From positions 310,001 to 374,000 of the IMG/VR virus record IMGVR_UViG_3300028840_001395: 64,000 nucleotides of DNA; one strand, given 5' to 3'. Of this stretch, positions 1-64,000 are shown one piece after another. A program made the position numbers and the translations under genes. Within the stretch, counting starts at the first letter, position 1; the number at the start of each line of letters is the position of its first letter. Below the pieces are notes generated by a model. The model worked only from the letters and a program-made list of their open reading frames with translations, was not told the DNA's origin and made no database searches.

Positions 1-1
1 G

Positions 2-643
2 CAACGCGATGTGCCCGACCTGTCGGGGCTGTATCTCGACTCGGGGTACGTCCATCCCTTTGAGATGCTCCAGCACCTTCGGGAACGCAGCCCGTTTGAG
101 TCCGAGCATGTCGATGCACTCGGTTGTCCGAGGGCCGATGACCCCATCCACGGGTCCGCAGTTCCGACCAACCCGATGAAGCTGGGCCTGCACGAATCTC
201 TCTTCGGCCTTGTCGCCCTTCCAGACCCCGGCATCCACCTGGGCAGCACAGCACATCGAGGGCCACGCCAGATGGCCACGCCCCTCGGACATGAGGCGGT
301 CATAGACGATGCGCCACAGCCCGCAGAAGTGGAACACGTCGTCTGCACCCGACCCGGCCAGGGGATAGCGGTTCCAGGGGGTGAACCCGAGCGGAACAGC
401 ATGACCCCAGGCTGCATTGAGCGCCTGCTGGGGGCCAGCACCCTCCTGGTGGAGTCGGAGCACCACCTGACGGCCTGCCTGGCAGAGGGAGAGAGGGCCT
501 TCCGGGGGCGGCACGGCTGGTGGAGCCGGGATGAGACTCACCCGCCATCCATTCTCGGTGGCGTTCTCCTCCAGGGTCTTGAGGGCTTCGATGGTGTCCG
601 CAGCGAGGGCTACCCCTTTGTGGTTGTAGAGTTGCTCTCGCAT
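2..643 (-). CDS. Peptidoglycan-binding-domain protein, possibly endolysin-related (3' end runs off the window)
   Basis: Missing from the ORF track because it has no stop in the window. ATG at 643 follows GGAGG. It translates MREQLYNHKGVALAADTIEALK...FVQAQLHRVGRNCGPVDGVIGPRTTECI, with a PG_binding_1-type GxVDGxxGxxT motif. The upstream LGFTPWNRYP...VFHF segment loosely recalls M15 peptidases. Confidence 0.65.
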   Translation of the reverse strand, partial: MREQLYNHKGVALAADTIEALKTLEENATENGWRVSLIPAPPAVPPPEGPLSLCQAGRQVVLRLHQEGAGPQQALNAAWGHAVPLGFTPWNRYPLAGSGADDVFHFCGLWRIVYDRLMSEGRGHLAWPSMCCAAQVDAGVWKGDKAEERFVQAQLHRVGRNCGPVDGVIGPRTTECIDMLGLKRAAFPKVLEHLKGMDVPRVEIQPRQVGHIAL

Positions 644-669
644 CACGGGCCTCCAATCAGGTGCGGCTG

Positions 670-684
670 ATAGGCTAGCTACCG
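670..684 (-). promoter_or_regulatory. Candidate late promoter CGGT-N7-CTAT (cggtagctagcctat)
   Basis: Lies 26 nt upstream of ATG 643. The same spaced motif occurs upstream of three virion genes. Confidence 0.55.
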
Positions 685-685
685 C

Positions 686-1414
686 TCACACCTCGATGAC
701 CTTCTTCCAGTCGAACCCAGCGTTCTCCTCCCGCCGGAGATAGCCGAACGGGTTGCAGATGAGCCGAGTCTTGCCGATGGTGAAGTCGTGGGAGTCGTGG
801 GTGTGACCGTAGACCCAGACTTCGGGCTGGGCCTCCCGGATGACCCCCTCCATGTCACAGGTGAAGAAGTAGTTCAAAGGCTCACCCTTGAACCGAGGGT
901 GACTCCCCTTGGGCGTCGGGACGTGATGCGTGACCACGATGTCGTCCGACTGGACAGTTTCCGCGAGAAACTGGCGCGAAGCCTGATTAAGTGCCGGGAA
1001 CCAGTCGGTGAACCCTCCGTTGATGATATGGAAATCATTGAGCCTTACGCGATAGGGGTGAGATTCTGGTTTGTCCTCGAACCAGAGAGTGCAGCCAACA
1101 AATCTCTGACCCTCGATGGTCACCGTGTCGTTCTCAAGGACGTGGAGGTTGGGGAGTTCCTCCTGTGCCCTTTGGAGGATACCAAGGATGCCCCGGCGGG
1201 TCGAGTGATAGAACTCGTGGTTCCCCATCACGTACACGACATGCGGCACCCGCTGACAGAGAAGGGTCAGGCAGTATCCGAGGTTGAAGTGGATACCCAA
1301 GTCCCCGGCAATGACCAGGACATCGGTGCCATCGAGAGGGATCTCATCGCAGAAGTACTTTCCCCGATCATGGTGGAATTCTGCGTGGATATCGCTCACG
1401 ATTTGGACTCTCAT
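686..1414 (-). CDS. Calcineurin-like metallophosphoesterase
   Basis: Motifs SDIH, AGDLG, GNHE, THH and GHTH. Start placed at MRVQ (1414), which follows GAGGAGG. Confidence 0.93.
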   Translation of the reverse strand: MRVQIVSDIHAEFHHDRGKYFCDEIPLDGTDVLVIAGDLGIHFNLGYCLTLLCQRVPHVVYVMGNHEFYHSTRRGILGILQRAQEELPNLHVLENDTVTIEGQRFVGCTLWFEDKPESHPYRVRLNDFHIINGGFTDWFPALNQASRQFLAETVQSDDIVVTHHVPTPKGSHPRFKGEPLNYFFTCDMEGVIREAQPEVWVYGHTHDSHDFTIGKTRLICNPFGYLRREENAGFDWKKVIEV

Positions 1415-1448
1415 GTCGGCCTCCTCGACCATTCTACCCTATCGAGAG

Positions 1449-1463
1449 CAATAAAGCGTCTAT
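1449..1463 (+). promoter_or_regulatory. Degenerate copy of the candidate late promoter (CAAT-N7-CTAT) upstream of the helicase
   Basis: caataaagcgtctat ends 33 nt before ATG 1497, with 2 mismatches to the consensus. Confidence 0.3.
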
Positions 1464-1496
1464 GCTCGGGTATCAGTGAGACTTGAGGAGAGGGCA

Positions 1497-4400
1497 ATGA
1501 ACAAGCCGAACGCCAAGCGGGTCAGCAAGCGATACCTCAAGGGCACCATGAAGCGGACGGCTGCCCCCAGAGGGGGAGGCGGTCGTGTCACCCCGAAGAT
1601 GATGGTGGACTTCATCAACTTCGAGGTAGCCCTCGCCACCTACATCCGGTGGCTCGTCAACCAGGACAAGAAAACTGACCCCCTGGCCGCCGAGGGAAAG
1701 GCCATCCTCCGCAAGATCTTTGGCAGGGCCGTCTCCGGCATGGAGAAATACCTGGAGAGCGTGGCCCTTGAAGCCAATCTCAAGCAGATCGGCATGGCGT
1801 ACCGGAAGGCCCGTCGAGGGAAGGACGTTCGTGCCGTCCGGCTGCACGCCGAGTTCTACTCCACCCTCCTGCCCTGGCTCAAGAAGAACCAGAAGCTCAA
1901 GACCACCCTGGATGACCAGCAAGCCGTCGATCTGGCCCGTCGCATCGCCCGTATCTGTCAGGAGGAGGGTCTCGAATCCAGACTGAACCAGGCGGCAGGC
2001 ACCAAGGCGGTGTCCTCCTTCAAGCAGGGCTACAAGTGGATTCGGAAGGCAGCCGAGGCCGTGGGTGCCGGGCTGACCGAGACCGAGCGCGTGTTGGCGG
2101 ACGCCTCCCTGGCGAAGTCACTGGGTGGTGAGCTGCAGGACATCGAGGCCCGCATCGCTCTGACCGACCCGAACACCCCCGAGGCAGCAGACCTGGAAGA
2201 AGAGCGTCTGAGCATCCTCGACCAGATCGAGGATCTGGCGGCGAACACCCCCGACAAGAGCGTCGTCATGGCGACGGCTGCTTCGGCACAGGATGCCGGG
2301 GGGCAGGAGTTCGCCACCGCGATGGGCAAGGAGATGTCGCTCTCCGAAGATCAGGAAGACGCGATGATGGTCCGGGACCGGGGCATCATCGCTGCCGGAG
2401 CGGGGTCGGGCAAGACCCGCGTGCTGGCAGCGAAGGTCGGCTATCACGTCAAGGAGCTTGGCGTGCCTCCAAGTGCCATCCTCGCTACGAGCTTTACCAA
2501 CAAGTCCTCCGCCGAGCTGATCAAGCGCATCGAGGAGAAGGCCGGAGTCAAGATCGGGAAGGGTGACAAGGGTGGCTTCGGCACGACCCACTCCATTGCC
2601 CTGAAGTTCCTCTACAACCAGGCCCGTCCGTTCCTGAGATCCAACGGCTACATCGGTAAGAAGGAGACCTACAAACAGATCAAGCTCATTCGTCTGGCCA
2701 TTGAGCAGGTGCAGATGCCGGGCGGCGGTGAAGACCAGGCCCCCGAGCCGGTGGGATTCTGGGAGGGCAAGGCGGTCGGCAAGAAGTCTCCGGGCAAGAC
2801 CCCGGCGGATATCTCTCAGAGTCCGGACGTTGACCCGCCTGACCCCGATGTGGCGATGGAAGCCGAAAGGCTGGATAACTTCCAGGATGCCATTGATGAT
2901 GCCAAGGGCTACTTCCGTTCCATCATCCGCAATCGAGACAGACGCCCCGCAGGGATGGTCGCATGGGCTGAACGGGCTATGGACCTCCTGGAGCGCCTTG
3001 AGAACATGGACCCGGAGAGCCTCTCCGCTGCGGACAAGAAGGATCTCAACTACTTCTTCGAGAAGGCCCAGAACAGCCCATACGCCAAGGTGAAGAACTA
3101 CCGGGTCGCCAAGGACAAGGACGAGGACGAGGGCGGCGAGAAGAAAAAGAAGAAGCACCAGCTCGATGATTACGTCTACTTCAAGAAGCCCGCAGGGGAG
3201 TGGTTCAACCTGAACCGCACGCTGAGCCGTGGCCCGGAGGGCAAGGAGACTCCCATCCCCCTCGGTGAGTTCAAGAATGCCATCTCCATCCTCAAAGGCA
3301 AGGGCATCAGCCCCTCCCAGGCATGGGCCGGTGAGGGTGGATACGGTGAAGGTTCTGACCAGGCTGCCGTCTATGCTGCCTATGAGTGGCTCAAGGGCTC
3401 CAAGGGAGAGCCCAAATTCGCGGGCAAGGGCGACATGGATGACGCCCTGATCGATGCCGTGACCGCTCTCGTGTCCAGCCCCAAGATCCGCCGCCAGATG
3501 CAGAATCGCTTCAAGGTCGTGCTGGTCGATGAAGCCCAGGATCTCAACCGCGTCCAGCACAACCTGTTCGGCCTCATCACGGGCTATCTCGACCCGCAGA
3601 CACTGGAGCCTGCCGAAGACAAGGGGATGACGGCAGACACCTACACCCTCATCGGTGACGACAAGCAGGCCATCTACGAGTTCCGTGGGGCTGACCCCGA
3701 GGAATTCATTGACAAATCCGACATGACCGACGGTGGTGACGACTTCCAGACCAAGCTGCTGGAGACCAACTACCGCTCGGGAGCCGCCATCGTGGATGCA
3801 GCACAGCGGCTCATCGACCACAACGAGAAGCAAGTTCCGATGGTCTGCAAGGCCCACGAGGATCGGACTGGCACGGGCCAGATCCTCTCTCGACCGATGG
3901 AAGACATCGAGGAAGCCGCCATCAACGTGGCCGAGGACATCGAAGAGACCATGAAGATGGGAGGGGGTGAGGACACCAAGTACGCCGACTTCGGTGTCGC
4001 CCTCCGTTCCAACGCCGAAGCCTACGAGTACGGCCTGGAGATGCTCAAGCGGGGCATCCCATTCAAGTCCAACGCCCGGTTCTTCAACGACCGGAACACC
4101 AAGGCGCTCATCGGCTGGATGACTGTCGTGGAACAGGGTCTCGACTCCAGCAGCAAGGAAGCCCTGAAAGCCTTGGGTGACGCAACTGCAGCCCCCTACT
4201 CGAAGCTCAAGGGTGATACCCTGGTCAAGATGCTGCAAGACCGCGTTCCGAAGGACGTGGGGTGGGGCCGCTGGCTTGTGGAGGGAGGCTACCTCCGCAT
4301 CTACGGCAGGATGCAAGACGAGATCAAGAGCTTCACCAACAACGTCGAGAGAGTCGCAGACATGGACGGCACCCCGTCCTCTCTCGTGGAGCGACTGCTC

Positions 4401-5063
4401 GTAATCGAGGGCCTCGACGGCGAGAGCATGATGGAAGCCCTCGTAAACAACGTGCGGAACGACGATGAGGTGATGTCTCAGTTGGCGGCAGAGTCGGAGA
4501 ACGGTGTCCCCTCCGAGAGCCAGATTCAGAACATGGCGATGGCCCCCATCCAGCCCTTGATGGGCCTGGCGGAGAGCCAGGAAGACCTGAACGGGGCAAT
4601 GCGGTATGTCCGCCAGCTTCAGAAGGTCAACGAGAAGATCACTTCGGCAGACACCGAGGATGAGATCGACCGGGATGCGGTGACCATCGGCACGATGCAC
4701 TCGTGGAAGGGTCTGGAGTGCCCGCAGATGTTCGTCCCGATGGTCGGTGGCAAGTTCCCCCGCACCCGTATCGGCGTCCCCACATCGCTGGGCATTGAGG
4801 AGGAGGGGGCGGTCGCGGAGCAGGAGGACTTTGCCGAGGAAGGCCCGGATCTCTGGTCGGAGCGTCGGCTCGCCTACGTCGCCATCACCCGCGCCGAGCA
4901 GCGCTGCATCCTGCTCGACATCCCGCATCCGAAGTTCGGCACCCACAGCCAGTTCATCACTGAGGCGTGCGCCCCTCTCGATGACAGTGATGAGGAGGGG
5001 GCCATGCCCAAGCTGGGCCAGGAGATCCGAGAGATTCTGGCCCAGTGGCCGGAGGAGTTCTGA
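1497..5063 (+). CDS. UvrD/Rep/PcrA-family SF1A DNA helicase with a long N-terminal extension and an internal insertion
   Basis: Intact motifs: LSEDQ (Q), AGAGSGKT (I), SFTNKSSAEL (Ia), THS (Ib), VDEAQD (II), GDDKQAIYEFRGA (III), NYRS (IV), TMHSWKGLE (V), ERRLAYVAITRA (VI). GAGGAG precedes ATG 1497. Confidence 0.93.
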   Translation: MNKPNAKRVSKRYLKGTMKRTAAPRGGGGRVTPKMMVDFINFEVALATYIRWLVNQDKKTDPLAAEGKAILRKIFGRAVSGMEKYLESVALEANLKQIGMAYRKARRGKDVRAVRLHAEFYSTLLPWLKKNQKLKTTLDDQQAVDLARRIARICQEEGLESRLNQAAGTKAVSSFKQGYKWIRKAAEAVGAGLTETERVLADASLAKSLGGELQDIEARIALTDPNTPEAADLEEERLSILDQIEDLAANTPDKSVVMATAASAQDAGGQEFATAMGKEMSLSEDQEDAMMVRDRGIIAAGAGSGKTRVLAAKVGYHVKELGVPPSAILATSFTNKSSAELIKRIEEKAGVKIGKGDKGGFGTTHSIALKFLYNQARPFLRSNGYIGKKETYKQIKLIRLAIEQVQMPGGGEDQAPEPVGFWEGKAVGKKSPGKTPADISQSPDVDPPDPDVAMEAERLDNFQDAIDDAKGYFRSIIRNRDRRPAGMVAWAERAMDLLERLENMDPESLSAADKKDLNYFFEKAQNSPYAKVKNYRVAKDKDEDEGGEKKKKKHQLDDYVYFKKPAGEWFNLNRTLSRGPEGKETPIPLGEFKNAISILKGKGISPSQAWAGEGGYGEGSDQAAVYAAYEWLKGSKGEPKFAGKGDMDDALIDAVTALVSSPKIRRQMQNRFKVVLVDEAQDLNRVQHNLFGLITGYLDPQTLEPAEDKGMTADTYTLIGDDKQAIYEFRGADPEEFIDKSDMTDGGDDFQTKLLETNYRSGAAIVDAAQRLIDHNEKQVPMVCKAHEDRTGTGQILSRPMEDIEEAAINVAEDIEETMKMGGGEDTKYADFGVALRSNAEAYEYGLEMLKRGIPFKSNARFFNDRNTKALIGWMTVVEQGLDSSSKEALKALGDATAAPYSKLKGDTLVKMLQDRVPKDVGWGRWLVEGGYLRIYGRMQDEIKSFTNNVERVADMDGTPSSLVERLLVIEGLDGESMMEALVNNVRNDDEVMSQLAAESENGVPSESQIQNMAMAPIQPLMGLAESQEDLNGAMRYVRQLQKVNEKITSADTEDEIDRDAVTIGTMHSWKGLECPQMFVPMVGGKFPRTRIGVPTSLGIEEEGAVAEQEDFAEEGPDLWSERRLAYVAITRAEQRCILLDIPHPKFGTHSQFITEACAPLDDSDEEGAMPKLGQEIREILAQWPEEF

Positions 5064-5866
5064 TGGGCACCTACGTTCAGATCAGCCGTGATGAGCTAGA
5101 ACAGTGGATCAGCGGCCTCCCCCTCAAGGGCAAGTGGCAGGTCAAGCCCGGCTATGCTGGCGTCTACCTCCTTCCGCTGGGCCAGAATGTCGGCGTCAAG
5201 CTCTCCTCGACCATCGGGTCCAAGGACGATGCGATGGGTCGGGGCCGGGCCTCGATGCAACTGGCACTCGTGAGCCTGGTGACGAACCAGGTCTTGAACA
5301 AGAAGGCTCAGGGACAGAAACACTTCAAGCGCACCACGAACTGGAAGACCACCTGGCGCAAGGGCTTCGACCGGCTCAAGCAGGCCTACCTCAAGGCCCA
5401 GGGCTTCTACGACGCCATCGCGGTCATCGAGGACCGAGAGAAGTACAAGAACGATCTCCTACGGGAGATCGAGACCGCTCCGGCGTGGGCAGGTCACAAG
5501 ACCCTGGCTGACTTCCACGTCCGACTGGAGAAAGGCGGAGTCCTCACAGCCAAGCAAGTTGGCCTTCTCCGGGCCGAGGTCAGCAAGGCAGTGAAGAATT
5601 CGCCGGTACCGGCAGTGACTCCTGCCGAGCCGTCAGGCTCGCCTATCGATGATTCCCTGGTGGCTCGTCTGCGCGAACTATGGAAGGTCGCTCAGCGGTC
5701 AGGCGATAGCTGGCTCATGGACTTCGCACGGAACATCGGTGAGAAGGTGAAGGCAGGTGAATCCCTCACCCCTCGTCAGGAGGCGGTGATGGAGAAGAAT
5801 CTGAAACGCCATCGCTTGGCTAGTCTGATTCGGGAGCGTCTGGCCGTGGTCGAAGAACTTCCTTGA
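5063..5866 (+). CDS. Hypothetical protein with two short helical repeats (LTAKQ / LTPRQ type)
   Basis: TGATG coupling to the helicase stop, a GGAGGAG RBS and GC3-rich codons. Confidence 0.8.
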   Translation: MGTYVQISRDELEQWISGLPLKGKWQVKPGYAGVYLLPLGQNVGVKLSSTIGSKDDAMGRGRASMQLALVSLVTNQVLNKKAQGQKHFKRTTNWKTTWRKGFDRLKQAYLKAQGFYDAIAVIEDREKYKNDLLREIETAPAWAGHKTLADFHVRLEKGGVLTAKQVGLLRAEVSKAVKNSPVPAVTPAEPSGSPIDDSLVARLRELWKVAQRSGDSWLMDFARNIGEKVKAGESLTPRQEAVMEKNLKRHRLASLIRERLAVVEELP

Positions 5867-6101
5867 TATCTCCGAGCTGAAGAATCTTCCCCCGACGAAC
5901 AACGGCACCCCCATACATCACAGGCTTGACCTTGACGCGCTTGGCGAAGTTGCCGGTCACTTTCTCCACCTCGGTGGTGCGGAAACCGTTGTCGTAGTAG
6001 GTCACAGCATCCCCGGCCTTGACCTTCTTCACGTCCCCAACAGCAGGGCTCCGGCCACTCGCGGCACGGTAGATGACTTCGTATTTCTCATTAGTTTCCA
6101 T
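5820..6101 (-). CDS. Hypothetical protein (93 aa)
   Basis: ATG follows GGGAGAGG, with a TATAGT -10-like hexamer upstream at 6118-6123. It overlaps the previous gene tail-to-tail. Confidence 0.7.
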   Translation of the reverse strand: METNEKYEVIYRAASGRSPAVGDVKKVKAGDAVTYYDNGFRTTEVEKVTGNFAKRVKVKPVMYGGAVVRRGKILQLGDIKEVLRPRPDAPESD

Positions 6102-6156
6102 TGGATACCTCTCCCTTACTATACTCTATCCAATGGAAATTGAACCCCCTAGCGAG

Positions 6157-6885
6157 TCATCGGACGCAGCGGACGTGTCTCTCGTTGTTCTTGTGCGCCG
6201 TGAAGATCCACCCGTGAGAGAAAGACAGCCCCCACAGGGCCATCTCGTTATAGGAGGTCGAACTCCAGTGGATCTCACCGTCCAGGCAGTTTCCTCCGAG
6301 TCCCCCGGCCCAGTAGCAACCGCCCTCGGCACCACCCCCGAAGTTGCAGACCCCGTTGCATGTTGCATCCCAACAGTCTGTATCGTCCAATATGTCCCCG
6401 CTGTAGAACTTGCACTCGTGCGTGAGAGGGCACGACCCACCGGCCTCTACTGCGGGGCAGCCCCGCACCAACGACCGAAGCTCATCGATGGTGGGAAGCC
6501 TCATGCCCATGCCTTCGCAGTAGGTCTCGGCATCCGCGTAGGCGCGATCCTCGTCCGGGGTCTGCTCCCACTCCAGGCCCGTCGCGGGGTCGATGCAGGT
6601 CGAGCCATCGCACTCCAGGGACGTATCCGCGTCCGTGTCGGCGTCGGTGTCCGTGTCGGTGTCCGTATCGGTGTCCGTATCGGTGTCGGCGTCCGCGTCG
6701 CTATCGGCGTCTCCGGCCCCGCAGCTTCCTCCTTCGGGGATGCAGAAGCCCTCGCAGCACTCGAACCCACCCGGACAACCCTCGCTGGCATCACAGGCGA
6801 AGCGAGTCCCGGTCAAGTCCGTGTCCGTTCCACAGCCCGCGAGAGCGAAGCTGAACGCGATCAGGATGGTCAGCCAGGTCTTCAT
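6157..6885 (-). CDS. Lipoprotein with Cys-rich N-terminus, Asp-Thr linker and DUF1566 (Lcl C-terminal, CLec-like) domain
   Basis: Lipobox LAG-C18, a (D-A/T)n linker, and DPATGLEWEQ, AETYC, RLPTIDELRSL, WSST and terminal VRCVR motifs. Confidence 0.85.
   Translation of the reverse strand: MKTWLTILIAFSFALAGCGTDTDLTGTRFACDASEGCPGGFECCEGFCIPEGGSCGAGDADSDADADTDTDTDTDTDTDTDADTDADTSLECDGSTCIDPATGLEWEQTPDEDRAYADAETYCEGMGMRLPTIDELRSLVRGCPAVEAGGSCPLTHECKFYSGDILDDTDCWDATCNGVCNFGGGAEGGCYWAGGLGGNCLDGEIHWSSTSYNEMALWGLSFSHGWIFTAHKNNERHVRCVR
6622..6711 (-). repeat. Degenerate 6-bp coding repeat for the DADSDADADTDTDT... linker
   Basis: About 15 tandem gtgtcg/gtgtcc/gcgtcg-type hexamers. Confidence 0.85.
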
Positions 6886-7694
6886 CAGAACGTCCCTCCA
6901 ACAGCGAGACCCTTGAAGTCTCGATCCACTGCGGGAGCGACTGCGAATGCCGGTTCGTCCACCTCGAAGAAGTAGAGCAAGAGGGCCGTCACCGCCGCCA
7001 CCCCACCCACTCCAAGGATTACTCCACCAGCGATCTTTTCAGACCTACTTTTCTCTTCGATTTCCTGCACTTCGCTGTAGAACGTGCGGGTCGAGGTGCT
7101 CCGGTCAGCGAGACGCTGAGCTTCCGCGTCATCGGCATAACCCACACCTACCAGGACAGCCCCCGTAACCACGAGAGCGCCCGCCGTTCCTGTGGCCACC
7201 CACGTCCAGAGACGCTTCGGTTCCTGGGCCTCCAACTCAGCCTTGAACAGTCGGCGGAAGAGAACCGCCACCGCGTCAATAGCATCTTCCTCTGTGGCCC
7301 CCCGCAGTCGGCCTGCCTCGCGTCGCTCGACCTGGGCCGTCCGGATGTTGATGAGCTTGATGGAGATCAAGAGGGTCTCGCCCACCTTGTCCATCGAACC
7401 CGCCAGGAGCAAGTCCACTCCCAAGGCCCCGCCGATCTCCGCGAGGCAGGAGTCCTCGTCGCAGCCGACCATTTGCTTCTGTTGCTCGTGGTCGAACATC
7501 CTCTGGATGTCGTCGCGCCCGATGACCTGGTAGTCCCGCAGCCGGGCCGTCTCGTTGGCGAGGAACTCCTCGACCACGCGAGCGATCACCGGGTCAACGC
7601 CCCGGCGCACCTTGATCTCCGTCACGGCCAGCTTCGCTGCCCCCGCAGTCAGCGGGATGAGCAGTAGGACCAGGATGGTGAGGATCTTCTTCAT
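6885..7694 (-). CDS. Secreted/membrane protein with a CsgG/FlgO-like N-terminal domain, myxobacterial/deltaproteobacterial style
   Basis: True start is MKKILTILVLLLIPLTAGA (signal peptide). It contains GCDEDSCLAEIGGALGVDLLLAGSMDKVG, two Gly-rich hydrophobic helices and a C-terminal GLAVGGTF. The track's upstream extension overlaps the WGR gene and is spurious. Confidence 0.75.
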   Translation of the reverse strand: MKKILTILVLLLIPLTAGAAKLAVTEIKVRRGVDPVIARVVEEFLANETARLRDYQVIGRDDIQRMFDHEQQKQMVGCDEDSCLAEIGGALGVDLLLAGSMDKVGETLLISIKLINIRTAQVERREAGRLRGATEEDAIDAVAVLFRRLFKAELEAQEPKRLWTWVATGTAGALVVTGAVLVGVGYADDAEAQRLADRSTSTRTFYSEVQEIEEKSRSEKIAGGVILGVGGVAAVTALLLYFFEVDEPAFAVAPAVDRDFKGLAVGGTF

Positions 7695-7705
7695 GTCAGC
7701 CCCCG

Positions 7706-8347
7706 TCACGCGAACTCGATGTCCACGTCGTAGTCGCGGGCGAACTCGACTCCGCCCTTGGGGTCGAACTTGAGCAGTTCGTCGCCGTTCTCGTCCACCG
7801 CCGAGTAGCCCTTGACCGTGGTGCCGTCGCGGAGCACCTTGAGGCTCCGGATGAGGCTCCAGGGCTCCCCCAACGCGAGGAGGTCGCTCGACACCTGGGC
7901 CGGGGTGTTCGTCGCCTGTGCGGGCGCTGACGCCGCCTGGGCCGGGTTGCCGAGCGGGTGGTTGGACACCGGAGCGGGCTTCGGCTTCTTCGGGGCCTTC
8001 GCCTTCTTGCCGGGCTTCGAGGGCGTCGCGCCTCCGAGCTTGGCGATGGCCTTGGCGCTCATCCTGACGTACCCGTGGTCGGTGTAGTCGTAGCCCTTGG
8101 CGAGCTTCTCTTCGGTCTTGTCGCGGAGCTTGTCCCAGTCCGCGAGCATCGAGCCGTGCGGGGGTGCCCCGTTCTTGCCCCAGGCGATCTCGACCGGCTC
8201 GCCCAGGCCCCTGCCCGTGGCGTACCAGTACTTGGACGACCACCCCGACTTGTTGGCCGCGTTGCTCCCGACGTACTCCAGCCGGAACGACCAGGGGCGA
8301 CCCCGGCGGGCGATGTCCTCAGCGTCGTGAATCGTCATCCGTGCCAT
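7706..8347 (-). CDS. WGR-like domain protein
   Basis: SSKYWY...VEIAWGKNG...EEKLAKGY pattern, followed by a Lys/Pro/Ala linker and a small C-terminal domain. The start is coupled to the upstream stop (TGATG). Confidence 0.75.
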   Translation of the reverse strand: MARMTIHDAEDIARRGRPWSFRLEYVGSNAANKSGWSSKYWYATGRGLGEPVEIAWGKNGAPPHGSMLADWDKLRDKTEEKLAKGYDYTDHGYVRMSAKAIAKLGGATPSKPGKKAKAPKKPKPAPVSNHPLGNPAQAASAPAQATNTPAQVSSDLLALGEPWSLIRSLKVLRDGTTVKGYSAVDENGDELLKFDPKGGVEFARDYDVDIEFA

Positions 8348-8472
8348 CACTTGCCTCCCTTGCGCTTGCGCCGTCCAGAGAACGTGCGCTTCCGCTTCCC
8401 CGTCCAGCGCCGGACGATGGTGACCTTGCCGGGCACCTCGACCAGCACCTCGGTCTTGACGCACTGTGCCAT
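8347..8472 (-). CDS. Small basic protein (41 aa)
   Basis: MAQCVKTEVLVEVPGKVTIVRRWTGKRKRTFSGRRKRKGGK, with TGATG coupling on both sides and a GGAGG RBS. Confidence 0.65.
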   Translation of the reverse strand: MAQCVKTEVLVEVPGKVTIVRRWTGKRKRTFSGRRKRKGGK

Positions 8473-8654
8473 CACGCCTCCCCGGAGAAGCGGCCTCGGC
8501 ACGCCTTCTTGTTGGCCTGGTGCTTGCGGTCGCCCATCGTGACCGCCCGTCCGCGCCACTCGGCCAGGGTGCCCCCGGCGGCGAAGTGAGCGGCACGCGC
8601 CCCGCCCCGCTCGACGGAGGTGGCCTTGCTGTTGCCCTGATGCTGCCGTGCCAT
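8472..8654 (-). CDS. Small basic protein (60 aa), first gene of the leftward operon
   Basis: AAGGAG RBS directly downstream of the promoter motif, and TGATG coupling to the next gene. Confidence 0.7.
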   Translation of the reverse strand: MARQHQGNSKATSVERGGARAAHFAAGGTLAEWRGRAVTMGDRKHQANKKACRGRFSGEA

Positions 8655-8673
8655 CGCACTTCTCCTTTCCTCC

Positions 8674-8704
8674 CCTAGACTACTCTGGCCCAGCCCGAAA
8701 TAAG
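8674..8704 (-). promoter_or_regulatory. Leftward promoter-like motif CTTAT-N15-AGTAGTCTAGG
   Basis: One of three copies with identical boxes and spacing, each just upstream of an RBS and start codon. Confidence 0.75.
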
Positions 8705-8739
8705 ACCCTTTCTTTCAAAAAGAATTCGCGCGCGAGGGT

Positions 8740-8770
8740 CTTATCTTGCCCCCCGACAGAGTAGTCTAGG
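8740..8770 (+). promoter_or_regulatory. Rightward promoter-like motif CTTAT-N15-AGTAGTCTAGG
   Basis: Inverted partner of the 8674-8704 copy, 16 nt before ATG 8787. Confidence 0.75.
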
Positions 8771-8786
8771 GGAAGGGAGAGAGGCG

Positions 8787-9143
8787 ATGAACGGCATGGT
8801 CATTCACACCGCGAAAGTCGTCACCGAGCTGAAGGGGCTGACCTCCTGTGGCGAGGCCCGCAGGCTCATCGAGCGCGACCTGACCCCCGAGCAGCGGGAG
8901 CGGGTGCTGGCGCAGGAGGCCCGGTGGGAGGACTTCGAGCGCCGCGCCTGGGAGGGCGAGGACGAGGACGACGAGCCCGCCCCCGAGTGCGAGGGCTGCG
9001 ACTGCCCGGACGGGTGCGAGGGCTGCGTGGCGTGGGAGCTGGACGAGAGCATGGACGGCGACCACGAGAGCGGCCTGGCCAGCGCGGGCTTCGGGACGGA
9101 CGAGGACTACGGCTGCTTCGACGGCGGCTGCGACGAGTGGTAG
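8787..9143 (+). CDS. Small, highly acidic, Cys-containing protein
   Basis: 34 of 118 residues are D/E. It has a purine-rich RBS and is the first gene after the promoter motif. Confidence 0.75.
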   Translation: MNGMVIHTAKVVTELKGLTSCGEARRLIERDLTPEQRERVLAQEARWEDFERRAWEGEDEDDEPAPECEGCDCPDGCEGCVAWELDESMDGDHESGLASAGFGTDEDYGCFDGGCDEW

Positions 9144-9150
9144 GGAGGAC

Positions 9151-9753
9151 GTGATGGACCTGCAACTGATGAGAGCGGACATCGAGGCGGTTGCCGCCAA
9201 GGTGCTGCGTCGGCCCGTCAAGGTCAAGGTGGGCGAGATCACCGACATCGAGGGCGAGTCGGTCGAGGGCCTGACCGTGGACGGCGACATGTTCCTCTAC
9301 GCGGTCAAGCGGACGCGGAGCGGTCTGGGGGGCAAGCCCATCGAGTTCGAGATGGTCGCCATCGACATCCTGTTCGGCGGCGACGGGCAGTTCGTGGAGC
9401 CGGACGTGCGGCGTCACCCGAGCGACGGTGAGACGTTCCACGAAAGCGACGCCATCGCGGAGGTCATCGCGGTGCTGGCCCGTGCGGAAGCTCACGGGCA
9501 CCTGGAGGCCATCGGAGAGGCCCGGCACATCGCAGAGATGAACGAAGCCGCGAAGGGACTCGACGGCAAGACGGTGCCCCTGGTGCTGCCGCCGGGTTAC
9601 CCGGTCATGAAGATCGTCATCCAGCAGCGCACGGAGTGCAAGCACTGTGGCAAGGAGATGCCGAAGAACTCCGAGGGCTGGTGGGTGCGGACGACCGCCG
9701 AGCACAAGGGTGGGCTCTACCACACGGGCTGCATCAAGATCGAGGAGAAGTGA
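9151..9753 (+). CDS. Hypothetical protein with a C-terminal CxxC...HxxC zinc finger
   Basis: CKHCGKEM...LYHTGC motif and a GGAGG RBS. Confidence 0.8.
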   Translation: MMDLQLMRADIEAVAAKVLRRPVKVKVGEITDIEGESVEGLTVDGDMFLYAVKRTRSGLGGKPIEFEMVAIDILFGGDGQFVEPDVRRHPSDGETFHESDAIAEVIAVLARAEAHGHLEAIGEARHIAEMNEAAKGLDGKTVPLVLPPGYPVMKIVIQQRTECKHCGKEMPKNSEGWWVRTTAEHKGGLYHTGCIKIEEK

Positions 9754-9754
9754 C

Positions 9755-10198
9755 GTGAATCACGCTGCTATCCACACGGTCGTCCACACGAGCCATGAAC
9801 CCGACCGGCGACGCAGGCGTCGTCGGGCAGCCGATGGGATCACCCCCCGCGACAAGACCCGAGCGCCAGTCATCCCCGACCTGGACACGCTGCCTCCGTT
9901 CATGCTCGTGCCCGACACCGACGACCCCAAGGTCAGCCTCGTGTACGCCCTGGTGGACGGCATCGCCCGCTTCAAGGGTCGCATCTGGTTCACGGAGAAA
10001 TACCGCTACGGGGGCCGCGAGTATGGAGAGGGCTGGATGGCCGAAATCGCGGGCCGCGAGGATCCCGCTCAGCACGAGCACTTCTCCGACCGCACATGCA
10101 CCAAGAGCGGCAAGGCGACAGCCATCGGGAGGCTCGTGTCGCACCCCATCAGCCCGGAGATGTTGAAGAAAGGCTTATCTCGGGGTCGGGCAAAGTAG
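9755..10198 (+). CDS. Hypothetical protein (about 147 aa)
   Basis: GTG at 9755 follows GAGGAG. The stop codon lies inside the next promoter motif. Confidence 0.6.
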   Translation: MNHAAIHTVVHTSHEPDRRRRRRRAADGITPRDKTRAPVIPDLDTLPPFMLVPDTDDPKVSLVYALVDGIARFKGRIWFTEKYRYGGREYGEGWMAEIAGREDPAQHEHFSDRTCTKSGKATAIGRLVSHPISPEMLKKGLSRGRAK

Positions 10199-10204
10199 TC
10201 TAGG
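10174..10204 (+). promoter_or_regulatory. Third copy of CTTAT-N15-AGTAGTCTAGG
   Basis: cttatctcggggtcgggcaaagtagtctagg is followed by TGGAGGG and ATG 10212. Confidence 0.75.
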
Positions 10205-10211
10205 TGGAGGG

Positions 10212-11186
10212 ATGATGATGGATACCACAGCGACACCCAAGACCCCGGAGACCCACGCTGCCATCGCCCAGATCACCGCGAGCCACTGCTGCGTGTGCCG
10301 GGCGGAACTCACCGACGCCGAGAGCGTCGAGCACGGCATCGGGCCGGTCTGCTCCAAGCGTTACTACAACCCGCTGCACAAGCCCGACGCGAGCCAGATC
10401 AAGAACGCCCTCGGGCTGCTGGCCTGCTCCGACCTGCCCGAGCACATCCAGGACGGGTTCCTCAAGCTCGTCAACACCAAGGGCGGCGAGCCGCACGCCA
10501 ACGCCCGGCTCGCGTGCAACCTGCTGGTGTACTGGGCCTCGGCCCACTTCGACAACCGCGACGAGGTGTTCAAGTGCAGCGCCATCGTCCGCACGTTGGG
10601 CTACACCGAGCTGGCTGACAAGCTGGAAGCGGACCGCACGGTCGCCATCGTCCGCGAGCACTCCGACCACATCGAGGCCTTCATCCCCGACAAGTACCGC
10701 TTCCGGGGCGACATGCGGGACATCCCCGGCGCGGAGGCGCTCACGACCACCGAGTCCAGCCCCACGGGCGACACGGTGGAGAAGCCGCTCAAGGTCGGTC
10801 GCAAGGTCGGCTGGAAGGTGCCCATCGCGGAGAAGGACTACTTCCTGACCGTCCTGGGCTACCACTGCGGCGGCGACCTCGCCTGCGGTGACGGGCGCAT
10901 CTGGAAGATCCCGAACAAGCGGTGGGCAGACCTCCGACCCTTCAAGGCCCCCGCCCAGGCGACCACGGGGACGGCCCCGGCCAACGGGAGCATCCGGCTG
11001 GAGGACACCCCGAACGGTCACGTCCGCGTGTTCACCCCCTACAACACGGACTTCATCACCGACCTCAAGAAGATCCCCTGGAAGCAGCGCCGCTGGAACC
11101 CCAACGCCCGGTGTTGGGAGGTGGGCAAGAAGTACGAGGGTCGAGCCAAGGAGCTGATCAAGACCCACTACGGGGTGGCCCTGTGA
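10212..11186 (+). CDS. DUF6011-like zinc-finger protein with a C-terminal HARP-like domain
   Basis: CCVCRAELTDAESVEHGIGPVC at the N-terminus and FTPYNTDFITDLKKIP..RRWNPNARCWEV at the C-terminus. Confidence 0.7.
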   Translation: MMMDTTATPKTPETHAAIAQITASHCCVCRAELTDAESVEHGIGPVCSKRYYNPLHKPDASQIKNALGLLACSDLPEHIQDGFLKLVNTKGGEPHANARLACNLLVYWASAHFDNRDEVFKCSAIVRTLGYTELADKLEADRTVAIVREHSDHIEAFIPDKYRFRGDMRDIPGAEALTTTESSPTGDTVEKPLKVGRKVGWKVPIAEKDYFLTVLGYHCGGDLACGDGRIWKIPNKRWADLRPFKAPAQATTGTAPANGSIRLEDTPNGHVRVFTPYNTDFITDLKKIPWKQRRWNPNARCWEVGKKYEGRAKELIKTHYGVAL

Positions 11187-11449
11187 AGCACCTGCTCACT
11201 TTTGTCCAGCCCCGAGATGAGTGGCGCACCCAGGGCGATTACATGGTGCTGCCCCCGCGCCCTGTCCCAGGCCGACTTGTCAAGAGCCAAGACACCCGAC
11301 CCGGTGCTTGCCCGTGGTACTGGCAGGTAGGCGAGTTCGTGCGAGGGTTTCGCAGCATGGAGGAAGGAGTGGTCTTCCTCGGGCGTGTCTATGATCTACT
11401 GGTCAAGGGGGTCGAACCGGAGGAGATCGAAGACGACCGGAGGGACTAG
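11183..11449 (+). CDS. Hypothetical protein (88 aa)
   Basis: GTGA overlap with the upstream stop. It fills the gap up to the convergent late module. Confidence 0.55.
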   Translation: MKHLLTFVQPRDEWRTQGDYMVLPPRPVPGRLVKSQDTRPGACPWYWQVGEFVRGFRSMEEGVVFLGRVYDLLVKGVEPEEIEDDRRD

Positions 11450-12060
11450 CCCTCGGCCTTCTTGGGCTTGGGCAGCGTGTGCTTGCCGAGCATCTCCCAC
11501 AGGCCGACCGCCGCAGCGCCCGTCAGGAAGCCCTGGATGAGCGCCGTGGTCAGGTCGAGCCCCGACGCCAGAGCGACACCCATGTAGCCCACCATGCCGA
11601 TGGCCGCAGAAACCCAGGGCACGGCCTTGTCCGGCAGGAACGAGATGACGTTGAACTTGCGGAGAACCCAGACGATCAACGTCAGCAGCAGGCCCACGAA
11701 AAGCTGCCAGTTGCCGCCCTTGGCCGCATTGATGAGCTGCTCAACCAGCAAGATGACCTCCTCCGGATCCTCCGGAATCGGGGCGGTCTTGTCGGCCTCG
11801 GCCTCCTTGACGACCTTCAAGACCTTCTTGGCCTCGGCGGGAGCGGGAGCCGCGTCCTTGACCTCGGCAGGCTTGGCCTCGATCTTGGCCTCCTCCGCAG
11901 GAGCGGGAACCGCTTCGGCCTTGGCATCGGGGGCCGGAGCCGGGGCGGCTTCTGTGGCCTTGGCGTCAGGTGCCGGAGCCTCGGTGGGCTTGGCCCCCTC
12001 GTCGGCCATCGCTGCCAAGGGCAGGGCGAGCAGGGACAGAACCAGGATTGCGCGTCGCAT
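11446..12060 (-). CDS. Holin-like membrane protein with signal peptide and Ala/Pro/Glu/Lys-rich linker
   Basis: Three C-terminal hydrophobic segments end in GFLTGAAAVGLWE plus a basic tail. It has an AAGGAGG RBS and is the last gene of the late module. Confidence 0.6.
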   Translation of the reverse strand: MRRAILVLSLLALPLAAMADEGAKPTEAPAPDAKATEAAPAPAPDAKAEAVPAPAEEAKIEAKPAEVKDAAPAPAEAKKVLKVVKEAEADKTAPIPEDPEEVILLVEQLINAAKGGNWQLFVGLLLTLIVWVLRKFNVISFLPDKAVPWVSAAIGMVGYMGVALASGLDLTTALIQGFLTGAAAVGLWEMLGKHTLPKPKKAEG

Positions 12061-12072
12061 AGCGACCTCCTT

Positions 12073-12234
12073 CTAGTCGGACTTCTGAACGGCCCGAATC
12101 TTCTTCTGGATGGCTTCCTTCTGCTCCGGTGGCAGGCCCGGATTCCGCAGGGCTTCGCGGAGCCGGGCGATGTACTTGCGCTCGTAGGGAGCCCGGATCT
12201 TCTGGCTGATGTCACTGCGTCGGATGAAGGGCAT
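12073..12234 (-). CDS. Small basic protein (53 aa)
   Basis: Below the track cut-off. MPFIRRSDISQKIRAPYERKYIARLREALRNPGLPPEQKEAIQKKIRAVQKSD is TGATG-coupled to the upstream gene and fills the gap. Confidence 0.7.
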   Translation of the reverse strand: MPFIRRSDISQKIRAPYERKYIARLREALRNPGLPPEQKEAIQKKIRAVQKSD

Positions 12235-15200
12235 CAGCACGGCCCCCCGCCCGGATCATCCGGCCCCTCCTCGGGGTACGGAGCGAGCACCACATTCGCC
12301 GGGTTCGGGATCTCCCGGTTGAAGCCCCGGAACATCGGGCGAGCGCCCAGACGGTAACGGTCAGCCGCAGCGAAGCCTTCGCCGTAGCCCGCCGGGGAGA
12401 TGTCACCACCGAGGGTGACACCATCCTCCTGCGTCGTGTCCGTTCCCAGAACCCCGTAGGTCACGATGACCATCTGGATCTCATCACCATCGGTCAACGT
12501 GTAGGATCCACCGATCAGGTCGGCCTCCTCGTAAAAGTTCCGCACCAGGAGCGCCCGGCAGACCAGTGCCCCACCCTTCATCACGGGCTGGAGCGAGTCC
12601 GAGAAGGTCTCGGTCACCCAGTCCACCGGCCCGCCGGGGTGCTGGCCATCGAGCACGTACACGGAGCCACCGCCCCGGAAGAGACGGAAGATGCGGGAGC
12701 CGCCCGTATTCTGTTCCGTCCAGGCCGAGTAGTCCGTGACCGACACGGAGCCATCCGACTGAGCGAAGAGAGCGCCGGGCTCACCGAAGAAGCGGTCATA
12801 CTCATCCCGCTCGACCAAGGGCATGAGCGTCTGGATGGGACGCGGCCCGGTCGGGCTGGCCTTCATCGCAGAGGCGTCATCCCGCAGCGGGTTCTCGCAG
12901 AGGAAGTCCGAGTCCTGGAGCAGGGCACCCAGCGGCAGGCGTTCGGTCATGCCGGTGATGTTGACCTGGCTGGTGCCATCGCCCGCGTTCATCGGACGGT
13001 CAACACCTCCCGAAAGTGGGCTGCTGGAGCGCAGGCTGAAGGGGAACTCGTTGGTCGTATCCGCGAACGGGATGATAGTCTGGAATGGTGAGTTGACCGT
13101 CGGTGGGACGCTCTCAGTGTACCACTTGGTCTCGTAGGTGACCTCGTTGCCCTCGGCACCCGTGGGGACAGCGGCGATCCGAACCTTGTCCGGCTTCTCG
13201 GGGATCGCCAGGCAGTTCTGGCTCAGCGTCGAGTGCCTGTTGATGGCCGAGGCCAGATTGGTCACGGTCTCGTTGAGGTCACCCGTATCGTGAATGACCG
13301 TGATGTCCAAGTACTTCCCATCGAGATCAACGGTGTGTGCCGCCACATCCTGTGGTTGCAGGATCGCAGCCAGGAATGGCATGATCGGCCCAGGGCCAAC
13401 AGGAGCCGCACTGGCGTTGTAGATCCAGTAATCCACTGTATCAGGAGCGACCACTGCAGCCGTCACAATCAATGCCTCATACCCAGGAGGCGGAGGCACG
13501 GTATGATCCTGTGACAACACCACCACATCTCCTGGAAGGACACCGGACAAGGTCTGCGCTGGAAAGGGAACCCCTGTATTTGCTGGGATGGCAGCCACGG
13601 GGATAGATACGGGGACGATGGTGTAACCAGGCACTCCCTGTGGCCAGTCGTAGGCGGTCGGCGTCCAGGTGTTGAACACACCCACTCTGACGATTCCATC
13701 TGTCGGGACATGGCCCTCGAATACGATGTGTTCCAGATCTTCACGGGCGTTGATGATCACAGTGTCCCCGACCGTGACCCCAGAAATCGCCTTGTTAGTG
13801 AAGGTGTAGAATCCCGGTGCGTAGGTGCCCACCAGTTGGGTCGAATCCTTGATGAACGACTGAATCGAAGTGGTGTCGATGTCCCAGACATCCTCCTCGG
13901 GAATGCCCAGGCCAGCCGGAGGAGCGTCAGTGAGCTTGGACTTGTAGGCAGCCTGTGCCCCGTAGAGATCGACGTAGGTGCCATCCAGCAACCCGAAGCG
14001 ACAGAACACGTAGTTCTCATCGTCCGGATTCAAGGTGTCCACACCCCCCTGCACGAACAGAGTCAACTCGGCCCGTGAGTCGTTGGTCTTCTGCCCTTCG
14101 GTGAAGGCCCGTGTCTTGATGCGCCAGGCAGGCTGGTCATCCGAAGAGGGCTGCCGCAGCGCCGCCGGAGGCTTGTTGCAGGTGAAGCCCACATCGAGCG
14201 GAGTGCCAGGGAACAGCTCTCCGCCGATCTTGCCCGTCCCCAACGTCGTGTAGAAGTCCATGCTGGCCAGAACCTCGAAGCCACGGGCGTTCGGGGTCTG
14301 CGGGATGTACTCGCCATCGAAGTACTGCTGGATGGGCGTCTCCATCGCGTACTGGCCCGAGATCGGCACCTGACCATAGCGGTGCTCGTAGTCCGACGCC
14401 ACCGTGACTTCGCCACCCCGCGTCATGTAGGGGTCGCCCTGGTACACGGTACGGTTGAAGTCGTTGTAGAGCTGATCGTTGTACCCCGCCGGACACGGGA
14501 TGCAGAGATGGATACCTTCGAGTTCCTCTTCATCCGAGTCGTCGTGGGGATCTCCCGAACCGTCGTGCCAGCGCACGAGCACGTAGTTGTTCTGGTCGAT
14601 CCAGCCCTTGGCGAAACCGAAGATGCAGCACTCGACCACGTAGTCGAGATCCTCGAAGGTCTCACCATCCGTGTAGTGCGTCGAGCGCGTCAGGTCGAGG
14701 ATGTTGGACGGCACGATGTAGGTGTGGTCACCCTCACTCTCCGTCATGGAGTCACTGCACAGATCCTTGGCCCCGTCCTGCAAGATGAACAGCGTCTGCT
14801 GGTCGGCATCCTCACGGATGAGGTTCGGAGCCGAATCAGAGAGCATCTCCCAGCGATTCCCCTGGAAGGTACGCCCACCGAAGGTGTCCCAGTCCCGCTT
14901 GTCATAGACCCCGTAGAGCCGGGCGATGCCCAGGTACGGCGGAAGCTGAATGCCCTTGAGACCGCGCCCCAGGTCGGAGGAGTTGACCGCGTTGAGCGCC
15001 TCGATCACCTCGTCCGCGTAGAGCACGGTGTCATCGATGTCCGTGGTCTTGCGGGCCTTGTAGTAGGGCAGGTTGTTCCACGCGGCGACGAAGGTACCCG
15101 ACCCACCGTAGTTGGACGGGGTGTCAGTCGTGAAGTACATCGAGTAGACGCCCGGCGACGGGCTCCCGTTGTTGTCCGAGCCACCGATGATGTGGAAAAC

Positions 15201-18200
15201 GTGAGCGTCCGTATCCGTGGTGTCCACGAACAGGTGGTTGATGCCCGGAAGGAACGGCCCCTGACCGTTCGAGGTGTCCGTGTAGTAGGGGATGTCCTGC
15301 CGCCCGAAGCGAGGCATCCACTCACGCGGCATGGCATAGGCCGACTGCTTGCCATTGCCGCCGATGGAGCCACCCTGCGTGAAGAGATTCAGGGCATCCT
15401 TGTAGCAGCCGTTGGGATACTGGTATGACCCGAGCAAGCAGTCGGGAATCTCCGCGAAGTAGGCGTCCTCGAAGCTAAGCTGCTTGAGGGTCATCTCCCG
15501 GTCGCGGAAGGGGCGGAACATGATGGTCTTGCTGCCCCGGTCGATGAACAGCTCGTGCTCCCGATCCTGCTCCGTGAAGCCGACCACCTGGCCACCCGCA
15601 CTCGGCATGTTCGGGGCATACCAACCCAGCGCCGGGAGCTTGTTCCAGAGCTGGATGTGGGCCGGATCCCAGTAGGTCTCGTTGGTCGGCATGTTCGGGA
15701 AGGTCAAGTCCAGGGACGCCGGGCTCTGTCGGAGGTAGGCTCCCAGCGTCTCTCCGAGGCCACCGACCATAGCGAAGCGGACGATCTCATCCGGAACACG
15801 GGCGCTGCCGCCCCGTCCGGGGTGGTACATGAGGGTGAAGGAGATCTCCAGCTTGGACTGGAGTGGATAGGTGAATTCGACCCCTCCGCAGGGGAGCGAC
15901 AGGTCGTAGGACTCTCCGAAACCGAGCCGATACCGCTCCCACGGGTAGTTGTAGATCGGATTCCAGGCATTGATCCCGTAGAAGGTGCCCGAGCTGAGCA
16001 TCTTGCCGCAGATGTCCGTGAACACGATCACCAAGTCCGCCGTGTTCGAGTCGTAGTCCGAGGTGTCGTCCGAGTTGTGCTCCTGCGACCGGAACTCCAC
16101 CGTGATGTTGTTCCCGGTGGCGGTATCGAAGGTGGTGAAGTCCTGGCTCATCGGCTCAACCCGAATACGGGTTGCTGCCGAAGCCGGGCTCGAAGTCAGA
16201 CCCAACGAGGCCGTCCCCGCCCCGATGACTCGGAAGGCACCGTTGTTGTTGCGGGAATCCGTGTCTCCGTAGAGTACCACGTAGATCTCGGACTGGCTCC
16301 CGGTGGAGTTCTTCCCGTTGTTGGTCAGCATCCCATACAACGTCCGGGTGCCTCGCAAGAGGGGCTTCGAGATAGCCGTGGGGTCATTCTGGAAGTTGGG
16401 GATATCGACGGTTCCCGGCCCCGTGTGGTCATCCTGCGACCACCAGATGCCTTCTCCGTCATCGAAGTCGATGCCCACATCAATCTCGTAGATGTCTCCG
16501 GATAGCTCCTCCAGGTCAGAGGCGCTCCGATTCTTCGTCAACTCGTTGCGGAGCAGACCTCCGAGCGCGATGAAGGGATACTCGAAGTTCGTTGCCCGCC
16601 ACGGGTACATCGGCCCCGCGTGCCTGGCGGCTTCCTCGGGCAAGATGGCCTCGGGAGCAGGCTCGAAAGCCCGGAAGTCGATGAGTCGGAGAGAGATGGG
16701 ATACTGGTTCCCGTTCTCCGGATCCACATCCGGGTAGCCGGACTTCCAGTACTCTCGGGGCATCACGGCCCGAACAGCCCGTGTGCTTCCATCACGGAAG
16801 GTTCCTCGTGCCCCGTGCGTTCCGTCATCCCCACCAAGGAAGAAGAACAGCGACGTGCCGTTCACCCAGCCGTCAGTGTCAGCCAAATTGGCCACGTTCA
16901 TGAAACCAGAGGGCTTGAAGTCCGCACCCACGTCCCAGTTGGTGTTGGTGTCGAAGGTGTCCGTGACGTTGAACCCGACCTTGTTGTCGTCCTGGCTCGC
17001 CTCGTTGTCCAGCAGGAGAGTCACCTCGGGCTGGATGACCGCCCCGTCCGACCAGATGTAGCGGATACCGTCCGGCCCATCGAGAGCCTCGGTGTGGTTC
17101 GGCGGGTCGAGGGGGCCAGGCCGACCAGCCCAGAGGTAGTCCACCTCGTTGACCGTGACGCCCTGGGTGTCGCCCGCCGCCGCGTCCTTCCAGGCCGACC
17201 GCAGCTCGTTCTTCGCCAGAGCCGCGACGTTGTGCTCCAGGAGTCGCTTGAAGTCCCAGTCGTTCGCGTTGACACCGTGCCGCAGGTCGAGCACGTCCTG
17301 CTGAGCAATCTCATCCGAGTAGAGACCGTCCGGGCGCGTGTTGAAGAACTGGAGCGAAGCCCCGGCAGAATGGCCCACCGCTGCGGTGCCCCACCGTCCC
17401 CGGCCACCTGCCGGGATAGTGACGGTTCCTGCCACGTCATCCACGGCGGAGATACCCATGATCTCCCCGTCGATGAGGATGAAGATGTTGGACAACGTGT
17501 GCTGGGGGTCGTCCCAACCCGACCCCTCCAGGTTCGAGACGCTGATCGTGGCATCGCTGACCCCCGCTGCCGCCGTGGGGCTCAAGTCCTCTGCCAACGT
17601 GGCGACCGGCAAGGGCTGGGCTCCGTCGAGCGGGATGGGCAGATGCTTGGAGTTCGGGGTGCGCTCGAAACCACCGTTCTGCTCGGGGTCACCCGCATCC
17701 GTGACAGCCTGATACACCTTCGAGTTACGCCGGAAGATGGCCGCGATGGGGATGGCGTAGGTGTATCCGTCGATGGTTCCCAGAGCGTTGCCTGCGTCTC
17801 CGTCGCCAGCCCGCCAGAGGCCGGGATCACCCAGATCCTCGCGCATGTTGTCGAAGGAGAATCCAGGAATCGGGTCGTCCGCCGTTCCCTGACCGAGAAT
17901 GTTGGGATCACCCAGACCGTCCGGGTGGACTTCGAGAGCCACGCTGCCCCCGACTCCCGCAGCGGCCCCGCCGAACACGCGGAGGCGATACTGAACCTGG
18001 ATGCGACCCGTGGTCTCCATCCCGATGCTCGGGTCTTCGAGGTCATCCGTCAGGTTCGTCCCGCCATAGAGGACGTTCCCGTACTTCCAGAGGGTCGAGG
18101 CGTTGGGCTTGTTGACCTCCGAGGGATTCGGGTCAACCCGGCACTGCCAGGCTTCGAGGAACAGGAAGTCGATGCGCCGGTCAGTCTCGGGCGGCGGGTA

Positions 18201-18587
18201 GAGCTTGATCCAGTTGGAGAGGTCACCCTCCTCCGTGACCTGGGTTCCGACGACGGGCAGAATCCAGCCGTTGACGTTGGCCCAGATCACGGGATCTTCT
18301 TCCGGAGTCTCCAGCTCGCCCTGCGGCACTCGCGGGTTGCCGAACTTGAACAGGTTGGCCCACTGGGGGTCGAACTGGAAATCCTCCAAGGAGCGCGTCG
18401 GGTCGAGAATGAAGCCCGAAGGCATCATCGCCCGGACGAGTTGCCGGAGGTTCTCCCAGGCGATCTGGTTGCCCAGGTTGGCCTCGGAATCGAGAGGCGG
18501 CTTCCCGGCCTGCCAGACGACAGAGGAGAACTGCCGCTTGATGGCCGTCAGGGTGCGAGAAACGCCGTTACCAAAGTCCAAGCTCAT
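12234..18587 (-). CDS. Large virion tail/baseplate-associated protein with DUF6519-like N-terminus (2117 aa)
   Basis: N-terminal VSRTL...FSSVVWQAGKPPLDSE, paralogy with 22642-26241, and position in the tail module. Confidence 0.75.
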   Translation of the reverse strand: MSLDFGNGVSRTLTAIKRQFSSVVWQAGKPPLDSEANLGNQIAWENLRQLVRAMMPSGFILDPTRSLEDFQFDPQWANLFKFGNPRVPQGELETPEEDPVIWANVNGWILPVVGTQVTEEGDLSNWIKLYPPPETDRRIDFLFLEAWQCRVDPNPSEVNKPNASTLWKYGNVLYGGTNLTDDLEDPSIGMETTGRIQVQYRLRVFGGAAAGVGGSVALEVHPDGLGDPNILGQGTADDPIPGFSFDNMREDLGDPGLWRAGDGDAGNALGTIDGYTYAIPIAAIFRRNSKVYQAVTDAGDPEQNGGFERTPNSKHLPIPLDGAQPLPVATLAEDLSPTAAAGVSDATISVSNLEGSGWDDPQHTLSNIFILIDGEIMGISAVDDVAGTVTIPAGGRGRWGTAAVGHSAGASLQFFNTRPDGLYSDEIAQQDVLDLRHGVNANDWDFKRLLEHNVAALAKNELRSAWKDAAAGDTQGVTVNEVDYLWAGRPGPLDPPNHTEALDGPDGIRYIWSDGAVIQPEVTLLLDNEASQDDNKVGFNVTDTFDTNTNWDVGADFKPSGFMNVANLADTDGWVNGTSLFFFLGGDDGTHGARGTFRDGSTRAVRAVMPREYWKSGYPDVDPENGNQYPISLRLIDFRAFEPAPEAILPEEAARHAGPMYPWRATNFEYPFIALGGLLRNELTKNRSASDLEELSGDIYEIDVGIDFDDGEGIWWSQDDHTGPGTVDIPNFQNDPTAISKPLLRGTRTLYGMLTNNGKNSTGSQSEIYVVLYGDTDSRNNNGAFRVIGAGTASLGLTSSPASAATRIRVEPMSQDFTTFDTATGNNITVEFRSQEHNSDDTSDYDSNTADLVIVFTDICGKMLSSGTFYGINAWNPIYNYPWERYRLGFGESYDLSLPCGGVEFTYPLQSKLEISFTLMYHPGRGGSARVPDEIVRFAMVGGLGETLGAYLRQSPASLDLTFPNMPTNETYWDPAHIQLWNKLPALGWYAPNMPSAGGQVVGFTEQDREHELFIDRGSKTIMFRPFRDREMTLKQLSFEDAYFAEIPDCLLGSYQYPNGCYKDALNLFTQGGSIGGNGKQSAYAMPREWMPRFGRQDIPYYTDTSNGQGPFLPGINHLFVDTTDTDAHVFHIIGGSDNNGSPSPGVYSMYFTTDTPSNYGGSGTFVAAWNNLPYYKARKTTDIDDTVLYADEVIEALNAVNSSDLGRGLKGIQLPPYLGIARLYGVYDKRDWDTFGGRTFQGNRWEMLSDSAPNLIREDADQQTLFILQDGAKDLCSDSMTESEGDHTYIVPSNILDLTRSTHYTDGETFEDLDYVVECCIFGFAKGWIDQNNYVLVRWHDGSGDPHDDSDEEELEGIHLCIPCPAGYNDQLYNDFNRTVYQGDPYMTRGGEVTVASDYEHRYGQVPISGQYAMETPIQQYFDGEYIPQTPNARGFEVLASMDFYTTLGTGKIGGELFPGTPLDVGFTCNKPPAALRQPSSDDQPAWRIKTRAFTEGQKTNDSRAELTLFVQGGVDTLNPDDENYVFCRFGLLDGTYVDLYGAQAAYKSKLTDAPPAGLGIPEEDVWDIDTTSIQSFIKDSTQLVGTYAPGFYTFTNKAISGVTVGDTVIINAREDLEHIVFEGHVPTDGIVRVGVFNTWTPTAYDWPQGVPGYTIVPVSIPVAAIPANTGVPFPAQTLSGVLPGDVVVLSQDHTVPPPPGYEALIVTAAVVAPDTVDYWIYNASAAPVGPGPIMPFLAAILQPQDVAAHTVDLDGKYLDITVIHDTGDLNETVTNLASAINRHSTLSQNCLAIPEKPDKVRIAAVPTGAEGNEVTYETKWYTESVPPTVNSPFQTIIPFADTTNEFPFSLRSSSPLSGGVDRPMNAGDGTSQVNITGMTERLPLGALLQDSDFLCENPLRDDASAMKASPTGPRPIQTLMPLVERDEYDRFFGEPGALFAQSDGSVSVTDYSAWTEQNTGGSRIFRLFRGGGSVYVLDGQHPGGPVDWVTETFSDSLQPVMKGGALVCRALLVRNFYEEADLIGGSYTLTDGDEIQMVIVTYGVLGTDTTQEDGVTLGGDISPAGYGEGFAAADRYRLGARPMFRGFNREIPNPANVVLAPYPEEGPDDPGGGPC

Positions 18588-18596
18588 GTCGCCCTC

Positions 18597-19376
18597 TCAG
18601 AACAGCACTGCGAAGTTCGCCAGGAAGATCTTGGCGTCCGCCGTGCTCTTGAATGCTACCCGGAACGTGGTCGTGGGTGCTGCCACCGTCACCGTTTCCA
18701 GCAGATTCACGGGAGTCCATGTGTATGGAGCCCCACTATCGGTAGTGATATAGGCGAAAAACTCATCCGGCTCCTGGTCTGTCTCGTAAACCCGCCGAAT
18801 CGCAGGGGTATTCTGTCCTGTTGTGGCCCCGTACTCGGATCGGACATCGTGGCTCACGTCGAAGTCGAGGAGCTTCCAGTAGACCATGAAGTCGGTCACC
18901 CCGGTCGGCTCCAGGGCGCTGATGTCGATATCCTGGGTGACCATGAGCCCAGGACGGGCGTAGTCCCCCGCATCGTTCTGGGGGAGGAGCGCCGTGTGGG
19001 TCGGCATCTGGCCTTCAAAGGGGTATCCCGTCTGGAAGCGGGGGTAGTAGACCGCTGGGATAAGGGGGTCGGTGAACAAGAAGAACGGGTCGAGTTCGAG
19101 AAGCTGGGTGTCCGTGATGAGCGGGTTGAAGTAGATGTTGGCGAACTCGGGGAACATCGCCAGGAGATGGCTGAACGAGATGCTGGACAGGTCTCCGCCG
19201 TCCACGGGGAGGATGTAGTCGTCCGAGGTGATGGGGAACTCGACACTCGTGACGATGGGGAGCACGAAGCGCCCGTTGATGGGCGTCCCCTCTTCCGGTG
19301 CCGGAGTCTTCTCCACCTGGGTCACCTCTGGGGTACCTGTGGTGAAGAGGGTCTTGAGGTCAGCGAGCACGCGCAT
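18597..19376 (-). CDS. Hypothetical virion-module protein (259 aa)
   Basis: Tightly packed between the tailspike and the 2117-aa gene, with GC3-rich codons. Confidence 0.75.
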   Translation of the reverse strand: MRVLADLKTLFTTGTPEVTQVEKTPAPEEGTPINGRFVLPIVTSVEFPITSDDYILPVDGGDLSSISFSHLLAMFPEFANIYFNPLITDTQLLELDPFFLFTDPLIPAVYYPRFQTGYPFEGQMPTHTALLPQNDAGDYARPGLMVTQDIDISALEPTGVTDFMVYWKLLDFDVSHDVRSEYGATTGQNTPAIRRVYETDQEPDEFFAYITTDSGAPYTWTPVNLLETVTVAAPTTTFRVAFKSTADAKIFLANFAVLF

Positions 19377-19384
19377 GGTTCACC

Positions 19385-22300
19385 CTAAGTGTTGTTGTCC
19401 ACGATGTTCGCCGGGCCAACGGAACCATTCGGAACGGGGGCACCGAAATAGCCGGTGGCGTTGTCCGAAATCCGATTGCCTACGATGGTATTGCCGCCAG
19501 GATCTCCACCGGCCAAGCTGTCGATTGAGTTCATCCGATTCCCCATGATGATTGCCGTGGTCTGGGAGTTTGACAGAGTGATCTGATTGAACACGCCATT
19601 GCCAACCACTACAACCCCCATACCACTACCCGCGACCCCAAGGAGCATGTCATTCTGGACCCGGTTGCCGTTCACTGTGGAAAAGTCTCCGTAGATGGTC
19701 ATGTCGTTTGCGACGACATTCCCGGATACAGTGGAACGCACAGCACCGGAACCCACAAAGAAATCCCCTTCGGTGTTGTTCCCCGAGGCAGAATTCTCAT
19801 CCTCAAGAATACTGATTTTCAGGGCGCTGTTCCCTGAAACCGTATTATGCACTCCATCGCTCGTAAGCTCGTTGAGGACACGATTCCCAGTAATCGTGCA
19901 ACGAGGCCCCTCGACCAAAAGATCTGCACAGATGTTATCCCCAAAGGTGCATTGGCTGCTTGAATTCGTCCCGTGGATGATTCCCTCCACTCGGTTCCCC
20001 GAGACGGTGATGTTGACACCCCCAACAACGATATCGGAGGCATCGTTGTCTCCCACCGTGACCTTGAGGCTGGTGACCGTGATGTTCCCCGTGACCTTGT
20101 TGTTGTCCACCGTGCATTCGTTCGCGTTGACCGTAACAGTCAAGAGAACACGGTTTCCTGTCACAGTGCAGCCCGAGGCCCCCGCCGCGATAAATATGGA
20201 TTCTCCGACGACATTGTCTCCAATGGTCGAATCCGCACTGCCCACCAAAATCTCTTCGGCCTCGTTGTCCCCGATGGTGAGAGATGACCCAGGCCCGGTG
20301 CTGATCGCATTCTGCACCCAGTTGCCTGTGATGGTAGTGTCCTGTCCGCTCGATTGGATGTCGCCACCGACACGGTTTCCTGTGACCGTGGTTCTGGCCC
20401 CGAAAGTGCTGATGTTGTTGACAACATTGTTGCCGGTAATGGTGCAATCGGGAACATTGACCGCGACATTGAGGGCTCCCACCCAGTTCCCGGTGATCGT
20501 GGAATAGGGGCCACCGTTCATGACGATGTTATCGCTGTGGTTGCCGTCCACCACGATGACCCCGGAGCCGTTTCCAACCACGATGTTGTTGTCCCCGTAG
20601 TTCCCAGCCACCATGACATCCGAACCCGTGATGGAGATGTCAGACCCCACATTGTTGCCGGTGATCGTAGACTCATCCCCCAAGTAAGAAAGGGCCGCAT
20701 CAATGGTGTTGCCAGTGACCGATGCCCGGTCACTGTTGATAGTCATATTGGTCGAAATCTTGTTCCCGGAGATGACAGACCCATCACCGGCCCACTCCAA
20801 CTCCTCACACACGTTGTCAGCGACCACGCAGTCGTCCACGCCAGCCGCATCATGGAGGCGGCCCTCGACCTGATTCCCCGTGATGGTGTGGTTGGATCCC
20901 CCCGTAAAATCCACGAACACGAGTTCGCCTACGACTCGGTTGCCGCTTACGGTTGCCTTGTCCCCAGTGACCGCGAGACCCACCTGAATTTCATTGTCTC
21001 CAATGACGCAGTCGTCTCCCTGTACGATCACACCATCCATGAACTTGTTGCCGGTGATCTCCCATTCCTGTCCGAGTCCCGTATCGAACCCCCCGCCAAC
21101 GATGTTCCCCGTGACGGTGCATCGAGAACCCTGGGATAGGATGTCGCCTACGATGTAGTTGCCCGTGATGGTGTGGAGGCCACTGTCTGCGGGGATCGTG
21201 AAATCCCCACCAATCTCGTTGTCTCCGATGGTGCATCGGTTGGGTGCCCCGGTCAGAGTGAAGTCTCCGTCAACCCAGTTGCCCTGGGCGATACAGGCGT
21301 TGCCGCTCAGGATGAATCCGGCGCAGTGGTTCCCCTCCGCGATGGATTCATCCGTCAACAGGTTGATTTCCCCGTTGCTCTGCAGGGCGTCATTGTCGCA
21401 CACCGTATTCCTGTCACCGCCCGTCACCAGAATAGGGATGTCCCCTGGGATATCCCCATCAAGGCCGACGATGTTCTCCCGGCAGACGTTGCTGTTCCCC
21501 GTGATGGAGATACCAGTCTTCGGGGAGGGGTCGCTGTAGCAGTTCAAGAGCCCGTTCTTCAGGACACGGTTGATGACCCCCCGAGTGATGATGGCCTCTT
21601 CTTCACTCTCCTGGCAGAAGTTGTTGTCGATGGTGTTCCCGTTCCCGAGCACGTTCACGCTATGCCGATACCCGGTGAAGGTATTCTCCCCGATCACGTT
21701 GAGGTCGGACTGCTGTACCAGGTTCACGTCATAGGCCATCACCCCATCGAAGTGCTGGTATGCCGAACCTTCGATAGTGAATCGGTTGCGGGTGATATTG
21801 CAGTTCCCCATCCTCCCGTAAATGGGAGGATGCAAGAGGCTTCCGCCGTTCGTAGTCGAGATACCGAAGGAGCCAGTGTTGGCCTGGTTGTTCACCACCG
21901 TCCAGTTGATGATGTCCGTATCGGAAAGGATGAAACCATGAGCAGAGGGACCCTTACTTCGGCAGTTGTCCACCACTACATTTGAGGACGTGGTCACGGA
22001 AGAATTGCGGAAAACCACCCTACTGAAAGGAGGTATGGGGGTAGAGACTCCATCCCGATCACTGTTGAACGACAGATTCCGGAAGATGAGGTCACTGTGC
22101 CCGTCAATATCGAAGAGAGGGACATTGCCTCCCCTCCAGGTGATCTCCACCGCCGGGGGAGGGCCTCCGTCGTTCGTCCAGGCAGCACCCTCGATGATCA
22201 GTCCGTCCGTGGGGATGGTGATCGGCACACTGCCTGTAGGCTCCAGGGTCGGGCCAATGACCCAGATGCGGACGTTACGGCCAGCCGCATCCGCCTGCGG

Positions 22301-22639
22301 ATCCATCAAGGCCCCTGCCGCCGCCACCGCCTCGCCCAGCGTCGCGTAGTCCGGGGTCACACCCGTCCAACCGGGATGCAGCGTCGGGTCACCAACCGTG
22401 AGAACCGTGTCCTCGACCGAACCGCCCCCACCGATGGAACCCCCGCTGCCACCGGCTCCACCACAGGCCCGACACGGAAGCGCAGGGTATCCGGCTCTCG
22501 GCATCCCACCGCCCGGCGGGATGTGGGCACCCTCTCCGGCTCCGCCCGCGTAGCTCCGGAGAACAAGCTCATCCGTATCAGACGAAACCGTCTTGCCCGG
22601 CCCCGTGGTGATGTCACCTGGGTTAGTCTTCCGAGGCAT
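19385..22639 (-). CDS. Right-handed parallel beta-helix tailspike / receptor-binding protein
   Basis: Dozens of roughly 20-aa repeats such as TITGNxV and TIGDNxx, preceded by a pectin-lyase-like cap (LGEAVAAAG...VRIWVIG...LIIEGA). Confidence 0.85.
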   Translation of the reverse strand: MPRKTNPGDITTGPGKTVSSDTDELVLRSYAGGAGEGAHIPPGGGMPRAGYPALPCRACGGAGGSGGSIGGGGSVEDTVLTVGDPTLHPGWTGVTPDYATLGEAVAAAGALMDPQADAAGRNVRIWVIGPTLEPTGSVPITIPTDGLIIEGAAWTNDGGPPPAVEITWRGGNVPLFDIDGHSDLIFRNLSFNSDRDGVSTPIPPFSRVVFRNSSVTTSSNVVVDNCRSKGPSAHGFILSDTDIINWTVVNNQANTGSFGISTTNGGSLLHPPIYGRMGNCNITRNRFTIEGSAYQHFDGVMAYDVNLVQQSDLNVIGENTFTGYRHSVNVLGNGNTIDNNFCQESEEEAIITRGVINRVLKNGLLNCYSDPSPKTGISITGNSNVCRENIVGLDGDIPGDIPILVTGGDRNTVCDNDALQSNGEINLLTDESIAEGNHCAGFILSGNACIAQGNWVDGDFTLTGAPNRCTIGDNEIGGDFTIPADSGLHTITGNYIVGDILSQGSRCTVTGNIVGGGFDTGLGQEWEITGNKFMDGVIVQGDDCVIGDNEIQVGLAVTGDKATVSGNRVVGELVFVDFTGGSNHTITGNQVEGRLHDAAGVDDCVVADNVCEELEWAGDGSVISGNKISTNMTINSDRASVTGNTIDAALSYLGDESTITGNNVGSDISITGSDVMVAGNYGDNNIVVGNGSGVIVVDGNHSDNIVMNGGPYSTITGNWVGALNVAVNVPDCTITGNNVVNNISTFGARTTVTGNRVGGDIQSSGQDTTITGNWVQNAISTGPGSSLTIGDNEAEEILVGSADSTIGDNVVGESIFIAAGASGCTVTGNRVLLTVTVNANECTVDNNKVTGNITVTSLKVTVGDNDASDIVVGGVNITVSGNRVEGIIHGTNSSSQCTFGDNICADLLVEGPRCTITGNRVLNELTSDGVHNTVSGNSALKISILEDENSASGNNTEGDFFVGSGAVRSTVSGNVVANDMTIYGDFSTVNGNRVQNDMLLGVAGSGMGVVVVGNGVFNQITLSNSQTTAIIMGNRMNSIDSLAGGDPGGNTIVGNRISDNATGYFGAPVPNGSVGPANIVDNNT

Positions 22640-22641
22640 CG

Positions 22642-25600
22642 TCAGACTCCCTCGTTTCGCGGCCCTACGACGAGCAACAGGTTCCGCGTCCGGTAAAGCG
22701 CAGCACTGGTGCGGTTGTCGGTGTCCACGAACCGGACGGTGTTGTCGTCGTCCAACTCCGCGAACCGGCTGATCACGATGAGCAGCAACTCATCCTTGCG
22801 ATACAGGAGACCACCATCGCTACCTTCGACCTCCTCCGTCGCCCGACACAAGATAGGCACGATGACCTTGTGCCTCGTCGCCCCATACAAGGGCTGCGAC
22901 ATGATCGTCGGACGATACGAGGTGTCATCCGCGAACGGATAGTAGGCCCGGAACTCGGCATCCTTCTCCGGCCCGGCTCCGGCACCGATGCTGCCGAACT
23001 CCAGGTCATTCTGGACATCGCCCTGGACGAAGGGGTGGAGCGCCAGGAGTCCCGTGTCTGCGTCGAAGTCATCGATGGCGATAGAGGCAGAAGCGCAGAA
23101 GTACCACTCCTTCGTCGTGTTCATCGCCCCATCGTTGACAGCGATCTGGTCAAGCGGCGACCCGTAGGGGAACGCCAGGTCGAGTGAACCCATGCCGACC
23201 TGTCCCGACCAGACATTCTGGCCCATCGCCAGAGGCTCGACCCGCAGGATGGTCGGCAGCACCCCGTCGCCCGCAGTCGTGATGCTCCCCTCCTTCACAC
23301 CCGCCGTCTGCGGAGCGTTGGAGCGGAAGTACACGCCGATCTGGTAGCCCGCACCGATGGGGCCGTAGTTCGGGATGGCGTCCTGCGGGAAGTACTCGAT
23401 GTAGCACAACTCCTGCGGAGAGTTGAGCGGGGTGAAGTTGCTGATGACCATCTTCCGACTGCTGGAGCCGAACTCGCACTGAGTGAAGTCCAGGGACACC
23501 GCCCCCGCGTCATCACCCTCGACATGAATCTGCTGCGGCCCCCAGACCCGACGCGGGAAGTACAGCTCGTCGTCCCGGCTCACGAGACTCTCGGTGTGAA
23601 CCTCTCCAACCGGAGCCCCCTCAAGCCGGTCGCCCGGCGTCAAACCGTTCGTGTCGTTGGCCACGTACTCCAGCATGACTTCGCGGTAGCCCTGCCGGAA
23701 CGCAGGCTCCATGAGATCCTCGAAGTCGTTGGGCCGCTGGTTCGTGCTGTTCTCGATCTGCGGGCCAGGCCCTCCCTGGCTGCCATCGTAGATGTCCGGG
23801 TCAGGCTCAATCTCGAAGTCCGGCGTGTCCGTGGTGCCGACGCCCAGCGGATACGTGATCTCGACTTCGAGGAAGATGCGACGCGGAGACCCCGAGTCTC
23901 CGATGCTCCCGTCACTTCCGACGAGGGGGTAGGTCGCGGCTCCCCTGATGCCGCCGTTGGCCCGGCGATCATTGACATCGAGTTCCACCCGCAGATGGTC
24001 AGTCCCCAGACCACCGATGGTCTTGATCTCGACCCGCTGGTCGATGGGCAGCTCGAAGTTTCCATCATCGTGATAGGCCGACAGGACATCCGTGATCTTC
24101 GTCCCCGGAGGTGCGAAGTAAGTGAAGCTCGTGTCCGGCATCCCCACACCCGAGGAGCCGCCTCCGCTGATGCCCTGGAACACACCACCCAGAGAGGTCA
24201 CATCGAGCTTGGTCAGGTCGAGATGGAGGATGTCCCCGTAAGACCACTGCAGGACACTCGCCCCCATCGGGTTCTCGACGTACTTGCCAGGATTGACCGT
24301 GCCAGCCCCGATGGACGGCCCCGTCTCCTGGTCAGACGGGTGGTAGGCGACCACCAGGCGCTCAACCACGGGCTGGTCACCGAAGCGCCGGGCCACATGG
24401 TCGAAGTTCCGGATGGTCTCTCCACGCTGGGTGTCTCCCGAGAAAGGAGGGGCTCCCTGCTGGGCAGCCTCCCGACCTACCTCGTTGCAGACGAGGAAGC
24501 GGGTGGACACGTCTCCCGAGCCACCACCCAGCGTCTGCTTGCTGTCGGTGTCGATGGCCCACGTCCGTAGCGAGCCGTCCAGCAGCGACTGAATCTGGTA
24601 GAGGGCCTCGGCCTGCAAGTCGGCCCCGGCGAACATGACGTGCCGCCGGAGGTCGAGGAGGCGGCTCTGGGCAATGACATCGGCCCACTCACCGTCAGGA
24701 CGATCCGTGTGCCCAGCCCCGATGGAGCCCAGAGCGCCCGTGTAGGCCGTGTGCTGGTAGCGGGGGGCTCCGTTGGTGTTGTAGACGGGATTGAAGCCCT
24801 TGGCGGCTGCTGCCGGGTCTCCCGCGTCGTTGTAGCGGAAGATGAAGCAGATGGGGATGGCATAGACGAAACCGTCCACAGTGCCCAAGTCCTTCGCGGA
24901 CTGGGACGACCCATCTCCGGAGACCCAGAGTCCGTTGTCCTCGACACCGTATTCGACAGCCGACGACTCATCCCAGGTGCTCACCTTGTCCGCCGGGACG
25001 AACGGGTAAGAGCGACCGGAGACATTCGCTGCCGGAGTGGCTCTCGCCCCCTGGGCGAAGATACCTGCGTTGGGGCCGAGAACCTTGGTCGAGAAGCCGT
25101 CCGGGTGGGTCTTGAAGTTGACGCCTTCGGCGGCTCCCGTGGCCCGGATGCGATACTGGAACTGGATGCGCTGGCTGGTCTCCGACCGAAGGACGGGATC
25201 CACCATCACGTCATCGAGGTAGCTGGCAGGGGCCGAGAGCACGTTCCCATGCCGGAACAGCTTGTCCTGGGCGTTGACGGGCTTGTTGGGCCGGTCTTCA
25301 CCGCCCGTGAGGTTCGGGCCAGAGATGGACATGGCTCCGATGACCGCCGTGGTCACCGCGAGGGTGATGTAGTTGCCGGACGGGGGTGGCCCCACTTCAC
25401 CGTAGCCCGGTTCGTAAGACCAGAGCTGAACGACGTTGGCATACTCCTGGGCCGTCACGGTGGTCGAGAAGGAGTTGGCCGGGTTGTTGAGTGCCGCTGC
25501 CAGGCTCGTGGCCGTCGCGTTGTCGTCTCCGGGCACGATGAGGAACTCATCCAGGCCCGGAACGGCCAGCGTCGCGGTCATGTCCATGCCGTTGATGGTG

Positions 25601-26241
25601 ATCTTGTCACCGGCCACCAGGCTGCTCGAATCCGCGATGGTCGCGGCCCCCGTTGCCTTGGGCGACGGGGCGACGAGGGCCTGCCAGCACTCCAGAAACA
25701 CGAAGTCGGTTCGGTGAATGGTGCCGCTCGTCCCATCGTAGATGGTCGGGGGATCCAGGGTCACCAGGTTGTATCCCGCAGTCCGGGTGTTGGTGAACTC
25801 CACCACCACAGGCCGTCCGGCAACAACGGCTTCGAGACGGGGCAGCAGAATAGCATCGATCAGGGTGCGGTCATCGAGGATGTGAGCGCCATCCCCCACC
25901 GAGCCCAGTGACTCACCGATGGACTCGACCTGCTCCGAGTCGTCCACGACCTCGGAGGGGGCGCTCCCCAGGATGTAGTCGTTGTACACGTCGTGATGGG
26001 TCTGGCCTCGGAGCCAGCCCGAGTGAACTTGCCAGCGACGCAGGAGGTAGTTCTCCCAGAAAGACGCATCCTGGGCGGCGTCGAGTTCCGAGTCGAGGAC
26101 AGGCTTGCCGGATTCCCACACCATCGTCTGGAAGGAGCGGTCTCCGACCCGAAGGTTGCGTGACACCGAATTGGGCGTCTGCGCGACGCTGTCGGGCTCT
26201 GCGAGCGCCCGGTAGTGCTTGTCTCGGTCCTTTACAGACAT
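22642..26241 (-). CDS. Virion tail/baseplate-associated protein with DUF6519-like N-terminus (1199 aa)
   Basis: VSRNL...FQTMVWESGKPVLDSELD, plus several blocks shared with 12234-18587. Confidence 0.75.
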   Translation of the reverse strand: MSVKDRDKHYRALAEPDSVAQTPNSVSRNLRVGDRSFQTMVWESGKPVLDSELDAAQDASFWENYLLRRWQVHSGWLRGQTHHDVYNDYILGSAPSEVVDDSEQVESIGESLGSVGDGAHILDDRTLIDAILLPRLEAVVAGRPVVVEFTNTRTAGYNLVTLDPPTIYDGTSGTIHRTDFVFLECWQALVAPSPKATGAATIADSSSLVAGDKITINGMDMTATLAVPGLDEFLIVPGDDNATATSLAAALNNPANSFSTTVTAQEYANVVQLWSYEPGYGEVGPPPSGNYITLAVTTAVIGAMSISGPNLTGGEDRPNKPVNAQDKLFRHGNVLSAPASYLDDVMVDPVLRSETSQRIQFQYRIRATGAAEGVNFKTHPDGFSTKVLGPNAGIFAQGARATPAANVSGRSYPFVPADKVSTWDESSAVEYGVEDNGLWVSGDGSSQSAKDLGTVDGFVYAIPICFIFRYNDAGDPAAAAKGFNPVYNTNGAPRYQHTAYTGALGSIGAGHTDRPDGEWADVIAQSRLLDLRRHVMFAGADLQAEALYQIQSLLDGSLRTWAIDTDSKQTLGGGSGDVSTRFLVCNEVGREAAQQGAPPFSGDTQRGETIRNFDHVARRFGDQPVVERLVVAYHPSDQETGPSIGAGTVNPGKYVENPMGASVLQWSYGDILHLDLTKLDVTSLGGVFQGISGGGSSGVGMPDTSFTYFAPPGTKITDVLSAYHDDGNFELPIDQRVEIKTIGGLGTDHLRVELDVNDRRANGGIRGAATYPLVGSDGSIGDSGSPRRIFLEVEITYPLGVGTTDTPDFEIEPDPDIYDGSQGGPGPQIENSTNQRPNDFEDLMEPAFRQGYREVMLEYVANDTNGLTPGDRLEGAPVGEVHTESLVSRDDELYFPRRVWGPQQIHVEGDDAGAVSLDFTQCEFGSSSRKMVISNFTPLNSPQELCYIEYFPQDAIPNYGPIGAGYQIGVYFRSNAPQTAGVKEGSITTAGDGVLPTILRVEPLAMGQNVWSGQVGMGSLDLAFPYGSPLDQIAVNDGAMNTTKEWYFCASASIAIDDFDADTGLLALHPFVQGDVQNDLEFGSIGAGAGPEKDAEFRAYYPFADDTSYRPTIMSQPLYGATRHKVIVPILCRATEEVEGSDGGLLYRKDELLLIVISRFAELDDDNTVRFVDTDNRTSAALYRTRNLLLVVGPRNEGV

Positions 26242-26250
26242 ACTCGCGTC

Positions 26251-27009
26251 CTAGCTGATAGTCGCCATCAACTCGCCCACATAGGGCAACTGGGCCGGGT
26301 CAGCCATCGGATATTTCGCCTTTGCTGATCCCACGGCATCATTTGCTTCCTCATGGACGACCTTCAGAGCTTCTGCCACCGACTGTTCGTATTGCTGGGC
26401 GATACCCTTGAAGCGCCTCTTGACGAAAGCGATGGCCTTCTTCGTCTGGTCGGCCACTGCTGCCATGTCCGGCTTGTCCGAGATCACGATCCCGGCATTG
26501 ACCAGCTTCACCACTGCGGAGGCACCCCGCTTCTCGGCTTCCTCGACCACATGGTTCCGCGCGATGGCGCGGTTCGCATTCTTCTTGAGGAGAATCAGGC
26601 GCCCCTGGTACTCCGCAGGCCCGTCAATGGGAGCGATGATGCCCTTGATGTCCTCGATGGACTTCGCCTTCCGGAGAACACCCAACTGCTGACGCATCTC
26701 TTCGAGGCGTTCCTTGAGCTTCTCCTCGGATCCCACCAGGCTGAGCCAGTCATCCCACAACCGGCCCCGGCCAGATGACAGTTCCTTGACCTGGCGCTCC
26801 CAGCTCTTGACGTAATCTGCGAAGGCCTTGGCTCCCGCCTTGGCCTCGTCATCCCGCACGTATCCCTCGGTCGTCCGGGCTCCAGACCCGAATGGAACGT
26901 ACAAGATAGTGGCGGGGTTGTATGTCCCCGGCTTGTCGAAGGCCGAGATGTCGAACCCGCGAGCGGATTCATGGATCGTTGGCCCCCACTGATCAGCCAA
27001 GTGTGTCAT
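26251..27009 (-). CDS. Hypothetical helical protein (252 aa)
   Basis: ATGA overlap with the upstream gene. Its Lys/Ala-rich composition differs from the acidic flanking tail proteins. Confidence 0.75.
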   Translation of the reverse strand: MTHLADQWGPTIHESARGFDISAFDKPGTYNPATILYVPFGSGARTTEGYVRDDEAKAGAKAFADYVKSWERQVKELSSGRGRLWDDWLSLVGSEEKLKERLEEMRQQLGVLRKAKSIEDIKGIIAPIDGPAEYQGRLILLKKNANRAIARNHVVEEAEKRGASAVVKLVNAGIVISDKPDMAAVADQTKKAIAFVKRRFKGIAQQYEQSVAEALKVVHEEANDAVGSAKAKYPMADPAQLPYVGELMATIS

Positions 27010-27839
27010 CGTCCTTCTCCTCGAATCTTGAGCTTCCGGCGAGGAAACTCCCAGTCGGGAATCTCGGTCGAGTAGATGCTCTCGATGGCCTTCCAGAGCA
27101 CCGTGCTCTGGCTGATGATGAACACGTCCTCTCCCGTGGCTTCCTTGAAATCCTGGATCTTCTGGGCCAGTCCCGAAGGCAGGAACCCAGCCCGCTGCTG
27201 CCAGCCCACCACCTCAACCCATCCCACGGGAGCCAGGTCATAGAGGGACTGAAGCAATCGGAACGAAGGCACCCACGAAAGCCCGAAGATGGTCGGTCGA
27301 TACTCGTAGGGCACCCGCTCCCGAAGAAGCACCCGAGCGAAGTTCGCCTCCATGATCGACCGGCACGGATGCGGGATGCCCTTCCTGCGCCCGGCCTTCT
27401 TCCGACCCCCGTGGGGCCGTGGTCCGCTACCACTGCGGGGCAAGATGGCTTCGGAGAACTTCGACACCCGCTGACCGAGCCGTCCCAGGCTGATCGCCCG
27501 GCGATGGTCATCCGAGAGCTTCTTGCCCTTCCACGGGGCCGACTTCTTCAGCCGCTTCGACTGGGCCTCACGCTCATCGACCGAAGCCCAGCGACGCTTC
27601 GCGGCTGCCGACTGCTTGGCCCGGCACTCATCCGAGCGACGACGGCTGGCAGGCATGTCAAGGGCGGCTCCGGGGAACATAGCCAGATAGTTCGCCGGGG
27701 TCATGTCGTGAGCGGTTCGCAGATGACGCCCCAACTGCCGTCTCATCGCCCCACAGATACGACATTCGACCGCAAAGAGGCCGTTATCCTCCCTGGTCTG
27801 GGCCACAGCCCCTCCATTCTGGGCGACAGTGGCCAGCAT
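27006..27839 (-). CDS. Homing-endonuclease-like protein (zinc finger, NUMOD3-like motif, degenerate PD-(D/E)xK domain)
   Basis: CRICG..LGRHLRTAH, KGKKLSDDHRRAIS and RSIMEANFARVL..YEYRP..WVPSF..WVEVVG. Confidence 0.65.
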   Translation of the reverse strand: MLATVAQNGGAVAQTREDNGLFAVECRICGAMRRQLGRHLRTAHDMTPANYLAMFPGAALDMPASRRRSDECRAKQSAAAKRRWASVDEREAQSKRLKKSAPWKGKKLSDDHRRAISLGRLGQRVSKFSEAILPRSGSGPRPHGGRKKAGRRKGIPHPCRSIMEANFARVLLRERVPYEYRPTIFGLSWVPSFRLLQSLYDLAPVGWVEVVGWQQRAGFLPSGLAQKIQDFKEATGEDVFIISQSTVLWKAIESIYSTEIPDWEFPRRKLKIRGEGR

Positions 27840-28498
27840 CAGAAGGTGAATCTCCAGGTGATCGTCAGAACCGCCGTGGCGGGCTTGGTCACTACGCTGA
27901 AAGTCAGGTAGTTGGCCATGATGTCCTTGCCCGTCACGTCGATGGTCGGGTCGTAGTCGGTCGGCCCGTTGTTGATGGGGTTCTTGTTGTTCGGGTTGAG
28001 CGAGTAGGTGCTCATGAGCCCCATCTCGTTGAGCGGCCCGACCGCCTCGGACTCCCCGAAGGTGCAGGTGAAGTCCACGATGTTCGTCGGGTAGCTGACG
28101 GCCACGCCATCGGAGTTCCGATACGTCGTGGCCGAGAACGCCTTCCGGGCGACCTCGCTGTTGAGCTTCCGCTGCTCCGGCTGCGGAGCGTCCGGGTTGA
28201 GGATGTTCCCCGTGGCTCCCGTGCCCACGCCCAGCATCGTCAGGCCATTGTTCTGGGTCGGGTTGGGCTGAAGGCTGTCCTTGAACAGCCTGGCGGCCAG
28301 AATCCCAGCATCGAGGGTGACCACGTTGTCCACTTCGTAGGACAACAGAATCTCGTCGGAAGCAGCGTCCCGCATCTCGATGAAGACCTGGCCCCTGGCA
28401 TTGGCCAAGAGTCTCATGATCTCCTGGTTGGGACCAAGGCTCATGCCGAGTTTCACGGCTGTCTGGGCTCGCCTGATTTTCTCCTGAAACTGGGACAT
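27839..28498 (-). CDS. Baseplate/tail-fibre attachment protein (tail fibre N-terminal-like fold)
   Basis: LGVGTG...KLNSEVARK...EAVGPLNEMGL...YLTFSVVTK...ITWRFTF pattern. Confidence 0.7.
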   Translation of the reverse strand: MSQFQEKIRRAQTAVKLGMSLGPNQEIMRLLANARGQVFIEMRDAASDEILLSYEVDNVVTLDAGILAARLFKDSLQPNPTQNNGLTMLGVGTGATGNILNPDAPQPEQRKLNSEVARKAFSATTYRNSDGVAVSYPTNIVDFTCTFGESEAVGPLNEMGLMSTYSLNPNNKNPINNGPTDYDPTIDVTGKDIMANYLTFSVVTKPATAVLTITWRFTF

Positions 28499-28540
28499 AT
28501 CTGCTCTCCAGCGAGTCCTGTTCCCTACTCTTGCTCCATC

Positions 28541-28555
28541 ATAGGCGATTTACCG
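28541..28555 (-). promoter_or_regulatory. Candidate late promoter CGGT-N7-CTAT (cggtaaatcgcctat)
   Basis: Lies 42 nt upstream of ATG 28498. Confidence 0.55.
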
Positions 28556-28636
28556 ACTAGAAGCCGGGCAGGACACCCCCGGCCCTTGCCGGAAAATCGC
28601 TCTCTCCTCTACACCATACCGAGTTCCGGGGCCGAA

Positions 28637-31600
28637 TCACCGATATGAGCCAGGCGGTGCATTTTTGAAGAGAACGGCAGAGTTCAACTCGCCGCCCAAC
28701 GCATGTTGCCCGATGACCTTGCCTGTATCATCTACCACCGGCCCCACATAGTTCCCGCCGCTGGCATAGAGGTAGTTGTTCGGAAGCTCGACGCCACCCA
28801 CGGTGGGCAGAAGCTCATCCACAGGGGTAGGGGGCTTCTCCCAGAACGCAGACCCGCTCAAGGTCAGAAGGAAGCCACCAAAGGGGCTCCCCGTAGTCTG
28901 ACCTGTCTCATACAGCCCAGCACTGGCTCCGGTGCCCCCCAGAGGAGGCCCCGTGCCATCGGGACTGTAGATGGGGTCTCCACCCACATCCGAGTAGCCC
29001 GATTCACCCAGCGGAAGCCCACCCTCGCACATGGTCGAGAGCAGCCCCTCATCCCCAGAACTGACCTCGAAGAAGTCCAGTTCTTCATAAAGAGCTTCGG
29101 GATCATTCGTGAAATTCAGGATGCGGTAGTCCAAGCTGCCAATCGAGGCCCCGAGAGAAGCCCCGAGAGAAGCCCCCACCGAGTCAGGAACCGTGGCGAT
29201 CTCCCAGTGGTCGGTGCCCTGCTGGCTCTTGGGGACCGGAGGGGTGCCCTCGTTGAGCAGCGTCACGCTGTCCAGGAGGGGCTGAGCTTCGAGGTAGGTG
29301 TTCGTGACCGGCTTGCCGGGGATGAAAACGATGGTGACGGGGACGTTATCCCCGGAGAACGTGTAGTCGTTCCCCTCGTCGTCCTGGCCTAGCGTGATGG
29401 TCTGGCCGTCCGCCGCGAGGGTGAACATCTCGTAGGTGAAGATGGTATCCCCATCCACGATCTTCCAGATGCTCTGGGCGAAGAGATGGGCGGGCTTCAG
29501 CGTCACCCGGCGGCTATCGAGGGTGGTGACTACCACGCTCTCGTGGAGCAAGTCCTTGGTCATCTCACCGCTGGTGATGACGTTGCTGTAATTCAAGACC
29601 ATGTGCTGCGGTGCGGTGTAGTCGTTCGTGATGGGCTTGAACAGCTTGTAGCGAACGAAGTCCCACCGCTGCTGGGTCACGGACTCGGGATTCAAAGCAC
29701 CCCAGGAGACCTTCCCGAAGTTCGATTCCACCCTCGGCAGATCGGGGTACTCGACGTTGATCCATCCCGCCGAAGGCTCGGTCGTGTAGGTGGCGAATCC
29801 GGTGCCGGGAACGCCCGGAGTCTCCGGCTTGTAGTAGGGCGGCAGCGGGAGGTCAGGCCGGAATACGGTGACACCCCAGTCCGGCGTCTGGAACACCCGC
29901 AGATCCACGTAGTCGCGCCAGTCCATCTCCTCGATGACGGGGCCATACTGGGCCGAGTTCTGGGCCGATGAGTTATCCGTCCGGGGGATCTCCCAGGAGT
30001 TGATGTCGGTCTTGTCTCCGCCCCGCCAGACTCCGAGCGTGCGCTTGCACTCGTCGGTGGGCCGGAGGGAGTAGCTCAGCGACCGCCACCGCGATTCGCT
30101 AGCCAGACTCTGCGTAACGCCGGATACCGTGTTGTGCGCCCCAAACACGCAGGTATTCTGTCCCGTGTTGCCGGGGAAATCGAAGAGGTTGCGTGGGGGT
30201 GACTGCGCCTCGTCATCGATGTAGAGCGTGACCGCACTGAGCGGCGCGACGACACGGTAGGTATGGAACTCCCCGTCGTCCCACTCGAAAGGGTATTCCT
30301 GAACCACAAGGTCATCGATATCGATGAGTTGGACGCTGCTGTTTGGTCCGCCTCGAAGACGTACTCCGACATGGTGGTCGCCGCCCACGTCGGCGTGGAA
30401 CCGGATGCCAGTGTTGCCATTCGCATCTCCCGTCCATGAGTCCACAGCAATCCGGGCCTCGATGATACGCCCGCCCTGGTCAGAGAACGGCAATCCCGTC
30501 TTGTCCAGATGGCTCGTGAACTGGATGGTCTCCCCGGCACTCTGGCTCACCACCAGGTCTTGGGCCTGAACCGCCCTCGACCCATCCGAACCCGAGACCA
30601 CCTCCCAACCCTGCTCGGTCGGGTCGAGGATCCCCGAGATGCTCTCCACGGGCAGATCAACAAGCTGACGCCAGCTTGTGCCAGGTTGGTTCTCCACGTA
30701 CAAGAGCGTCGCCAGGCGAACCTCGCGCTGACCATCGTTCAGAATCGCCTCGGCATCTCCAGCACCCAACGTCCCTGACTCAACTTTGAACTTCAGTCGG
30801 AGGTCGAAGTTCGAGTCCGGGGCGAAGAATGGCTCCAATCTTTCGTAACCGAAGCTGAAATCCAAACTTTCGGAGGCCGTTGTGCCCTTGAGAAGCAGAA
30901 CATCGCCGCTGGAGTCAACTTCCGAGTACCCAAAGGGCTGGGTGATGAACCACAGTTCCGCGTCTTCCTCGCACTCGGGCAACTCGTCCATCTCGGTGTA
31001 CACCCGGAGGGCGAAGTCCCGAAGGTTCGTCTGATCTGGCACCACAGCGTAGCGGGTGAACGACCAGACCGACTGGTTCGTCCCTCGGCGGCTCAGTGAC
31101 CCCCAGAAGAACTGCCCACCCTGGCCGATGACAAGGTTCAAGCCCGTGTTGGCGGGCTCCTCCAGAGTGCAGACCGTCGAGGTCAGGTCGAGGAGGGTCG
31201 CCGTAGTCAGACCCGACATCGTGAGCTGAATACGCTGGGTGTCGGGGTCAACCACGAAGCGGTAGGACGAAGCCGTCCCCTGCCACTGGGTCTCGAAGAT
31301 GACTTCGGGGTAAGTGTTCCCGAACAGCTTGGGGTCAGCCGGGAAGGCCGGGCTCACCGTGATGGTCGTTGTCCCGTCACACTGGGCCACGACATGCTCT
31401 GCCGTGTACACCCCAGCCTGGGTGCCCTCAAGGATCTGGAACCTGTCACCGTCTGCCAGGTCTTGTGGGGCCTCGGCGGTGTTGACGATGAGGGTCGTGC
31501 TGTCCTCGATAGTCCCGGTGGTCTTGGAACCAAGCTCCCAGGACTCGACATTGTGGATGTAGCGGGCGTCGAGCAGCATCCCGACATGTTGTAGGCCATT

Positions 31601-34039
31601 CACCGACAGTGCGCCGACCAGGTAGAGATGCTGATCGTTGTGGAAGCCGAACCCGACTCCAGTGAACACACCGTCAGGAGAGAGGTTCTCTTCCTCGACA
31701 TGGAATCGAGCGACCATGCTGATCGAGGCCGGGAAGGTCAGGTCTTCCAGCCTGTAATACTCGGCCACCTGGGGGTCGTCGGGGTCGAAGGAACCACTCT
31801 GGAGATCGATGACGGTGTAGGTGCCCTCGTTGATGTTGACCTGGCCCGTATCCGTCCCCAGAAGCTCCCAGACGGGCGAACTCGCTATGGGGGTCTGTGT
31901 GCCCTCATAGGAGACAGCATAGCCCGCCAGCGCCCTCTCAAAGCCCTCCTGCTGCCCTGCGTGGGGACTCTGGTTCATCAGGAGCGTCGTGGGGCTGTTC
32001 AGGAGTGCGGAGTACTCCCTCTCGAAGCCCATGTAGCGGTGCCCGATGAGCTTGGGCTGAGGCCGACTGATCGGCCCCATGACGAGACCCATCGGGAACC
32101 GGGCCGTATCCGCTGCCCCCAGTCCAGCATCTGTGTCACCGTGCCAGGCCGGGTCGTGGTGCCCTCGGGCTCGGTTCCACTTGTTGAACACCAGGCCCAG
32201 CGTGTTGAGGCCCTCCATCACCATGATGGGGGTGTTCATCCACTTGTAGTCGAGCGACACGTCGAAGTCAGGGGTGCCCGGTGGCATCAGTGGGATGGGA
32301 ATGGCGGTCTTGATCTCCCCGATGTAGGGATTGACCGATGCAACCTCGACCGGGACTCCATTGACCTCGACCGTCACGTCCTGGTCTGTCGCGGGAGTCG
32401 CATCACCCCAGCCCTTGACCAGCGGCCCCCGCTTGGTCAACACCGAGTCATTGGCCAGCGAGGGGTCACCGATGAAGGATGACCCGGCGTTGTGCATGAA
32501 GTTCCAGGCTGCCGAGAACACGGTCTTGGTCGCCGTGTAGGAGATACCCCGGACGGTGAAACCCTCGACACTGAACGCCTCGTCGTAAAAGAACCAAGAA
32601 GCCCCACCATCACCCATCGAGGGCTGGTCGAAGAGAGCCTCGGCCCCCGAGGTGAGGGGAAGCTCGTTGAACAGGATGGCGTAGATGCCACCCTTGCGGT
32701 TCCTGACCACCGATACGGTGTTGGTGCCTGTGCTCCACTCGACGTTGAGCGTCGTATCGAAGGTTCCACACTGGATGCGAAGCTGATCAGCTCCGAGATT
32801 CTGCTGGAACGTGATGTCCACCTGGACACCCATGCCAGGCGGGCCACTCTGCACCCGGAACACCCCGACGTGAGGGTTCGGGAAAGATGAGAGCGGCGGA
32901 ACGTACTGGGTCGTCTCGGCGTTGAACGTGAAGTCCACCCGGAAGCTCGCCGGGTCGAGGGACGCCTTGCCCGTCGTATCCCAGAATCCCCAGCCGTAGG
33001 GTTCGTTGGCGACCTTGGACATCCACAGGTAGTTCGACACGATCTGCGATGTGCCGTTGGCCGGGAAGATCTCGATGCCGTCGAAGGTCGGGTCATCGCT
33101 CGGGAGCACAGAGCCGTCGTAGCTGATGGCTGTCGCAGGAGAGATGCTGGTTGCATAGTCCAGGGAGGTCATCCCCGTGACCTGCATGTGGACTTGATGC
33201 GGATCCCCACCATAGGGGTGCGTCACCGTCACGGGCGTGATGTCGATGGGGTAGTCCGGCGTCGGGGTGAACCCGTAGGACTCGGGGGCCAGGATGCCGT
33301 AGAGGTTCCCGACCGGCTCCTCTGCCTCGGGGAGCATGGCATGGAGGAAACTGAAGATCAGTTCATCCCCACTGATGGGGTAGACCACATAGGGCGGAGG
33401 CTCACCCTTGGTGTAGAGCGTCACCGGCACGTTGAGGATGGGGTTGCCCGAGATGTCGGTCGGCCCAGAGCAGTTGATCTGGTAGGTGCCACCCAGCATC
33501 GTTCCCGTGTGGGTGAGGATGACCGATGTAACCCCCCGCAGGTAGTCTCCGACCGAGATGCCCAGCGAGCCCATATCCCCGATATCGACGCGGGTGACCA
33601 CCGAGGGGCCACCGATGAGCGGTGTCAACGTGTAGCTGGCCGGGTCGGTCAGTGCGGGGTTGTTCGGGTCCATCGGCTCGGAGAAGAAGACCTCGATCTC
33701 CCAGCCGTTGAGGCTCAAGGCTGAGAGCATCCGGGGTGGGATGTGCTCGATAGACCCGTAGGGGCCTGTCCCGAAGGCGTCGCCGCCGTAGCCGCCGTCC
33801 ACCTCGATGTCGGGAGCCGGGAACATCCGACTGCCGTAGGAGGCCATCCCGTAGGGACTTCCTACAGGAGAAGTCCCCTGCCCGCCTCCGGGAACCCATC
33901 CCACGCCGCCGTAGCCAGAACCTTCGGGGTAGGAAGGGCAATCGTAGACCGCCTCCTGTCCCGGAGGGGGGAACGGCCCAGACCCGAACACGCTCCACTG
34001 GTAGCACTCGCTCGGGTCAGTATCAGGAGTCCAGCCCAA
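28637..34039 (-). CDS. Large virion structural protein (about 1800 aa) with probable Ig-like and lectin-like beta-sandwich domains
   Basis: Long acidic, beta-rich ORF with an Ig-like IEVFFSEPMD..TDPASYTL..TDISGN segment and a LamG-like WDDGEFHTYRVV..VTLYID segment. The TTG start is uncertain. Confidence 0.75.
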   Translation of the reverse strand: MGWTPDTDPSECYQWSVFGSGPFPPPGQEAVYDCPSYPEGSGYGGVGWVPGGGQGTSPVGSPYGMASYGSRMFPAPDIEVDGGYGGDAFGTGPYGSIEHIPPRMLSALSLNGWEIEVFFSEPMDPNNPALTDPASYTLTPLIGGPSVVTRVDIGDMGSLGISVGDYLRGVTSVILTHTGTMLGGTYQINCSGPTDISGNPILNVPVTLYTKGEPPPYVVYPISGDELIFSFLHAMLPEAEEPVGNLYGILAPESYGFTPTPDYPIDITPVTVTHPYGGDPHQVHMQVTGMTSLDYATSISPATAISYDGSVLPSDDPTFDGIEIFPANGTSQIVSNYLWMSKVANEPYGWGFWDTTGKASLDPASFRVDFTFNAETTQYVPPLSSFPNPHVGVFRVQSGPPGMGVQVDITFQQNLGADQLRIQCGTFDTTLNVEWSTGTNTVSVVRNRKGGIYAILFNELPLTSGAEALFDQPSMGDGGASWFFYDEAFSVEGFTVRGISYTATKTVFSAAWNFMHNAGSSFIGDPSLANDSVLTKRGPLVKGWGDATPATDQDVTVEVNGVPVEVASVNPYIGEIKTAIPIPLMPPGTPDFDVSLDYKWMNTPIMVMEGLNTLGLVFNKWNRARGHHDPAWHGDTDAGLGAADTARFPMGLVMGPISRPQPKLIGHRYMGFEREYSALLNSPTTLLMNQSPHAGQQEGFERALAGYAVSYEGTQTPIASSPVWELLGTDTGQVNINEGTYTVIDLQSGSFDPDDPQVAEYYRLEDLTFPASISMVARFHVEEENLSPDGVFTGVGFGFHNDQHLYLVGALSVNGLQHVGMLLDARYIHNVESWELGSKTTGTIEDSTTLIVNTAEAPQDLADGDRFQILEGTQAGVYTAEHVVAQCDGTTTITVSPAFPADPKLFGNTYPEVIFETQWQGTASSYRFVVDPDTQRIQLTMSGLTTATLLDLTSTVCTLEEPANTGLNLVIGQGGQFFWGSLSRRGTNQSVWSFTRYAVVPDQTNLRDFALRVYTEMDELPECEEDAELWFITQPFGYSEVDSSGDVLLLKGTTASESLDFSFGYERLEPFFAPDSNFDLRLKFKVESGTLGAGDAEAILNDGQREVRLATLLYVENQPGTSWRQLVDLPVESISGILDPTEQGWEVVSGSDGSRAVQAQDLVVSQSAGETIQFTSHLDKTGLPFSDQGGRIIEARIAVDSWTGDANGNTGIRFHADVGGDHHVGVRLRGGPNSSVQLIDIDDLVVQEYPFEWDDGEFHTYRVVAPLSAVTLYIDDEAQSPPRNLFDFPGNTGQNTCVFGAHNTVSGVTQSLASESRWRSLSYSLRPTDECKRTLGVWRGGDKTDINSWEIPRTDNSSAQNSAQYGPVIEEMDWRDYVDLRVFQTPDWGVTVFRPDLPLPPYYKPETPGVPGTGFATYTTEPSAGWINVEYPDLPRVESNFGKVSWGALNPESVTQQRWDFVRYKLFKPITNDYTAPQHMVLNYSNVITSGEMTKDLLHESVVVTTLDSRRVTLKPAHLFAQSIWKIVDGDTIFTYEMFTLAADGQTITLGQDDEGNDYTFSGDNVPVTIVFIPGKPVTNTYLEAQPLLDSVTLLNEGTPPVPKSQQGTDHWEIATVPDSVGASLGASLGASIGSLDYRILNFTNDPEALYEELDFFEVSSGDEGLLSTMCEGGLPLGESGYSDVGGDPIYSPDGTGPPLGGTGASAGLYETGQTTGSPFGGFLLTLSGSAFWEKPPTPVDELLPTVGGVELPNNYLYASGGNYVGPVVDDTGKVIGQHALGGELNSAVLFKNAPPGSYR

Positions 34040-34050
34040 CTATGCGCCCC

Positions 34051-37000
34051 CTAGCAGATGAACCAGTTCAGTCCATCTGAATAGAGTCGAATCGCCTGAC
34101 CGTTGACAGCCACCATCACGACGGGGGCTCCATCGATGGTTTCAGGGCCGCCGGGAAGGATAGCGAATGGTGCCAGTCCCGCATTCAGGCTCTCATCCTT
34201 GATGGTGACCTCTCGCCCCGGCGGGGGAGGAGTTGGAAGTACCACAGCGTAACCCGGCAAAGCCACTGGGTTAAACATCCCGACCAAACGAGCCGTGGCA
34301 GTCACAGGCACGGCGAATGGGGGCGGGGGGAGCAGAGTGCAGTCGATCTTCTGATAGACCAGCGTCGGGCCACCACCGCCACCACCGCAACAAGAACCTC
34401 CCGCCGTGATGTCGCCGGTAGCGTGCAGGTCACCAAAGATCGTCAACTCGTCCGTGTCGGTACAGCCGATGTCCACGTACTTGTTGTAGTCACCGGGCGT
34501 GAAGGTCGCCCCCGAGGCCACTCGAAGCTCACCCAGGTTGGCGGTGTTGAGTGTGGGGGGTTCCGATGCGATGAACAGCACATCGCCATTCGGCCCCGGT
34601 GTCAGGCTCCTCAACCGGAGAGCGCCGCCTTGATTTGAGGCTACGAACTGATAGCTCGAAAGATTGATCCGAGTAACAAGAGCATTCAGGTCATCCGCAG
34701 CATCAACCAGGAACCTCTCAACGCCATTCAGACCCCCGACATAGAACACCCCGGAACCACCCGCGACAAAGGGGTTCGCTGCGTCAAGAGAGGCCCACGA
34801 GATAGTGTTGTCCAAGAGACAGACTCGAATCGTAGAGGCAGTCGAATCCGCCAAATTCGTTGCCATCCCTGGAGCCAAGAAGATAGTGCCGCCCAAAGCC
34901 GGGAAAGGCGCGGCACCCGAAGGCTGATAGCACGTCCCGCCTTGGACATAGACACTGCCGCCCAACGTGTCCCCACTGCCCACCGACCCGAAGTCCGGGT
35001 AGGACTCACCACCACCCAGAACGATACGACCAAGCTCGTCCGTGTCGGACTCGTAGTTGTTCCGTGTCCGCAGGTGCAGATTGAACGGCGCATGTCCGTC
35101 CGTGGCATTCATCGCGTTCGGATTGCCACCCATGATGAGGCCAGCGGGCAGACCCCGGTGAGTGCCGCTTGCTGCGAAGTCATTGGACACGACCGAGCGG
35201 CCCAGAGACATCGAAGCTGCTCCGGCATAGGTACCCGGACGCAGATTGATCTCGGAACCCAGGTTGTCGAGGGCTCCGTTGGGGGCACCGGACACGAAGG
35301 GGCCGATGTCCACGTTGCCTTCGACCTGAAGGCCGCCGGTCAGAACCTCGTCTTCCAGCCAGTCCTCGACGGGCGTTTCTGCCCCGCCGATCTGTACGGC
35401 CCCTGCGTCGGCGGTGATCGTCCGCCCGGCTCCGTCGCCGTAGGTCAAGGGCTGCAACGAATCGAGGCCGTCATAGGCCGAGTCCAGCGAGTAGTAGGGG
35501 GAGGTACCCAGCGGGAGAGCAGCCCCCACGAGCATGTCGATGGCGTTCTGCACCTTGTTCGTGGGCAGAAGCCCCGGCACACCACCCACGGGATCCACCG
35601 GGTCAACGTAGGCGTTGTCGTAGAGCAGCGACTCGCCCCTCGTCAGGGGCTCCCACTCATCCGGGGCTCCCGTGGGGAAGATGTAGTCGCCACCGAACCG
35701 GATGGACGACGGATAGAATCCCACAGTGTTCGAGGTCTGCTTCGTCCGAACGCTGATGTCCTCCTCGACCCGCGTGTTGTTGAGGAAGATCTGGACATCG
35801 TAGCTGACCGCACCCACCCCAGCGAGCACCCCCGATGTATCGGCCAGCTCGAAGGCCAGGAGGGGATTGACCGAGGTTTCCTCACCGTCGAACTCGCAGT
35901 TCGTGCCGTAGAAGATGCCGGGCAATCCACGGAAGGCGTAGCCGTTCACGGCCATTGCCCGAACCCAGGACTGCTCGAACCTGACCTCGGCCCCGTCCGG
36001 GTCATCCTGGAAGTTCGTGTTGTACCGGACACCCGAGTCACCCCAGATGTTGGATCGGAGACCGTAGATGACTCCGATATCAGTCATGGTGACCGCATAG
36101 TTGGTCGGGTCATCCACCTGTGCGTACACGAAGCTGTCCCGGAAGAAGATCTGCGGGGGAAGCGCACCATTCGCTTCGGATACGATAGCCCCGGTTGCCG
36201 CCCCCGTCTGAACGACGTTGCAGCGGTCGAACAGCATCAGACCGCCGATGTGACGAAGGACTGGTTCAGTGCTGGGTGCGAAGTTCAGAAGTTCGATTCC
36301 ACGGAGCACCACGAAGTCTCCGGGATTCGTCCCCGTGAAGAAGTGGTGCGCCCCTGGATTGGTGGTGGGGAAGATTGCCACCCCGATCATCTGACCGGGA
36401 TTAGGTTCTGTGACCACCACCTCACCGGGGGTATCCGCGATCAGGTGAACGTGTGGGATAAGCCGCAAGTCCTCCTGATACGCACCCGGAGCGATCTTGA
36501 TGATGTAGGGGTTGAACTCATCGAGGGGAGCTTCCCCCCGACTGACACAGTTCTCCGCGTAGGTGATGGCCAGGTTGATGCTGGAGAAGTCCGCGAAGCC
36601 CTCGCAGGCAATCCGCATCCCTGTCTCGTCCTCGCGCCCTGTCTCCGGCCCTGGCATCCTGACGATGTTGGTCGGATCGTTGGGCTCGATAGGACTTGTG
36701 TAGCTACGCCCCCTGTTGTGATCGACGTAGAGGACACGCCCGCTCATCGAAGCACGCCGCACAAGGAGCATCAACCGCTGGAGGTTCGAGTTCTGCTCAT
36801 TGGCCCAACCCTGGGCCGACACGTCAGCGGGGATCGTGCCACTCTCGTCTCGCCGCTCACCCGCCGAGATCAGGAACAGCTCCGCGAAGGTCGTCTTGAC
36901 CCGGAGCCGGACGAACTGGACATCCTCGGTGGCCTCTCCTGCATCTGTCACCAGGCGGATGAGGTAGGCCCCCTCATTATCCACCGTGAACTTGGTCTGC

Positions 37001-37254
37001 TGGGTCACCGTGCTCGTCAGGTTGGCCGTCGAATCCTCACGGGTGTAGGCATCGGCGTCCGGAGCAGCCGCCTCTGGCCCCGAAGTCTCGGGGGTAAAGG
37101 ACAACTGCCAGCTATAGCTGACAGCCGAATGGACGGATGTGCAGGTGACCTCATAACCCTTGCGGAGGTCGTTCCGGCTCGTCCCCTCGGTCATGGGGCC
37201 GATAGGAACACCCGTGGGCGAAGTCTTCAGGGTTACACGGATGATGGCGGGCAT
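34051..37254 (-). CDS. Tail fibre/spike-like protein (1067 aa)
   Basis: PKD-like N-terminus, a pectin-lyase-like entry (SINLAI..IIKIAPGAYQEDL), and a C-terminal VVLP..GREVTIKDE..TIDG..LYSDG.NWF fibre module. AAGGAGG RBS. Confidence 0.75.
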   Translation of the reverse strand: MPAIIRVTLKTSPTGVPIGPMTEGTSRNDLRKGYEVTCTSVHSAVSYSWQLSFTPETSGPEAAAPDADAYTREDSTANLTSTVTQQTKFTVDNEGAYLIRLVTDAGEATEDVQFVRLRVKTTFAELFLISAGERRDESGTIPADVSAQGWANEQNSNLQRLMLLVRRASMSGRVLYVDHNRGRSYTSPIEPNDPTNIVRMPGPETGREDETGMRIACEGFADFSSINLAITYAENCVSRGEAPLDEFNPYIIKIAPGAYQEDLRLIPHVHLIADTPGEVVVTEPNPGQMIGVAIFPTTNPGAHHFFTGTNPGDFVVLRGIELLNFAPSTEPVLRHIGGLMLFDRCNVVQTGAATGAIVSEANGALPPQIFFRDSFVYAQVDDPTNYAVTMTDIGVIYGLRSNIWGDSGVRYNTNFQDDPDGAEVRFEQSWVRAMAVNGYAFRGLPGIFYGTNCEFDGEETSVNPLLAFELADTSGVLAGVGAVSYDVQIFLNNTRVEEDISVRTKQTSNTVGFYPSSIRFGGDYIFPTGAPDEWEPLTRGESLLYDNAYVDPVDPVGGVPGLLPTNKVQNAIDMLVGAALPLGTSPYYSLDSAYDGLDSLQPLTYGDGAGRTITADAGAVQIGGAETPVEDWLEDEVLTGGLQVEGNVDIGPFVSGAPNGALDNLGSEINLRPGTYAGAASMSLGRSVVSNDFAASGTHRGLPAGLIMGGNPNAMNATDGHAPFNLHLRTRNNYESDTDELGRIVLGGGESYPDFGSVGSGDTLGGSVYVQGGTCYQPSGAAPFPALGGTIFLAPGMATNLADSTASTIRVCLLDNTISWASLDAANPFVAGGSGVFYVGGLNGVERFLVDAADDLNALVTRINLSSYQFVASNQGGALRLRSLTPGPNGDVLFIASEPPTLNTANLGELRVASGATFTPGDYNKYVDIGCTDTDELTIFGDLHATGDITAGGSCCGGGGGGPTLVYQKIDCTLLPPPPFAVPVTATARLVGMFNPVALPGYAVVLPTPPPPGREVTIKDESLNAGLAPFAILPGGPETIDGAPVVMVAVNGQAIRLYSDGLNWFIC

Positions 37255-37294
37255 GTGACCCTCCTTCTAGCGCACGCTCTATGTAGTCGGGCCT

Positions 37295-37309
37295 ATACCC
37301 TTACTACCG
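37295..37309 (-). promoter_or_regulatory. Candidate late promoter CGGT-N7-GTAT (cggtagtaagggtat)
   Basis: Lies 40 nt upstream of ATG 37254 and overlaps the upstream stop codon. Confidence 0.45.
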
Positions 37310-38689
37310 GAGGAAAAAGACGGTCGCATCCTCGTCTTCGACCTCCTGGGGCACCTGCACACCCAGCCGGTCAACCACGACCTCGTATTCCTGGCCCGTA
37401 GCGGCCTGGGCCATCCTGCGGCGTACTCGCAGGATGCTGGGTGCCACTCTCACTCTTGTCCCCGGCCCCGGAGCGAACCCCACAGGCCCTCCATCGTTGC
37501 CCAGCACCATCTTCAGCCGGTAACTCCCAGCGTTGGGGCCGTCCGAGAACACCAGAATCTCGCCCTCGACGGCCAAAGCCCAGTTCTGGCTGTCATCCTC
37601 GACCACATCCCCTGTGACCGTCGCCGTCCCAGTCAGCCCAGTCGGGATTGTCGTGTATTCCCGCGCCACTGGGTCAGTCCCAACTGGGAAGGCCAGGATC
37701 TCCTCGACCCGATACCGACCGATGTGTCCCTCATCCGTCGAAGCCGGAGTGCCCTCGATGCCCCCGACATGGATGGAGTTCGGGCCGGACAACACTGTCA
37801 GATAGGCACCTACCTGAACCGATGTGAAGTCCCGATAGGGGTCGCTGAACAGCGTGCGGTCAGTCAGGGTCTCCCCTTCCGTTCCTGCAATTCTCTTGGC
37901 CCCGAGGCAATAACGCCGAAAATCCTCATAGTAGTAGTTCGACCACTCGAAGCTGTAAGACTCCGAAAACAGAGGGCCAAACGCCTCCCTGAACAGGAAT
38001 CGGAAGTCATACAAAGTGTGGGCAGGCTTGAGGGCTCGCAGGACAATCCTGACGTTGTTGACGAGGGTGAACGGGTCGTCGGGGAAGTCCGGCAGGATGA
38101 CAGTGGTTTCGCCCACGGTGAGGGTTCGGGTGTCCTCGACGTTGATCTCGAAGGAGAACTGGTCATCGAAGCCCCAGGCCGAAGTGCCCTTGAGCTTCCG
38201 GTCTTCGATGACCTTCTCGATCACCTCGACCGTGGCGTCGGTGAGAAGCTCAACACCCTCCTTGACGGTCTTCTTGGTGGCTCCCTGGAGCAGCAAGATG
38301 ACCATGCGCTTGAGGAACTGGCGGTAGGAGATGTCACCGTCGATCTCGGGCCAGCCGTCCGTCCGGGCGTCCGGGAACACCAGAGCACCGAGAATCTGGT
38401 AGAGGAACTCCGACCGCGTGTAGTCGTACACCGAGTCGGCATAGACCTCCTGGGCCGAGATCTGGAACTTGGCGATCTGCTCGGCTGCCGCCTGGTAGCG
38501 CAGGGTGTAGAAGGGACCGGGGACATCCGACACGTAGTTGGACGGCAGCAGTTGGAGGAACACCTCCATGATGCGGTCAACCTGACTCCGCTCGGCGTCG
38601 ATGCGATCCTGCGAAGGCTTGTCTACGGGAGCAGGGTTCTGCTCCAGCAGAGAGGGCAGCATCGTCTTGTCAGAAGGCTGGTCTGCCAT
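37304..38689 (-). CDS. Baseplate wedge subunit, P2 gpI-like
   Basis: YRQFL..LLQGAT..GV..LT and LKPAHT motifs, immediately after the J-like gene. Confidence 0.75.
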   Translation of the reverse strand: MADQPSDKTMLPSLLEQNPAPVDKPSQDRIDAERSQVDRIMEVFLQLLPSNYVSDVPGPFYTLRYQAAAEQIAKFQISAQEVYADSVYDYTRSEFLYQILGALVFPDARTDGWPEIDGDISYRQFLKRMVILLLQGATKKTVKEGVELLTDATVEVIEKVIEDRKLKGTSAWGFDDQFSFEINVEDTRTLTVGETTVILPDFPDDPFTLVNNVRIVLRALKPAHTLYDFRFLFREAFGPLFSESYSFEWSNYYYEDFRRYCLGAKRIAGTEGETLTDRTLFSDPYRDFTSVQVGAYLTVLSGPNSIHVGGIEGTPASTDEGHIGRYRVEEILAFPVGTDPVAREYTTIPTGLTGTATVTGDVVEDDSQNWALAVEGEILVFSDGPNAGSYRLKMVLGNDGGPVGFAPGPGTRVRVAPSILRVRRRMAQAATGQEYEVVVDRLGVQVPQEVEDEDATVFFLR

Positions 38690-41600
38690 CAGACTCTCCG
38701 ATTCCCTCCGGTCAGCAGCCGCGCCCGGTCTTCGTCCTCATCGTAGCTGAAGTCCAGATCGCCAAGCTCCAGGAACTCGGTCGGACCCGGCTCGATGTTC
38801 TTCACACCCTCGTCTCCGTACACGACGTAGGTGGCCGTGTAGTCGTAGTTCTCGGGAGTGTCACCCTTGGCTAGCGACACCAGAATCCGCCGCTGGGTGA
38901 TCTCCTTCCGCTTGTCATCGATCTCGGCATCCGTGGCGAACGGATACTGCTCCTTGAGCGTCGTGTCGTCACTGTATCCGGGGATGAACAGACCGTCGTT
39001 GCCGATGATGAATGCCCGCCCCGCTGCGTTCTTGATGGGGATGCCATTGAGGTTGGGCGGGTCGTTGTAGATGATGAGAGGTTCCTCGCTGGCGAAAACC
39101 CCACGCGGGTCGTTGATCTCGCCCCCACCGTTGACCGTGCCCGACTCCAACGGATTGACCAGCAGATACACGTCCACCAACTCGGTAGACCAGTCCGATA
39201 TCAAGGAGAAGTCGATGTCCTCGTCCGTGGTCACTTCCTCCCGGATGACCAGGGAACCGTCCGTCTTGGCCAACCTGACCAGCGGAACCACGGTGTAGGA
39301 CACTCCAGCCACCGTCTCGATCACATCGATCACGTCACTCTGCCGGACAGGCTCACCCAGCACCAGCGACCCGAAGAACCGAGCCAGTGCCGTCCGCACC
39401 GCGCTGTCCACCGTCGAGGCCGTCTGGTTGGGCTGAAGAACGAGGGTGCCCCAGATGTCCACCCCGACCGGAGCAGCCTCCTTGGTCAACACGTCTGCCG
39501 TGACGTGGCGGGTGTCATCCAGGTCATCCTGCACCACTCCGACCAGGGAGTTGTAGGTGTAGGTGACCACGAAGTTCTCGTCATGCTGGTAGTCCACCAG
39601 CACCGTCTGGCCTTCCACGATGCGAGAGCTGGCTGTCGGAAGGATGCCCAGTGGAGTGCCTTCCGACTCATCTACGAAGGTGAAATCGGGAGCCACGTTC
39701 GGCTCGTAGGGGCCATAGTACTCGATGGTGCGCTCGTCGTTGTACACCCGGACGGTGATGGGATTGATGCCGAGATTGTTCAGGTATTCGGCCCCATCGA
39801 GGATGACGTGCTCCTCGTTCTCGACCGGGATGGGGTCACCAGAAGGAACAGTCACCGGAGCCGAACCATCTGTGGGCTGGATGACCTGTACGTAGTCTCC
39901 GGCCTCGTTCGAGCGCCCCATGTCGAGGGGCAGGCTGCCAGGGAACAGCTTGTAGGTCGAATCGAGCAGCGTTCCCGACACGGTGCCGGTGAACTCGGTG
40001 ACCTCCCGGACGGGCTGCCGGGTCATCACGTAGCGGTCGCTCGTCCGGAAGCGGTAGGAACCCGTGAACACGTCCGTCAGGAAGATGTTGGTCGGGTCGT
40101 TGTAGGTCGATGAAAGCTGAATCCCGTCCGGCGGGATGATGGTCACATCGGTCAGGTCGAACACCTTGCCCGTGGTGATGTCCTTGAACTCGAAGCCCCA
40201 GTCGGGATTGTCCAGCATCTCGATGATGGGGTTGGAATCGTTGATATCCGCATTGATGGCCCGGAACTTCAGGTTGCGGATGTCCCCCACGGGCTCGAAC
40301 TGACCGTCCTCCACGATCTCGAAGGAGAAGGCAAAGGCATCGGTGACGTTGGAGAGGTTCTCTCCACGAATCCACACGTCCACCTTGCCGCCCACATGCT
40401 CCCCGGTCGCGGGGTCGCGGTCACGCTGCATCAGGACGTTGCCCGCGTCCACCACGATAGTCTGGAGCACGCCCGGCACATCGATGGCATTCTGGATGTA
40501 GCCCTGGTAGGTGCCAGAGTCCACCGAGGCCAGCACGCGGTCAGCCCGAGCCGCCAGGTCGCGGTTGCTCTCGACATCCCGGCCACCGAAGGTTGCCCCC
40601 TCGTTGACCACCTGGACGCCCGCCGGGCCGCTGATGATGCTCGTGATCTGCCCCGCAGCGAGGTTACCCGCCAGGCCCGGCTGCTCGGCCTGGATGAAGG
40701 CTCGGGCCGAGAAGCGTCCCGTCTGGGGGTTGTAGGTGGTCTGTGCTCCGCTGGACGTGATCTGGGCCGCCGAAGTCGTGCGGAAACGGACGCTGCCGCC
40801 TCCGGTGATGGTGCCGATGGGCATGAAGCGGGTCGTGTCGGGCCGTCTGGTCGTGTAGAAGGTGACTTCGCCCCGAGACTGGGTGCCGGGGCGACGGGTG
40901 ATACCCCGCCTGGCAGCAAGCTGGTCAAACATGTTGTCGATGAGATTCTGCACATCACCGTTCGTCTGAAGGAAGAACGCCTGCTTGATGGCCAGCTTGT
41001 AGGGAGACTGCTCGACCGGGATGCTTGACCCCGAAAAACCGGGGTCATCGATCACCAGGAGGGTGGCGAAGGACTGGGCTGCTTGCATGAAGTTGACGAT
41101 GAAGCGGACACGCTCCGCCTCGGTCGAGAACGGGTCGATGTAGGTGTCCCGCTGGACAGAACCAGGCTTCACGTCAAGCTCAGGGTGCGTCCTGAAAATG
41201 GAGCGCACCGTGTCCCGCACGATCTGCTGCCGACTCACGGTGGGCAGGGCCGAGATGCCGGGGGTCACCGTCAGCGGACTGGCAGCAACCTCGGGCGAGA
41301 AGGCCGACTCATACTCCTGATCCTCGATGAGATACACCGCCGTCGCCACGTAGTAGAGCGGGTCTTCGTCCGGCAACGCATTGAACTCGGAGTTCGGCAG
41401 GGCCGGATAGGGTGTCGAGGTCGGCGTGGCCACACGGTCATGGGTGAAGGAGAACTGCTGGGTCAGCCGGATCGAGTCCACGTTCACGACGGTCTTGACC
41501 CGTGTGACGGTCTCGGGCACTTCGACTACCTGGTCGAAGTCTGTCTGGATGATGTTGCCAAGCTGGTCGGTCTGCTGACCGACGTAGCGCAGGTAGAGCG

Positions 41601-42210
41601 GGTCGGCTGCGGGACTGCCATCCTCATTGGTGGCGATGAGGTCATCCACGGTCAACTGGCCCAAGGAGTCGGTGTCCTCAATGGTCTCACTGGAGATGAC
41701 CATCGTGGGGTTGATGCGCTTGAACCCTGTGGTGCCCCCACCGGGGTCTGTGGCAGCGTAGAAGTGGTAGCCGACGACGTTCTGATCCTCGATACCCTCG
41801 ACGGTGATCGTGACCACCCTGTCCTTCCGCTCCACGAAGATGCCGGAAGGGGCGATGACGCCCGCCTTGATATCCCGCTCCAGGGAGAGTTCGGCCTGCA
41901 CACGACCAGAGGCCGTGACCTCCCCATTGGTCAGAATCGACCGCACCTCGATGATGTTGTCGCCGGGGAACAGTTGCAGGCCCTCGGGATAGGCCGAAGG
42001 GTTGGGGACGGTGAAGGTCTCACCCTCGAACACGATGCTGTCCGGGTCAGAGGTGAATCCGCTGCCCCTGATGGATACCTGCATGTCTGCCGTGTCGGGC
42101 GACATGACACCCCGGAAGAATCGGGTCGAGATGTCCGTGGTGAAGATGTATTCCGCGCGCAGCACCCCATCGGGTCCCATGAAGCGGGGAGTCTTGCTCG
42201 CTGTCGCCAT
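38689..42210 (-). CDS. Baseplate J-like wedge protein (enlarged, 1173 aa)
   Basis: DVKPGSVQRD, GITRRPG..GEVTF, AEQPGLAGNLAAGQI, GGRDVESNRDL, GKVDVWI and LGEPVRQSDVI..VAGV. Confidence 0.88.
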   Translation of the reverse strand: MATASKTPRFMGPDGVLRAEYIFTTDISTRFFRGVMSPDTADMQVSIRGSGFTSDPDSIVFEGETFTVPNPSAYPEGLQLFPGDNIIEVRSILTNGEVTASGRVQAELSLERDIKAGVIAPSGIFVERKDRVVTITVEGIEDQNVVGYHFYAATDPGGGTTGFKRINPTMVISSETIEDTDSLGQLTVDDLIATNEDGSPAADPLYLRYVGQQTDQLGNIIQTDFDQVVEVPETVTRVKTVVNVDSIRLTQQFSFTHDRVATPTSTPYPALPNSEFNALPDEDPLYYVATAVYLIEDQEYESAFSPEVAASPLTVTPGISALPTVSRQQIVRDTVRSIFRTHPELDVKPGSVQRDTYIDPFSTEAERVRFIVNFMQAAQSFATLLVIDDPGFSGSSIPVEQSPYKLAIKQAFFLQTNGDVQNLIDNMFDQLAARRGITRRPGTQSRGEVTFYTTRRPDTTRFMPIGTITGGGSVRFRTTSAAQITSSGAQTTYNPQTGRFSARAFIQAEQPGLAGNLAAGQITSIISGPAGVQVVNEGATFGGRDVESNRDLAARADRVLASVDSGTYQGYIQNAIDVPGVLQTIVVDAGNVLMQRDRDPATGEHVGGKVDVWIRGENLSNVTDAFAFSFEIVEDGQFEPVGDIRNLKFRAINADINDSNPIIEMLDNPDWGFEFKDITTGKVFDLTDVTIIPPDGIQLSSTYNDPTNIFLTDVFTGSYRFRTSDRYVMTRQPVREVTEFTGTVSGTLLDSTYKLFPGSLPLDMGRSNEAGDYVQVIQPTDGSAPVTVPSGDPIPVENEEHVILDGAEYLNNLGINPITVRVYNDERTIEYYGPYEPNVAPDFTFVDESEGTPLGILPTASSRIVEGQTVLVDYQHDENFVVTYTYNSLVGVVQDDLDDTRHVTADVLTKEAAPVGVDIWGTLVLQPNQTASTVDSAVRTALARFFGSLVLGEPVRQSDVIDVIETVAGVSYTVVPLVRLAKTDGSLVIREEVTTDEDIDFSLISDWSTELVDVYLLVNPLESGTVNGGGEINDPRGVFASEEPLIIYNDPPNLNGIPIKNAAGRAFIIGNDGLFIPGYSDDTTLKEQYPFATDAEIDDKRKEITQRRILVSLAKGDTPENYDYTATYVVYGDEGVKNIEPGPTEFLELGDLDFSYDEDEDRARLLTGGNRRV

Positions 42211-42211
42211 A

Positions 42212-43390
42212 TTAGCTCCCGTCGTTTAGCAGAAGCCGAGCACCGTTCGGGACATTGATCCGGCTCTGGCCAAGTCCGGCGGCCTCCGTCCCGAGCATGA
42301 GGCCATTCGACCCCATCAGGGCCACCACATCGGGCACCGTGAACACGATTGTCAGCTCGATGGGTTCCCCCGAGGCGTTCTGCACTGTCAGGTCGATCAT
42401 GTAGGTCGTCGGATCTTCCTCATGAGGATAGACATCCACCGACACAATCGAGTAGAGGCGCTCCTTGAAAGTGACTTTCTGGTACTTGGCCTGGTCCTCC
42501 TGCAAGCTCTGGTAGCGACCCAACGCCTGGCGAACATCATCGCTCAAGACGGAAGCCACTCCAGCCAGCGCCTTCTGGCCAATACGGGACCGGAGAGTTG
42601 TCCCATACCAGGCGTGGTATGGGTTGCTCCCCTGGTCGGTCAAGAGGATCTTCAGGGCCGCCTGATAGAGCAGGTTCTCATCTTGGATGAGCAGGGACTT
42701 GCCATCAGGAGAGAAGCGGAAGTCGTTCTCGATATAGGTGGCCTTGCAGCGGAGACAACGGTTCACCGGCACCGAGTAGGTCACCTTGAACATCGGGTTG
42801 CCCCGGACAGCCTGGATGAACTGCGGGAAGCGGTTGGTGATGGTGTCCGGCCTCTGGGCCAACACCCAGCCAGGATAGATCATCTTGCCCTGGGCTCGAT
42901 ACTGATAGCCCACCGTCGCACAAGGTCCGGCCCCGAACCCCAGCGTGGCAGCCATCGTGCCGCCCACCTGGACATAGGAGTCGGTGCCCACCGTCGAGGT
43001 GTCACTGAACAAGAGGTGGCCGTTCGAGTTCTCGGCCAGTACTACCGAGAGATTCTGCTGGAGCATCGCCTTGATGATCTGGTCAGTCGTCATCCGCTGG
43101 GTGCCTGTGACCCCGAAGGAAAAGGTCTCAGACCCCCGAGGAGATGTGATTGTCAGGGTGTCCTCGTTCTCGGTAACGTCGTAAGGCCCCGAGATAGATG
43201 AGAAAATCCGACCGACCGAGTATAGCCCCGCCTGGGGGATGAAGACCTCGTTGTTGACGAGGATACGGACTGTTCCCGCACCAGCCACGGGTTGCCGGGT
43301 CGGAAGAGAGCGCCGGTTGCTCCCCAGGTTGACCACTTCCTCCATCGTCATGTGAGGACAGGGCCAAGCTAGCTGAAAGTCCTGCGACAC
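42212..43390 (-). CDS. Baseplate wedge/sheath-initiator gp25 (GPW)-like protein with N-terminal extension
   Basis: C-terminal LYQAALKILLTDQGSNPYHAWYGTTL. It precedes the J-like gene and has a GTG start after GAGGTG. Confidence 0.8.
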   Translation of the reverse strand: MSQDFQLAWPCPHMTMEEVVNLGSNRRSLPTRQPVAGAGTVRILVNNEVFIPQAGLYSVGRIFSSISGPYDVTENEDTLTITSPRGSETFSFGVTGTQRMTTDQIIKAMLQQNLSVVLAENSNGHLLFSDTSTVGTDSYVQVGGTMAATLGFGAGPCATVGYQYRAQGKMIYPGWVLAQRPDTITNRFPQFIQAVRGNPMFKVTYSVPVNRCLRCKATYIENDFRFSPDGKSLLIQDENLLYQAALKILLTDQGSNPYHAWYGTTLRSRIGQKALAGVASVLSDDVRQALGRYQSLQEDQAKYQKVTFKERLYSIVSVDVYPHEEDPTTYMIDLTVQNASGEPIELTIVFTVPDVVALMGSNGLMLGTEAAGLGQSRINVPNGARLLLNDGS

Positions 43391-43415
43391 TACGTCACCT
43401 CATTGAAGGAACCGT

Positions 43416-43430
43416 ATAGCCTAGACACCG
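43416..43430 (-). promoter_or_regulatory. Candidate late promoter CGGT-N7-CTAT (cggtgtctaggctat)
   Basis: Lies 25 nt upstream of GTG 43390. Confidence 0.55.
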
Positions 43431-43443
43431 GCCCGCCCGCACG

Positions 43444-44334
43444 TCAGCCTCCCAAAGGATCTCTGATTTCAGAGGGTTCGTCCTCAAAGGTGAAGTTCAG
43501 GAAGGCCACACGGGGAGCCGCCTTGTAGGCCTGGACTGTCCCGTCGCTCCGCATGTCATAGATCTGCTCGTACATGTCCTGCACGAGGTTCTGCACCTGA
43601 AGGTCACGACTGAAGCGGTCTTCGTTGAACTCCCCGACGCCCGTGAGGGCTCCCCCGAACGCAGACACCAGGACTTCATCCACCTCCTTGAGAAGCTGCT
43701 CTCGAAGGTCGCAGAGCTTGATGATGCGCCACTCGATATCCTGCACCCGCTCCTTGATGTCCTGCTTGGCCCAGCGCCGGATCGAGTGCATGTAACGGAC
43801 GATGGTGTTCGAGTCGAAGGCCCCCCGGCTCATCCGGCCACCCATCCGAGCCGGGTAGTAGCGGTCGGTGTTCAGATAGCCCCCCTCGTAGTCCCCGAAG
43901 CCCGAACTGGTGCCCGTCTTGGGCTGCGGGTCGTTGTATTCGACCGACCTGGGAGCCACGACGCCACCGTGGGGGTATCGCTGCATGGACTGGGTGGCAT
44001 TCCCTCTAGCGTCCGCCTCCAAGACCTCTGTGCTGTCCGGATACATGAACGGGGAGATGTCGAGAGGATTGCCCCCCTGGGCGACATAGGCCCGGCAGAG
44101 GCGCTCCAGGGAGGAACCCTTGGTGACCCCGAAACCCACCCGCTGCTCGGTCAGGGTGGTCTGCCCGTCCTCCGTCTTGGATGCGTAGTAGACCGTGATG
44201 AAGCCAATGCGGGAGATCTCGGCCTTGATTGCAGCGATACGGGCTGCCACAGTCCGGCGGTTCCGGAGGAGCCAACTGGAGTAGGCCCGGAAGTATCCGA
44301 CCGGCCAGACTGCGAGTTTCTGGAACGAAGCCAT
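43444..44334 (-). CDS. Hypothetical baseplate-region protein (296 aa)
   Basis: GAGGA RBS, tight packing and GC3-rich codons. Confidence 0.8.
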   Translation of the reverse strand: MASFQKLAVWPVGYFRAYSSWLLRNRRTVAARIAAIKAEISRIGFITVYYASKTEDGQTTLTEQRVGFGVTKGSSLERLCRAYVAQGGNPLDISPFMYPDSTEVLEADARGNATQSMQRYPHGGVVAPRSVEYNDPQPKTGTSSGFGDYEGGYLNTDRYYPARMGGRMSRGAFDSNTIVRYMHSIRRWAKQDIKERVQDIEWRIIKLCDLREQLLKEVDEVLVSAFGGALTGVGEFNEDRFSRDLQVQNLVQDMYEQIYDMRSDGTVQAYKAAPRVAFLNFTFEDEPSEIRDPLGG

Positions 44335-44342
44335 GTGTCCTC

Positions 44343-47297
44343 CTAGAGCACGTCCGGCGGCGGATCCGGCGGCGGTGGTGGCGGAGGCGGCAGTTCCTCG
44401 GCATTGATCGCATCGGAGGGGGTGCTCCCATCCGACAGGGTAGCTCCAGGCTGCGGAGACTCTCCGGGCTCCACTTCGAGAAGGGCCTTGATGATGTCGT
44501 AGGCGAAGGCCGGGCCACCGGGAATGACGATGGCGATACCGGCCCCGAAGGCAAGAGGGCTGTCGCTGGGCTTGTTGTCCGCTGACACGAGATCGGAGAG
44601 CACTCCCGCCGACCCGTCAGAGATGAGCATGAGCGCCGAGCACTGGGGGATCTGGAACATAAAGCCCAGGATGGTCTGGATGAGCGAGTTGATGCGCCGA
44701 ATGAGCTGCTGGATCTCGATGACGCGGGCCTCCACGAACTCGATGTACTTCAGGATGGTGTCCACGATGGACTGGATAGACGCCCGGATCTGCCGCATCC
44801 AGTTGACAATGGCCTCCAGGAAGTCCTCCATCCCCGGCACCGTGTCGAAGAATCGGATGACCTCCCACGCTCCGTCCTCGGGACTCCGGCTCAAAGCCGC
44901 AGCCGCGACGTTCAAAGCCGTGGCTGCCTGGCGGAACAGGAGGCCGTCCTGATACTGGTAGAGCAGGTTGCGGCAGAAGTACATGGCCGCCTGGTCAGAC
45001 GGCGTGTATTGACTGTAGTAGGTATATTGGGACTCGATAGCCCAGCGGTTGATCACGAACACAGGCGAGTCATCCGCCGACCCCTCAAGGAACTCGTTGT
45101 CCCGGTAGTAGAGCATCGCCTCATACTCTGACTCGGGAACAAGGATGCTGCCGTCCTCCTGGATGAACTTCTCGTAGAAGATGCGAAGGCCAGGAGCAGC
45201 CAGGGTCATCAACTCCTGGGCCTGTTCGGGGTCTGCCGTGGACAACAGGTAGAACGAGTCGTCCGGCGGAGTCCGAGGAGCCTCCATGAAGTGCGGCTTG
45301 CGGTCTCGGATCACCGCGTCTCCCAAGTAGAAGAGATCGGTCACCGTTCCTTCTGGCAAGCCCGCACAGAATGGGTTGAGGGCCAGCCCGAAGTCGGGGT
45401 TCGCGCCCTTCCTCTCACCCGACTCGACGGCTTCCCAGAGGGTCATCTGGGCGACCTCCTCGGGGAGTGCCCTCTCCATTCCGGGATGCACTTCCTTGAA
45501 GATATCGCCCCAGGTGATCGTCCGGAGAAGTTCGGTCTGCTCGACAATGGCCTTCTCGACGCCGGGCATCGGCCCCGAAGTCGAGAAGAAGTCATTGATC
45601 GTCCGCTCGATGCGCCTCCGCAGGTCGCTCCTGAAGGAGAGAGGAACGCCGTCCTTCTGCTGTCGCTCCTTGGCGTAGTCGTCGTAGAGGAATCCCAGGA
45701 GGTGCTTCAGGGTCTCCAGGCCACCGGGTTGCAGGGCCACACCTTCGAGAACGAGCTTGTCATCGATGATGAGACCAAGTTCCTCCGGGGTGAGCGTGTC
45801 CTCGATCTCCGCCACCGTGGTCAGGTCTGGCCGGGTGAGGGCCAGAATCAGGAGTGCCGACCGCAGCGATTGCATGTAGGCCAGCGTGTTGGCGTTCGGG
45901 AAGGTGATTTCCCGTGGAATCGAGAACTCGCCCACGTCCGACACACCGACTGTTGCATCGGTGAGTCCGACCGAGAGCGGGATGCTGGTGGCGTCCTTCT
46001 TCCCGGCAGCGGTGGGGAAGTCGAACTTGTACTCCTTCTCCCCGCTGGAGATGGCGTTGGTGCAGGTGGCGACCCGGACATAGACCGTGGTGGCATGGCC
46101 GTCCGCGTTCACGACCATCTTGTTGTCCTCGATGGTGATGTCCGCTTCGAGGGGCATGTTCTCCAGATTGAGGACGATGGAGTACTCCTCGGTGACCCAC
46201 TGGGAGCCTGCTACCGTCATGGGCACGAAGTGGGTCGCCTGGAAGACCGGCTTCCCTCCCTGGGTGAGTTCTTCCAGAGGGATGACCGCATCCTTGGCCG
46301 GGTTCTGGAGCCCGTAGACACGGGTAACACCGTTCTTGATATTGCCGTCACTGTCGATGGAGTCGTTGTACGCCATGCTGGGGGCGGTCTTGAGCATCTC
46401 CGCCCCACCGAACAGAATCAAGGGCTTCCCGTCGAAGGCCCTCCGCACCACGTCATACTGATGCGGCTGAACCTTCTTCTCGGGGTCCGCCACGCTCGGT
46501 TGCAACTCGGTGTTCGCCACCGTCCGGTCATAGACGATGGGGATACCGTCCGGGAACGTCGAGAGAGTGACCAGGAAACCGCCCGGCATGTAGAGGTCAG
46601 TGAAGGGCAGGAACGGATCCTTCCTGCCTGGCGGGGTGATCTTCCACTTGATCTCGACCAGATTGGGCGGAGTCCTCTCGGTCCCGGCATCCCCGTCACC
46701 GTCGAGGTAGGGGGCCAGGAAGTAGGAGGCCAGCGTCTTGGGGTAGAAGATGCTCGTGGCGCTCATGTCGTAGCGGATGTCCGTGATGAAGGGGACAGGG
46801 AGCCCGCTGGTGGGCCGGAAGGTCATCTGGAAGTAGGCCATCAGCTTGAGGATGAAGTCGATCAGCCGCTCGATCTCCGATACGTCCACCGACAGGTAGA
46901 AGAAGAAGCTGAGCACCTTGGTTCGGGCCGACACGTCAGGCCGGGTCGGATCCGTCCGGTCGGTGAGCCGGGCGATCATGCGGCGCTCGTACTCGGAGAA
47001 GCCACCCCGGAGCAGGTCGAAGGGGTAGCCGGGGTTCATGATGAGCCCCCAGTCCCCGGTGACGTAGAAGCCCAGCTTCCGCAGATCTTCGAGCAACGCC
47101 TCCAACTCATCAATCACGGCCTGGACAATGGCCAGGATAGGATTGAGGTAGCCCGTCAAGAAGGACTTGGCCAGATCCATCGCCGCCAGCACCAGATCCA
47201 AGACGGAGACGAGGAACTCCGCGATGTCGTTGATTCCCTCCCGGAGATCCTTGAGGAAATCCGGAATCTGGAAGGATACTGTTCCCCACTCTGACAT
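44343..47297 (-). CDS. Hypothetical baseplate-region protein with amphipathic helical termini (984 aa)
   Basis: TGATG coupling, long amphipathic helices at both ends and a poly-Pro tail. Confidence 0.8.
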   Translation of the reverse strand: MSEWGTVSFQIPDFLKDLREGINDIAEFLVSVLDLVLAAMDLAKSFLTGYLNPILAIVQAVIDELEALLEDLRKLGFYVTGDWGLIMNPGYPFDLLRGGFSEYERRMIARLTDRTDPTRPDVSARTKVLSFFFYLSVDVSEIERLIDFILKLMAYFQMTFRPTSGLPVPFITDIRYDMSATSIFYPKTLASYFLAPYLDGDGDAGTERTPPNLVEIKWKITPPGRKDPFLPFTDLYMPGGFLVTLSTFPDGIPIVYDRTVANTELQPSVADPEKKVQPHQYDVVRRAFDGKPLILFGGAEMLKTAPSMAYNDSIDSDGNIKNGVTRVYGLQNPAKDAVIPLEELTQGGKPVFQATHFVPMTVAGSQWVTEEYSIVLNLENMPLEADITIEDNKMVVNADGHATTVYVRVATCTNAISSGEKEYKFDFPTAAGKKDATSIPLSVGLTDATVGVSDVGEFSIPREITFPNANTLAYMQSLRSALLILALTRPDLTTVAEIEDTLTPEELGLIIDDKLVLEGVALQPGGLETLKHLLGFLYDDYAKERQQKDGVPLSFRSDLRRRIERTINDFFSTSGPMPGVEKAIVEQTELLRTITWGDIFKEVHPGMERALPEEVAQMTLWEAVESGERKGANPDFGLALNPFCAGLPEGTVTDLFYLGDAVIRDRKPHFMEAPRTPPDDSFYLLSTADPEQAQELMTLAAPGLRIFYEKFIQEDGSILVPESEYEAMLYYRDNEFLEGSADDSPVFVINRWAIESQYTYYSQYTPSDQAAMYFCRNLLYQYQDGLLFRQAATALNVAAAALSRSPEDGAWEVIRFFDTVPGMEDFLEAIVNWMRQIRASIQSIVDTILKYIEFVEARVIEIQQLIRRINSLIQTILGFMFQIPQCSALMLISDGSAGVLSDLVSADNKPSDSPLAFGAGIAIVIPGGPAFAYDIIKALLEVEPGESPQPGATLSDGSTPSDAINAEELPPPPPPPPDPPPDVL

Positions 47298-47530
47298 CAG
47301 CGCCCTCCGCCGAACTGCAGCCGATTCAACTGCTCACGGAGCTGAAGGATCGTCTTTCGGTCATCCTCCACCGCACCTTCCAAGAGGGTCTTCAGCTTCT
47401 CCAACGCCACTTTCTGACGGTCAACCATCGGCAGCCGGACGGTACGCTCGGGGGAATCGCCCCACTGGCCTGGGTCGAGGCCTAGCTTCTTCAGAAGCTC
47501 CTGGATCTCCTTCAGGTCAGACTCATTCAT
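47297..47530 (-). CDS. Small coiled-coil protein (77 aa)
   Basis: ATGA and TGATG couplings on the two sides. Confidence 0.75.
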   Translation of the reverse strand: MNESDLKEIQELLKKLGLDPGQWGDSPERTVRLPMVDRQKVALEKLKTLLEGAVEDDRKTILQLREQLNRLQFGGGR

Positions 47531-50500
47531 TCGCCAATTCCCTCAATCGAGTCTTCAAGGAGGAGCAGACGCTTCTGCTCCTCCAGGCGCTCGGGAAGTT
47601 CCTCATCAAACCGCACGATGGACGCCAGAGTGCCCAGCTTCACATGGGTACGGTAGGCCAGCCACACGAAGCGGATGGGCCGGAAGCGGTCTCGGGTGTC
47701 GAGCACCTCGTCCACCCGCTCGGGCAGCACGGGGCGCACCACCCCTCCTGTAGAGAAATCGGTATAGGCCGTGTAGGCAGTATCACCGGGGCTGATCCTG
47801 ACCATCTTCAGCGTCGGGTCAGCGGGGTCGGGCTTCAGGAAGTCAAGCCGCCAGTCCTGAATCCAGAATCGACGGTCGAGCAAGGACAGGCAGCTCTCGT
47901 TGTTGATGTAGGGCACCACGTCCAGGCGTCCCAGGATGGACGTGATGTAGTCGTTGGACAGCAGACCCAGACCGGCCTGTGGGTTGGTCGTGTTGCCCAG
48001 GTCGCTGATGTGCTCATCCCGCTGGAAGATGAAGTAGCTGCCGCTCTTGTAGCCCGAGATCACCGCCCGGATCATCTCAATCCACGAGAGCATCCTCTCC
48101 CTGGTCGAGAGCACCAGGTCGATAGTCTCGTCTGTGAACAGCCCGGAAGCCCGGATGACCCGGTAGCCGAAGGGCCGGATGGAGTAGTACTGAAGGTGGT
48201 TTGTCGGGTAGTTCGAGAACGTCCCGTTCGCCGCCCGCTCGTAGGTCGGGCGTAGATCCATCTGGCCCTCGTCCGCGTCCTGTCCGAAGTAGTCCCGAAG
48301 CTGCGAATCATGGATGGTCGGATACACGGCGTACTCGTAGGCATCTGTCGGGGGTGTCCCGAAGATCACGTCATTGTCCACGTCACCCGTGAATGTCGTC
48401 ACCGGGTCCACTTCCAGGTAGGGCGGGTTGCTCGCATCCGCCAGACTGGTGACCCGATAGAAGCCCCGGTTGTCATCCAGGTCGTCAGGAGTCCCCGCCG
48501 TGTAGATGTTATTGGGGGGCGGGGGGCCAGGACGACTGGCCACACCGTCATCTCCGATAGGCCGGGCTCCCTGCTCCTGAGTCGAGGGCAGGCCACTCTT
48601 CCTCGGAATCTTGCCCACCGGGTCAACGATCACGATGTCACCCGGCTGGATACCCAAAGCACTGAACGGCTGGTCAGGAGTCGGGGCATGGAGGTCGTCC
48701 ATGAGTCGGTTGGCGACATCTCCCCAGTCCGGTGTCGGGGCACCCTCCATGTCCGGAACATGACCACCGAGTTCGCCTGCCACGTCGCCCCAGGTGGGGA
48801 ACGTGCGATGCACCACTCGGTCGGTGATGAGTTCGAGAAGCTGCTCGTTCGACTGCTCATGTGGGACAGGAGGCCGCCGGAGGTAGATCTCGAACCGCAT
48901 CCCGCCATCCGGGTTGCCACTCTCGGTCATCTCCGCGACCGTGTACTTGGTCAGGCCCGGCGCAGCCAGGAGAATCTCCCGGTCGCTCAAGATGCTTTCG
49001 ATCTGGGCCTCGTCCACCAGGTCACCGAACTCATCGAGCAATCGAAGCTGGTCGCCTGCGTTGACGTTCACATCCTCGTCGTTGAACGGACCGAGGTTCG
49101 TGCCCGTGTAGGTGTAGCCGTCGTTCCAGGGGTCAGCCTGATGCGGGGTGTGGGAGTCGTCCCAGTTCATCACGAAGTCGTTGGCTGTCAGGATTCCGCC
49201 CTGCTTGGCCGTGACCAAGTAGTTCTTGATGCGTCCTCGCCGGATCTCATAGGCATAGCGGAGAGGCTTGAGGTTCGAGTCGGCCTCCTCCTGAATCTCG
49301 TGCCACCTGCGGATACGTCGAACCTCGTAGTTGACCTGCTCGGGCTGATTGAGGAATCCAGGCGTGATGTTGTAGCTCCAGGCGTCCCGCATCCCCACCT
49401 GACGGTCTTCATCAACAAGGGGCTGGGGGTCGGGCAAGCTGTGGGACGTGTCCACCACCTTGGCATCGCTGTTCGCCAGGTCGAGGGTGGGCCGGGGCAC
49501 CGAGGGCTCCAGGAAGATGCCCGCCTGGGCGTAGTGGCCGGGTGCAAAAGGAGGCCCGATGGAGAGTGGAACGCTATCCCGGATCTCCAGGGAGGTGCCC
49601 GGCAAAATGCACTTGAGCTGTGTTCCGTTGAAGCCGTTGAGGTTCCGCCAGCTCGGAGAGGGTGCCGCAGCACCCACGGTCGGAATGGAGTCCAATCGAA
49701 TGGTGTGAACCACGTAGTCATAGACTGGCGCAAGCTCATCGTTCTCGAAGATCCAGGGTGTCGGCGGGTTGTCTGTCTCAATCCCCAGATGAGGCGGCGT
49801 AGGGGCGACCGGGTAGGGGGCGACGTTGAGTTCGATCTCGCTCGGCCCAGCCGAGGCATCCCAGAAAATACCCGTGCCCGCGTTCAAGGCAGGCTGGAAC
49901 GTCACATACTTGAACCCTGCGACGCTTCCCACTCCAGAGGGGTCGTGCCAGCCCACCGTGTTGTTGTCTGGCAGCCCGTAGGACTCGCCGGACACGTTCA
50001 CAGGCAGGAACATCATCCCCGACACCTGGTAGGGCTTGTCTGTGATGAGGGCCTTAAACTCATCGGGCGTCATGCCGGTAACGGTGCCATCCGAATATCG
50101 GACGGCGGTTAGTCCCTCGATGACAAGCCGTTCGCCATCGAGAGAAAGACCCGTGTAATTAGCCATGATCACAGCCCGGCGGCGGGTCTCCAGGTCGCTG
50201 CTGTTGAGGTCATTCACGCTACGGATGATGTACACCCGCTCGCCCGCTATCGCCGGGAGGAAACCCGTGGTCGTGCCTCCTACCGGAGTGCCGCCCCTTG
50301 CGGGAGCCGGGTCAGAAAGGGTCAGGTTCCGGGTGGCCGTATCGAAGTCCACCACGGTCGGGAAGTGAATAGGACACCACCCCGACTCCGAGCCCGCCAA
50401 CGTCACGGGTGCGTCACCACCCGAGTCCTGGGAGATCCGATAGTCCGAGTGGAGCCCGAAGTTATCGGACTCCACGACATGCCGGACAACGTAGGTGCCC

Positions 50501-53500
50501 GCCTTGGTCGAGGCCAGATGATTACCACCTGGGTTCGACTCAACCACCAGAATGTCCCCCGACTCGATGTTCTCCAAGAGCCCGTTGGTGGGAGCAACCG
50601 AGATGATCACCCGGTTGTCCACCAGGAGGGGGTCATACGGACCCGCAATGATGTCCGGGTTGTACTGACTCGCCATTCCACCAGCACCTCGGCAGATACG
50701 CCCGCCAGAGAAGCGTTCGTCGGAAGGAATGGCCGAGAAGGTCACGTCGTCGGACGTGGTGATCTCGGTGTTGTTCCAGCCCTCGAAGGCCATCGCCTTG
50801 ATTGTCCCCTGCTCGTAGTCCAGCAAGAGATCGGTCTTCCTCTGCCAGTCGCCGGGGGTGCTCCCTACCGTTCGGGTCTTGAACGTGAACGGGTTGGGGA
50901 TGACCCCAGTGAAACCATTGGCTGTGGCGTTGACCCAGCTCTGAATCGCTCCGACCGAAGGGTGGTTCATCGTCACCAGGGTCACGACGAGCCCAGCTTC
51001 AAGCTGCAACTGGGTGTAGGGTGGAGGTGGAGGGCCTCCCGAGTAGGGATAGACCGTCCCACGCTCCTGAGCCATCCGCAGGTCAAACACCTCATGGAAA
51101 GTGAGCCGGTCGTTGTCCACCCAGGCCGTGTCCGACTCCCCGGTGGCCGCATTGAAGGTGTCGATGTCGAAGGTGAACTCGAAGCCGTAGTTCATCGTGT
51201 AGGTCGGGCCTGCCGTCACCGTATGCGGAAGGAACCACTCGGCTGTCGTGCCCGGACCAGGCCCCCAAGGAATCATCCCGATCTGCGGGATGATGATCTC
51301 CTTGTTGTCGAGTACAGCCTCCGCAGGTGGCCCGTTCACCGGAACCGGCCACTTCGTCCCGAAGGCCACATCGAATCCAGGGATGAGCGCGAACGGCCCG
51401 TAGATATTCCCCTGATAGTCCGTCAGGGTGATGGAGCCACCCTGAATCTGGATGGTCAAGGCCACCACCCCACCCGAAACGCTGGGCAGCGGGTTGCCTC
51501 CCAGCGGCCCATTCAAGATGGCGGGGTCGAGCCTGGAGATGAGCTTGATGGTGATGATGTTGTTGGACTTCGGCCCTATCAAGCTCCAGATCCGGTTCAG
51601 ATTCCCTGTGGGAGTGCCTCCAGGGCTGGGGCCATACACAGGAACCGGAGTGAACCCGTCATTGAGGGCGAACTGGCCCAGCGAACTGAAGTCGAGACGG
51701 GTGATGTTGTTGGCCTGATCCTCGATGATCTGCACACCGGGGCTGGCAGGCGGTCCGGAGTCGGCAGGAGCCCCGTCCGCATAGGACATGGCATTCGTGA
51801 ATATGTAGCTGACCGGCGAAGGGGTCACCGGGACGCCACCAGGTGGCGGCGGTGTCGTCTGAGTGATGAAACGAGGCGGCTCGAACTTCGACCCCGCCGG
51901 AGGCGGAGTCAGAGTGTCAATCTCCCCGATAGACTGGATGCCCATCGGGCCTACCGTCGTTGCAGGGCCACCCGAGACCTCGAACTTGCTTGCACTCGCC
52001 TCGGCGGCCTGGATGAGAAGCAAGTCGTAACGCTTGATGTCCCCGATACCAGGCTCAGTGATACCGTGGAGCCTGGGCTCCGCGTCCTCGTCCGTGAGGA
52101 GAGAAGCCGGAGTTGCAAAGCCCGGCGGCTGGGCTGGCCCTAGAACCGCACCGTCCGTCCCCAAGATCTCATCGGGATAGATGTATCCGCCCAAATCGTC
52201 CACCTCGGTCATCACGGGCGAGATACCGATCATCGCCTCATCGAAGCGATCAAGCTCGGTGTTGGCAGCCTTGATGTAGGGGATCTGGTAGTCCCCGGAA
52301 TCATCCACAACCTCGCCCCGCAACGCCGGGAACTGGAATGGGTTCAGGCCGTCGTAGTAGAACCGGACATCCGCTTCCAGGTAAGAAAGCGGGTCCGGCG
52401 GATGCTGCCCGAAGATCTCCTTGATGCCGAAAAGCGAAGGGTCGTAGAAGGACGGCCAGGTCTTGTCCACCACCCGACCGCTGCCCGTGACCCTCACATC
52501 GTAGCCCGTCCGGTAGTCATCGAGGCCCTGAGCCAGTTCGATGATGTCGTCCTGAGTCGCAGCGTTGCTCGTCCCTCCCGCGATAGGCGCATCGAGGCTC
52601 TTGAGCGGAGGCCCTGCGAAGATGGTGTCGTGAGTCTCCACCGGGAAGTCCGCGAACGGGATGCCGACATCCGTTCCCGTTCCTACGAGGATGTCGTTCG
52701 GGTTCGTGATGGGTGCCTTGGGCGGCACGACCCCAAGCCCCTGGGGGGACTGGAAGCGAATGACACAGCCATAGCTGATGTCATAGACCTGCAACCCCAG
52801 AAACGTCCATGTCGGGTCGAAGGGGTTTGCGAGAATCTTGCGGTTCCAGAACGCATCGTAGGTCGTCCCGTCCGGCTTCCCCAGAGAGACCTCATCCCCC
52901 CTCTCAAAGCCAGGTACGACCAACTCGGGATCACCAGCCACAGCGTCCGGGAGCCATGCCTCCGAGTTGGAGAGCCCGAAGCCCTGCGAGATGAGCTGTG
53001 AGTCGTCCGGGAACCCTGTCCCCGGATCGATAGGGATGTCCCTCAAGAGAGCCGGAACCGCGATGAGGCATGGCTCGGTGATGGACGGGTCTGCTCCGCC
53101 GGGCTCCGTTCCTCCCTGGAAGGAGAAGTCAGGGATGCCGTTCGGGAAGTATCCCCAGATGCGAGCCCGTGCCCGGCGACGCGACAGCTTGACGTTCGAC
53201 ACCCGCCGGTCGATGTCCCCCAGCGCCGGGTTCCAGAGCTGTCCAATGGTCTTGCCCGTCGTGCGCTTCTTGTCCCCGAAGAAGATGGCCCCATAGGTGT
53301 AGCGGCCAGCACTCCAGGCATCCGGATCCTCTGTCTCCTGGTTGCCCCCGACGCCGGGGTACGACATGAAGAAGGCCCGAGTCTCGGTCGGGAAGATGCG
53401 GGAGAACCGGCTCCGCTGATAGAGGGTGCGGAAGCGGCCCTTGACCTTGTAGTAGAAGAACGGGTAGCGCAGCTTGAAGAACAGCTTGGGCCTCGCCAGG

Positions 53501-56500
53501 CTGGTCATCACCATGTCGTCCACGTCGTTCTTGATGAGCGGACGCTGCTGTTCCAGAAGGCGTCCCACACGATCAGGGTTGGGGAAGGAGCCCTCCACCA
53601 CCCCGCCGTCGAGGTCTTGCGAGCCCGGCCTGACAATCCAGTCCGTGGTCAGGTAGAACAGCTCGGCTCCAGGGTCGGCCTGATTGAACACCTCTGACCA
53701 GATGTTCCGCCGCGTCAGGTCACCCGAGATGTCGTCCTCGTAGCCCGGAGTCGGGTAGTCCTTCCCCCGACCGACCCAGAATCGGAACTTGCCATCCCGG
53801 TCACCGATGAAGCCACCGGAGATGGTCTCGTTGATCTGCTCGAAGGACACGATGGATGAGTTGTAGAAGTCGAGGAACGCCCGTGCCGCCCGATCCTGAT
53901 CCTCCAGGGCACTGCGCTCCGACTTGAGCCCGATGCGACCCTGCTCCCAGTTCTCCTGGCCAGGGCCAGAGGTCAGGATGGCCCCGCCAGCGGGCTCCTG
54001 GCTCCGGATGTCCTCGATAGCATCCTGGGCCGCTTCGACCAGGAACTCCGGCATCGAGACCGCCCGGTAGTAGAAGCTGTCCGGGTTGCGGAAGGTGAAC
54101 GTCCCTGTGAGCTGAGCGTTGAGGAAGCCGTTGTCGTCGCTCGGGGCGATGTTGTAGAGGTAGCTCGCCGCATAGCGCGGGAAAGACACCGTGCCGCCGT
54201 CCCAGAAGGGCTGAAGCACCCGGAGCCGGGTGAAGGTGAAAACGAGCTTCTGGGTGGGCTCCAGGGGCTCCTGGAGGGGTTCCAGGAGCGTGATGGCACC
54301 CGTGTCCGGGTCGAGGGTGTATTCGACCCCCTCGATGAGCGTCCGGCCCGGCAGTTCGTTGCCTGCGGTGTCCGTCTCCCCGTAGAGGATCAACTCGTAG
54401 GGTTCATCGATGACCAGCGGCCCAACACCATTGAACTCGAAGCTCTGTGGAGCGTAGATGGGCCGGTAGGTCAACTTGATGGTCGTGGCTTCCTCGACCG
54501 AGTAGCCCGTCTTGAACTGGTTGGTGACGGTGATCTTGGTTCGGGTGCCGTCATCGGTCAACTCGGCCTGGCCGATGGTGTGAGGCTCCCCGCCCACCTC
54601 GATGATGTGCCCCGGCTGGGCGAACGCCAGGAGGTTGCCGAGGAAGATGACCTCCATCTGTCCCCGGTTGATAGGCTCGAATGGGAAGTCCGTGAGGTCG
54701 ATGGCCGACATGAGCCCCGCAGCGGCACTGGTCGGGATAGGGCTCGACCCATCCGGGTCGATGACAGACGTGATCGGCAGGTTGGACACCGCGCTGATCG
54801 AGTCGTTGCCCGGTGACCGACTACCGACTTCCGTGACAGTCGAGGGGAAGATATTGACCGCCGTGACATCCCCGGTGCCTTCGTCATTCTGGGGGTAGTA
54901 CTTGGTGCTCTCGATGTAGAATGTCTCGTTGTCCACCCGGAGAATCTGCCCCGGCTGGAACTCATCGGCTCGGTCTCCTCGAAGGCCGAAGCGGGACTGG
55001 CCCGCCTCGATGAAGAACGGGGGCCGATAGAGAGGCTTGGTGCTCGCGTCATAGGCCCGCTCGCCCCCGATGGCTTCAAGGACAGCGTAGGACACCTGGA
55101 CGGTCACATGGTCAGGGATTTCCCTGGTGAATGAGAGCCTTCCCTGACCGTTGAGGTAATCCGGGTAGTCGAGGATGTAGTCCAGGGCGTTGTAGTTCTG
55201 CATCACCGCGCCGATGTACACGAGGGGCTCGATGCGCTGATCGATGGTGCGCCGAGGATCGACGTTGAAGTAGAACACGCTGGGGGACACAGCATCTTCG
55301 TCCCGAACCGCCTCCTCGTCCTGGATGTACACCGGAAGGAACTCGGTGATCTGGTCGCCAACCTTGCGACCTTCCAGGTCAGCCGCCCAGTAGGACACCT
55401 CCACGGTCGAGTTCTCGGACACGGGCTGGTTGAAGGCGAACGACCCCAGAAGCGGGTTGATAGCCACGTCCTCCCGCTCCTCGGTGATCATGCGCTCCAC
55501 GAAGTAGGCCGTCGTGGAACCCCCGAAGGTACTGATCTCGGTCGCGGAGAAGTTGAGCCGACCGTTCGTGGGGTCATACTCAACCGTCAGAGCGGCCAGA
55601 TCCGCCGGAGGCTGGAACGCCTGGGCATAGTGAACCACCGAGGACTCGTAGTTGACCAGGAGGTTCGAGCCGAACTTGAGCCGACCGATGGGGTTCACCA
55701 CACCATCGATGGTCGCCTCCTGGGTCAGATACTCAATGCCGTCACCACCACCCGGATTCGAGCTGAAAGTCGTCACACCCTTGAGGAGCACACCATCATT
55801 CTCGAATACCGTGGTGCCGATCTTGATGGAGAAGGAGCCCGTCGTGAACCGCTGCGAGTCCGTCTCCGGCACATCCAGGGCGTTGTTCGCCAGGGTGCCA
55901 AGCTCCGTCTGAGTCAGAGCGATCATCGAAGCCGTGTTCGCCGCCGTGGCTGCCACAAGCCCGAAGCGGATACCGATGGGCCGGTTGCTCGCCAGGGCCT
56001 TCTCCATGTAGGCGAACAGCCGAGAGTTCTCCTGAGCAGTAGAACTCTCGGGCACCGTACCCACGGGCGACAACAGAAAGACCTCGAAGGGCTCTGATTG
56101 CAGGTGGTTGAACGTCTTGTAGGACATATCAGCCACGATGGACGGGTCGTACACGTCCTCGGTGACGCCCTCATACAGTTCCCAGGTGACCAATCGCTCG
56201 GGTGTCCCGGTCGGTGTGGGAGAGATCCTGATATTCTGGGCGTCCACCACCTCCTGCACGACGTAGGAGCCTGCCACGGGCTCTCCGCCGGACAGCACCT
56301 TGAGCCGGTAACCGGGCTCGGCCTGGGTGAAGTCGGTGTCGGTGGAGTCGTCGGAGAAGGTGTCACTCCCCTCCGTGATGACACCTCGGGCACCCGAAGA
56401 GACCACCGACCCCAGCTTCTCGACCAGAACCGCGATGCCCGGAATCCCGTTCTCGGGAAGCAGGTAGTCGGTGTCCTGTGTCTGGAACTCGGCAGAACCA

Positions 56501-59322
56501 CCACCCTCCGAGACGTACAGACCCCCACCAATCTCGGGCGCACCCAGCATGGACTCTGGCACCACCACCGACTGTTCGAGGTTGATGCTCGCCGCCGGGG
56601 CCTGGAGAGACTCCGAGATGGCGTTGCTCACCACCCAGTCGAACTTGGACTGGCCGAAGCGGTAGATGATGTCGTCGTAGTGGTCGAGATACCTCTGGAC
56701 GATGGTGACCGAGAATCCATCATCCACCGTGGTTGAGAGGCTGAAGAAGATGTTCTCATCGAACCCAGCCACGTCCTGCAACGGCGGGTTGTCGAGGAAC
56801 TGGAACGGGTTGGCCGACACCGCCTCCTGAAGGATCTCCTCGTCCAGCCGGTTGGTGTCCTTGAAGTCCGGGATCGCCCGAGTGCGATCCAGGTTGAGAG
56901 GGCTTCGGAACAGCCCCAGGGACGTTCCACTGTCCGGCAGCCAGTTGGTGAGCCCCCCTCGCGCCTTCCAGCCCGGCATGAAGCCCAGCACGGCTGCCCC
57001 GGAGAGATCCTTCTCCCCTCCCTCTCCCCAGCCGATCTCGACGTTGCCAGTGGCCTCATTGGTGGCTCCCAGAACCACACGACCGTTCATCTCGTAGGCT
57101 GTGCCAGTGATGAGTCCCGTGCCGGGGCCAGGGAGCTGCTCCGAGTCATTGGTGATGCTCTCGGCCACCTCGGTGGCCGTATAGAAGTCAGACCCCGTGA
57201 GGTTGGAGGACTCCCACTTGTAGAGCTGACCGTCGATGGCGAAGTAGAGGATCTCTTCTCCGTCGAAGCGGAACACGTCCCGCGTCTTGGAGAACAACCG
57301 GGCCGTGAGCGTATGAACCGCCGGAGTGAACGAGGACTGAAGGAAGTACACCTTGTCCCCAGACCAGGAACGCAAGTCCGACCGGCTCAAGGACACCCGC
57401 GACGGATAGATGGTGACTGGCCCCGGAAGCGTGAGAGGGGTGTCCTCCTGGGCGATGTAGGCCCGGCCTCGCCGTACCTTGTAGCTCGGGAAAGGCAGGT
57501 CGCTGTTTCGGGGCTCATCATAGACCGTATCGGTCGAGCGTGTCCGCCCGAACACGATGATGTCACCCACGCCATCAGAGATCTGGCGGAGCCGCCCTGT
57601 GGTCACATCACTTTCGTCATCCCCACCAGGTCGAACACTGCCTGGCACTCCAGGCTGGGCCGGGAGGGCTCCTGTGCCATCTGGCGCGTCGATGACGCCA
57701 GAACGGCCCAGTCCTCGGTAGAGGTCGGTGCCCGAGTAGTCATCTGGCAGCGTGACCGCCTCGGGCAAATAGAACGCATCCGAAGTCCCGGCGATGGCGT
57801 CATCACCATCTTCATCGATCAGGGCGACCGGAGCCTTCGTGGGCTGGGGCACCTGATTGAGAGCCGTCCCGTCATAGACGAGATCCTCGCCCAAGAAGTA
57901 CTTGTCGAAGGACGTGATGTTCGTCGGGTCGGCCTTGGCAATGTCCTCTGGGCTGAGCTTCACCCGACCCGTAGAGAGCGCCACGATGGCCTGCCCCGTG
58001 GACGGGTTGGGGAGGGCCGCCAGTTCGGCCTCCGTGTCGGTCATGGTGATGCTCAGATACTTCCGGCTCCCCAGTCGGAGGAGAGGGGTGTCGGTCGGCC
58101 CAGGGACAGGGGCGATGAACAGCGGGCGGATATCAGCCCCGTTGAGCTTCCCGACGATTCCGTCCTCTTCCTCGGAGAAGCTCTTGTAGACGAACCAGAC
58201 CGTCTTGCCTGCATGGAGCTGAACGTAGGACGGGTTGAACTCCAGCTTGCCCGTGGTCTGGCCCATGACACCGGCCAGACCTGGGTCGGTGCTGAAGTCG
58301 AATCCATCCTCGACCTGACTGTCCGACTTGACCTGGATGCCGGTATAGCCGTCCGGGTCTCCTGTACCGACCGGGGTGCTCGATGCTCCGGGATTCGGAC
58401 CCAACCTGATCATTGCATAGGCGTCCGGGTCATTTCCGTCACCCGGCAGGAACGCATTGACCGGCAGGTTGGTGATCTTCGGGGACATCTGGTAGCTCTC
58501 GTCAAAGAGCAGAATCCCGAGATCCTTTGGTGCCGACCCCTTGATGGGAGCCCACCGCTGCTGCTGGCCGTTCCAGGCGAAGCGGGTCTCGTAACGGTCG
58601 TTCCTCGTCCAGTAGAACCTGACCGGCGACAGGGTGTAGGTCACGCTGATGATCTGGTCACCTCGTTCGGCGGACAGACCCCCACCCAGTTCATCGAGGA
58701 TCTGCTGACCGTCCCAGGGCGGGAGGGCCTCCAGAGTATCCCGAGTCAACCTGACGATCCCTGCCTGAGTGTCCTGGTCTTGCTCGGTCAGAACCACCGT
58801 GATGTAGGGGCGGAAGCCGTTGCGGCCCTGTGTCGGGTCTTCGGAGTCACGCCACCCGAGATCGAAGTAACGCACGTCGCCACGGGCGATGACGATGGTG
58901 GTGATGATTCCGATACTCCGGCCACCATTATCAGTGACCACCGCCCGGTCGGTCCCATCCTCATAGGGATTGGGTTCATCGTCGTCGGGATCCGCGTTCT
59001 CCACTTCGAGGGTGCCGTTGGGGATAGACCCGGAACCTTCCTCCACCCACCAGTCGGGGTTGTCCACCATCGCCAGGCTGCCAGTATTCTGCGCCCAGAC
59101 GAGATACTCGGCAGCGGTTGTTCCGGGGGCATCCAGGACGGAAGCCCTGTACTGGTCAGCGTAGGCATCCACGAACGCGGGCGCGTCGGCCTGGCTGTCA
59201 TATTCGGAAGGCACCGGCTTGGGGCATCGGGTGACCCCCGTGGTCGGTTCCGCCGTGGACTGGGCGTTGGCCGGAGAGACCCTCGGCCCGCGCAGTACGT
59301 ATCCCTCGAACTTGTCAGCCAT
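47527..59322 (-). CDS. Giant virion baseplate/tail-associated protein (3931 aa)
   Basis: An 11.8-kb uninterrupted ORF with acidic, beta-rich composition and TAATG coupling, lying between the spike and the gp25-like gene. Confidence 0.8.
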   Translation of the reverse strand: MADKFEGYVLRGPRVSPANAQSTAEPTTGVTRCPKPVPSEYDSQADAPAFVDAYADQYRASVLDAPGTTAAEYLVWAQNTGSLAMVDNPDWWVEEGSGSIPNGTLEVENADPDDDEPNPYEDGTDRAVVTDNGGRSIGIITTIVIARGDVRYFDLGWRDSEDPTQGRNGFRPYITVVLTEQDQDTQAGIVRLTRDTLEALPPWDGQQILDELGGGLSAERGDQIISVTYTLSPVRFYWTRNDRYETRFAWNGQQQRWAPIKGSAPKDLGILLFDESYQMSPKITNLPVNAFLPGDGNDPDAYAMIRLGPNPGASSTPVGTGDPDGYTGIQVKSDSQVEDGFDFSTDPGLAGVMGQTTGKLEFNPSYVQLHAGKTVWFVYKSFSEEEDGIVGKLNGADIRPLFIAPVPGPTDTPLLRLGSRKYLSITMTDTEAELAALPNPSTGQAIVALSTGRVKLSPEDIAKADPTNITSFDKYFLGEDLVYDGTALNQVPQPTKAPVALIDEDGDDAIAGTSDAFYLPEAVTLPDDYSGTDLYRGLGRSGVIDAPDGTGALPAQPGVPGSVRPGGDDESDVTTGRLRQISDGVGDIIVFGRTRSTDTVYDEPRNSDLPFPSYKVRRGRAYIAQEDTPLTLPGPVTIYPSRVSLSRSDLRSWSGDKVYFLQSSFTPAVHTLTARLFSKTRDVFRFDGEEILYFAIDGQLYKWESSNLTGSDFYTATEVAESITNDSEQLPGPGTGLITGTAYEMNGRVVLGATNEATGNVEIGWGEGGEKDLSGAAVLGFMPGWKARGGLTNWLPDSGTSLGLFRSPLNLDRTRAIPDFKDTNRLDEEILQEAVSANPFQFLDNPPLQDVAGFDENIFFSLSTTVDDGFSVTIVQRYLDHYDDIIYRFGQSKFDWVVSNAISESLQAPAASINLEQSVVVPESMLGAPEIGGGLYVSEGGGSAEFQTQDTDYLLPENGIPGIAVLVEKLGSVVSSGARGVITEGSDTFSDDSTDTDFTQAEPGYRLKVLSGGEPVAGSYVVQEVVDAQNIRISPTPTGTPERLVTWELYEGVTEDVYDPSIVADMSYKTFNHLQSEPFEVFLLSPVGTVPESSTAQENSRLFAYMEKALASNRPIGIRFGLVAATAANTASMIALTQTELGTLANNALDVPETDSQRFTTGSFSIKIGTTVFENDGVLLKGVTTFSSNPGGGDGIEYLTQEATIDGVVNPIGRLKFGSNLLVNYESSVVHYAQAFQPPADLAALTVEYDPTNGRLNFSATEISTFGGSTTAYFVERMITEEREDVAINPLLGSFAFNQPVSENSTVEVSYWAADLEGRKVGDQITEFLPVYIQDEEAVRDEDAVSPSVFYFNVDPRRTIDQRIEPLVYIGAVMQNYNALDYILDYPDYLNGQGRLSFTREIPDHVTVQVSYAVLEAIGGERAYDASTKPLYRPPFFIEAGQSRFGLRGDRADEFQPGQILRVDNETFYIESTKYYPQNDEGTGDVTAVNIFPSTVTEVGSRSPGNDSISAVSNLPITSVIDPDGSSPIPTSAAAGLMSAIDLTDFPFEPINRGQMEVIFLGNLLAFAQPGHIIEVGGEPHTIGQAELTDDGTRTKITVTNQFKTGYSVEEATTIKLTYRPIYAPQSFEFNGVGPLVIDEPYELILYGETDTAGNELPGRTLIEGVEYTLDPDTGAITLLEPLQEPLEPTQKLVFTFTRLRVLQPFWDGGTVSFPRYAASYLYNIAPSDDNGFLNAQLTGTFTFRNPDSFYYRAVSMPEFLVEAAQDAIEDIRSQEPAGGAILTSGPGQENWEQGRIGLKSERSALEDQDRAARAFLDFYNSSIVSFEQINETISGGFIGDRDGKFRFWVGRGKDYPTPGYEDDISGDLTRRNIWSEVFNQADPGAELFYLTTDWIVRPGSQDLDGGVVEGSFPNPDRVGRLLEQQRPLIKNDVDDMVMTSLARPKLFFKLRYPFFYYKVKGRFRTLYQRSRFSRIFPTETRAFFMSYPGVGGNQETEDPDAWSAGRYTYGAIFFGDKKRTTGKTIGQLWNPALGDIDRRVSNVKLSRRRARARIWGYFPNGIPDFSFQGGTEPGGADPSITEPCLIAVPALLRDIPIDPGTGFPDDSQLISQGFGLSNSEAWLPDAVAGDPELVVPGFERGDEVSLGKPDGTTYDAFWNRKILANPFDPTWTFLGLQVYDISYGCVIRFQSPQGLGVVPPKAPITNPNDILVGTGTDVGIPFADFPVETHDTIFAGPPLKSLDAPIAGGTSNAATQDDIIELAQGLDDYRTGYDVRVTGSGRVVDKTWPSFYDPSLFGIKEIFGQHPPDPLSYLEADVRFYYDGLNPFQFPALRGEVVDDSGDYQIPYIKAANTELDRFDEAMIGISPVMTEVDDLGGYIYPDEILGTDGAVLGPAQPPGFATPASLLTDEDAEPRLHGITEPGIGDIKRYDLLLIQAAEASASKFEVSGGPATTVGPMGIQSIGEIDTLTPPPAGSKFEPPRFITQTTPPPPGGVPVTPSPVSYIFTNAMSYADGAPADSGPPASPGVQIIEDQANNITRLDFSSLGQFALNDGFTPVPVYGPSPGGTPTGNLNRIWSLIGPKSNNIITIKLISRLDPAILNGPLGGNPLPSVSGGVVALTIQIQGGSITLTDYQGNIYGPFALIPGFDVAFGTKWPVPVNGPPAEAVLDNKEIIIPQIGMIPWGPGPGTTAEWFLPHTVTAGPTYTMNYGFEFTFDIDTFNAATGESDTAWVDNDRLTFHEVFDLRMAQERGTVYPYSGGPPPPPYTQLQLEAGLVVTLVTMNHPSVGAIQSWVNATANGFTGVIPNPFTFKTRTVGSTPGDWQRKTDLLLDYEQGTIKAMAFEGWNNTEITTSDDVTFSAIPSDERFSGGRICRGAGGMASQYNPDIIAGPYDPLLVDNRVIISVAPTNGLLENIESGDILVVESNPGGNHLASTKAGTYVVRHVVESDNFGLHSDYRISQDSGGDAPVTLAGSESGWCPIHFPTVVDFDTATRNLTLSDPAPARGGTPVGGTTTGFLPAIAGERVYIIRSVNDLNSSDLETRRRAVIMANYTGLSLDGERLVIEGLTAVRYSDGTVTGMTPDEFKALITDKPYQVSGMMFLPVNVSGESYGLPDNNTVGWHDPSGVGSVAGFKYVTFQPALNAGTGIFWDASAGPSEIELNVAPYPVAPTPPHLGIETDNPPTPWIFENDELAPVYDYVVHTIRLDSIPTVGAAAPSPSWRNLNGFNGTQLKCILPGTSLEIRDSVPLSIGPPFAPGHYAQAGIFLEPSVPRPTLDLANSDAKVVDTSHSLPDPQPLVDEDRQVGMRDAWSYNITPGFLNQPEQVNYEVRRIRRWHEIQEEADSNLKPLRYAYEIRRGRIKNYLVTAKQGGILTANDFVMNWDDSHTPHQADPWNDGYTYTGTNLGPFNDEDVNVNAGDQLRLLDEFGDLVDEAQIESILSDREILLAAPGLTKYTVAEMTESGNPDGGMRFEIYLRRPPVPHEQSNEQLLELITDRVVHRTFPTWGDVAGELGGHVPDMEGAPTPDWGDVANRLMDDLHAPTPDQPFSALGIQPGDIVIVDPVGKIPRKSGLPSTQEQGARPIGDDGVASRPGPPPPNNIYTAGTPDDLDDNRGFYRVTSLADASNPPYLEVDPVTTFTGDVDNDVIFGTPPTDAYEYAVYPTIHDSQLRDYFGQDADEGQMDLRPTYERAANGTFSNYPTNHLQYYSIRPFGYRVIRASGLFTDETIDLVLSTRERMLSWIEMIRAVISGYKSGSYFIFQRDEHISDLGNTTNPQAGLGLLSNDYITSILGRLDVVPYINNESCLSLLDRRFWIQDWRLDFLKPDPADPTLKMVRISPGDTAYTAYTDFSTGGVVRPVLPERVDEVLDTRDRFRPIRFVWLAYRTHVKLGTLASIVRFDEELPERLEEQKRLLLLEDSIEGIGE

Positions 59323-59936
59323 TACACCACCTGCGAACTCGTCGCCCCAGCACCCGGAATAGTCGGAACAATAGGCCCACCCTGAATCGACCCCGCACCT
59401 GTCCCCTGAAGTAGCTGGCTCGCAATACCGCTCCCCAAAGCTCGGGCCATCATGGGCAGAGCAGGCCCCGACGAAGCAGGGGCCGCTGCTGCAATCGTCC
59501 CCATCAGGATCTTGGTCAATGTCCCACCATTGGCTGTCGTGATCTTGGACACGTCAGCCCCCACCGCTACGCTGGCGGACGGCCCCGTGTAGTTCCCTGA
59601 CCCGCTGAAGGCCTGGGCGATAGCCACAGCCGTCACCGTCGCCAGGCTGGTTCCCAGCGGGCCATTCAATCCAGCGCCCTTGAACTCAGCCAGCACGATC
59701 CCCACGTTGGCAGGCACCGCGAGCTTGGACAGCAAGGGCACGATGGTTCCTGTACCGGCGAGACCCGAGGCTCCCCCTGTCAGTCCCAGATTGGCCTGGT
59801 TTCCCACACCCCACTGGGCCACTCCGTTGGCAATCCCGATGGCGAGCTTGTCATACTGGCTCCCCAGAAACGGGTAGGGAGCGGCTGCCCTCGCCGCCTG
59901 AAATGCCTGGAGAATGGTGCCCGCGTTCAAAGCCAT
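59322..59936 (-). CDS. Gly/Ala-rich protein next to the spike (204 aa)
   Basis: Internal repeats LAIGIANGV / LATVTAVAIA / MARALGSGIA. It occupies the position directly after the spike gene. Confidence 0.7.
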   Translation of the reverse strand: MALNAGTILQAFQAARAAAPYPFLGSQYDKLAIGIANGVAQWGVGNQANLGLTGGASGLAGTGTIVPLLSKLAVPANVGIVLAEFKGAGLNGPLGTSLATVTAVAIAQAFSGSGNYTGPSASVAVGADVSKITTANGGTLTKILMGTIAAAAPASSGPALPMMARALGSGIASQLLQGTGAGSIQGGPIVPTIPGAGATSSQVV

Positions 59937-59949
59937 CAGAACATCATAC

Positions 59950-62388
59950 CTAGCCAGTGGTCACGATGTGGTTCTTCGCACCCAACCCCCAAGTGGAAAA
60001 GGGCAGGTTCGTGAACGGCTCCAGAGTGCCTGCACAGATGATTGGCCCCTGATCAGGCCCCGTCACGGGAGCCGAAAGGACGATCTGCTGGGTGCTGCGG
60101 AGCTTGACGGCCCCGGCCAAAGAGGTCACCGTAACCCCCGTGAAGCCCTTCATCTCGACAGAGCCCGTGGTGGCCGAGAGGGTCATGTTCCCAACCTGTG
60201 CCTTCTGCTCGATGCCCTCCCCGTCCATCTTCAGGGAGGAAGTCATTGCACTGGCCTTCCACTCGCCCAGTGCAATGCGATGTTCCAGGTCACCAGCCAA
60301 GATGGTCGTCTTGTGGTTGCCGATGACGAACTTCTCTTCGCGGTCGCCCTGGTTGTAGGTGACCTTCTCGCATACGGTATCAGGCAACGTCGGCGTGTAT
60401 GTCCGCTCATGGAGAGGGCCGTTGGTCGGCATGTTGGTCTTGGGGCCAGACCAGGTTTCCTGCGACTTGCCGCTGACGTTGCTCTGGAAGCTCTCGGTGG
60501 TGACCGACACCTTCTTGACGCCGTTGATCTCCACGTCCTGGTGACCCTGGAGCTTGACCGAACTACCGTTCAACTCGACGTTATTGCCCTTCACCAAGAT
60601 CTTCTTCTCGGCTCGGATGCGGGTGTTCGTCCGAGACTGGATATCCACCGCCGGAAGATCGCCCTCTCCTCCATCAGTCCCGGTCATCCGGGATACCGTG
60701 GTCTCGCTGCTCTTGATCGGCCCACCACCGTAGATGACGACCGGCCCGGACTCGGCTCGCAGATCGAGACTCTCCTTCCCCTTGGTCTCCAGACCGACAT
60801 GCCCGTTGAAGCTGAGGTTGAACTCCCCCGCCACACCGAGCTTCAGGCCACCTCGCAGGTAGGCCTCGACCGAGTTCTCCTTGGGGTCTCCCCCGATGGC
60901 TGCCTTGAGCTGACCGGCCTTGTTGACCCCCCAGAATGTCGGAGGGCCTCCTGTCGGCGGTGAGAGCCGGAACAGTGACGCCAACTGATACTTGAGCGGG
61001 GTCGGCGTCAACGGGGCGTTCTCGGTGACGAGCTTCGCCGCCGTCAATCGGGGATTGCCCTGATCCCCATCAAAGATTTCCGCTACCAGCGGAAGGCCAT
61101 ACTGTTGACGGCCCTGCTGGGTGAATGCGTCGTTGCCCACGACGGAGCCCATGACGAACTCCATGAACGGCCAGTTGGGTGGGAGATCCACCGAACTCCC
61201 TGTCTCGGGATCCGTCGTGGGGAGCCTCTCGGCGTCGAACAGGTCCGTCTGTTCACTCACAGGGAGTCGCCCATCCGACGTGTGGGCCACCTCGATACGA
61301 TGCTCGGTCAGCGTCGGGGCGTCCGGCAACTTGGCGGCGTTGTCACTCCTCTGGGCAGCCACCCGGAAGATGGGCTTCCCGCCGTAGGTGACATCAGACT
61401 CCCAGCGGTTGTCCACGACGAATCCGGCGTCGGTGATGAAGCCGCCATGTCGGAGGAACACGTAGGGGTCGATGTTCTCCCCCATCGGGATGACGCTACG
61501 GCCCAGATAGCCCTCATCTGACGTGCCCTTGCTCTTCTTCCGCAGGATACGGGCGGGGGTGAGGAAATCCTTGGGGGCTGTGGAGTCAACCGGCAGTTGG
61601 GTCTCATCGAGGGGCTTCCCCTGCATGGACTGGATAGGGCCATCCCACTCGTAGCCGTCCGACACCATCATCGGGTTGAGGAACGTCGCGTCCCGCTGCA
61701 CCATGCCCGCGTAGGTGCGTGCCCCGGAGAGGGCCTGGAAGCTCTGACACGCCCGGAGCACGGCGGCCTGATCCTGGTCGCGGAGCCGGAACTCGTTTCC
61801 TCGACGGTTCGCCAGGGTCACCCCCTCGTCCAGCACCATGTCAGAGCCCTGGGAGGACGATGCGACGATGTTGCCCGGCTGGATGTGCCGGAGCTTGAAA
61901 CGTGTCCGATCATGGACGCCCTTGACGAACTCCTGGTCGGTCGGGGAGTCGAGGTCGTATTCGTCCACCTCGAAGTCCGCACCTGTGACCCACTCACGAC
62001 CCATCCAGGGGCCAGGGACGGCCCAGGCCAGGATGACCGGAACCTTGGTTCCTCCGTGGGGGGAGGCGGTCTCCTGGGGCATCCAGCCGACGATGCAGTA
62101 GTCCCCGACCTCGGGCATGGCTCCGAAGAAGTGGCGCTTTCCGGCTCCGGGCACCGTGAGTGGAATCGGAACGCGGTCATGGGTCTCCGCAACACCCGTG
62201 AGGGTACGGAGGGTCACCATGAAGTCCTCGTAGTCGATGACCATGACCTTGGCGACACCCAGACCGTAGTTACGATCTGGCCCCATCTGACTCAAGTCCA
62301 TCTCGGCCTTGAGTGTGGACTGACGGATCTGTCCCCGATTTACTTGTCTGAGCGCCGAAAACGGAGGGAGTCCGCCCCTTTTAGCCAT
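59950..62388 (-). CDS. Baseplate central spike, gp5/VgrG/gpV-like
   Basis: N-terminal OB-fold signature AMPEVGDYCIVGW and C-terminal roughly 8-residue beta-strand repeats. Confidence 0.8.
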   Translation of the reverse strand: MAKRGGLPPFSALRQVNRGQIRQSTLKAEMDLSQMGPDRNYGLGVAKVMVIDYEDFMVTLRTLTGVAETHDRVPIPLTVPGAGKRHFFGAMPEVGDYCIVGWMPQETASPHGGTKVPVILAWAVPGPWMGREWVTGADFEVDEYDLDSPTDQEFVKGVHDRTRFKLRHIQPGNIVASSSQGSDMVLDEGVTLANRRGNEFRLRDQDQAAVLRACQSFQALSGARTYAGMVQRDATFLNPMMVSDGYEWDGPIQSMQGKPLDETQLPVDSTAPKDFLTPARILRKKSKGTSDEGYLGRSVIPMGENIDPYVFLRHGGFITDAGFVVDNRWESDVTYGGKPIFRVAAQRSDNAAKLPDAPTLTEHRIEVAHTSDGRLPVSEQTDLFDAERLPTTDPETGSSVDLPPNWPFMEFVMGSVVGNDAFTQQGRQQYGLPLVAEIFDGDQGNPRLTAAKLVTENAPLTPTPLKYQLASLFRLSPPTGGPPTFWGVNKAGQLKAAIGGDPKENSVEAYLRGGLKLGVAGEFNLSFNGHVGLETKGKESLDLRAESGPVVIYGGGPIKSSETTVSRMTGTDGGEGDLPAVDIQSRTNTRIRAEKKILVKGNNVELNGSSVKLQGHQDVEINGVKKVSVTTESFQSNVSGKSQETWSGPKTNMPTNGPLHERTYTPTLPDTVCEKVTYNQGDREEKFVIGNHKTTILAGDLEHRIALGEWKASAMTSSLKMDGEGIEQKAQVGNMTLSATTGSVEMKGFTGVTVTSLAGAVKLRSTQQIVLSAPVTGPDQGPIICAGTLEPFTNLPFSTWGLGAKNHIVTTG

Positions 62389-63998
62389 CAGAGTTCTCCG
62401 TCATCTACGACTTCCACGTCGTTCCTGATTCGCCGGGCCTCCTCCTCAATGGACTCAGCCTGGGCGGTCAATGCCCTTGTCTGTTCCGAGATTCTGTCCA
62501 CCTGGTCACGGAAAGCCTCTCCCGTCGAGAGGATGGTCGAGACAATCGTGCTCTTTCTCGTGTCAGGCACCGTCCCCCGCAGCGCATCCTGGCTGACCTT
62601 CCAGGCCCCAGACTGTCGCGCCACCTCGGCCATGAGCCACTGAGTCGGACGATCTTCCTCACCCGTCCCCGCCGTGTCCGCCGTCTGGTTGGCCGGAGCG
62701 GCGAAGTCAAGGAAGTTGTCCTGCCCAGCGGCGTCTAGCATCACCTCGGCCTCGGCCATCTTGCAGGAGCAGATGCGCTTGCTCGTGTGCAAGGTCATGT
62801 CGGCCAGCGAATAGGCCGCGTTGTTGATGGGCAGCTTCTGGACACCCTCCTTGCCCTTCTCCGAGAACCAGTTCATGAAGTTGATCTCAAGCATGTTCGG
62901 GTCACTGGTCTTCTCCGCCAGGCCCAGGTCGAGAAGCTGCTTGTCTGTGTATTCCCTCCGGAGAGCTGCGATGACCTGACGGGACGCCTCATCGTAGGCA
63001 TCCTGGCCTTCCAGCAACTCCTTGCGAGTCACCGGGTTGCCGTTCTTGTCCGTCTTGACGCTGCCGTCTGGATTCTCGACAGGGACATCGGCGTAGAGGC
63101 CCTCCTTCTTCACGATGACTCGCAGGATGAGATCCATCTGGTGTTTGTCGAGGATATCCAGCGGGGACTGGTTGTGCAGGGCATCGAACACCCCGTTGGG
63201 ATCGATGTCCACGTCACGCCCGTAGCGATACGACCCGAAGACTTCGTATCCACGGGCATCCGACACGGGGAACACAGGCGTCTGGAGCCTGAACGGACGC
63301 TTGGCCTCCGTGCTCTGTTTCGCCTTCTCCACGGTAGGCATCGAAGCATCGTAGTGCCCACCGAGGGATTGCTCGAACAAGCCGAGCCGATACTTGGCCT
63401 CTGTGAACGGAAGACCCATGCTCCGCATCGAGTCGAACCACTCATACTTGGCTGCCGCGATCATCACCCGATATGCCTGAGTCCCCAGTTCCACCGCCAT
63501 CCTCTCCCAGAACGCTCGGAGGGTGGTGTTCTTTGATGACCCAGGCCACGCCTCGGGGAGACCTGTGGTGGCCGAGTTCACGTCCGAGAATCTGTAGCTG
63601 GAGCCGATGGGGGTCTCGAAGTCGAATACCGTCCCGCCAACGGTCAGGCTCAATATCACCGGGAGTTGGGGGAAAACGGGAATCGAGGAGGGGTCTATCC
63701 CAGGGGTGTTCTTGGTGGCTTCTGCGGACTGGTTTACGTTGGTGTTGAAGTTCACCAGCCACGACCCGAAGATATCTTCGAGGGTCTGGCTTGTGTTCCC
63801 CTGCTGGTACTGCTGAACCTCGGTCAGTGCCGACTTCTGAAGGGCCTCTCGAAGCTGGGCCTCTCCGTCAGAAACCTCCCGGCGGCGTTGCGTACTGATG
63901 ATCCTCCGGCTGATGTCCGCCGAGTGGGTGGCGAACATCAACTCCCGGATCTCACTTGTCGGAAGGATCTCTCCATCGGCCTGCTCTGGGTTGTTGGT
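62388..63998 (-). CDS. C-terminal part of a large protein upstream of the spike, possibly the baseplate hub (5' end outside the window)
   Basis: The frame stays open beyond 63941 to the window edge (TNNPEQADGEILPTSEIREL...) and is TGATG-coupled to the spike. The hub identity is inferred from position only. Confidence 0.6.
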   Translation of the reverse strand, partial: TNNPEQADGEILPTSEIRELMFATHSADISRRIISTQRRREVSDGEAQLREALQKSALTEVQQYQQGNTSQTLEDIFGSWLVNFNTNVNQSAEATKNTPGIDPSSIPVFPQLPVILSLTVGGTVFDFETPIGSSYRFSDVNSATTGLPEAWPGSSKNTTLRAFWERMAVELGTQAYRVMIAAAKYEWFDSMRSMGLPFTEAKYRLGLFEQSLGGHYDASMPTVEKAKQSTEAKRPFRLQTPVFPVSDARGYEVFGSYRYGRDVDIDPNGVFDALHNQSPLDILDKHQMDLILRVIVKKEGLYADVPVENPDGSVKTDKNGNPVTRKELLEGQDAYDEASRQVIAALRREYTDKQLLDLGLAEKTSDPNMLEINFMNWFSEKGKEGVQKLPINNAAYSLADMTLHTSKRICSCKMAEAEVMLDAAGQDNFLDFAAPANQTADTAGTGEEDRPTQWLMAEVARQSGAWKVSQDALRGTVPDTRKSTIVSTILSTGEAFRDQVDRISEQTRALTAQAESIEEEARRIRNDVEVVDDGEL

Positions 63999-64000
63999 GA

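What the first reader, a model, noticed from the sequence alone, without database searches (positions are those of the whole stretch)
670..43430. Second motif CGGT-N7-(C/G)TAT upstream of virion/lysis-type genes: candidate late promoter
Seen: four sense-strand copies (670-684, 28541-28555, 37295-37309, 43416-43430), each 25-42 nt upstream of a start codon. Three of them occupy the only sizeable intergenic gaps I found in the 52-kb late module. Known: large phages such as T4, SPO1 and phiKZ use short non-sigma70 late promoters read by phage-encoded factors. Inference: this is a lineage-specific late promoter that, with the CTTAT motif, outlines a two-class transcription programme. The motif is short, so a few chance hits are expected, and I did not scan all coding sequence.
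Basis: partly seen in the sequence, partly recalled or inferred. Interest (0 to 1): 0.62.

Follow-up and report, generated by a model that had tools for sequence, protein, structure and literature searches.

The report
Clade-wide non-early promoter of huge phages
The four motif copies are real members of a ~35-nt promoter-like signal that heads replication and virion gene blocks in a 436-kb uncultivated phage and is conserved across its relatives, so it is more than chance but not strictly a "late, virion-only" promoter.

Summary
All four copies are at the stated coordinates on the coding (-) strand, 25-42 nt from a start codon. Three of them fill the only real gaps in the long tail-gene array.

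- **Statistics.** The window count alone is not significant. In the whole 435.8-kb phage genome, 15 of 18 strict matches lie in sense orientation just upstream of genes (0.66 expected; p about 2.5e-18).
- **True element.** It is larger and looser than written: C(G/A)nTAG-N5-yCTAT, then 13 or 14 nt, then (G)TAG(G/A)A. About 35-39 copies exist.
- **Conservation.** The element is footprinted upstream of orthologous genes in at least 16 relatives (42-65% GC). It is equally enriched genome-wide in two independently analysed relatives.
- **What it heads.** It precedes the baseplate, sheath, portal and terminase blocks. It also precedes helicase, DnaB and DNA-polymerase operons, so it is "non-early" and not strictly "late".
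- **Other classes.** The CTTAT motif is the upstream half of a second rigid class (58 copies, metabolism and anti-defence genes). A third, host sigma70-like class also exists.
- **Likely mechanism (inferred).** Host RNA polymerase is redirected by phage-encoded sigma-type proteins. Transcription starts and timing are unmeasured.

The parts
650..684 (-). Class-2 element, site 1: core 684->670 (CGGTAGCTAGCCTAT). An SD-like box TGGAGG lies at 655-650, 14 nt after TAT. Start codons are GTG 646 / ATG 643. It heads the 252-aa and 181-aa genes, a 541-aa DNA helicase and a DnaB-like helicase, which lie leftward beyond the window.
28522..28555 (-). Class-2 element, site 2: core 28555->28541 (CGGTAAATCGCCTAT). 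The box GTAGGGA lies at 28528-28522, with TAG beginning 13 nt after TAT. A separate SD GGAGA lies at 28509-28505 and the start is ATG 28498. A G+C hairpin with a short T tail lies just upstream (about 28590-28561).
   Evidence: conserved upstream of the orthologous gene in at least 16 relatives
37276..37309 (-). Class-2 element, site 3: core 37309->37295 (CGGTAGTAAGGGTAT). The box TAGAGC lies at 37281-37276, the SD AGGAGG follows, and the start is ATG 37254 (1067-aa protein). The tandem stop codons TAG-TAA of the upstream gene (37306-37301) lie inside the core.
   Evidence: the core is 15/15 identical in relative L119 while the flanks differ
43397..43430 (-). Class-2 element, site 4: core 43430->43416 (CGGTGTCTAGGCTAT). 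An SD-like box TGAGGT lies at 43402-43397 and the start is GTG 43390. The gene it serves is gp25/sheath-initiator-like (392 aa) and is followed by a Baseplate_J-like gene (38689-42210).
   Evidence: conserved in relatives L120-L123, weaker in L124
8674..8708 (-). Class-1 promoter ('CTTAT class'), - strand copy: GGGTCTTATTT at 8708-8698 and GAGTAGTCTAGG at 8685-8674, with ATG at 8654. Included for contrast; it is not part of class 2.
8736..8770 (+). Class-1 promoter, + strand copy of the divergent pair: GGGTCTTAT at 8736-8744 and GAGTAGTCTAGG at 8759-8770, with ATG at 8787.
1431..1438 (-). Class-3 (host sigma70-like, extended -10 type) element GGTAGAAT. It lies upstream of the metallophosphatase gene, whose likely start is ATG 1414 with AGGAGG before it.

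Best explanation
The four copies belong to one class ('class 2') of phage-specific promoters in a complete 436-kb uncultivated phage. The element has two blocks. The first is a 15-bp, partly palindromic core, C(G/A)nTAG-N5-yCTAT. The second is a -10-like box, (G)TAG(G/A)A, that starts 13 or 14 nt after the core. The centre of the core lies 21-22 nt upstream of the T of TAG, which is the place a -35 element holds in a sigma70-family promoter. The other abundant class (class 1, CTTAY then about 16 nt then GTAG) has the same geometry with a different upstream block. Inferred mechanism: host RNA polymerase first transcribes early genes from a small set of ordinary sigma70-like promoters. These early genes include a 382-aa sigma-factor-like protein and a 201-aa protein carrying a sigma region-4 (-35-reading) domain. 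These phage proteins then direct the polymerase to class-1 and class-2 promoters, and the class-2 core is read by a sigma4-type helix-turn-helix. The 201-aa protein is the favoured reader, because both it and the core are nearly invariant across the clade. Class 2 switches on the conserved core genes of the phage, replication as well as virion and lysis genes, after the early phase. Shown: existence, architecture, placement, orientation, clade-wide conservation, gene content and the presence of sigma-type proteins. Inferred: promoter activity itself, the transcription start, the timing, and which protein reads which class.
For: Placement and orientation: 15 of 18 strict hits, and 35 of 39 PWM hits, are intergenic and in sense orientation. 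For 31 of 37 sites the TAT-to-start distance is 25-45 nt. Independent replication with a PWM trained only on this genome: in relative G002 (536 kb, 52% GC) 35 of 42 hits are intergenic and 26 are sense-upstream (p = 4e-20); in G001, 15 of 17 and 14 (p = 1e-19). Footprint across 18 orthologous promoters at 42-65% GC: information content is 1.20 bits in the core and 0.72 in the box, against 0.16-0.30 in flank, spacer and leader. Sites 3 and 4 are also conserved. The PWM is specific: 10 hits in 195 kb of relatives' DNA, 8 of them at the orthologous position. The core-to-box spacing is fixed at 13 nt in 24 sites and 14 nt in 10. The TAG start is shared with class 1 (GAGTAGTCT) and class 3 (GGTAGNAT). 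Gene content: class-2 units hold 25 of 28 proteins of 800 aa or more, plus baseplate, sheath, portal, terminase, protease, holin-like, DNA polymerase A, DnaB-like and helicase genes. Class-1 units hold nucleotide metabolism, ligase, methylase, ArdC and RNA-repair genes. Class-2 genes are more often conserved in G002 (45% against 29%). Candidate readers: the 382-aa protein aligns to the sigma70-ECF model over regions 2-4. Its model's 50 best fold matches are all sigma factors, and its sigma4 domain fits at 1.9 A over 75 residues. Both this genome and G002 put a near-canonical TTGACT / TAnnGT promoter in front of it. The 201-aa protein has sigma4-type domains fitting at 0.8-1.9 A. It ranks 3rd of 169 orthologue pairs in identity, 71% against a median of 47%, and belongs to a family of 1,450 clusters on huge-phage contigs. 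No cellular-type RNA polymerase subunit, sigma54 protein or known RNA family was found.
Against: There are no transcript data of any kind, because all public runs holding the phage are DNA metagenomes. Promoter activity, start site and timing are therefore unproven. The box lacks the final T that defines a sigma70 -10 hexamer. In all 9 short-leader sites the box is Shine-Dalgarno-like, against 8 of 28 long-leader sites (Fisher p = 2e-4). That suggests the box is transcribed, which would put the start upstream of where a classical -10 reading puts it; my start-codon calls do use an RBS term, which biases this test. About 8-10 sites have leader hairpins that would need a start right after CTAT. 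Assigning the 201-aa protein to class 2 rests only on parallel conservation. The 382-aa sigma assignment rests on weak HMM scores (E = 4e-4) and on Z-scores (up to 9.7) that helical proteins can reach by chance. Gene calls and transcription units come from a crude home-made caller, and units in long arrays may hide unrecognised promoters. Divergent phage RNA polymerases could escape Pfam, and the T7-type search had silent controls.
Confidence: 0.6

Rival explanations
1. Compact promoter for an unidentified phage RNA polymerase. The 15-bp core alone is the promoter and transcription starts a few bases after CTAT, as T7-like promoters end in TATA just before +1. The C-rich tract and the TAG/GGAG box would then be 5'-leader features (anti-SD, SD, leader hairpins).
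For: In short-leader sites the box is always SD-like (9 of 9), so it is probably in the mRNA. About 8-10 sites have strong hairpins pairing the C-rich tract with the SD (z below about -2.5), which needs a start right after CTAT. Some cores look T7-like (GGCTATAGGG at 154692). Conservation across 42-65% GC relatives suggests a phage-borne reader.
Against: No T7-type or multisubunit polymerase gene was detected, although the T7 search was uninformative, and the 3,931-aa protein has no sequence match in the PDB. Leader folding is only slightly above background overall (mean z -1.00 against -0.67). In long-leader sites and in relatives the box is GTAGAAC- or GTAGAGA-like, is not an SD, keeps a fixed 13-14 nt distance from the core, and has a separate SD further down. 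That is hard to explain as a mere leader feature.
Confidence: 0.15
2. Operator, not promoter. The partly palindromic core (TAG-N5-CTA) is the binding site of a phage helix-turn-helix regulator that only modulates (represses or boosts) transcription reading through from upstream or starting at a separate weak promoter.
For: Core positions 4/14, 5/13 and 6/12 are complementary in 35, 24 and 21 of 37 sites. Sites 1, 3 and 4 sit inside co-directional arrays with no terminator before them, so read-through is likely. In 6 of 6 genomes a copy lies directly after the gene of the conserved sigma4-like DNA-binding protein.
Against: The element is strictly oriented with the downstream gene and is tied to a -10-like box at fixed spacing. 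It also occurs in divergent intergenic regions where no upstream transcription on that strand exists (63574, 78294/78321, 416787/416981), so those genes would otherwise lack a promoter. A symmetric operator would not need one orientation.
Confidence: 0.12
3. RNA-level signal: a conserved 5'-leader or inter-cistronic RNA motif, such as a processing site, a translational operator or a ribosome-loading signal.
For: It lies 25-45 nt before start codons, some leaders fold, and some copies lie within long polycistronic arrays.
Against: No Rfam family matches. There is no consistent structure across sites. Conservation is block-wise in primary sequence with a non-conserved spacer of fixed length, which is typical of protein-DNA recognition. 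It also occurs at the heads of divergent units.
Confidence: 0.05
4. Chance occurrence of a short degenerate pattern in AT-richer intergenic DNA.
For: The window count alone is not significant, and the genome-wide total of 18 is not far from composition expectation (about 7.6 inside genes, plus 0.66 in upstream zones).
Against: 0 of 400 composition-matched shuffles of the upstream regions reach the observed 15. The element replicates in two other genomes. It is conserved at orthologous positions across relatives of very different GC content.
Confidence: 0.01

Closest known systems
Phage T4 middle promoters (MotA box near -30 plus a sigma70 -10 element; MotA/AsiA 'sigma appropriation'). From established knowledge; AsiA is also covered in PMC7824862.
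   Same: A phage-specific block sits at the -35 position in place of the host -35 hexamer and is combined with a -10-like element at fixed spacing. It switches on a post-early gene class that includes replication genes, and early genes encode the factors.
   Different: The sequences are unrelated. The box here lacks the T at the last -10 position. The upstream block is a 15-bp partial palindrome. No MotA or AsiA homologue was sought or found. The candidate readers are sigma-type proteins, not a MotA-type activator.
Bacillus phage SPO1 cascade: host sigmaA for early genes, phage sigma gp28 for middle, gp33/34 for late, each with its own -35/-10 pair (established knowledge).
   Same: Several promoter classes with different upstream blocks are read by host core polymerase with successive phage-encoded sigma-type proteins. 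Some cores here begin CGTTAGA-like, recalling the SPO1 late -35 block.
   Different: The spacing differs: here 22-23 nt separate the CGGTAG block from the TAG box, with CTAT in between. The -10 parts are unrelated. The resemblance is recalled from memory and was not tested.
'Minimal' single-HTH sigma factors and gp33-like factors of RNA-polymerase-less jumbo phages (Iyer et al. 2021, PMC7824862), and T4 late transcription (gp55 + gp33 + clamp; PMC2988020).
   Same: The phage appears to lack its own polymerase but encodes small proteins with a sigma4-type HTH. The 201-aa gene lies beside a clamp-loader-like gene in all contigs examined.
   Different: T4 late promoters are a lone TATAAATA at -10. 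Here there is a large upstream block. No gp55 or gp33 homology was shown, and binding to the beta-flap or to the clamp was not tested.
Late promoters of jumbo phages that have their own multisubunit polymerases: phiKZ T(-3)ATG(+1) and AR9 A(-11)ACA-N6-TA/G(+1) (PMC7598289).
   Same: They are lineage-specific, non-sigma70 signals upstream of late genes in very large phages.
   Different: Those signals are very short, overlap the start site and, according to that review, cannot be found bioinformatically. This one is long, information-rich and easy to find. No beta or beta' homologue was detected here.
Sigma54 -24/-12 promoters (TGGCAC-N5-TTGC).
   Same: There are two blocks one helical turn apart (GG ... 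10 nt ... CTAT), with the next conserved feature about 12 nt further on.
   Different: The invariant GC of the -12 block is replaced by TAT. The phage has no sigma54 DNA-binding domain and no sigma54-activator AAA+ domain.

Membership tests
Sigma70-family bipartite promoter (-35 / -10) | Two conserved blocks whose geometry matches -35 centre to -10 start, about 20.5 nt | tested here: met
   Core centre (position 8 of 15) to the T of TAG is 21 nt in 24 sites and 22 nt in 10. For class 1, the CTTAT centre to the T of TAG is 20 nt (arithmetic on those coordinates).
Sigma70-family bipartite promoter (-35 / -10) | -10 hexamer of type TAnnnT with conserved A(-11) and T(-7) | tested here: not met
   The box is TAG(G/A)(A/G)N. 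The last position is G, C or A in most sites (TAGGAG, TAGAAC, TAGAGC). T and A at the first two positions are kept.
Sigma70-family bipartite promoter (-35 / -10) | Transcription starts about 7 nt after the -10 hexamer and depends on a sigma factor | not testable with these tools
   No RNA runs hold the phage. The indirect hints conflict.
Temporal 'late' promoter class of a lytic phage | Found upstream of virion and lysis genes | tested here: met
   Copies head the blocks containing gp25-like and Baseplate_J (window), sheath (third gene after site 398871), portal, terminase and protease (block led by site 26332), a gene with an endolysin-like domain (site 225583) and a holin-like gene.
Temporal 'late' promoter class of a lytic phage | Restricted to late functions and absent from replication genes | tested here: not met
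   Window site 1 heads a helicase/DnaB-like operon. DNA polymerase A is the second gene after a weak site. RecA, RNR and topoisomerase lie in class-2-assigned units.
Temporal 'late' promoter class of a lytic phage | Transcripts appear late in infection | not testable with these tools
   The phage is uncultivated and only DNA metagenomes hold it.
phiKZ / AR9-type nvRNAP late promoters | Consensus TATG at the start site (phiKZ) or AACA-N6-TA/G (AR9), and split beta/beta' genes in the genome | tested here: not met
   The consensus sequences differ. There are no Rpb2_6 or Rpb1_2 matches while the controls responded. Very divergent subunits cannot be excluded.
T7-like single-subunit RNAP promoter | A contiguous block of about 20 nt ending just before +1, and a T7-type polymerase gene | tested here: inconclusive
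   A 15-nt contiguous core ending in TAT is compatible. The PF00940 search found nothing, but its controls were silent too. The fixed downstream box argues against.
Sigma54 -24/-12 promoter | GG at -24 and GC at -12, plus sigma54 and a bEBP activator | tested here: not met
   GG is present, but the second block is CTAT, not TTGC. There is no Sigma54_DBD or Sigma54_activat match in the phage. Host sigma54 was not assessable.
Known structured RNA family (Rfam) | A match at gathering score | tested here: not met
   There are 0 matches in the 64-kb window.

The most novel reading that the evidence does not exclude
A 'split sigma' system shared by a very large clade of uncultivated huge phages. In this reading a free-standing 201-aa sigma4-type protein acts as a detachable -35 reader for the invariant 15-bp core. 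That protein is the third most conserved protein between two clade members and has about 1,450 sequence clusters in metagenomes. A fast-evolving phage sigma (or the host sigma) would supply -10 recognition. One conserved protein-DNA code would then control the core replication and virion genes of hundreds of giant phages, whatever their host or base composition.
Probability: 0.25. Interest if true: 0.7.

Novelty: new member of a known kind. Interest (0 to 1): 0.5.

Why it matters
Huge phages known only from metagenomes have mostly unannotatable genes and no expression data. A long, information-rich promoter signal that is conserved across relatives from 42% to 65% GC gives a purely computational way to split such genomes into transcription units and regulatory classes. 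It flags which unknown giant proteins belong with the core replication and virion programme. It also nominates specific, highly conserved sigma-type proteins as the regulators. These predictions can be tested in vitro with purified proteins and synthetic templates, without culturing the phage. This contrasts with phiKZ-type jumbo phages, whose middle and late promoters cannot be predicted from sequence (PMC7598289).

Tried and rejected
- **Expression data.** The look-up of sequencing runs returned only DNA metagenomes kept as contigs (sediment, seawater). Read laying was therefore not used and no start sites could be mapped.
- **Exact 14-mer of the class-1 promoter in viral contigs.** It gave 62 scattered single hits, as expected by chance, so it was uninformative.
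- **Fixed regex in relatives.** My first pattern had one N too many (6 hits). I use it only as an off-by-one control. The correct regex gave 14 hits against 9 in the reversed control, which is too blunt, so I replaced it with gene-aware PWM analysis of the full genomes.
- **Hallmark Pfams (sheath_1, Terminase_6C, HK97 capsid).** They found nothing. PHROGs later located the sheath, portal, terminase and protease. The major capsid protein was not identified.
- **171-aa protein with a sigma region-4.2 match.** Rejected as a clade-wide reader, because it has no homologue in six relatives, including the complete one.
- **Leader-hairpin idea.** Real in a subset of sites, but overall barely above background, so it is not a defining feature.
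- **Terminator followed by promoter.** The scan shows no terminator excess in window 26-45 kb. Only site 2 has an obvious upstream hairpin.
- **Sigma54 reading.** Rejected (and the sequence itself).
- **TAG recoding linked to the amber-suppressor-type tRNA.** TAG is an ordinary stop (178 of 499 genes) with no excess of back-up stops.
- **Depletion of the strict motif inside genes.** 3 observed against 7.6 expected, p about 0.06. This is marginal and no claim is made.
- **Replication versus virion sub-classes of class 2.** No sequence difference was visible between copies heading replication genes and copies heading virion genes (inspection).

Full report
**Setting.** The window is bases 310001-374000 of a single 435,804-bp contig with 62% GC. 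The tools identify it as a complete virus record with direct terminal repeats. Public runs that hold it are sediment and seawater DNA metagenomes. It is therefore an uncultivated 'huge' phage. Nearly all long ORFs in the window lie on the - strand.

**Observation.** The pattern CGGT-N7-STAT occurs exactly four times in the window, at the reported coordinates and all on the - strand. The sequence shows each copy ending 23-42 nt before a start codon that has a Shine-Dalgarno sequence. The array from about 11.4 to 63.9 kb has only three true intergenic gaps (138, 49 and 53 nt), and these hold sites 2, 3 and 4. An apparent 173-nt gap at 12061-12233 is a small ORF whose ATG overlaps the preceding TGA. 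Counting alone proves nothing: 4 observed against 1.97 expected, and 17 of 100 shuffles reach 4.

**Genome-wide test.** I called genes with a simple codon-model caller (499 genes, 92% coding). The genome has 18 strict matches. Fifteen lie in or abut intergenic DNA (7.6% of the genome) in the sense orientation of the next gene, 3-81 nt before its called start. Dinucleotide shuffles of the same 212 upstream regions give 0.66 +/- 0.82 matches, and none of 400 reaches 15. The binomial probability is 2.5e-18. The three matches inside genes lack the downstream block and look like chance. Inside genes the motif is, if anything, slightly rare (3 against 7.6; p about 0.06).

**True extent of the element.** Aligning the sites showed a second conserved block. 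In 13 of 15 sites a T(A/G)(A/G) triplet, mostly TAG, begins 13 or 14 nt after TAT. One-mismatch variants that share this block are also gene-proximal. An iterated two-block weight matrix finds 39 sites at 16 bits or more, 35 of them intergenic. The core is partly palindromic, TAG-N5-CTA, with positions 4/14 complementary in 35 of 37 sites.

**Other promoter classes.** Unbiased k-mer enrichment in upstream regions is dominated by a different signal. This is a rigid 46-nt element, GGkCTTAyyT ... GAGTAGTCTAGG, with 58 copies. Its CTTA-to-GAGTAG distance is 19 nt in 51 of 57 CTTA occurrences, and copies often form divergent pairs. The window has one such pair at 8674-8770. Among regions with neither class, a third type recurs: GGTA(G/T)NAT, an extended -10-like signal (19 sense-upstream copies against 1.8 expected; p = 2e-15). 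Some copies have near-canonical -35 hexamers. One copy lies in the window at 1431-1438. The programme therefore has at least three promoter types, and all three begin their -10-like part with TA(G/T).

**Conservation.** The 219-aa protein served by site 2 has 25 relatives in IMG/VR at 40-75% identity. In at least 16 of them, with locus GC from 42% to 65%, the same two-block element sits just upstream of the orthologue.
- Across 18 such promoters the information content is 1.20 bits per position in the core and 0.72 in the box. It is 0.19, 0.30 and 0.16 in the upstream flank, spacer and leader.
- In 195 kb of relatives' DNA the matrix gives only 10 hits at 18 bits or more. Nine are on the gene strand and 8 are at the orthologous position.
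- Site 3 is identical in its core in a relative whose flanks differ. Site 4 is kept in five relatives.
- I then fetched two relatives in full and repeated the gene-aware analysis with the matrix trained only on this genome. In G002 (536 kb, complete, 52% GC), 35 of 42 hits are intergenic and 26 are sense-upstream within 120 nt (p = 4e-20). In G001 (223 kb), the figures are 15 of 17 and 14 (p = 1e-19).
- Class 1 is conserved in architecture but not in sequence. In G002, CTTAy-N14-16-GTAG occurs 115 times upstream against 9.7 expected, in the form GACTTACTTTC ... GCGTAGATAGG.

**What the element precedes.** I assigned each gene to the nearest upstream promoter on its strand. This is crude for long arrays.
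- Class 2 has 187 genes (median 230 aa), including 25 of the 28 proteins of 800 aa or more. Class 1 has 221 genes (median 156 aa) and one such protein.
- Class-1 genes carry nucleotide-metabolism, ligase, RNase HII, UDG, methylase, ArdC, RNA-repair, Macro and PARP domains.
- In the window, class-2 genes include a gp25-like protein (weak) and a Baseplate_J protein directly after site 4, a weak VgrG-type hit, and a holin-like protein.
- Elsewhere, the tail sheath is the third gene after site 398871. Terminase, portal and head protease lie in the block led by site 26332. A protein with an endolysin-type domain follows site 225583.
However, window site 1 heads 252-aa and 181-aa genes, a 541-aa DNA helicase and a DnaB-like helicase. 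DNA polymerase A is the second gene after a weak site. RecA, RNR, topoisomerase IB and SNF2/RecD2 helicases fall in class-2 units.
- I saw no sequence difference between copies heading replication genes and copies heading virion genes. Class-2 genes are also the conserved core: 45% have a reciprocal best hit in G002, against 29% for class 1.
- 'Non-early, core-gene' describes the class better than 'late'.

**Geometry and mechanism.** The centre of the 15-bp core lies 21-22 nt upstream of the T of TAG. The centre of CTTAT in class 1 lies 20 nt upstream. The sigma70 standard is 20.5 nt (-35 centre to -12). Both classes therefore look like sigma70-family promoters in which different blocks hold the -35 position. 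The box, however, lacks the last T of a -10 hexamer.

*No phage polymerase was found.* There were no matches to Rpb2_6 or Rpb1_2, and the controls responded. The T7-type search was uninformative because its controls were silent. No sigma54 parts were found.

*Sigma-type proteins are present.*
- The 382-aa protein at 63762-64910 aligns weakly to the sigma70-ECF model across regions 2-4 (E = 4e-4) and has 45 homologues on huge-phage contigs.
- Its AlphaFold model (pLDDT 85) has sigma factors as all 50 best fold matches (best E = 0.012). Z-scores reach 9.7 over residues 136-382, and the sigma4 domain fits at 1.9 A over 75 residues. Helical folds can reach such Z by chance, so I treat the assignment as probable.
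- In both G000 and G002 this gene is preceded by a near-canonical promoter, GGTTGACTT then 15 nt then (TGg)TATTGT or gGTAAAGT. It is therefore likely an early gene read by host polymerase.
- A second protein is 201 aa when read from the start codon that its homologues use. It has sigma4-type HTH domains that fit -35-binding domains of SigF, SigR, SigD and SigC at 0.8-1.9 A.
- That protein ranks 3rd of 169 orthologue pairs between G000 and G002 (71% identity against a median of 47%), whereas the 382-aa protein ranks 125th (40%). This parallels the motifs: the class-2 core is invariant, and class 1 has drifted.
- The 201-aa family has 1,450 clusters, many on contigs of 100-536 kb. In six of six genomes examined a class-2 element lies directly after this gene's stop codon.
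- From this I infer a cascade, but have not shown it. Host sigma reads class 3, which makes the phage sigma-type proteins. These direct the host polymerase to classes 1 and 2. The 201-aa protein is the favoured reader of the class-2 core. The literature describes RNA-polymerase-less jumbo phages with full and 'minimal' single-HTH sigma factors (PMC7824862).

**Unresolved: the start site.**
- In the nine sites where the box is 6-9 nt from the start codon, the box is always SD-like. Among long-leader sites this holds for 8 of 28 (Fisher p = 2e-4).
- Either those mRNAs are leaderless, or the box is transcribed and the start lies further upstream than a -10 reading implies.
- In class 1 the SD also begins only 5 nt after TAGTCT.
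- About 8-10 class-2 leaders can form strong hairpins between the C-rich spacer and the SD. As a group they are little different from ordinary upstream regions (mean z -1.00 against -0.67).
- These points keep alive a rival in which the core alone is a compact promoter for an unrecognised polymerase.
- Other rivals are less likely. An operator-only role is argued against by the strict orientation and by copies that head divergent units. An RNA motif is argued against by the lack of Rfam matches and of consistent structure. Chance is excluded.

**Comparison with known systems.**
- Published jumbo-phage late promoters are very short and overlap the start site: phiKZ T(-3)ATG(+1) and AR9 AACA-N6-TA/G. 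They are read by phage polymerases (PMC7598289). This element is neither.
- T4 late promoters are a lone -10 block (PMC2988020).
- The nearest functional analogues are T4 middle promoters and the SPO1 sigma cascade (from established knowledge). The sequences are unrelated.
- The huge-phage survey (PMC7162821) reports sigma70 and AsiA-like genes but no promoter motifs. I found no prior description of this element in the searchable library.

**Verdict.** The element is a real, clade-wide, promoter-like signal. The interpretation as a lineage-specific non-host promoter class is reasonable. The labels 'late' and 'virion/lysis' are too narrow, and the motif definition and the two-class scheme need correction. 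It is a new member of a known kind of system.

**Limitations.**
- There are no transcript data.
- Gene calls and transcription units are home-made.
- The matrix was trained on this genome, so the enrichment figures for G000 are partly circular. The strict-regex test and the two replicate genomes are not.
- Reader assignment is by correlation only.

Noticed in passing
genome-wide; window 8674-8708 (-) and 8736-8770 (+): The dominant promoter-like element ('class 1') is GGkCTTAyyT, about 9 nt, then cAGAGTAGTCTAGGtg. It has 58 copies with rigid spacing, often in divergent pairs, and lies upstream of nucleotide-metabolism, DNA-repair and anti-defence genes. Its counterpart in relative G002 keeps CTTAy ... 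GTAG but differs elsewhere, with about 115 copies.
   Followed up: yes
window 1431-1438 (-); genome-wide about 19-34 copies: A third, sigma70-like promoter type is GGTA(G/T)NAT (extended -10 style), sometimes with a TTGACT-like -35. It precedes both sigma-type genes and the window's metallophosphatase gene, so these are probably the host-polymerase early promoters.
   Followed up: partly
genome 241943-242033 (-) (L002:1907-1997): A 91-nt tRNA has anticodon CTA (amber-suppressor type; ARAGORN labels it 'Pyl'). Yet TAG is an ordinary stop codon in this phage (178 of 499 genes) with no excess of back-up stops. Its role is unexplained.
   Followed up: partly
genome 85.2-89.1 kb, 108.1-122.9 kb, 409.7-413.0 kb: ARAGORN predicts about 70 tRNA genes in three clusters. 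That is at or above the maximum of 67 reported for complete huge-phage genomes in PMC7162821.
   Followed up: no
class-2 leaders, e.g. genome 168001, 387934, 435169, 280801, 269278, 180492, 284190, 1178: In about 8-10 class-2 sites the C-rich spacer after CTAT pairs with the G-rich box or SD in a strong hairpin (z from about -2.7 to -6). This would mask the ribosome-binding site if it is transcribed. It is not a general feature of the class.
   Followed up: partly
window 37301-37309 (-): The upstream gene (37304-38689) ends in tandem stops TAG-TAA that lie inside the core of site 3. Coding sequence and the regulatory element therefore overlap there.
   Followed up: no
window 47527-59322 (-), plus 12234-18587, 28637-34039 and others: There is a run of giant ORFs (3,931, 2,117, 1,800, 1,199, 1,173, 1,084 and 1,067 aa) in the tail/baseplate array. 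Apart from Baseplate_J in the 1,173-aa ORF, none has a Pfam match, and the largest (too long for the Pfam scan) has no PDB sequence match. 25 of the genome's 28 proteins of 800 aa or more lie in class-2 units.
   Followed up: partly
window 27006-27839 (-); also L004:1192-1884 (+) = genome 386814-387506: Homing-endonuclease-like genes (a ROS/MucR-type zinc finger plus endonuclease PHROGs, and an HNH type with an HTH) are inserted among structural genes.
   Followed up: no
genome 31416-32021 (-) and neighbours; L171-L173: Gene order is conserved around the sigma4-like gene: phage metallopeptidase, clamp-loader-like AAA+ (DNA_pol3_delta2), a protein of about 180 aa with a weak NusG hit in one contig, the sigma4-like protein, a class-2 site, then a gene of about 103 aa. 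The closeness to clamp-loader genes recalls the clamp dependence of T4 late transcription, but this was not tested.
   Followed up: partly
genome 2891-3766 (-): A 291-aa protein is 92% identical between G000 and G002, far above the median of 47% and above every other orthologue pair. It is either under extreme constraint or was recently exchanged. It was not annotated.
   Followed up: no
window 12075-12233 (-): An unlisted small ORF of about 52 aa fills the apparent gap between the 2,117-aa gene and the holin-like gene. Its ATG overlaps the preceding TGA.
   Followed up: partly

What the first reader, a model, noticed from the sequence alone, without database searches (positions are those of the whole stretch)
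6157..7694. Host-style envelope gene pair at the end of a phage early operon
Seen: a signal-peptide CsgG/FlgO-like protein ending in GGTF and a Cys-rich DUF1566 lipoprotein with a (DT)n linker are TGATG-coupled and continue the operon from the 8674 motif. Known: these architectures are typical of Myxococcota/deltaproteobacterial secretomes. Inference: they point to the host group and suggest early surface remodelling, such as superinfection exclusion or receptor masking. More speculatively, if the host performs TraAB outer-membrane exchange, the lipoprotein could reach neighbouring cells.
Basis: partly seen in the sequence, partly recalled or inferred. Interest (0 to 1): 0.6.

Follow-up and report, generated by a model that had tools for sequence, protein, structure and literature searches.

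The report
Host-derived envelope gene pair in megaphage
A 436-kb phage carries, under one of its own promoters, a two-gene cassette copied from Myxococcota-type bacteria: a membrane-anchored periplasmic protein and its partner, a lectin-type lipoprotein. The cassette most likely alters the infected cell's envelope, but its exact role is untested.

Summary
Window 6885-7694(-) encodes a 269-aa protein with a type I signal peptide, ending in GGTF. Window 6157-6885(-) encodes a 242-aa lipoprotein with a LAGC lipobox, 19 Cys, a (DX)n spacer and an Lcl_C/DUF1566 domain. The genes overlap in TGATG and lie downstream of a phage promoter-like motif that occurs 47 times in the genome.

- "CsgG/FlgO-like" is true only at fold level. 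The N-domain has the TolB-N/LpoB/PelC/CsgG fold, followed by two hydrophobic helices.
- A conserved 93-aa gene follows the pair, so it is not at the operon end.

The window belongs to a complete 435.8-kb phage with direct terminal repeats. The pair is host-derived:
- The phage copies form one clade nested among Myxococcota homologues.
- Bacterial-type contigs carry the same two-gene unit. About 41% of 75 bacterial homologues are directly followed by a lipoprotein gene.
- The 6-Cys "knot" after the lipobox occurred only in lipoproteins that follow such a gene.

Between related phages gene 1 is under purifying selection (dN/dS 0.10). The distal half of the lectin domain is hypervariable (27% identity against 89% for gene 1), and no DGR is present.

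Early timing, superinfection exclusion and outer-membrane exchange remain untested. This is a new variant of phage-borne envelope accessory genes, and it points to an undescribed bacterial cassette.

The parts
8674..8720 (-). Phage promoter-like bipartite motif (GGGTCTTATTT - N10 - CAGAGTAGTCTAGG, read on the minus strand). It is followed by a Shine-Dalgarno sequence and the first gene of the row. A mirror-image copy at 8724-8770 drives the divergent plus-strand genes.
   Evidence: 47 sites in the genome. For 44 of the 47 an ORF of at least 40 aa opens within about 100 nt downstream, mostly within about 25 nt. The 68%-related phage has a variant directly in front of its copy of gene 1.
8472..8654 (-). 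60-aa ORF, first gene of the row. Function unknown.
   Evidence: No Pfam family.
8347..8472 (-). 41-aa basic ORF, coupled by GTGATG overlaps on both sides. Function unknown.
7706..8347 (-). 213-aa ORF directly upstream of the pair. It has no signal peptide and no family match. The 89%-related phage keeps it as a 214-aa gene.
6885..7694 (-). Gene 1 (P0001, 269 aa). Type I signal peptide (1-19). Periplasmic domain of TolB-N/LpoB/PelC/CsgG fold (20-150) with the conserved CxxxxC-LAEIGGALGVD motif. Two hydrophobic Gly/Ala/Val helices (about 164-187 and 220-245). Conserved C-terminal tail ending GGTF.
   Evidence: dN/dS is 0.10 against the 89%-related phage.
6157..6885 (-). Gene 2 (P0002, 242 aa). 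Lipoprotein signal with Cys18. 6-Cys 'knot' module (28-55, RFxC...GCPxGxxC..GxC). Acidic (DX)n spacer (59-88). C-type-lectin-like Lcl_C/DUF1566 domain (about 90-242), whose distal half (153-242) is hypervariable between related phages.
5820..6101 (-). 93-aa gene that follows the pair in all three related phages whose DNA was read (74-80% identity). It has no signal peptide and no family match. A degenerate copy of the promoter motif precedes it.

Best explanation
The pair is a two-gene envelope cassette that an ancestor of this group of huge phages took from a Myxococcota-type bacterium. The phage now expresses it from its own promoter.

Shown:
- Gene 1 is Sec-exported. It has a periplasmic domain of the TolB-N/LpoB/PelC/CsgG fold, two hydrophobic helices and a conserved tail.
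- Gene 2 is translationally coupled to gene 1. It is a lipoprotein made of a lipid anchor, a small 6-Cys knot, an acidic (DT)n spacer and a C-type-lectin-like Lcl_C domain.
- The same unit exists in bacteria.
- Gene 1 is under purifying selection in the phages, while the distal half of the lectin domain changes fast.

Inferred:
- In the infected cell both proteins go to the envelope.
- Gene 1's product is held in the inner membrane by its helical hairpin, with both ends in the periplasm. It acts as the cognate partner (anchor or assembly/placement factor) of the lipoprotein, recognising its knot module.
- The lectin domain, on its flexible spacer of about 30 residues, binds an envelope or surface glycan.

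Most likely consequence (a guess, about 0.3 on its own): the lectin masks or alters a glycan receptor, so that further phages, or the phage's own progeny, do not adsorb to infected cells and debris.
For: Identity and anatomy.

Host origin:
- Closest relatives outside the phages are 48-58% identical over the full length. They lie in a Myxococcota MAG and in environmental contigs with bacterial-type neighbours.
- The six phage copies form one clade (SH-aLRT 98) inside a 99-supported clade with these sequences, nested in Myxococcota diversity.
- P0002 was the only hit of a strict lipobox screen and the only (DX)n protein in the 436-kb genome.

The pair is a unit:
- Seven of seven lipoproteins with the knot plus (DX)n architecture follow a gene-1 homologue at -1 to +2 nt. 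These are P0002, P0028, P0139, P0140, P0029, P0141 and P0138.
- Two knot-less (DX)n-Lcl_C lipoproteins do not follow such a gene.
- In 75 complete bacterial loci, 31 have a lipoprotein gene starting within about 25 nt after the homologue. Of other long ORFs in the same loci, 30 of 236 passed a more liberal test (odds ratio 4.8, p = 4e-7).
- The N-terminal class of the lipoprotein follows the clade of gene 1.

Functional in the phage:
- Intact and coupled in phages that are 89% and 68% related.
- dN/dS is 0.10 for gene 1.
- A phage promoter motif lies upstream in two of the phages.

Ligand-binding role:
- Lcl_C is the glycosaminoglycan-binding domain of the Legionella adhesin Lcl (PMC11162425).
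- DUF1566 is a C-type-lectin-fold target of diversity-generating retroelements (PMC5758913, PMC11661182).
- Against the closest phage, identity is 72% in signal plus knot, 61% in the proximal half of Lcl_C and 27% in the distal half, while gene 1 is 89% identical.
Against: - No expression data exist; no RNA run holds the stretch.
- No direct evidence shows that the two proteins bind each other.
- The membrane (inner or outer) and the face on which the lipoprotein sits are unknown.
- The helices of gene 1 are Gly-rich, and their loop does not follow a clear positive-inside pattern.
- Gene-1 homologues also occur without a lipoprotein neighbour, for example P0013 and roughly half of the loci.
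- No homology to any known exclusion lipoprotein was found.
- The ligand of this Lcl_C domain is unknown.
- The genome scan used an exact peptide pattern, which may favour some lineages.
Confidence: 0.55

Rival explanations
1. The pair changes host adhesion or behaviour. The lectin lipoprotein would bind exopolysaccharide or neighbouring cells, causing aggregation or a change in motility or biofilm. That would keep infected cells close to fresh hosts rather than blocking phage adsorption.
For: Lcl is an adhesin involved in biofilm formation (PMC11162425, PMC3460888). The bacterial cassette lipoproteins carry adhesin-type domains such as Kelch, Big_13, FG-GAP, fn3 and BACON. Myxococcota are social, surface-bound bacteria (general knowledge).
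Against: Surface exposure of the lipoprotein is not shown. Nothing distinguishes this reading from receptor masking. The fast change in the lectin domain fits an arms race at least as well.
Confidence: 0.15
2. The pair acts on the cell wall from within the periplasm. An LpoB/TolB-like domain and a lipoprotein on a long spacer would reach peptidoglycan synthases or the Tol-Pal system and retune envelope growth during a long infection.
For: The fold of residues 20-150 matches LpoB, TolB-N and PelC. LpoB is an outer-membrane lipoprotein that reaches its target through a long disordered linker (general knowledge), which resembles the anchor-spacer-domain design of P0002.
Against: In this pair the LpoB-like domain is not on the lipoprotein. 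The bacterial family has up to 17 or more paralogues per genome, paired with very different lipoproteins. That does not suit a single housekeeping target. Fold similarity is modest (TM 0.3-0.6, 10-17% identity).
Confidence: 0.1
3. The pair is a SitB/SitA-like cassette. The lipoprotein would be cargo that spreads to neighbouring cells by TraAB outer-membrane exchange, with gene 1 as the SitB-type helper and the 93-aa gene as an immunity-type partner.
For: The layout is the same as sitBAI. A gene with a type I signal sequence overlaps a lipoprotein gene that has a conserved N-terminal part and a variable C-terminal domain, and the cassette sits on a prophage-like element of a myxobacterium (PMC5562445). 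A conserved small gene follows the pair in all the phages.
Against: The SitA N-terminal escort domains are about 375 aa and the C-termini are nucleases (PMC8546572). Here the N-terminal module is about 30 aa and the C-terminus is a lectin-fold domain. SitB had no detectable homology and was predicted to be a beta-barrel (PMC5562445), whereas gene 1 has a clear TolB-N-like domain. sitA is reported only in traAB-bearing Myxococcales (PMC5562445), and traAB was not looked for in the candidate host lineage.
Confidence: 0.05
4. The pair is a two-component spanin: an inner-membrane protein plus an outer-membrane lipoprotein that fuse the membranes at lysis.
For: The gene order and overlap (membrane protein first, then lipoprotein) resemble Rz/Rz1 (general knowledge).
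Against: Homologues are abundant in bacterial chromosomes in non-phage contexts, paired with lipoproteins of up to 1214 aa. Gene 1 has a cleaved signal peptide and a globular domain, not an N-terminal anchor with a coiled coil. Gene 2 is large and Cys-rich, not small and Pro-rich. There is no PHROG spanin hit and no adjacent lysis gene.
Confidence: 0.03
5. The pair is a passenger without a role for the phage: recently captured host DNA on its way to decay.
For: Large phages carry many host-like genes of unknown use (general knowledge). No function was shown here.
Against: The pair is kept intact and coupled in phages that have diverged to 68% identity and from 62% to 46% G+C. dN/dS is 0.10 for gene 1. 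Its G+C matches the phage genome. A phage promoter lies upstream.
Confidence: 0.04

Closest known systems
Phage-encoded exclusion or receptor-masking lipoproteins (T5 Llp, phi80/N15 Cor, TP-J34 Ltp); comparison from general knowledge
   Same: A phage gene for a lipoprotein with no virion role, expected to sit in the infected cell's envelope. It is under a phage promoter together with non-structural genes.
   Different: There is no sequence or PHROG relation. Here it is a two-gene unit with a dedicated membrane partner. The lipoprotein is larger and built as knot, acidic spacer and lectin domain. It has clear bacterial chromosomal homologues. Any exclusion function is untested.
sitBAI cassettes of Myxococcus (SitB accessory protein plus SitA lipoprotein toxin, on Mx-alpha prophage-like units; PMC5562445, PMC8546572)
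   Same: An upstream gene with a type I signal sequence overlaps a lipoprotein gene. The lipoprotein has a conserved N-terminal module and a swappable C-terminal domain. The cassette is found in myxobacteria and is linked to a mobile element.
   Different: The C-terminal domain here is a lectin fold, not a nuclease. The N-terminal module is about 30 aa, not about 375. No recognisable immunity gene is present. Homology of gene 1 to SitB could not be tested and looks unlikely.
TolB N-terminal domain / LpoB / PelC / CsgG / LPP20-type periplasmic alpha/beta domains
   Same: Residues 20-150 of gene 1 fold like these domains. Foldseek probability is 1.0 and E is about 2e-5 to TolB (4pwz), CsgG (4uv2), LpoB (4q6l) and PelC (5t11).
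   Different: None of their Pfam families is matched. Gene 1 is not a lipoprotein. It has no CsgG transmembrane beta-hairpin and no TolB propeller. Instead it carries two hydrophobic helices and a conserved C-terminal GxF tail.
Lcl C-terminal domain (DUF1566) proteins: the Legionella adhesin Lcl (PMC11162425) and C-type-lectin-fold targets of diversity-generating retroelements (PMC5758913)
   Same: The match to Pfam Lcl_C is above threshold. The model matches Lcl-CTD 8q4e and C-type lectin domains. Variation is concentrated in the distal half of the domain.
   Different: There is no collagen-like stalk. An acidic (DT)n spacer and a lipid anchor take its place. The phage has no reverse transcriptase and no template repeat, so the variability is not made by a DGR.
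Lambda 'moron' envelope genes (bor lipoprotein, lom); comparison from general knowledge
   Same: Host-like envelope genes carried as accessory cargo by a phage.
   Different: These are not prophage-expressed genes of a temperate phage as far as can be told. They lie behind a phage-specific promoter in a 436-kb genome and form a coupled pair.

Membership tests
Pfam Lcl_C / DUF1566 (PF07603) | Profile match above the gathering score | tested here: met
   48.0 bits against a cut-off of 34.9, covering residues 96-242 and the whole profile. It is the only such domain in the phage genome.
Pfam Lcl_C / DUF1566 (PF07603) | C-type-lectin-like fold resembling the solved Lcl C-terminal domain | tested here: met
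   In the AF2 model the domain has pLDDT of 85-97. The best Foldseek rows are CLEC-2, Lcl-CTD 8q4e (probability 1.00), other C-type lectin domains and FGE. E-values are weak, 0.009-0.1.
Bacterial lipoprotein (type II signal peptide) | Basic n-region, hydrophobic core and lipobox [LVI][ASTVI][GAS]C within the first 15-25 residues or so | tested here: met
   MKTWLTILIAFSFALAG-C18. The lipobox is kept in all phage and bacterial homologues. No dedicated predictor such as SignalP or LipoP was available.
CsgG family (PF03783) | Profile match; lipoprotein; transmembrane beta-hairpin insert that forms the channel | tested here: not met
   No Pfam CsgG match at E <= 1. There is no lipobox in gene 1. 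The model shows no beta-hairpin insert, and the only resemblance is in the core alpha/beta domain.
FlgO / LPP20-type flagellar ring proteins | Profile match; flagellar gene context | tested here: not met
   No Pfam or NCBIfam match. The neighbours are phage genes.
Pfam DUF3280 (PF11684) | Profile match above the gathering score | tested here: inconclusive
   21.2 bits against a cut-off of 30.1, E = 4e-4. Several 52-58% homologues carry precomputed PF11684 hits, listed plainly for P0008, P0009, P0011 and P0014 and marked weak.
TolB-N / LpoB / PelC / CsgG fold superfamily | Three-dimensional similarity of the alpha/beta domain | tested here: met
   Foldseek gave 65 matches at E <= 0.001. The top ones are TolB, CsgG, LpoB, PelC, GNA1162 and FlgT, with probability 1.0. 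The domain's pLDDT is above 90. The nearest ESM Atlas clusters carry LpoB and CsgG Pfam labels.
Two-component spanin (Rz/Rz1 type) | i-spanin with an N-terminal membrane anchor and a coiled-coil periplasmic domain; small Pro-rich o-spanin lipoprotein; lysis-cassette context | tested here: not met
   Bacterial chromosomal homologues are paired with lipoproteins of up to 1214 aa.
sitBAI toxin cassette | Upstream gene with a type I signal sequence overlapping a lipoprotein gene | tested here: met
   TGATG overlap, a signal peptide in gene 1 and a lipobox in gene 2. This shows a shared layout, not homology.
sitBAI toxin cassette | SitA escort domain of about 375 aa, a C-terminal nuclease toxin and a downstream immunity gene | tested here: not met
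   The N-terminal module is about 30 aa and the C-terminus is Lcl_C. The 93-aa downstream gene matches no immunity family.
sitBAI toxin cassette | Sequence homology of gene 1 to SitB; host with traAB | not testable with these tools
DGR target gene | Reverse transcriptase and a template repeat matching the variable region | tested here: not met
   No RVT_1 match in the phage genome. No repeat of the gene elsewhere in the genome.
Known phage exclusion lipoproteins (Llp, Cor and similar) | Sequence relation to a described family; block of adsorption or DNA entry | tested here: not met
   No PHROG family for gene 1. Gene 2 has only a marginal hit to a PHROG of unknown function (E = 0.002). No tblastn hit in 50,697 phage records. 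The functional part cannot be tested here.

The most novel reading that the evidence does not exclude
Gene-1-type proteins and the lipoprotein genes that follow them may form a widespread, undescribed Myxococcota system. In this reading the membrane-anchored TolB-N-like protein is the dedicated placement or surface-display factor for its cognate lipoprotein, and it recognises a class-specific module right after the lipid anchor (the 6-Cys knot, 'CSLTIDP' or 'GTFxVxFxW'). The megaphage would have captured one such unit to display a fast-evolving lectin on the infected cell.
Probability: 0.25. Interest if true: 0.75.

Novelty: new variant of a known kind. Interest (0 to 1): 0.55.

Why it matters
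1. Host lead. The pair gives a concrete, testable host lead for a complete 436-kb phage that otherwise has almost no annotatable genes. The lead is a Myxococcota lineage that carries the same knot-(DT)n-lectin cassette. One such contig comes from a sister sample of the same JGI series, with matching G+C. Very large phages of Myxococcota did not turn up in the literature I could search.

2. A new kind of phage envelope gene. Known phage exclusion lipoproteins are single small genes. This is a coupled partner-plus-lectin unit with a hypervariable binding half, and it would be a new way for a phage to edit the host surface.

3. A bacterial cassette. The phage pair drew attention to a bacterial two-gene cassette that seems undescribed. 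It is present in about half of the sampled Myxococcota genomes, in up to 17 or more copies, and is linked to adhesin-type lipoproteins. It could bear on the open question of how these bacteria place lipoproteins in or on the outer membrane.

Tried and rejected
- Complex prediction of mature P0001 with mature P0002 gave no verdict (ipSAE 0.06, mark 0.34). It is evidence neither for nor against binding.
- DGR hypothesis for the hypervariable lectin half: rejected. The phage has no reverse transcriptase and no template repeat.
- Spanin hypothesis: rejected on architecture and on the bacterial homologues (see rivals).
- 'DUF2380' literature lead (SitA6 toxins, pMF1.20 nuclease): this refers to a different Pfam family (PF09533), not PF11684, so it was dropped.
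- Sequence search of solved structures with P0002 and with the P0001 profile: nothing meaningful.
- NCBIfam: only low-complexity hits of the (DT)n spacer to SD-repeat adhesins and short signal-peptide hits.
- PHROGs and Pfam on neighbouring genes and on the giant ORFs: almost nothing. The exceptions are Baseplate_J, DUF6011, Metallophos and UvrD.
- IMG/VR scan for other viral contigs with gene 1: none.
- Expression: no RNA run holds the stretch.
- Terminator and sigma-70 promoter scans: no signal above the shuffled controls.
- The costly representative-library search was not run.
- Bias note: the homologue list for P0002 is biased by shared DTDTD words. I therefore did not use its 106 of 110 (DX)n count as a frequency.
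Full report
WHAT IS THERE

The window is bases 310,001-374,000 of a 435,804-bp virus record with direct terminal repeats, rated complete. The same sequence was assembled by JGI as a 435,640-bp contig from a sediment metagenome and, in part, in independent runs.

On the minus strand, a gene row starts behind a promoter-like motif. It runs 60 aa, 41 aa, 213 aa, P0001 (269 aa, window 6885-7694), P0002 (242 aa, window 6157-6885) and 93 aa (window 5820-6101). Start and stop codons overlap or nearly touch throughout.

The pair overlaps in TGATG. No sigma-70-type promoter or convincing terminator lies inside the row.

THE PROMOTER MOTIF

- CCTAGACTACTCTG at 8674 is the reverse complement of the functional orientation.
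- Across the genome there are 47 copies with at most 2 mismatches. They share a bipartite pattern: GGkCTTAyyT, 9-10 nt, cAGAGTAGTCTAGG. For 44 of the 47 an ORF of at least 40 aa opens within about 100 nt downstream, mostly within about 25 nt.
- Two copies face each other at 8674-8770 and serve the divergent gene rows. A third copy at 10191 serves the DUF6011 gene.
- In a phage whose gene 1 is 68% identical, a variant of the motif sits directly in front of that gene.
- The long minus-strand block at 12-64 kb holds a Baseplate_J protein and giant ORFs and has no copy.
- The motif therefore marks a non-structural transcription class. Whether that class is 'early' is an inference, and no RNA data exist.

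GENE 1

- P0001 has a type I signal peptide (no Cys; AGA|A).
- Residues 20-150 are modelled with pLDDT above 90. They match TolB-N, CsgG, LpoB, PelC, GNA1162 and FlgT with Foldseek probability 1.0.
- Two stretches, 164-187 and 220-245, have Kyte-Doolittle means of 1.6-2.3 and are modelled as a helical hairpin.
- The tail ends GGTF. Among 75 bacterial homologues, 48 end in an aromatic residue, commonly as Gly-x-Phe/Trp.
- The family signature is a CxxxxC pair followed by LAEIGGALGVD.
- No Pfam family is reached. DUF3280 scores 21.2 bits against a cut-off of 30.1.
- 'CsgG/FlgO-like' is therefore right as a fold class and wrong as a family assignment.

GENE 2

- P0002 has a lipobox (LAG-C18), then a module RFxC...GCPxGxxC..GxC with six Cys.
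- A spacer of 15 Asp-X pairs follows, then an Lcl_C/DUF1566 domain above the Pfam threshold.
- The model matches C-type lectin domains and the solved Lcl C-terminal domain.
- P0002 was the only hit of a strict lipobox screen, and it is the only (DX)n protein and the only Lcl_C protein in the phage.

WHERE IT COMES FROM

- Neither protein has a relative in 50,697 GenBank phage records, in PHROGs or in IMG/VR beyond the window's own record.
- Related huge-phage contigs from other metagenomes keep the pair, together with the 93-aa gene, next to the same helicase and nuclease genes.
- Outside the phages, the closest gene-1 relatives are 48-58% identical over the full length. Two lie in one MAG (JAADFL01). 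treekit labels it Myxococcota, and it has 9 MYXO-CTERM matches and at least 17 paralogues. The others lie on short environmental contigs.
- One of those contigs (L097) comes from a sister sample of the same JGI series as the phage and has 65% G+C, against 62% for the phage. Another set (L096, L100; 52% G+C) includes L096, which comes from the same sample as the 46%-G+C related phage.
- In a quick maximum-likelihood tree the six phage copies form one clade (support 98) inside a clade (support 99) with these sequences, nested among Myxococcota homologues. The careful search did not finish, and the root is a midpoint only. The direction bacterium to phage is therefore inferred from nesting and numbers, not proven.
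- Of 131 relatives found among 185,579 species genomes, the best 80 are almost all Myxococcota, 'Deltaproteobacteria' or Bdellovibrionales MAGs. That scan relied on an exact peptide pattern.
- A profile search of 151 genomes of the MAG's phylum found the family in 74.

THE PAIR IS A BACTERIAL UNIT

- In L097, gene 1's homologue is followed after 1 nt by P0140, which has a lipobox, the same knot, a (DX)n spacer and Lcl_C, plus a further Cys-rich extension.
- The same arrangement occurs in L100 with P0029, in L096 with P0141, and in the MAG with P0138. P0138 has the same knot and a very long (DT)n spacer, but begins an FGE-sulfatase-type domain instead of Lcl_C; both domains are C-type-lectin folds.
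- All seven knot-bearing lipoproteins seen follow a gene-1 homologue. Two knot-less (DX)n-Lcl_C lipoproteins that I checked do not.
- More broadly, 31 of 75 complete bacterial loci have a lipoprotein gene starting within about 25 nt of the homologue's stop. Several more do so if the start codon is chosen differently. Of other long ORFs in the same loci, 30 of 236 passed a more liberal test (odds ratio 4.8, p = 4e-7).
- These lipoproteins range from 117 to 1214 aa and carry Kelch, Big_13, FG-GAP, fn3, BACON, Lcl_C or FGE domains.
- Their first residues after the lipid Cys fall into classes (knot, CSLTIDP-like, GTFxVxFxW-like) that follow the clades of gene 1.
- This is long-standing linkage. 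It does not prove physical interaction, and relatedness alone would also produce shared labels within clades.

SELECTION IN THE PHAGES

- Against the closest phage, gene 1 is 89% identical with dN/dS 0.10.
- Gene 2 is 72% identical in signal plus knot, 61% in the proximal half of Lcl_C and 27% in the distal half. In C-type-lectin-fold DGR targets the distal part is the ligand-binding variable region (PMC5758913, PMC11661182).
- The phage has no reverse transcriptase and no template repeat, so the change is ordinary but fast.

HOW IT LIKELY WORKS

- Shown: two envelope-directed proteins, inherited as a unit from bacteria, kept under selection and placed behind a phage promoter.
- Inferred: the first is held in the inner membrane with its domain and tail in the periplasm. 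It serves the lipoprotein through the knot. The lectin domain binds a glycan on a spacer of about 30 residues.
- Guessed: the benefit to the phage is receptor masking or exclusion. The main alternative is altered adhesion, followed by an LpoB-like action on wall synthesis.
- The SitB/SitA parallel (PMC5562445, PMC8546572) is striking in layout, but the domains differ, and homology could not be tested.
- Spanin and DGR-target readings fail on tested features.

QUALITY CHECKS

- A 109-kb contig from an independent run covers window 4500-9800 without a single difference.
- Two other runs break only within 6627-6700, the (GACACN)n repeat. Summed depth there jumps to 46-936 because many other organisms in these communities carry the same kind of repeat. 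Flanking depths are equal. A chimeric join is therefore very unlikely.

VERDICT

The host-group inference is well supported. The functional reading is plausible but untested.

The finding is a new variant of phage-borne envelope accessory genes. It carries a more interesting by-product: an apparently undescribed Myxococcota cassette that links a TolB-N-like membrane protein to diverse lipoproteins.

Noticed in passing
window 8674-8770 and 10191-10204; genome-wide 47 sites: A bipartite promoter-like motif GGkCTTAyyT-N9-10-cAGAGTAGTCTAGG sits directly before Shine-Dalgarno sequences and start codons. Copies often occur as face-to-face pairs in divergent intergenic regions. The motif is absent from the block of giant and baseplate genes. 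It looks like the promoter of a phage-specific transcription class.
   Followed up: partly
window 6105-6145, minus strand: A degenerate copy of the same motif (GGGGTTCAATTT-N8-TAGAGTATAGTAAGG) lies in the 55-nt gap before the 93-aa gene. That gene may therefore also be transcribed on its own.
   Followed up: no
window 38689-42210(-), 47527-59322(-), 12234-18587(-), 28637-34039(-): The 1173-aa protein carries Baseplate_J, so this minus-strand block is at least partly tail structure. ORFs of 3931, 2117 and 1800 aa have no Pfam match at all.
   Followed up: partly
window 1476-5866(+): A UvrD-type helicase (1195 aa) and a gene of about 270 aa lie convergent to the row. They are absent at this position in the 89%-related phage L003 and present in the 68%-related one. 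This is an indel or rearrangement hot spot next to the pair.
   Followed up: partly
window 6624-6800: The (GACACN)n stretch that codes the (DT)n spacer draws 46-936x summed contig depth in three metagenomes, against 12-20x beside it. Many other members of these communities therefore encode (DT)n-type linkers. Short-read unitigs break there.
   Followed up: partly
Myxococcota genomes G119, G064, G114, G149 and others: The C-terminal module of gene 1 (two hydrophobic helices plus the GxF tail, profile positions about 161-265) matches on its own in ORFs of 350-560 aa that have other N-terminal parts. It behaves as an independent membrane-anchor module.
   Followed up: no
L015 (MAG JAADFL01), 1258-7104: One paralogue of gene 1 is flanked by two large Cys-rich proteins with long (DT)n runs. 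The upstream one (844 aa) has a lipobox. The convergent downstream one (701 aa) has an N-terminal signal sequence. This MAG also has six Lcl_C matches.
   Followed up: partly
L097, L096/L100 against the phage loci L001 and L009: G+C of the phages tracks that of the co-occurring bacterial-type cassette contigs. It is 62% against 65% in sister samples of one JGI series, and 46% against 52% for L096, which is from the same sequencing sample as the phage. This hints at phage-host pairs in two habitats.
   Followed up: partly
window 7706-8347(-): The 213-aa protein just upstream of the pair has a WGR-like stretch (SKYWYATGRG) but no Pfam or PHROG match. It is conserved in the 89%-related phage (214 aa) and missing from that position in the 68%-related one.
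   Followed up: no
window 10212-11186(+): A 324-aa protein with a DUF6011 zinc-ribbon-like motif sits behind its own copy of the promoter motif. It is conserved in the related phages.
   Followed up: no

What the first reader, a model, noticed from the sequence alone, without database searches (positions are those of the whole stretch)
8671..10204. Three exact copies of CTTAT-N15-AGTAGTCTAGG ahead of divergent small-gene operons
Seen: copies at 8674-8704 (-), 8740-8770 (+) and 10174-10204 (+) have identical boxes and 15-nt spacers, and each lies just before an RBS and start. Read as (T/G)CTTAT-N17-TAGTCT, the geometry is sigma70-like, with a TAnnnT -10 but a non-canonical -35. Inference: this is a phage early-promoter class read by an unusual host sigma factor or a phage-supplied factor. 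It could be used to map the early/host-takeover genes genome-wide.
Basis: partly seen in the sequence, partly recalled or inferred. Interest (0 to 1): 0.65.

Follow-up and report, generated by a model that had tools for sequence, protein, structure and literature searches.

The report
Huge-phage promoter class with own sigma
The three repeats are copies of a roughly 64-member promoter family in a 436-kb phage, most likely read by the host RNA polymerase carrying a divergent phage-encoded sigma-like protein; this is a familiar strategy with a new consensus.

Summary
Three exact copies of CTTAT-N15-AGTAGTCTAGG lie at the stated places; 0.04 are expected by chance.

The window belongs to a 435,804-bp phage record with terminal repeats. 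A weight-matrix scan finds 64 copies genome-wide and none in a reversed control. The consensus is gGGkCTTAyyT-N11-rGAGTAGTCTrGG. The spacer is 15 nt in 59 of 64 copies. 53 of 64 copies are intergenic, and 54 of 59 regex-defined copies are co-oriented with the next gene. The usual gap to an SD plus start codon is 9-20 nt. Copies also precede tRNA arrays and a tmRNA, so this is a transcription signal.

Both boxes stay constant in relatives of 66-84% nucleotide identity while the spacers diverge. Two distant huge phages carry lineage-specific versions with the same geometry.

No phage RNA polymerase was detected. Each of the six records searched has one 382-aa-type protein that models as sigma domains 2-4. 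In this phage and three closer relatives that gene sits behind a conserved TTGACw-N16/17-TGnTAnnnT promoter.

The motif drives anti-defence, repair, ADP-ribosylation and tRNA genes. It was not found ahead of the replication or tail genes checked.

"Promoter class" and "phage-supplied factor" are supported. "Early" is unproven; delayed-early or middle is more likely. No transcription start sites could be obtained.

The parts
8672..8708 (-). Leftward promoter copy. -35-like box gggtCTTAT (8708-8700), 15-nt spacer, -10-like box AGTAGTCTAGG (8684-8674; TAGTCT = 8682-8677). Predicted start near 8670 (+/-3), inferred only.
   Evidence: Exact match. 44.8 bits in the weight-matrix scan. Sequence.
8736..8772 (+). 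Rightward promoter copy, divergent partner of the first. gggtCTTAT (8736-8744), spacer, AGTAGTCTAGG (8760-8770; TAGTCT = 8762-8767). Predicted start near 8774 (+/-3), inferred only.
   Evidence: Exact match. 44.2 bits. Aligned with orthologous and paralogous divergent pairs in alignment A2.
10170..10206 (+). Internal promoter copy inside the rightward operon. It overlaps the end of ORF 9755-10198, whose stop TAG at 10196-10198 is part of the -10-like box. Predicted start near 10208 (+/-3), inferred only.
   Evidence: Exact match. 39.6 bits. Sequence.
8722..8735 (.). GC-rich palindrome (GAATTC followed by TCGCGCGCGA) after an A/T tract, between the two divergent promoters. It is a candidate regulator site and lies upstream of both promoters, so it is not transcribed from them.
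   Evidence: Comparable ACGCGC-Nx-GCGCGT-type elements lie between 6 of the 8 divergent motif pairs in the genome. One is conserved in alignment A2. Function not tested.
6157..8654 (-). Leftward operon served by the first copy: ORFs 8472-8654 (60 aa), 8347-8472 (41 aa), 7706-8347 (213 aa), 6885-7709 (274 aa) and 6157-6885 (242 aa). No Pfam family above its cut-off and no PHROG match among the three scanned (8472-8654, 7706-8347, 6885-7709); 8347-8472 and 6157-6885 were not scanned.
   Evidence: My own rough gene calls. Pfam and PHROGs scans. The alternative 317-aa GTG ORF 7706-8659 has an N-terminus that looks out of frame.
8787..10198 (+). Rightward operon served by the second copy: ORFs 8787-9143 (118 aa), 9154-9753 (199 aa) and 9755-10198 (147 aa). 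All are ORFans.
10218..11449 (+). Genes served by the third copy: 10218-11186 (322 aa, DUF6011 zinc-ribbon-like N-terminus) and 11183-11449 (88 aa).
   Evidence: Pfam PF19474, 33.5 bits.

Best explanation
The repeats are copies of a phage-specific promoter class with about 64 members in this 436-kb phage.

The two conserved blocks sit where a sigma70-family holoenzyme reads DNA. gGGkCTTAyyT covers about -37 to -28. rGAGTAGTCTrGG covers about -16 to -4, with TAGTCT as the -10 hexamer. The gap between hexamers is 17 bp.

The phage has no detectable RNA polymerase of its own. The most likely reader is therefore the host core polymerase carrying a phage-encoded specificity subunit. The best candidate is the single divergent sigma-like protein of 382 aa (genome 63762-64910, outside the window). 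It has an N-terminal winged-helix domain followed by sigma2-to-sigma4-like domains.

That gene lies behind a conserved host-type promoter, TTGACw-N16/17-TGnTAnnnT. The proposed cascade is:
1. Host sigma transcribes the phage sigma-like gene.
2. The sigma-like factor turns on the motif promoters.
3. Those promoters switch on anti-defence, repair, ADP-ribosylation, NAD-salvage, tRNA and tmRNA genes and many small ORFan operons, including the three units in the window.

The replication and tail/baseplate genes checked show no copy of the motif.

Transcripts would start a few nucleotides after TAGTCT, giving very short leaders of about 5-16 nt that begin at or just before the SD.

Shown: the motif family, its geometry, its placement, its conservation and lineage-specific variation, and the sigma-like fold.
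Inferred: that it is a promoter, where transcription starts, that the sigma-like protein is its reader, and the timing.
For: Motif family:
- 3 exact copies in the window against 0.04 expected.
- 49 genome copies at up to 2 mismatches against 0 for the reversed pattern.
- 64 weight-matrix sites against 0 in the control. The spacer is 15 nt in 59 sites, 16 in 4 and 14 in 1.
- It is the dominant intergenic word set.

Placement:
- 53 of 64 sites are intergenic in a genome that is 92% coding.
- 54 of 59 are co-oriented with the next gene.
- 46 of 59 have an SD plus start within 75 nt, with a mode of 13-15 nt.
- There are eight divergent pairs.
- Copies precede a tRNA array, the tmRNA (21 nt away), tRNA-like genes and suppressor tRNAs.
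- No canonical sigma70-type promoter and no Rfam family lie in window 6000-12500.

Conservation:
- Contigs at 66-84% nucleotide identity keep both boxes in 28 copies while spacers and flanks diverge.
- G001 (536 kb, 52% GC) has rrRCTTACTTy-N-wGCGTAGAT. It has 120 hits to CTTAYTT-N14-GTAG against 0 in the control.
- G002 (381 kb, 51% GC) has ccGGCTTGGAA-N-yCGGTAGTy, in 29 of 31 copies.
- The geometry is the same in all three lineages.
- The exact motif is never multi-copy in IMG/VR or in 185,579 prokaryote genomes.

Reader:
- No Pfam beta or beta' family hit, no T7-type polymerase hit and no NADFDGD-type motif.
- The 382-aa protein gives a weak TIGR02937 span (28-163 of 165) and a weak r4_2 hit.
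- Its AF2 model has pLDDT 85.5.
- The 50 listed best of 386 Foldseek matches are all sigma factors, with probability up to 0.97.
- VIA gives Z 8.2-9.9 over residues 139-382 against sigma2..sigma4. Sigma4 alone fits at rmsd 2.0 A over 76 residues.
- Language-model neighbours are mainly sigma-factor clusters, alongside a few GerE/HTH-type clusters.
- There is one full-length copy in each of six related records and no other sigma above the Pfam cut-off.
- Its upstream TTGACw/TGnTAnnnT promoter is conserved in four relatives, with inner -10 positions varying as expected for a primary sigma.

Gene set.

Background: jumbo phages that lack a polymerase are reported to encode sigma factors for phage-specific promoters (PMC7824862, PMC13282480).
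Against: - There is no transcript evidence.
- The sigma-like assignment rests on fold and weak profile matches. Pfam r2 does not hit, r4_2 is below its cut-off (16.7 against 25.7 bits), and a profile search of PDB sequences found nothing.
- The VIA Z values lie in a range that helical proteins can reach by chance, as noted in the output.
- Nothing links this protein specifically to this motif rather than to the second promoter-like class GGGTAG(A/T)A.
- With a 7-nt distance from the -10 box, the predicted start falls inside the SD in several copies, including the third window copy. The true geometry may therefore differ.
- More distant holders of the sigma-like gene (G003-G010) have no CTTAYTT-N14-GTAG hits, and their own motifs were not derived.
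- The host is unknown.
Confidence: 0.6

Rival explanations
1. Host holoenzyme with its primary sigma reads the TAnnnT -10 box. The upstream CTTA box is bound by a phage-encoded activator that replaces -35 recognition, in the manner of sigma appropriation at T4 middle promoters or class II activation. The sigma-like protein would then serve another class, for example the late genes.
For: - TAGTCT fits TAnnnT, and the upstream block GCTTA superficially resembles the T4 MotA box TGCTTtA (from my own knowledge).
- The phage encodes several small HTH proteins with sigma region-4-like domains. One is a 177-aa protein with two such domains, at 47.8 bits.
- A second promoter-like class exists that the sigma-like protein could read instead.
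Against: - All positions from -16 to -4 are nearly invariant, including the inner -10 bases G, T and C. Those positions vary freely in the conserved host-type promoter ahead of the sigma-like gene. A primary sigma would not impose such invariance.
- The upstream box lies at -34..-30 with a 17-bp gap. The MotA box lies at -30 with an 11-13 bp gap.
- No AsiA or MotCF Pfam hits were found in six related records. There was no positive control, so this is weak.
Confidence: 0.15
2. A host alternative sigma factor (ECF-type or stress-type) reads the motif. The phage simply copies a host regulon's promoter.
For: - A strictly conserved bipartite consensus with a fixed spacer and a GTC-containing -10 box is reminiscent of ECF-type promoters (from my own knowledge).
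- The host is unknown, so its sigma repertoire cannot be checked.
Against: - No prokaryote genome among 185,579 species carries more than one exact copy.
- The motif varies by phage lineage (CTTAy/GAGTAGTCT, CTTACTT/GCGTAGAT, CTTGGAA/CGGTAGT) in phages of 62%, 52% and 51% GC. These phages share a sigma-like gene at 36-40% identity. This pattern fits co-evolution with a phage factor.
- A phage that depends on a stress sigma for about 64 promoters would be fragile.
Confidence: 0.12
3. An unrecognised phage-encoded RNA polymerase, single-subunit or highly divergent multisubunit, reads the motif.
For: - Many giant ORFs of 1,000-3,931 aa are unannotated.
- AGTAGTCTAGG followed by purines faintly recalls T7-class promoters, where the start lies inside the conserved block.
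- A start inside the block would solve the problem of the predicted start falling in the SD.
Against: - No hits to Pfam RNA_pol (T7-type), Rpb2_6 or Rpb1_2.
- No DFDGD-type catalytic motif in the called proteins.
- T7-type promoters are single contiguous blocks, not two boxes 15 nt apart.
- The giant ORFs in the window sit in a tail/baseplate block.
Confidence: 0.06
4. The motif is not a promoter. It is a repeated operator, an RNA-level element such as a leader or translation enhancer, or a mobile repeat.
For: - The -10-like block abuts the SD, so in principle it could act in the mRNA.
- No transcript data exist.
Against: - Copies precede tRNA, tmRNA and tRNA-like genes that have no SD or start codon.
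- The two blocks are conserved but the 11-nt core of the spacer is not, which rules out a mobile repeat or a structured RNA.
- The motif has no dyad symmetry.
- The strict orientation with genes and the back-to-back divergent pairs are what promoters show.
Confidence: 0.04

Closest known systems
Phage-encoded sigma factors with their own promoter classes in phages that lack a polymerase (SPO1 gp28 middle promoters; sigma factors of 'group 2' jumbo phages, PMC7824862; review PMC13282480)
   Same: - A bipartite promoter with about 17-bp hexamer spacing that differs from the host consensus.
- It is repeated many times ahead of a defined gene set.
- The phage has no polymerase but has a sigma-like gene.
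- That gene sits behind a host-type promoter, which implies a cascade.
   Different: - The sigma-like protein is below the Pfam and TIGRFAM cut-offs.
- It carries an extra N-terminal winged-helix domain. Some homologues hit Mrr_N.
- It belongs to an uncultivated huge-phage clade.
- The consensus (CTT...GTAG core) is unreported; a literature string search found nothing relevant.
- The sigma-promoter link is inferred, not shown.
T4 middle promoters (MotA box plus sigma70 -10 box, with AsiA)
   Same: - A TAnnnT -10 box.
- A non-canonical upstream box containing GCTTA.
- A non-late class of phage genes.
   Different: - The box position and spacing differ: -34..-30 with a 17-bp gap here, against -30 with an 11-13 bp gap in T4.
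- The whole -16..-4 stretch is invariant here.
- No MotA or AsiA homologues were detected.
ECF-type (group 4) sigma promoters
   Same: - Highly conserved two-block consensus.
- Rigid spacer.
- A -10 block containing GTC.
- The reader protein may be minimal, with sigma2 plus sigma4 domains.
   Different: - The -35 block lacks the AAC core.
- The candidate reader aligns structurally over a sigma2-to-sigma4 span and is larger at 382 aa.
- The promoters are phage-borne and specific to phage lineage.
Canonical sigma70/sigmaA promoters
   Same: The geometry is the same, and the -10 box fits TAnnnT.
   Different: - The -35 hexamer kCTTAy matches TTGACA at 0-1 of its six positions.
- The same phage also carries genuine TTGAC[AT]-N16-18-TAnnnT sites. 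Of 11, 10 are intergenic. The two classes are therefore distinct.

Membership tests
sigma70-family-dependent bipartite promoter | Two conserved blocks at -35 and -10 with a hexamer gap of 17 +/- 1 bp | tested here: met
   kCTTAy-N17-TAGTCT. The spacer between CTTAy and AGTAG is 15 nt in 59 sites, 16 in 4 and 14 in 1.
sigma70-family-dependent bipartite promoter | -10 hexamer of the form TAnnnT | tested here: met
   TAGTCT in 52 of 55 copies and TAGTAT in 3.
sigma70-family-dependent bipartite promoter | -35 hexamer resembling TTGACA (housekeeping class) | tested here: not met
   kCTTAy matches TTGACA at 0-1 of its six positions. Genuine TTGACw promoters exist elsewhere in the same genome. It is therefore not a housekeeping-class promoter.
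sigma70-family-dependent bipartite promoter | Located upstream of and co-oriented with transcription units, including non-coding RNA genes | tested here: met
   53 of 64 sites intergenic, 54 of 59 co-oriented, and copies ahead of tRNA arrays and the tmRNA.
sigma70-family-dependent bipartite promoter | Transcription start 5-9 nt downstream of the -10 hexamer | not testable with these tools
sigma70 protein family (for the 382-aa candidate reader, genome 63762-64910) | Region 2 and region 4 recognised by curated profiles above their cut-offs | tested here: not met
   PF04542 gives no hit. PF08281 scores 16.7 bits against a 25.7 cut-off. TIGR02937 scores 17.7 bits against a 42.9 cut-off, although the match spans positions 28-163. 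Two homologues carry precomputed PF04545.
sigma70 protein family (for the 382-aa candidate reader, genome 63762-64910) | Sigma2-(sigma3)-sigma4 fold in colinear order | tested here: met
   The 50 listed best of 386 Foldseek matches are all sigma factors, probability up to 0.97, best E 7e-3. VIA gives Z 8.2-9.9 over residues 139-382 against sigma2..sigma4 of sigmaA, sigmaB and ECF sigmas. Sigma4 alone fits at rmsd 2.0 A over 76 residues. Caveat: these Z values are within reach of helical proteins by chance.
sigma70 protein family (for the 382-aa candidate reader, genome 63762-64910) | Binds core RNA polymerase and confers promoter specificity | not testable with these tools
The host is unknown.
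T4-type middle promoter (sigma appropriation) | MotA box centred at -30, 11-13 bp from the -10 box, with MotA and AsiA encoded | tested here: not met
   The box lies at -34..-30 with a 17-bp gap. No AsiA or MotCF Pfam hits in six related records, without a positive control.
T7-type single-subunit polymerase promoter | One contiguous block of about 20 bp, and a T7-like polymerase gene | tested here: not met
   There are two blocks separated by a variable 11-nt core. PF00940 gives no hit, but the control was silent.

The most novel reading that the evidence does not exclude
A clade of uncultivated huge phages (about 140-540 kb records) carries a private transcription system. A winged-helix-fused, highly divergent sigma co-evolves with a CTT-N~19-GTAG promoter family. 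Each lineage has its own version:
- CTTAy / GAGTAGTCT
- CTTACTT / GCGTAGAT
- CTTGGAA / CGGTAGT

These would form naturally orthogonal sigma-promoter pairs that partition host-takeover genes from replication and virion genes.
Probability: 0.45. Interest if true: 0.6.

Novelty: new member of a known kind. Interest (0 to 1): 0.5.

Why it matters
The motif provides a sequence-only handle on the transcription programme of an uncultivated 436-kb phage and its relatives.

- It marks about 64 transcription units, and 120 in a 536-kb relative.
- It separates an anti-defence, repair and tRNA gene set from the replication and virion modules.
- It flags many ORFan operons, including those in the window, as likely host-takeover genes.

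That would show how polymerase-less huge phages redirect host RNA polymerase. For a specialist the principle is expected; the consensus, the protein architecture and the co-variation across the clade are new.

Tried and rejected
Searches that found nothing useful:
- A megablast of window 8000-11000 against GenBank phages gave no match.
- A scan of IMG/VR for the exact motif gave only 30 single chance hits. The phage's own record is masked there.
- A scan of 185,579 prokaryote species genomes gave 112 single hits and nothing multi-copy.

Tools that did not run:
I did not attempt it by any other route.
There is therefore no verdict on core binding.

Sigma candidates considered:
- The Pfam r2 hit in a DUF2325 protein (274511-275986) was rejected as spurious.
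- The 171-aa and 177-aa proteins have region-4-like HTH domains only and lack a sigma2 domain. I kept them as possible activators.
- A profile search of PDB sequences with the sigma-like family found no sigma. Only fold comparison did.

Other ideas rejected:
- The leftward window gene is not a frameshifted paralogue of the ArdC gene at 145350-146294. There is no similarity, and the shared 'MAR' start is coincidental.
- A simple extension of the exact motif to distant relatives failed. Their versions had to be found de novo.
- Stop-codon recoding, suggested by the suppressor tRNAs, is not supported. TAG ends 177 of 499 called genes.
Full report
**1. Observation**

The pattern CTTAT-N15-AGTAGTCTAGG occurs exactly three times in the window, at 8674-8704 (-), 8740-8770 (+) and 10174-10204 (+). 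All three have zero mismatches, and allowing three mismatches adds no further copies. Shuffles give 0.04 expected, and none of 100 shuffles reaches three. The 11-mer alone gives the same three places.

Each copy is followed by a purine-rich SD and a start codon: ATG 8654 (-), ATG 8787 (+) and ATG 10218 (+). The first two copies are back to back, with 35 bp between the CTTAT boxes. The third lies inside the rightward operon and overlaps the stop codon of ORF 9755-10198. The simple sigma70 scan finds no canonical promoter anywhere in 6000-12300, and Rfam finds nothing in 6000-12500.

**2. Context**

The window is bases 310001-374000 of a 435,804-bp virus record with direct terminal repeats. GC content is about 62% across the window.

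My own rough gene calls give 499 genes and 92% coding. Aragorn finds 70 tRNA calls and a tmRNA.

The motif is a genome-wide family:
- 21 exact copies, and 49 copies at up to 2 mismatches, against 0 for the reversed control pattern.
- After building a weight matrix, 64 sites at 14 bits or more against 0 in the reversed genome.
- The three window copies are among the best, at 44.8, 44.2 and 39.6 bits.
- Word counting shows that this is by far the most enriched word set in intergenic DNA. The only other strongly enriched words come from tRNA arms.

**3. Anatomy**

The consensus is gGGkCTTAyyT - 11 variable nt - rGAGTAGTCTrGG, followed by tGaGGAGG. C-T-T-A is nearly invariant.

The spacer is rigid: 15 nt in 59 sites, 16 in 4 and 14 in 1. 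There is no dyad symmetry.

If TAGTCT is taken as -12..-7, then kCTTAy falls exactly on -35..-30 with a 17-bp gap. A start 7 nt after the hexamer would give leaders of about 5-16 nt that begin at or next to the SD. In some copies, including the third window copy, that start would fall inside the SD. The predicted starts (about 8670, 8774 and 10208) therefore carry an uncertainty of at least +/-3 nt.

**4. Placement**

- 53 of 64 sites are intergenic.
- 54 of 59 regex-defined copies point the same way as the next gene.
- 46 of 59 have an SD and start codon within 75 nt, most often 13-15 nt after the motif.
- Eight pairs are divergent.

Copies also stand ahead of genes that are not translated:
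- the first tRNA array, with the motif at 84898;
- the tmRNA, with the motif ending 21 nt before it (this copy has a spacer of 16 and TAGTAT);
- tRNA-like genes at 412787;
- a suppressor-tRNA pair at 242 kb.

This argues that the signal acts on transcription, not translation. That criterion is not met.

**5. Genes served**

Pfam scans of 19 downstream proteins gave the following:
- a polynucleotide kinase/phosphatase;
- an ABC/AbiEii-like ATPase;
- a NAPRTase-like protein;
- ArdC;
- an NAD-dependent DNA ligase split into two genes, each with its own motif copy;
- a PARP-like ADP-ribosyltransferase;
- an ADP-ribosylglycohydrolase;
- many proteins with no family.

The genes in the window units are ORFans, apart from a DUF6011 domain.

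The motif was not found ahead of the replication genes checked in the 30-78 kb minus-strand block. That block includes class II ribonucleotide reductase, a clamp loader, a PD-(D/E)XK nuclease and an SNF2 helicase. The motif is also absent from the whole 321-391 kb block. In the window that block holds giant ORFs with tail and baseplate-wedge matches.

The class therefore marks a host-takeover, anti-defence, repair and tRNA gene set.

**6. Conservation**

A metagenome scan recovered the source contig and 13 contigs from another set of samples. Twelve of the 13 align to this phage at 66-84% nucleotide identity. Together the 13 carry 28 copies of the motif, with the consensus gGGCTTACTTg-N-rGAGTAGTCTAGG. 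In aligned orthologous divergent regions both boxes are invariant while the spacers and flanks have diverged (alignment A2).

Two distant relatives were found through the sigma-like protein described below. Each has its own version with identical geometry:
- G001 (536 kb, 52% GC) has rrRCTTACTTy-N-wGCGTAGAT. It gives 120 hits to CTTAYTT-N14-GTAG against 0 in the control.
- G002 (381 kb, 51% GC) has ccGGCTTGGAA-N-yCGGTAGTy. 29 of 31 GGCTTGGAA copies carry the second box.

The shared core is CTT at -34..-32 and GTAG at -13..-10.

Eight more distant records have no hit to that generic pattern. Their motifs were not derived. The exact motif is never multi-copy in IMG/VR or in one genome each of 185,579 prokaryote species.

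**7. Who reads the motif**

Six-frame Pfam searches find no beta or beta' family, and no T7-type polymerase. The control for the T7-type search was silent. The called proteins contain no DFDGD-type catalytic motif. Host core polymerase is therefore the likely enzyme.

The phage also has genuine housekeeping-type sites, TTGAC[AT]-N16-18-TAnnnT. Of 11 such sites, 10 are intergenic. The host's primary sigma therefore probably reads the usual consensus. The motif's -35 block matches that consensus at no more than one of six positions.

The near-invariance of every base from -16 to -4 is also unlike a primary-sigma promoter. In the conserved housekeeping-type promoter described below, the inner -10 bases vary freely between relatives.

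The candidate reader is one gene, genome 63762-64910 (+), 382 aa, outside the window. The evidence that it is sigma-like is as follows:
- It gives a weak but full-span match to the sigma70/ECF model TIGR02937, positions 28-163 of 165.
- It gives a sub-threshold region-4 hit.
- It has 45 homologues, several on contigs of 165-536 kb. Two of them carry PF04545.
- An AlphaFold model built on 28 of them has pLDDT 85.5.
- The 50 listed best of 386 Foldseek matches are all sigma factors in initiation complexes, with probability up to 0.97 and best E-value 7e-3.
- VIA-align places residues 139-382 on sigma2..sigma4 of sigmaA, sigmaB and ECF sigmas at Z 8.2-9.9. The sigma4 part fits at rmsd 2.0 A over 76 residues.
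- Language-model neighbours of residues 135-382 are mainly sigma-factor clusters, many of them viral, alongside a few GerE/HTH-type clusters.

The stretch DDHIQNC..LI.RD followed by LATYAVRSGFTDIR resembles sigma regions 2.2-2.4. That comparison is from memory, not a test. The sigma2-like domain is the best conserved part of the family.

The N-terminal 130 residues form a winged-helix domain. Some homologues hit Mrr_N.

Each of six related records has exactly one full-length copy and no other sigma above the Pfam cut-off.

The gene sits alone on its strand behind TTGACT-N16-TGgTATTGT. That promoter is conserved in three relatives as TTGACw-N16/17-TGnTAnnnT, with varying inner -10 bases and a strongly conserved leader (alignment A3).

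This suggests a cascade in which host sigma makes the phage sigma-like factor, which then activates the motif promoters. Some tRNA arrays carry a motif copy and a TTGACA promoter in tandem, which would give expression in both phases.

**8. Limits**

- Nothing here shows transcription.
- The sigma assignment is fold-based. The Z values are within the range that helical proteins can reach by chance, as the tool's own note warns.
- The link between this protein and this motif is inferred from co-occurrence and lineage-specific co-variation. A second promoter-like class, GGGTAG(A/T)A, exists and cannot be excluded as the protein's target.
- The host is unknown.
- Gene calls are my own heuristic.

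**9. Comparison and novelty**

The behaviour is that of the known strategy in which a phage without a polymerase encodes a sigma factor for phage-specific promoters. Examples are SPO1 gp28 (from my own knowledge) and the group 2 jumbo phages (PMC7824862; review PMC13282480). Huge phages are reported to encode sigma70 genes (PMC7162821).

Three things are new here:
- the consensus, since the motif string does not occur in the searchable literature in any relevant context;
- the divergent, winged-helix-fused sigma-like family;
- the demonstration that three lineages carry matched variants of one promoter architecture.

It is not a T4-type middle promoter. The spacing differs, and no MotA or AsiA homologue was found. 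It is also not a T7-type promoter.

I rate it a new member of a known kind, with moderate interest.

**10.

'Promoter class with sigma70-like geometry and a non-canonical -35' is supported. 'Phage-supplied factor' is favoured over 'unusual host sigma'. 'Early' is unproven, and the class is more likely delayed-early or middle. The suggestion that the motif can map host-takeover genes genome-wide is borne out.

Noticed in passing
window 1432-1438 (-), and genome-wide (e.g. G000 34048, 40005, 183245, 246705, 293807): A second promoter-like class, GGGTAG(A/T)A(t/g). 22 of 39 copies are intergenic. They often lie only 5-25 nt before start codons, and some would give leaderless mRNAs. They sit ahead of replication genes such as the clamp loader and the PD-(D/E)XK nuclease. 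In the window one sits ahead of the phosphoesterase gene 686-1414. The same words appear in G001. They may be extended -10-type sites for the host sigma.
   Followed up: partly
G000 63540-63762 (locus L056:735-975), outside the window: Upstream of the sigma-like gene there is a conserved TTGACw-N16/17-TGnTAnnnT promoter. It is followed by a leader of about 100 nt that is almost invariant near the SD (GTGGCTCAGGC...GCCC.AGCCCAGGAGG) in four relatives. This may be a regulatory 5' UTR. A second conserved block (CCTGTCTTTACAGG..TATAG) faces the divergent gene.
   Followed up: partly
window 8722-8735; G000 between the divergent motif pairs at 98, 146, 197, 230 and 251 kb: GC-rich inverted repeats of the type ACGCGC-Nx-GCGCGT, flanked by A/T tracts, lie between 6 of the 8 divergent promoter pairs. 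They are candidate binding sites for a dimeric regulator.
   Followed up: partly
G000 85246-122868, 90688-91048, 241943-242296, 409728, 412787-412950: The phage carries 70 tRNA calls and a tmRNA (tag ANDEAVLQAA). These include a tRNA with anticodon CUA. Upstream of it lies an uncalled tRNA-like sequence whose anticodon loop reads UUA and which has an insertion of about 190 nt. There are also aragorn calls with 4-base anticodons. TAG still ends 177 of 499 called genes, so genome-wide recoding is not evident.
   Followed up: partly
G000 31416-31949 (-) and 241411-241926 (-): Two small proteins with sigma region-4-type HTH domains but no sigma2 domain. One is 177 aa with two such domains (47.8 bits to Sigma70_r4_2). 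The other is 171 aa. They are possible activators or minimal sigma-like factors.
   Followed up: partly
window 12234-64000 (-): A long minus-strand block of giant ORFs of 984-3,931 aa. One has a tail-protein match (12234-18587) and one a baseplate-wedge match (38689-42210). This is the virion module, and it has no copy of the motif.
   Followed up: partly
G001 (IMG/VR record of 536,053 bp), e.g. 131560, 243986, 275504, 389493: Downstream of many G001 promoter copies lies a conserved leader hairpin (GGGCACGnACGATGCCC) followed by AAGGAAC and a start codon. It looks like a promoter-plus-leader cassette. This phage has no such cassette.
   Followed up: no
G000 98200-99756 (+): A motif-driven AAA_5 ATPase gene is followed by a gene that shares only the N-terminal winged-helix domain of the sigma-like protein (profile positions 7-126, E 8.5e-11). 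G001, G002 and G005 also have such a second gene.
   Followed up: no
G000 198163-200946 (+): The NAD-dependent DNA ligase appears split into two genes. One holds the adenylation and OB domains, and the other holds the HhH and BRCT domains. Each has its own motif copy.
   Followed up: no
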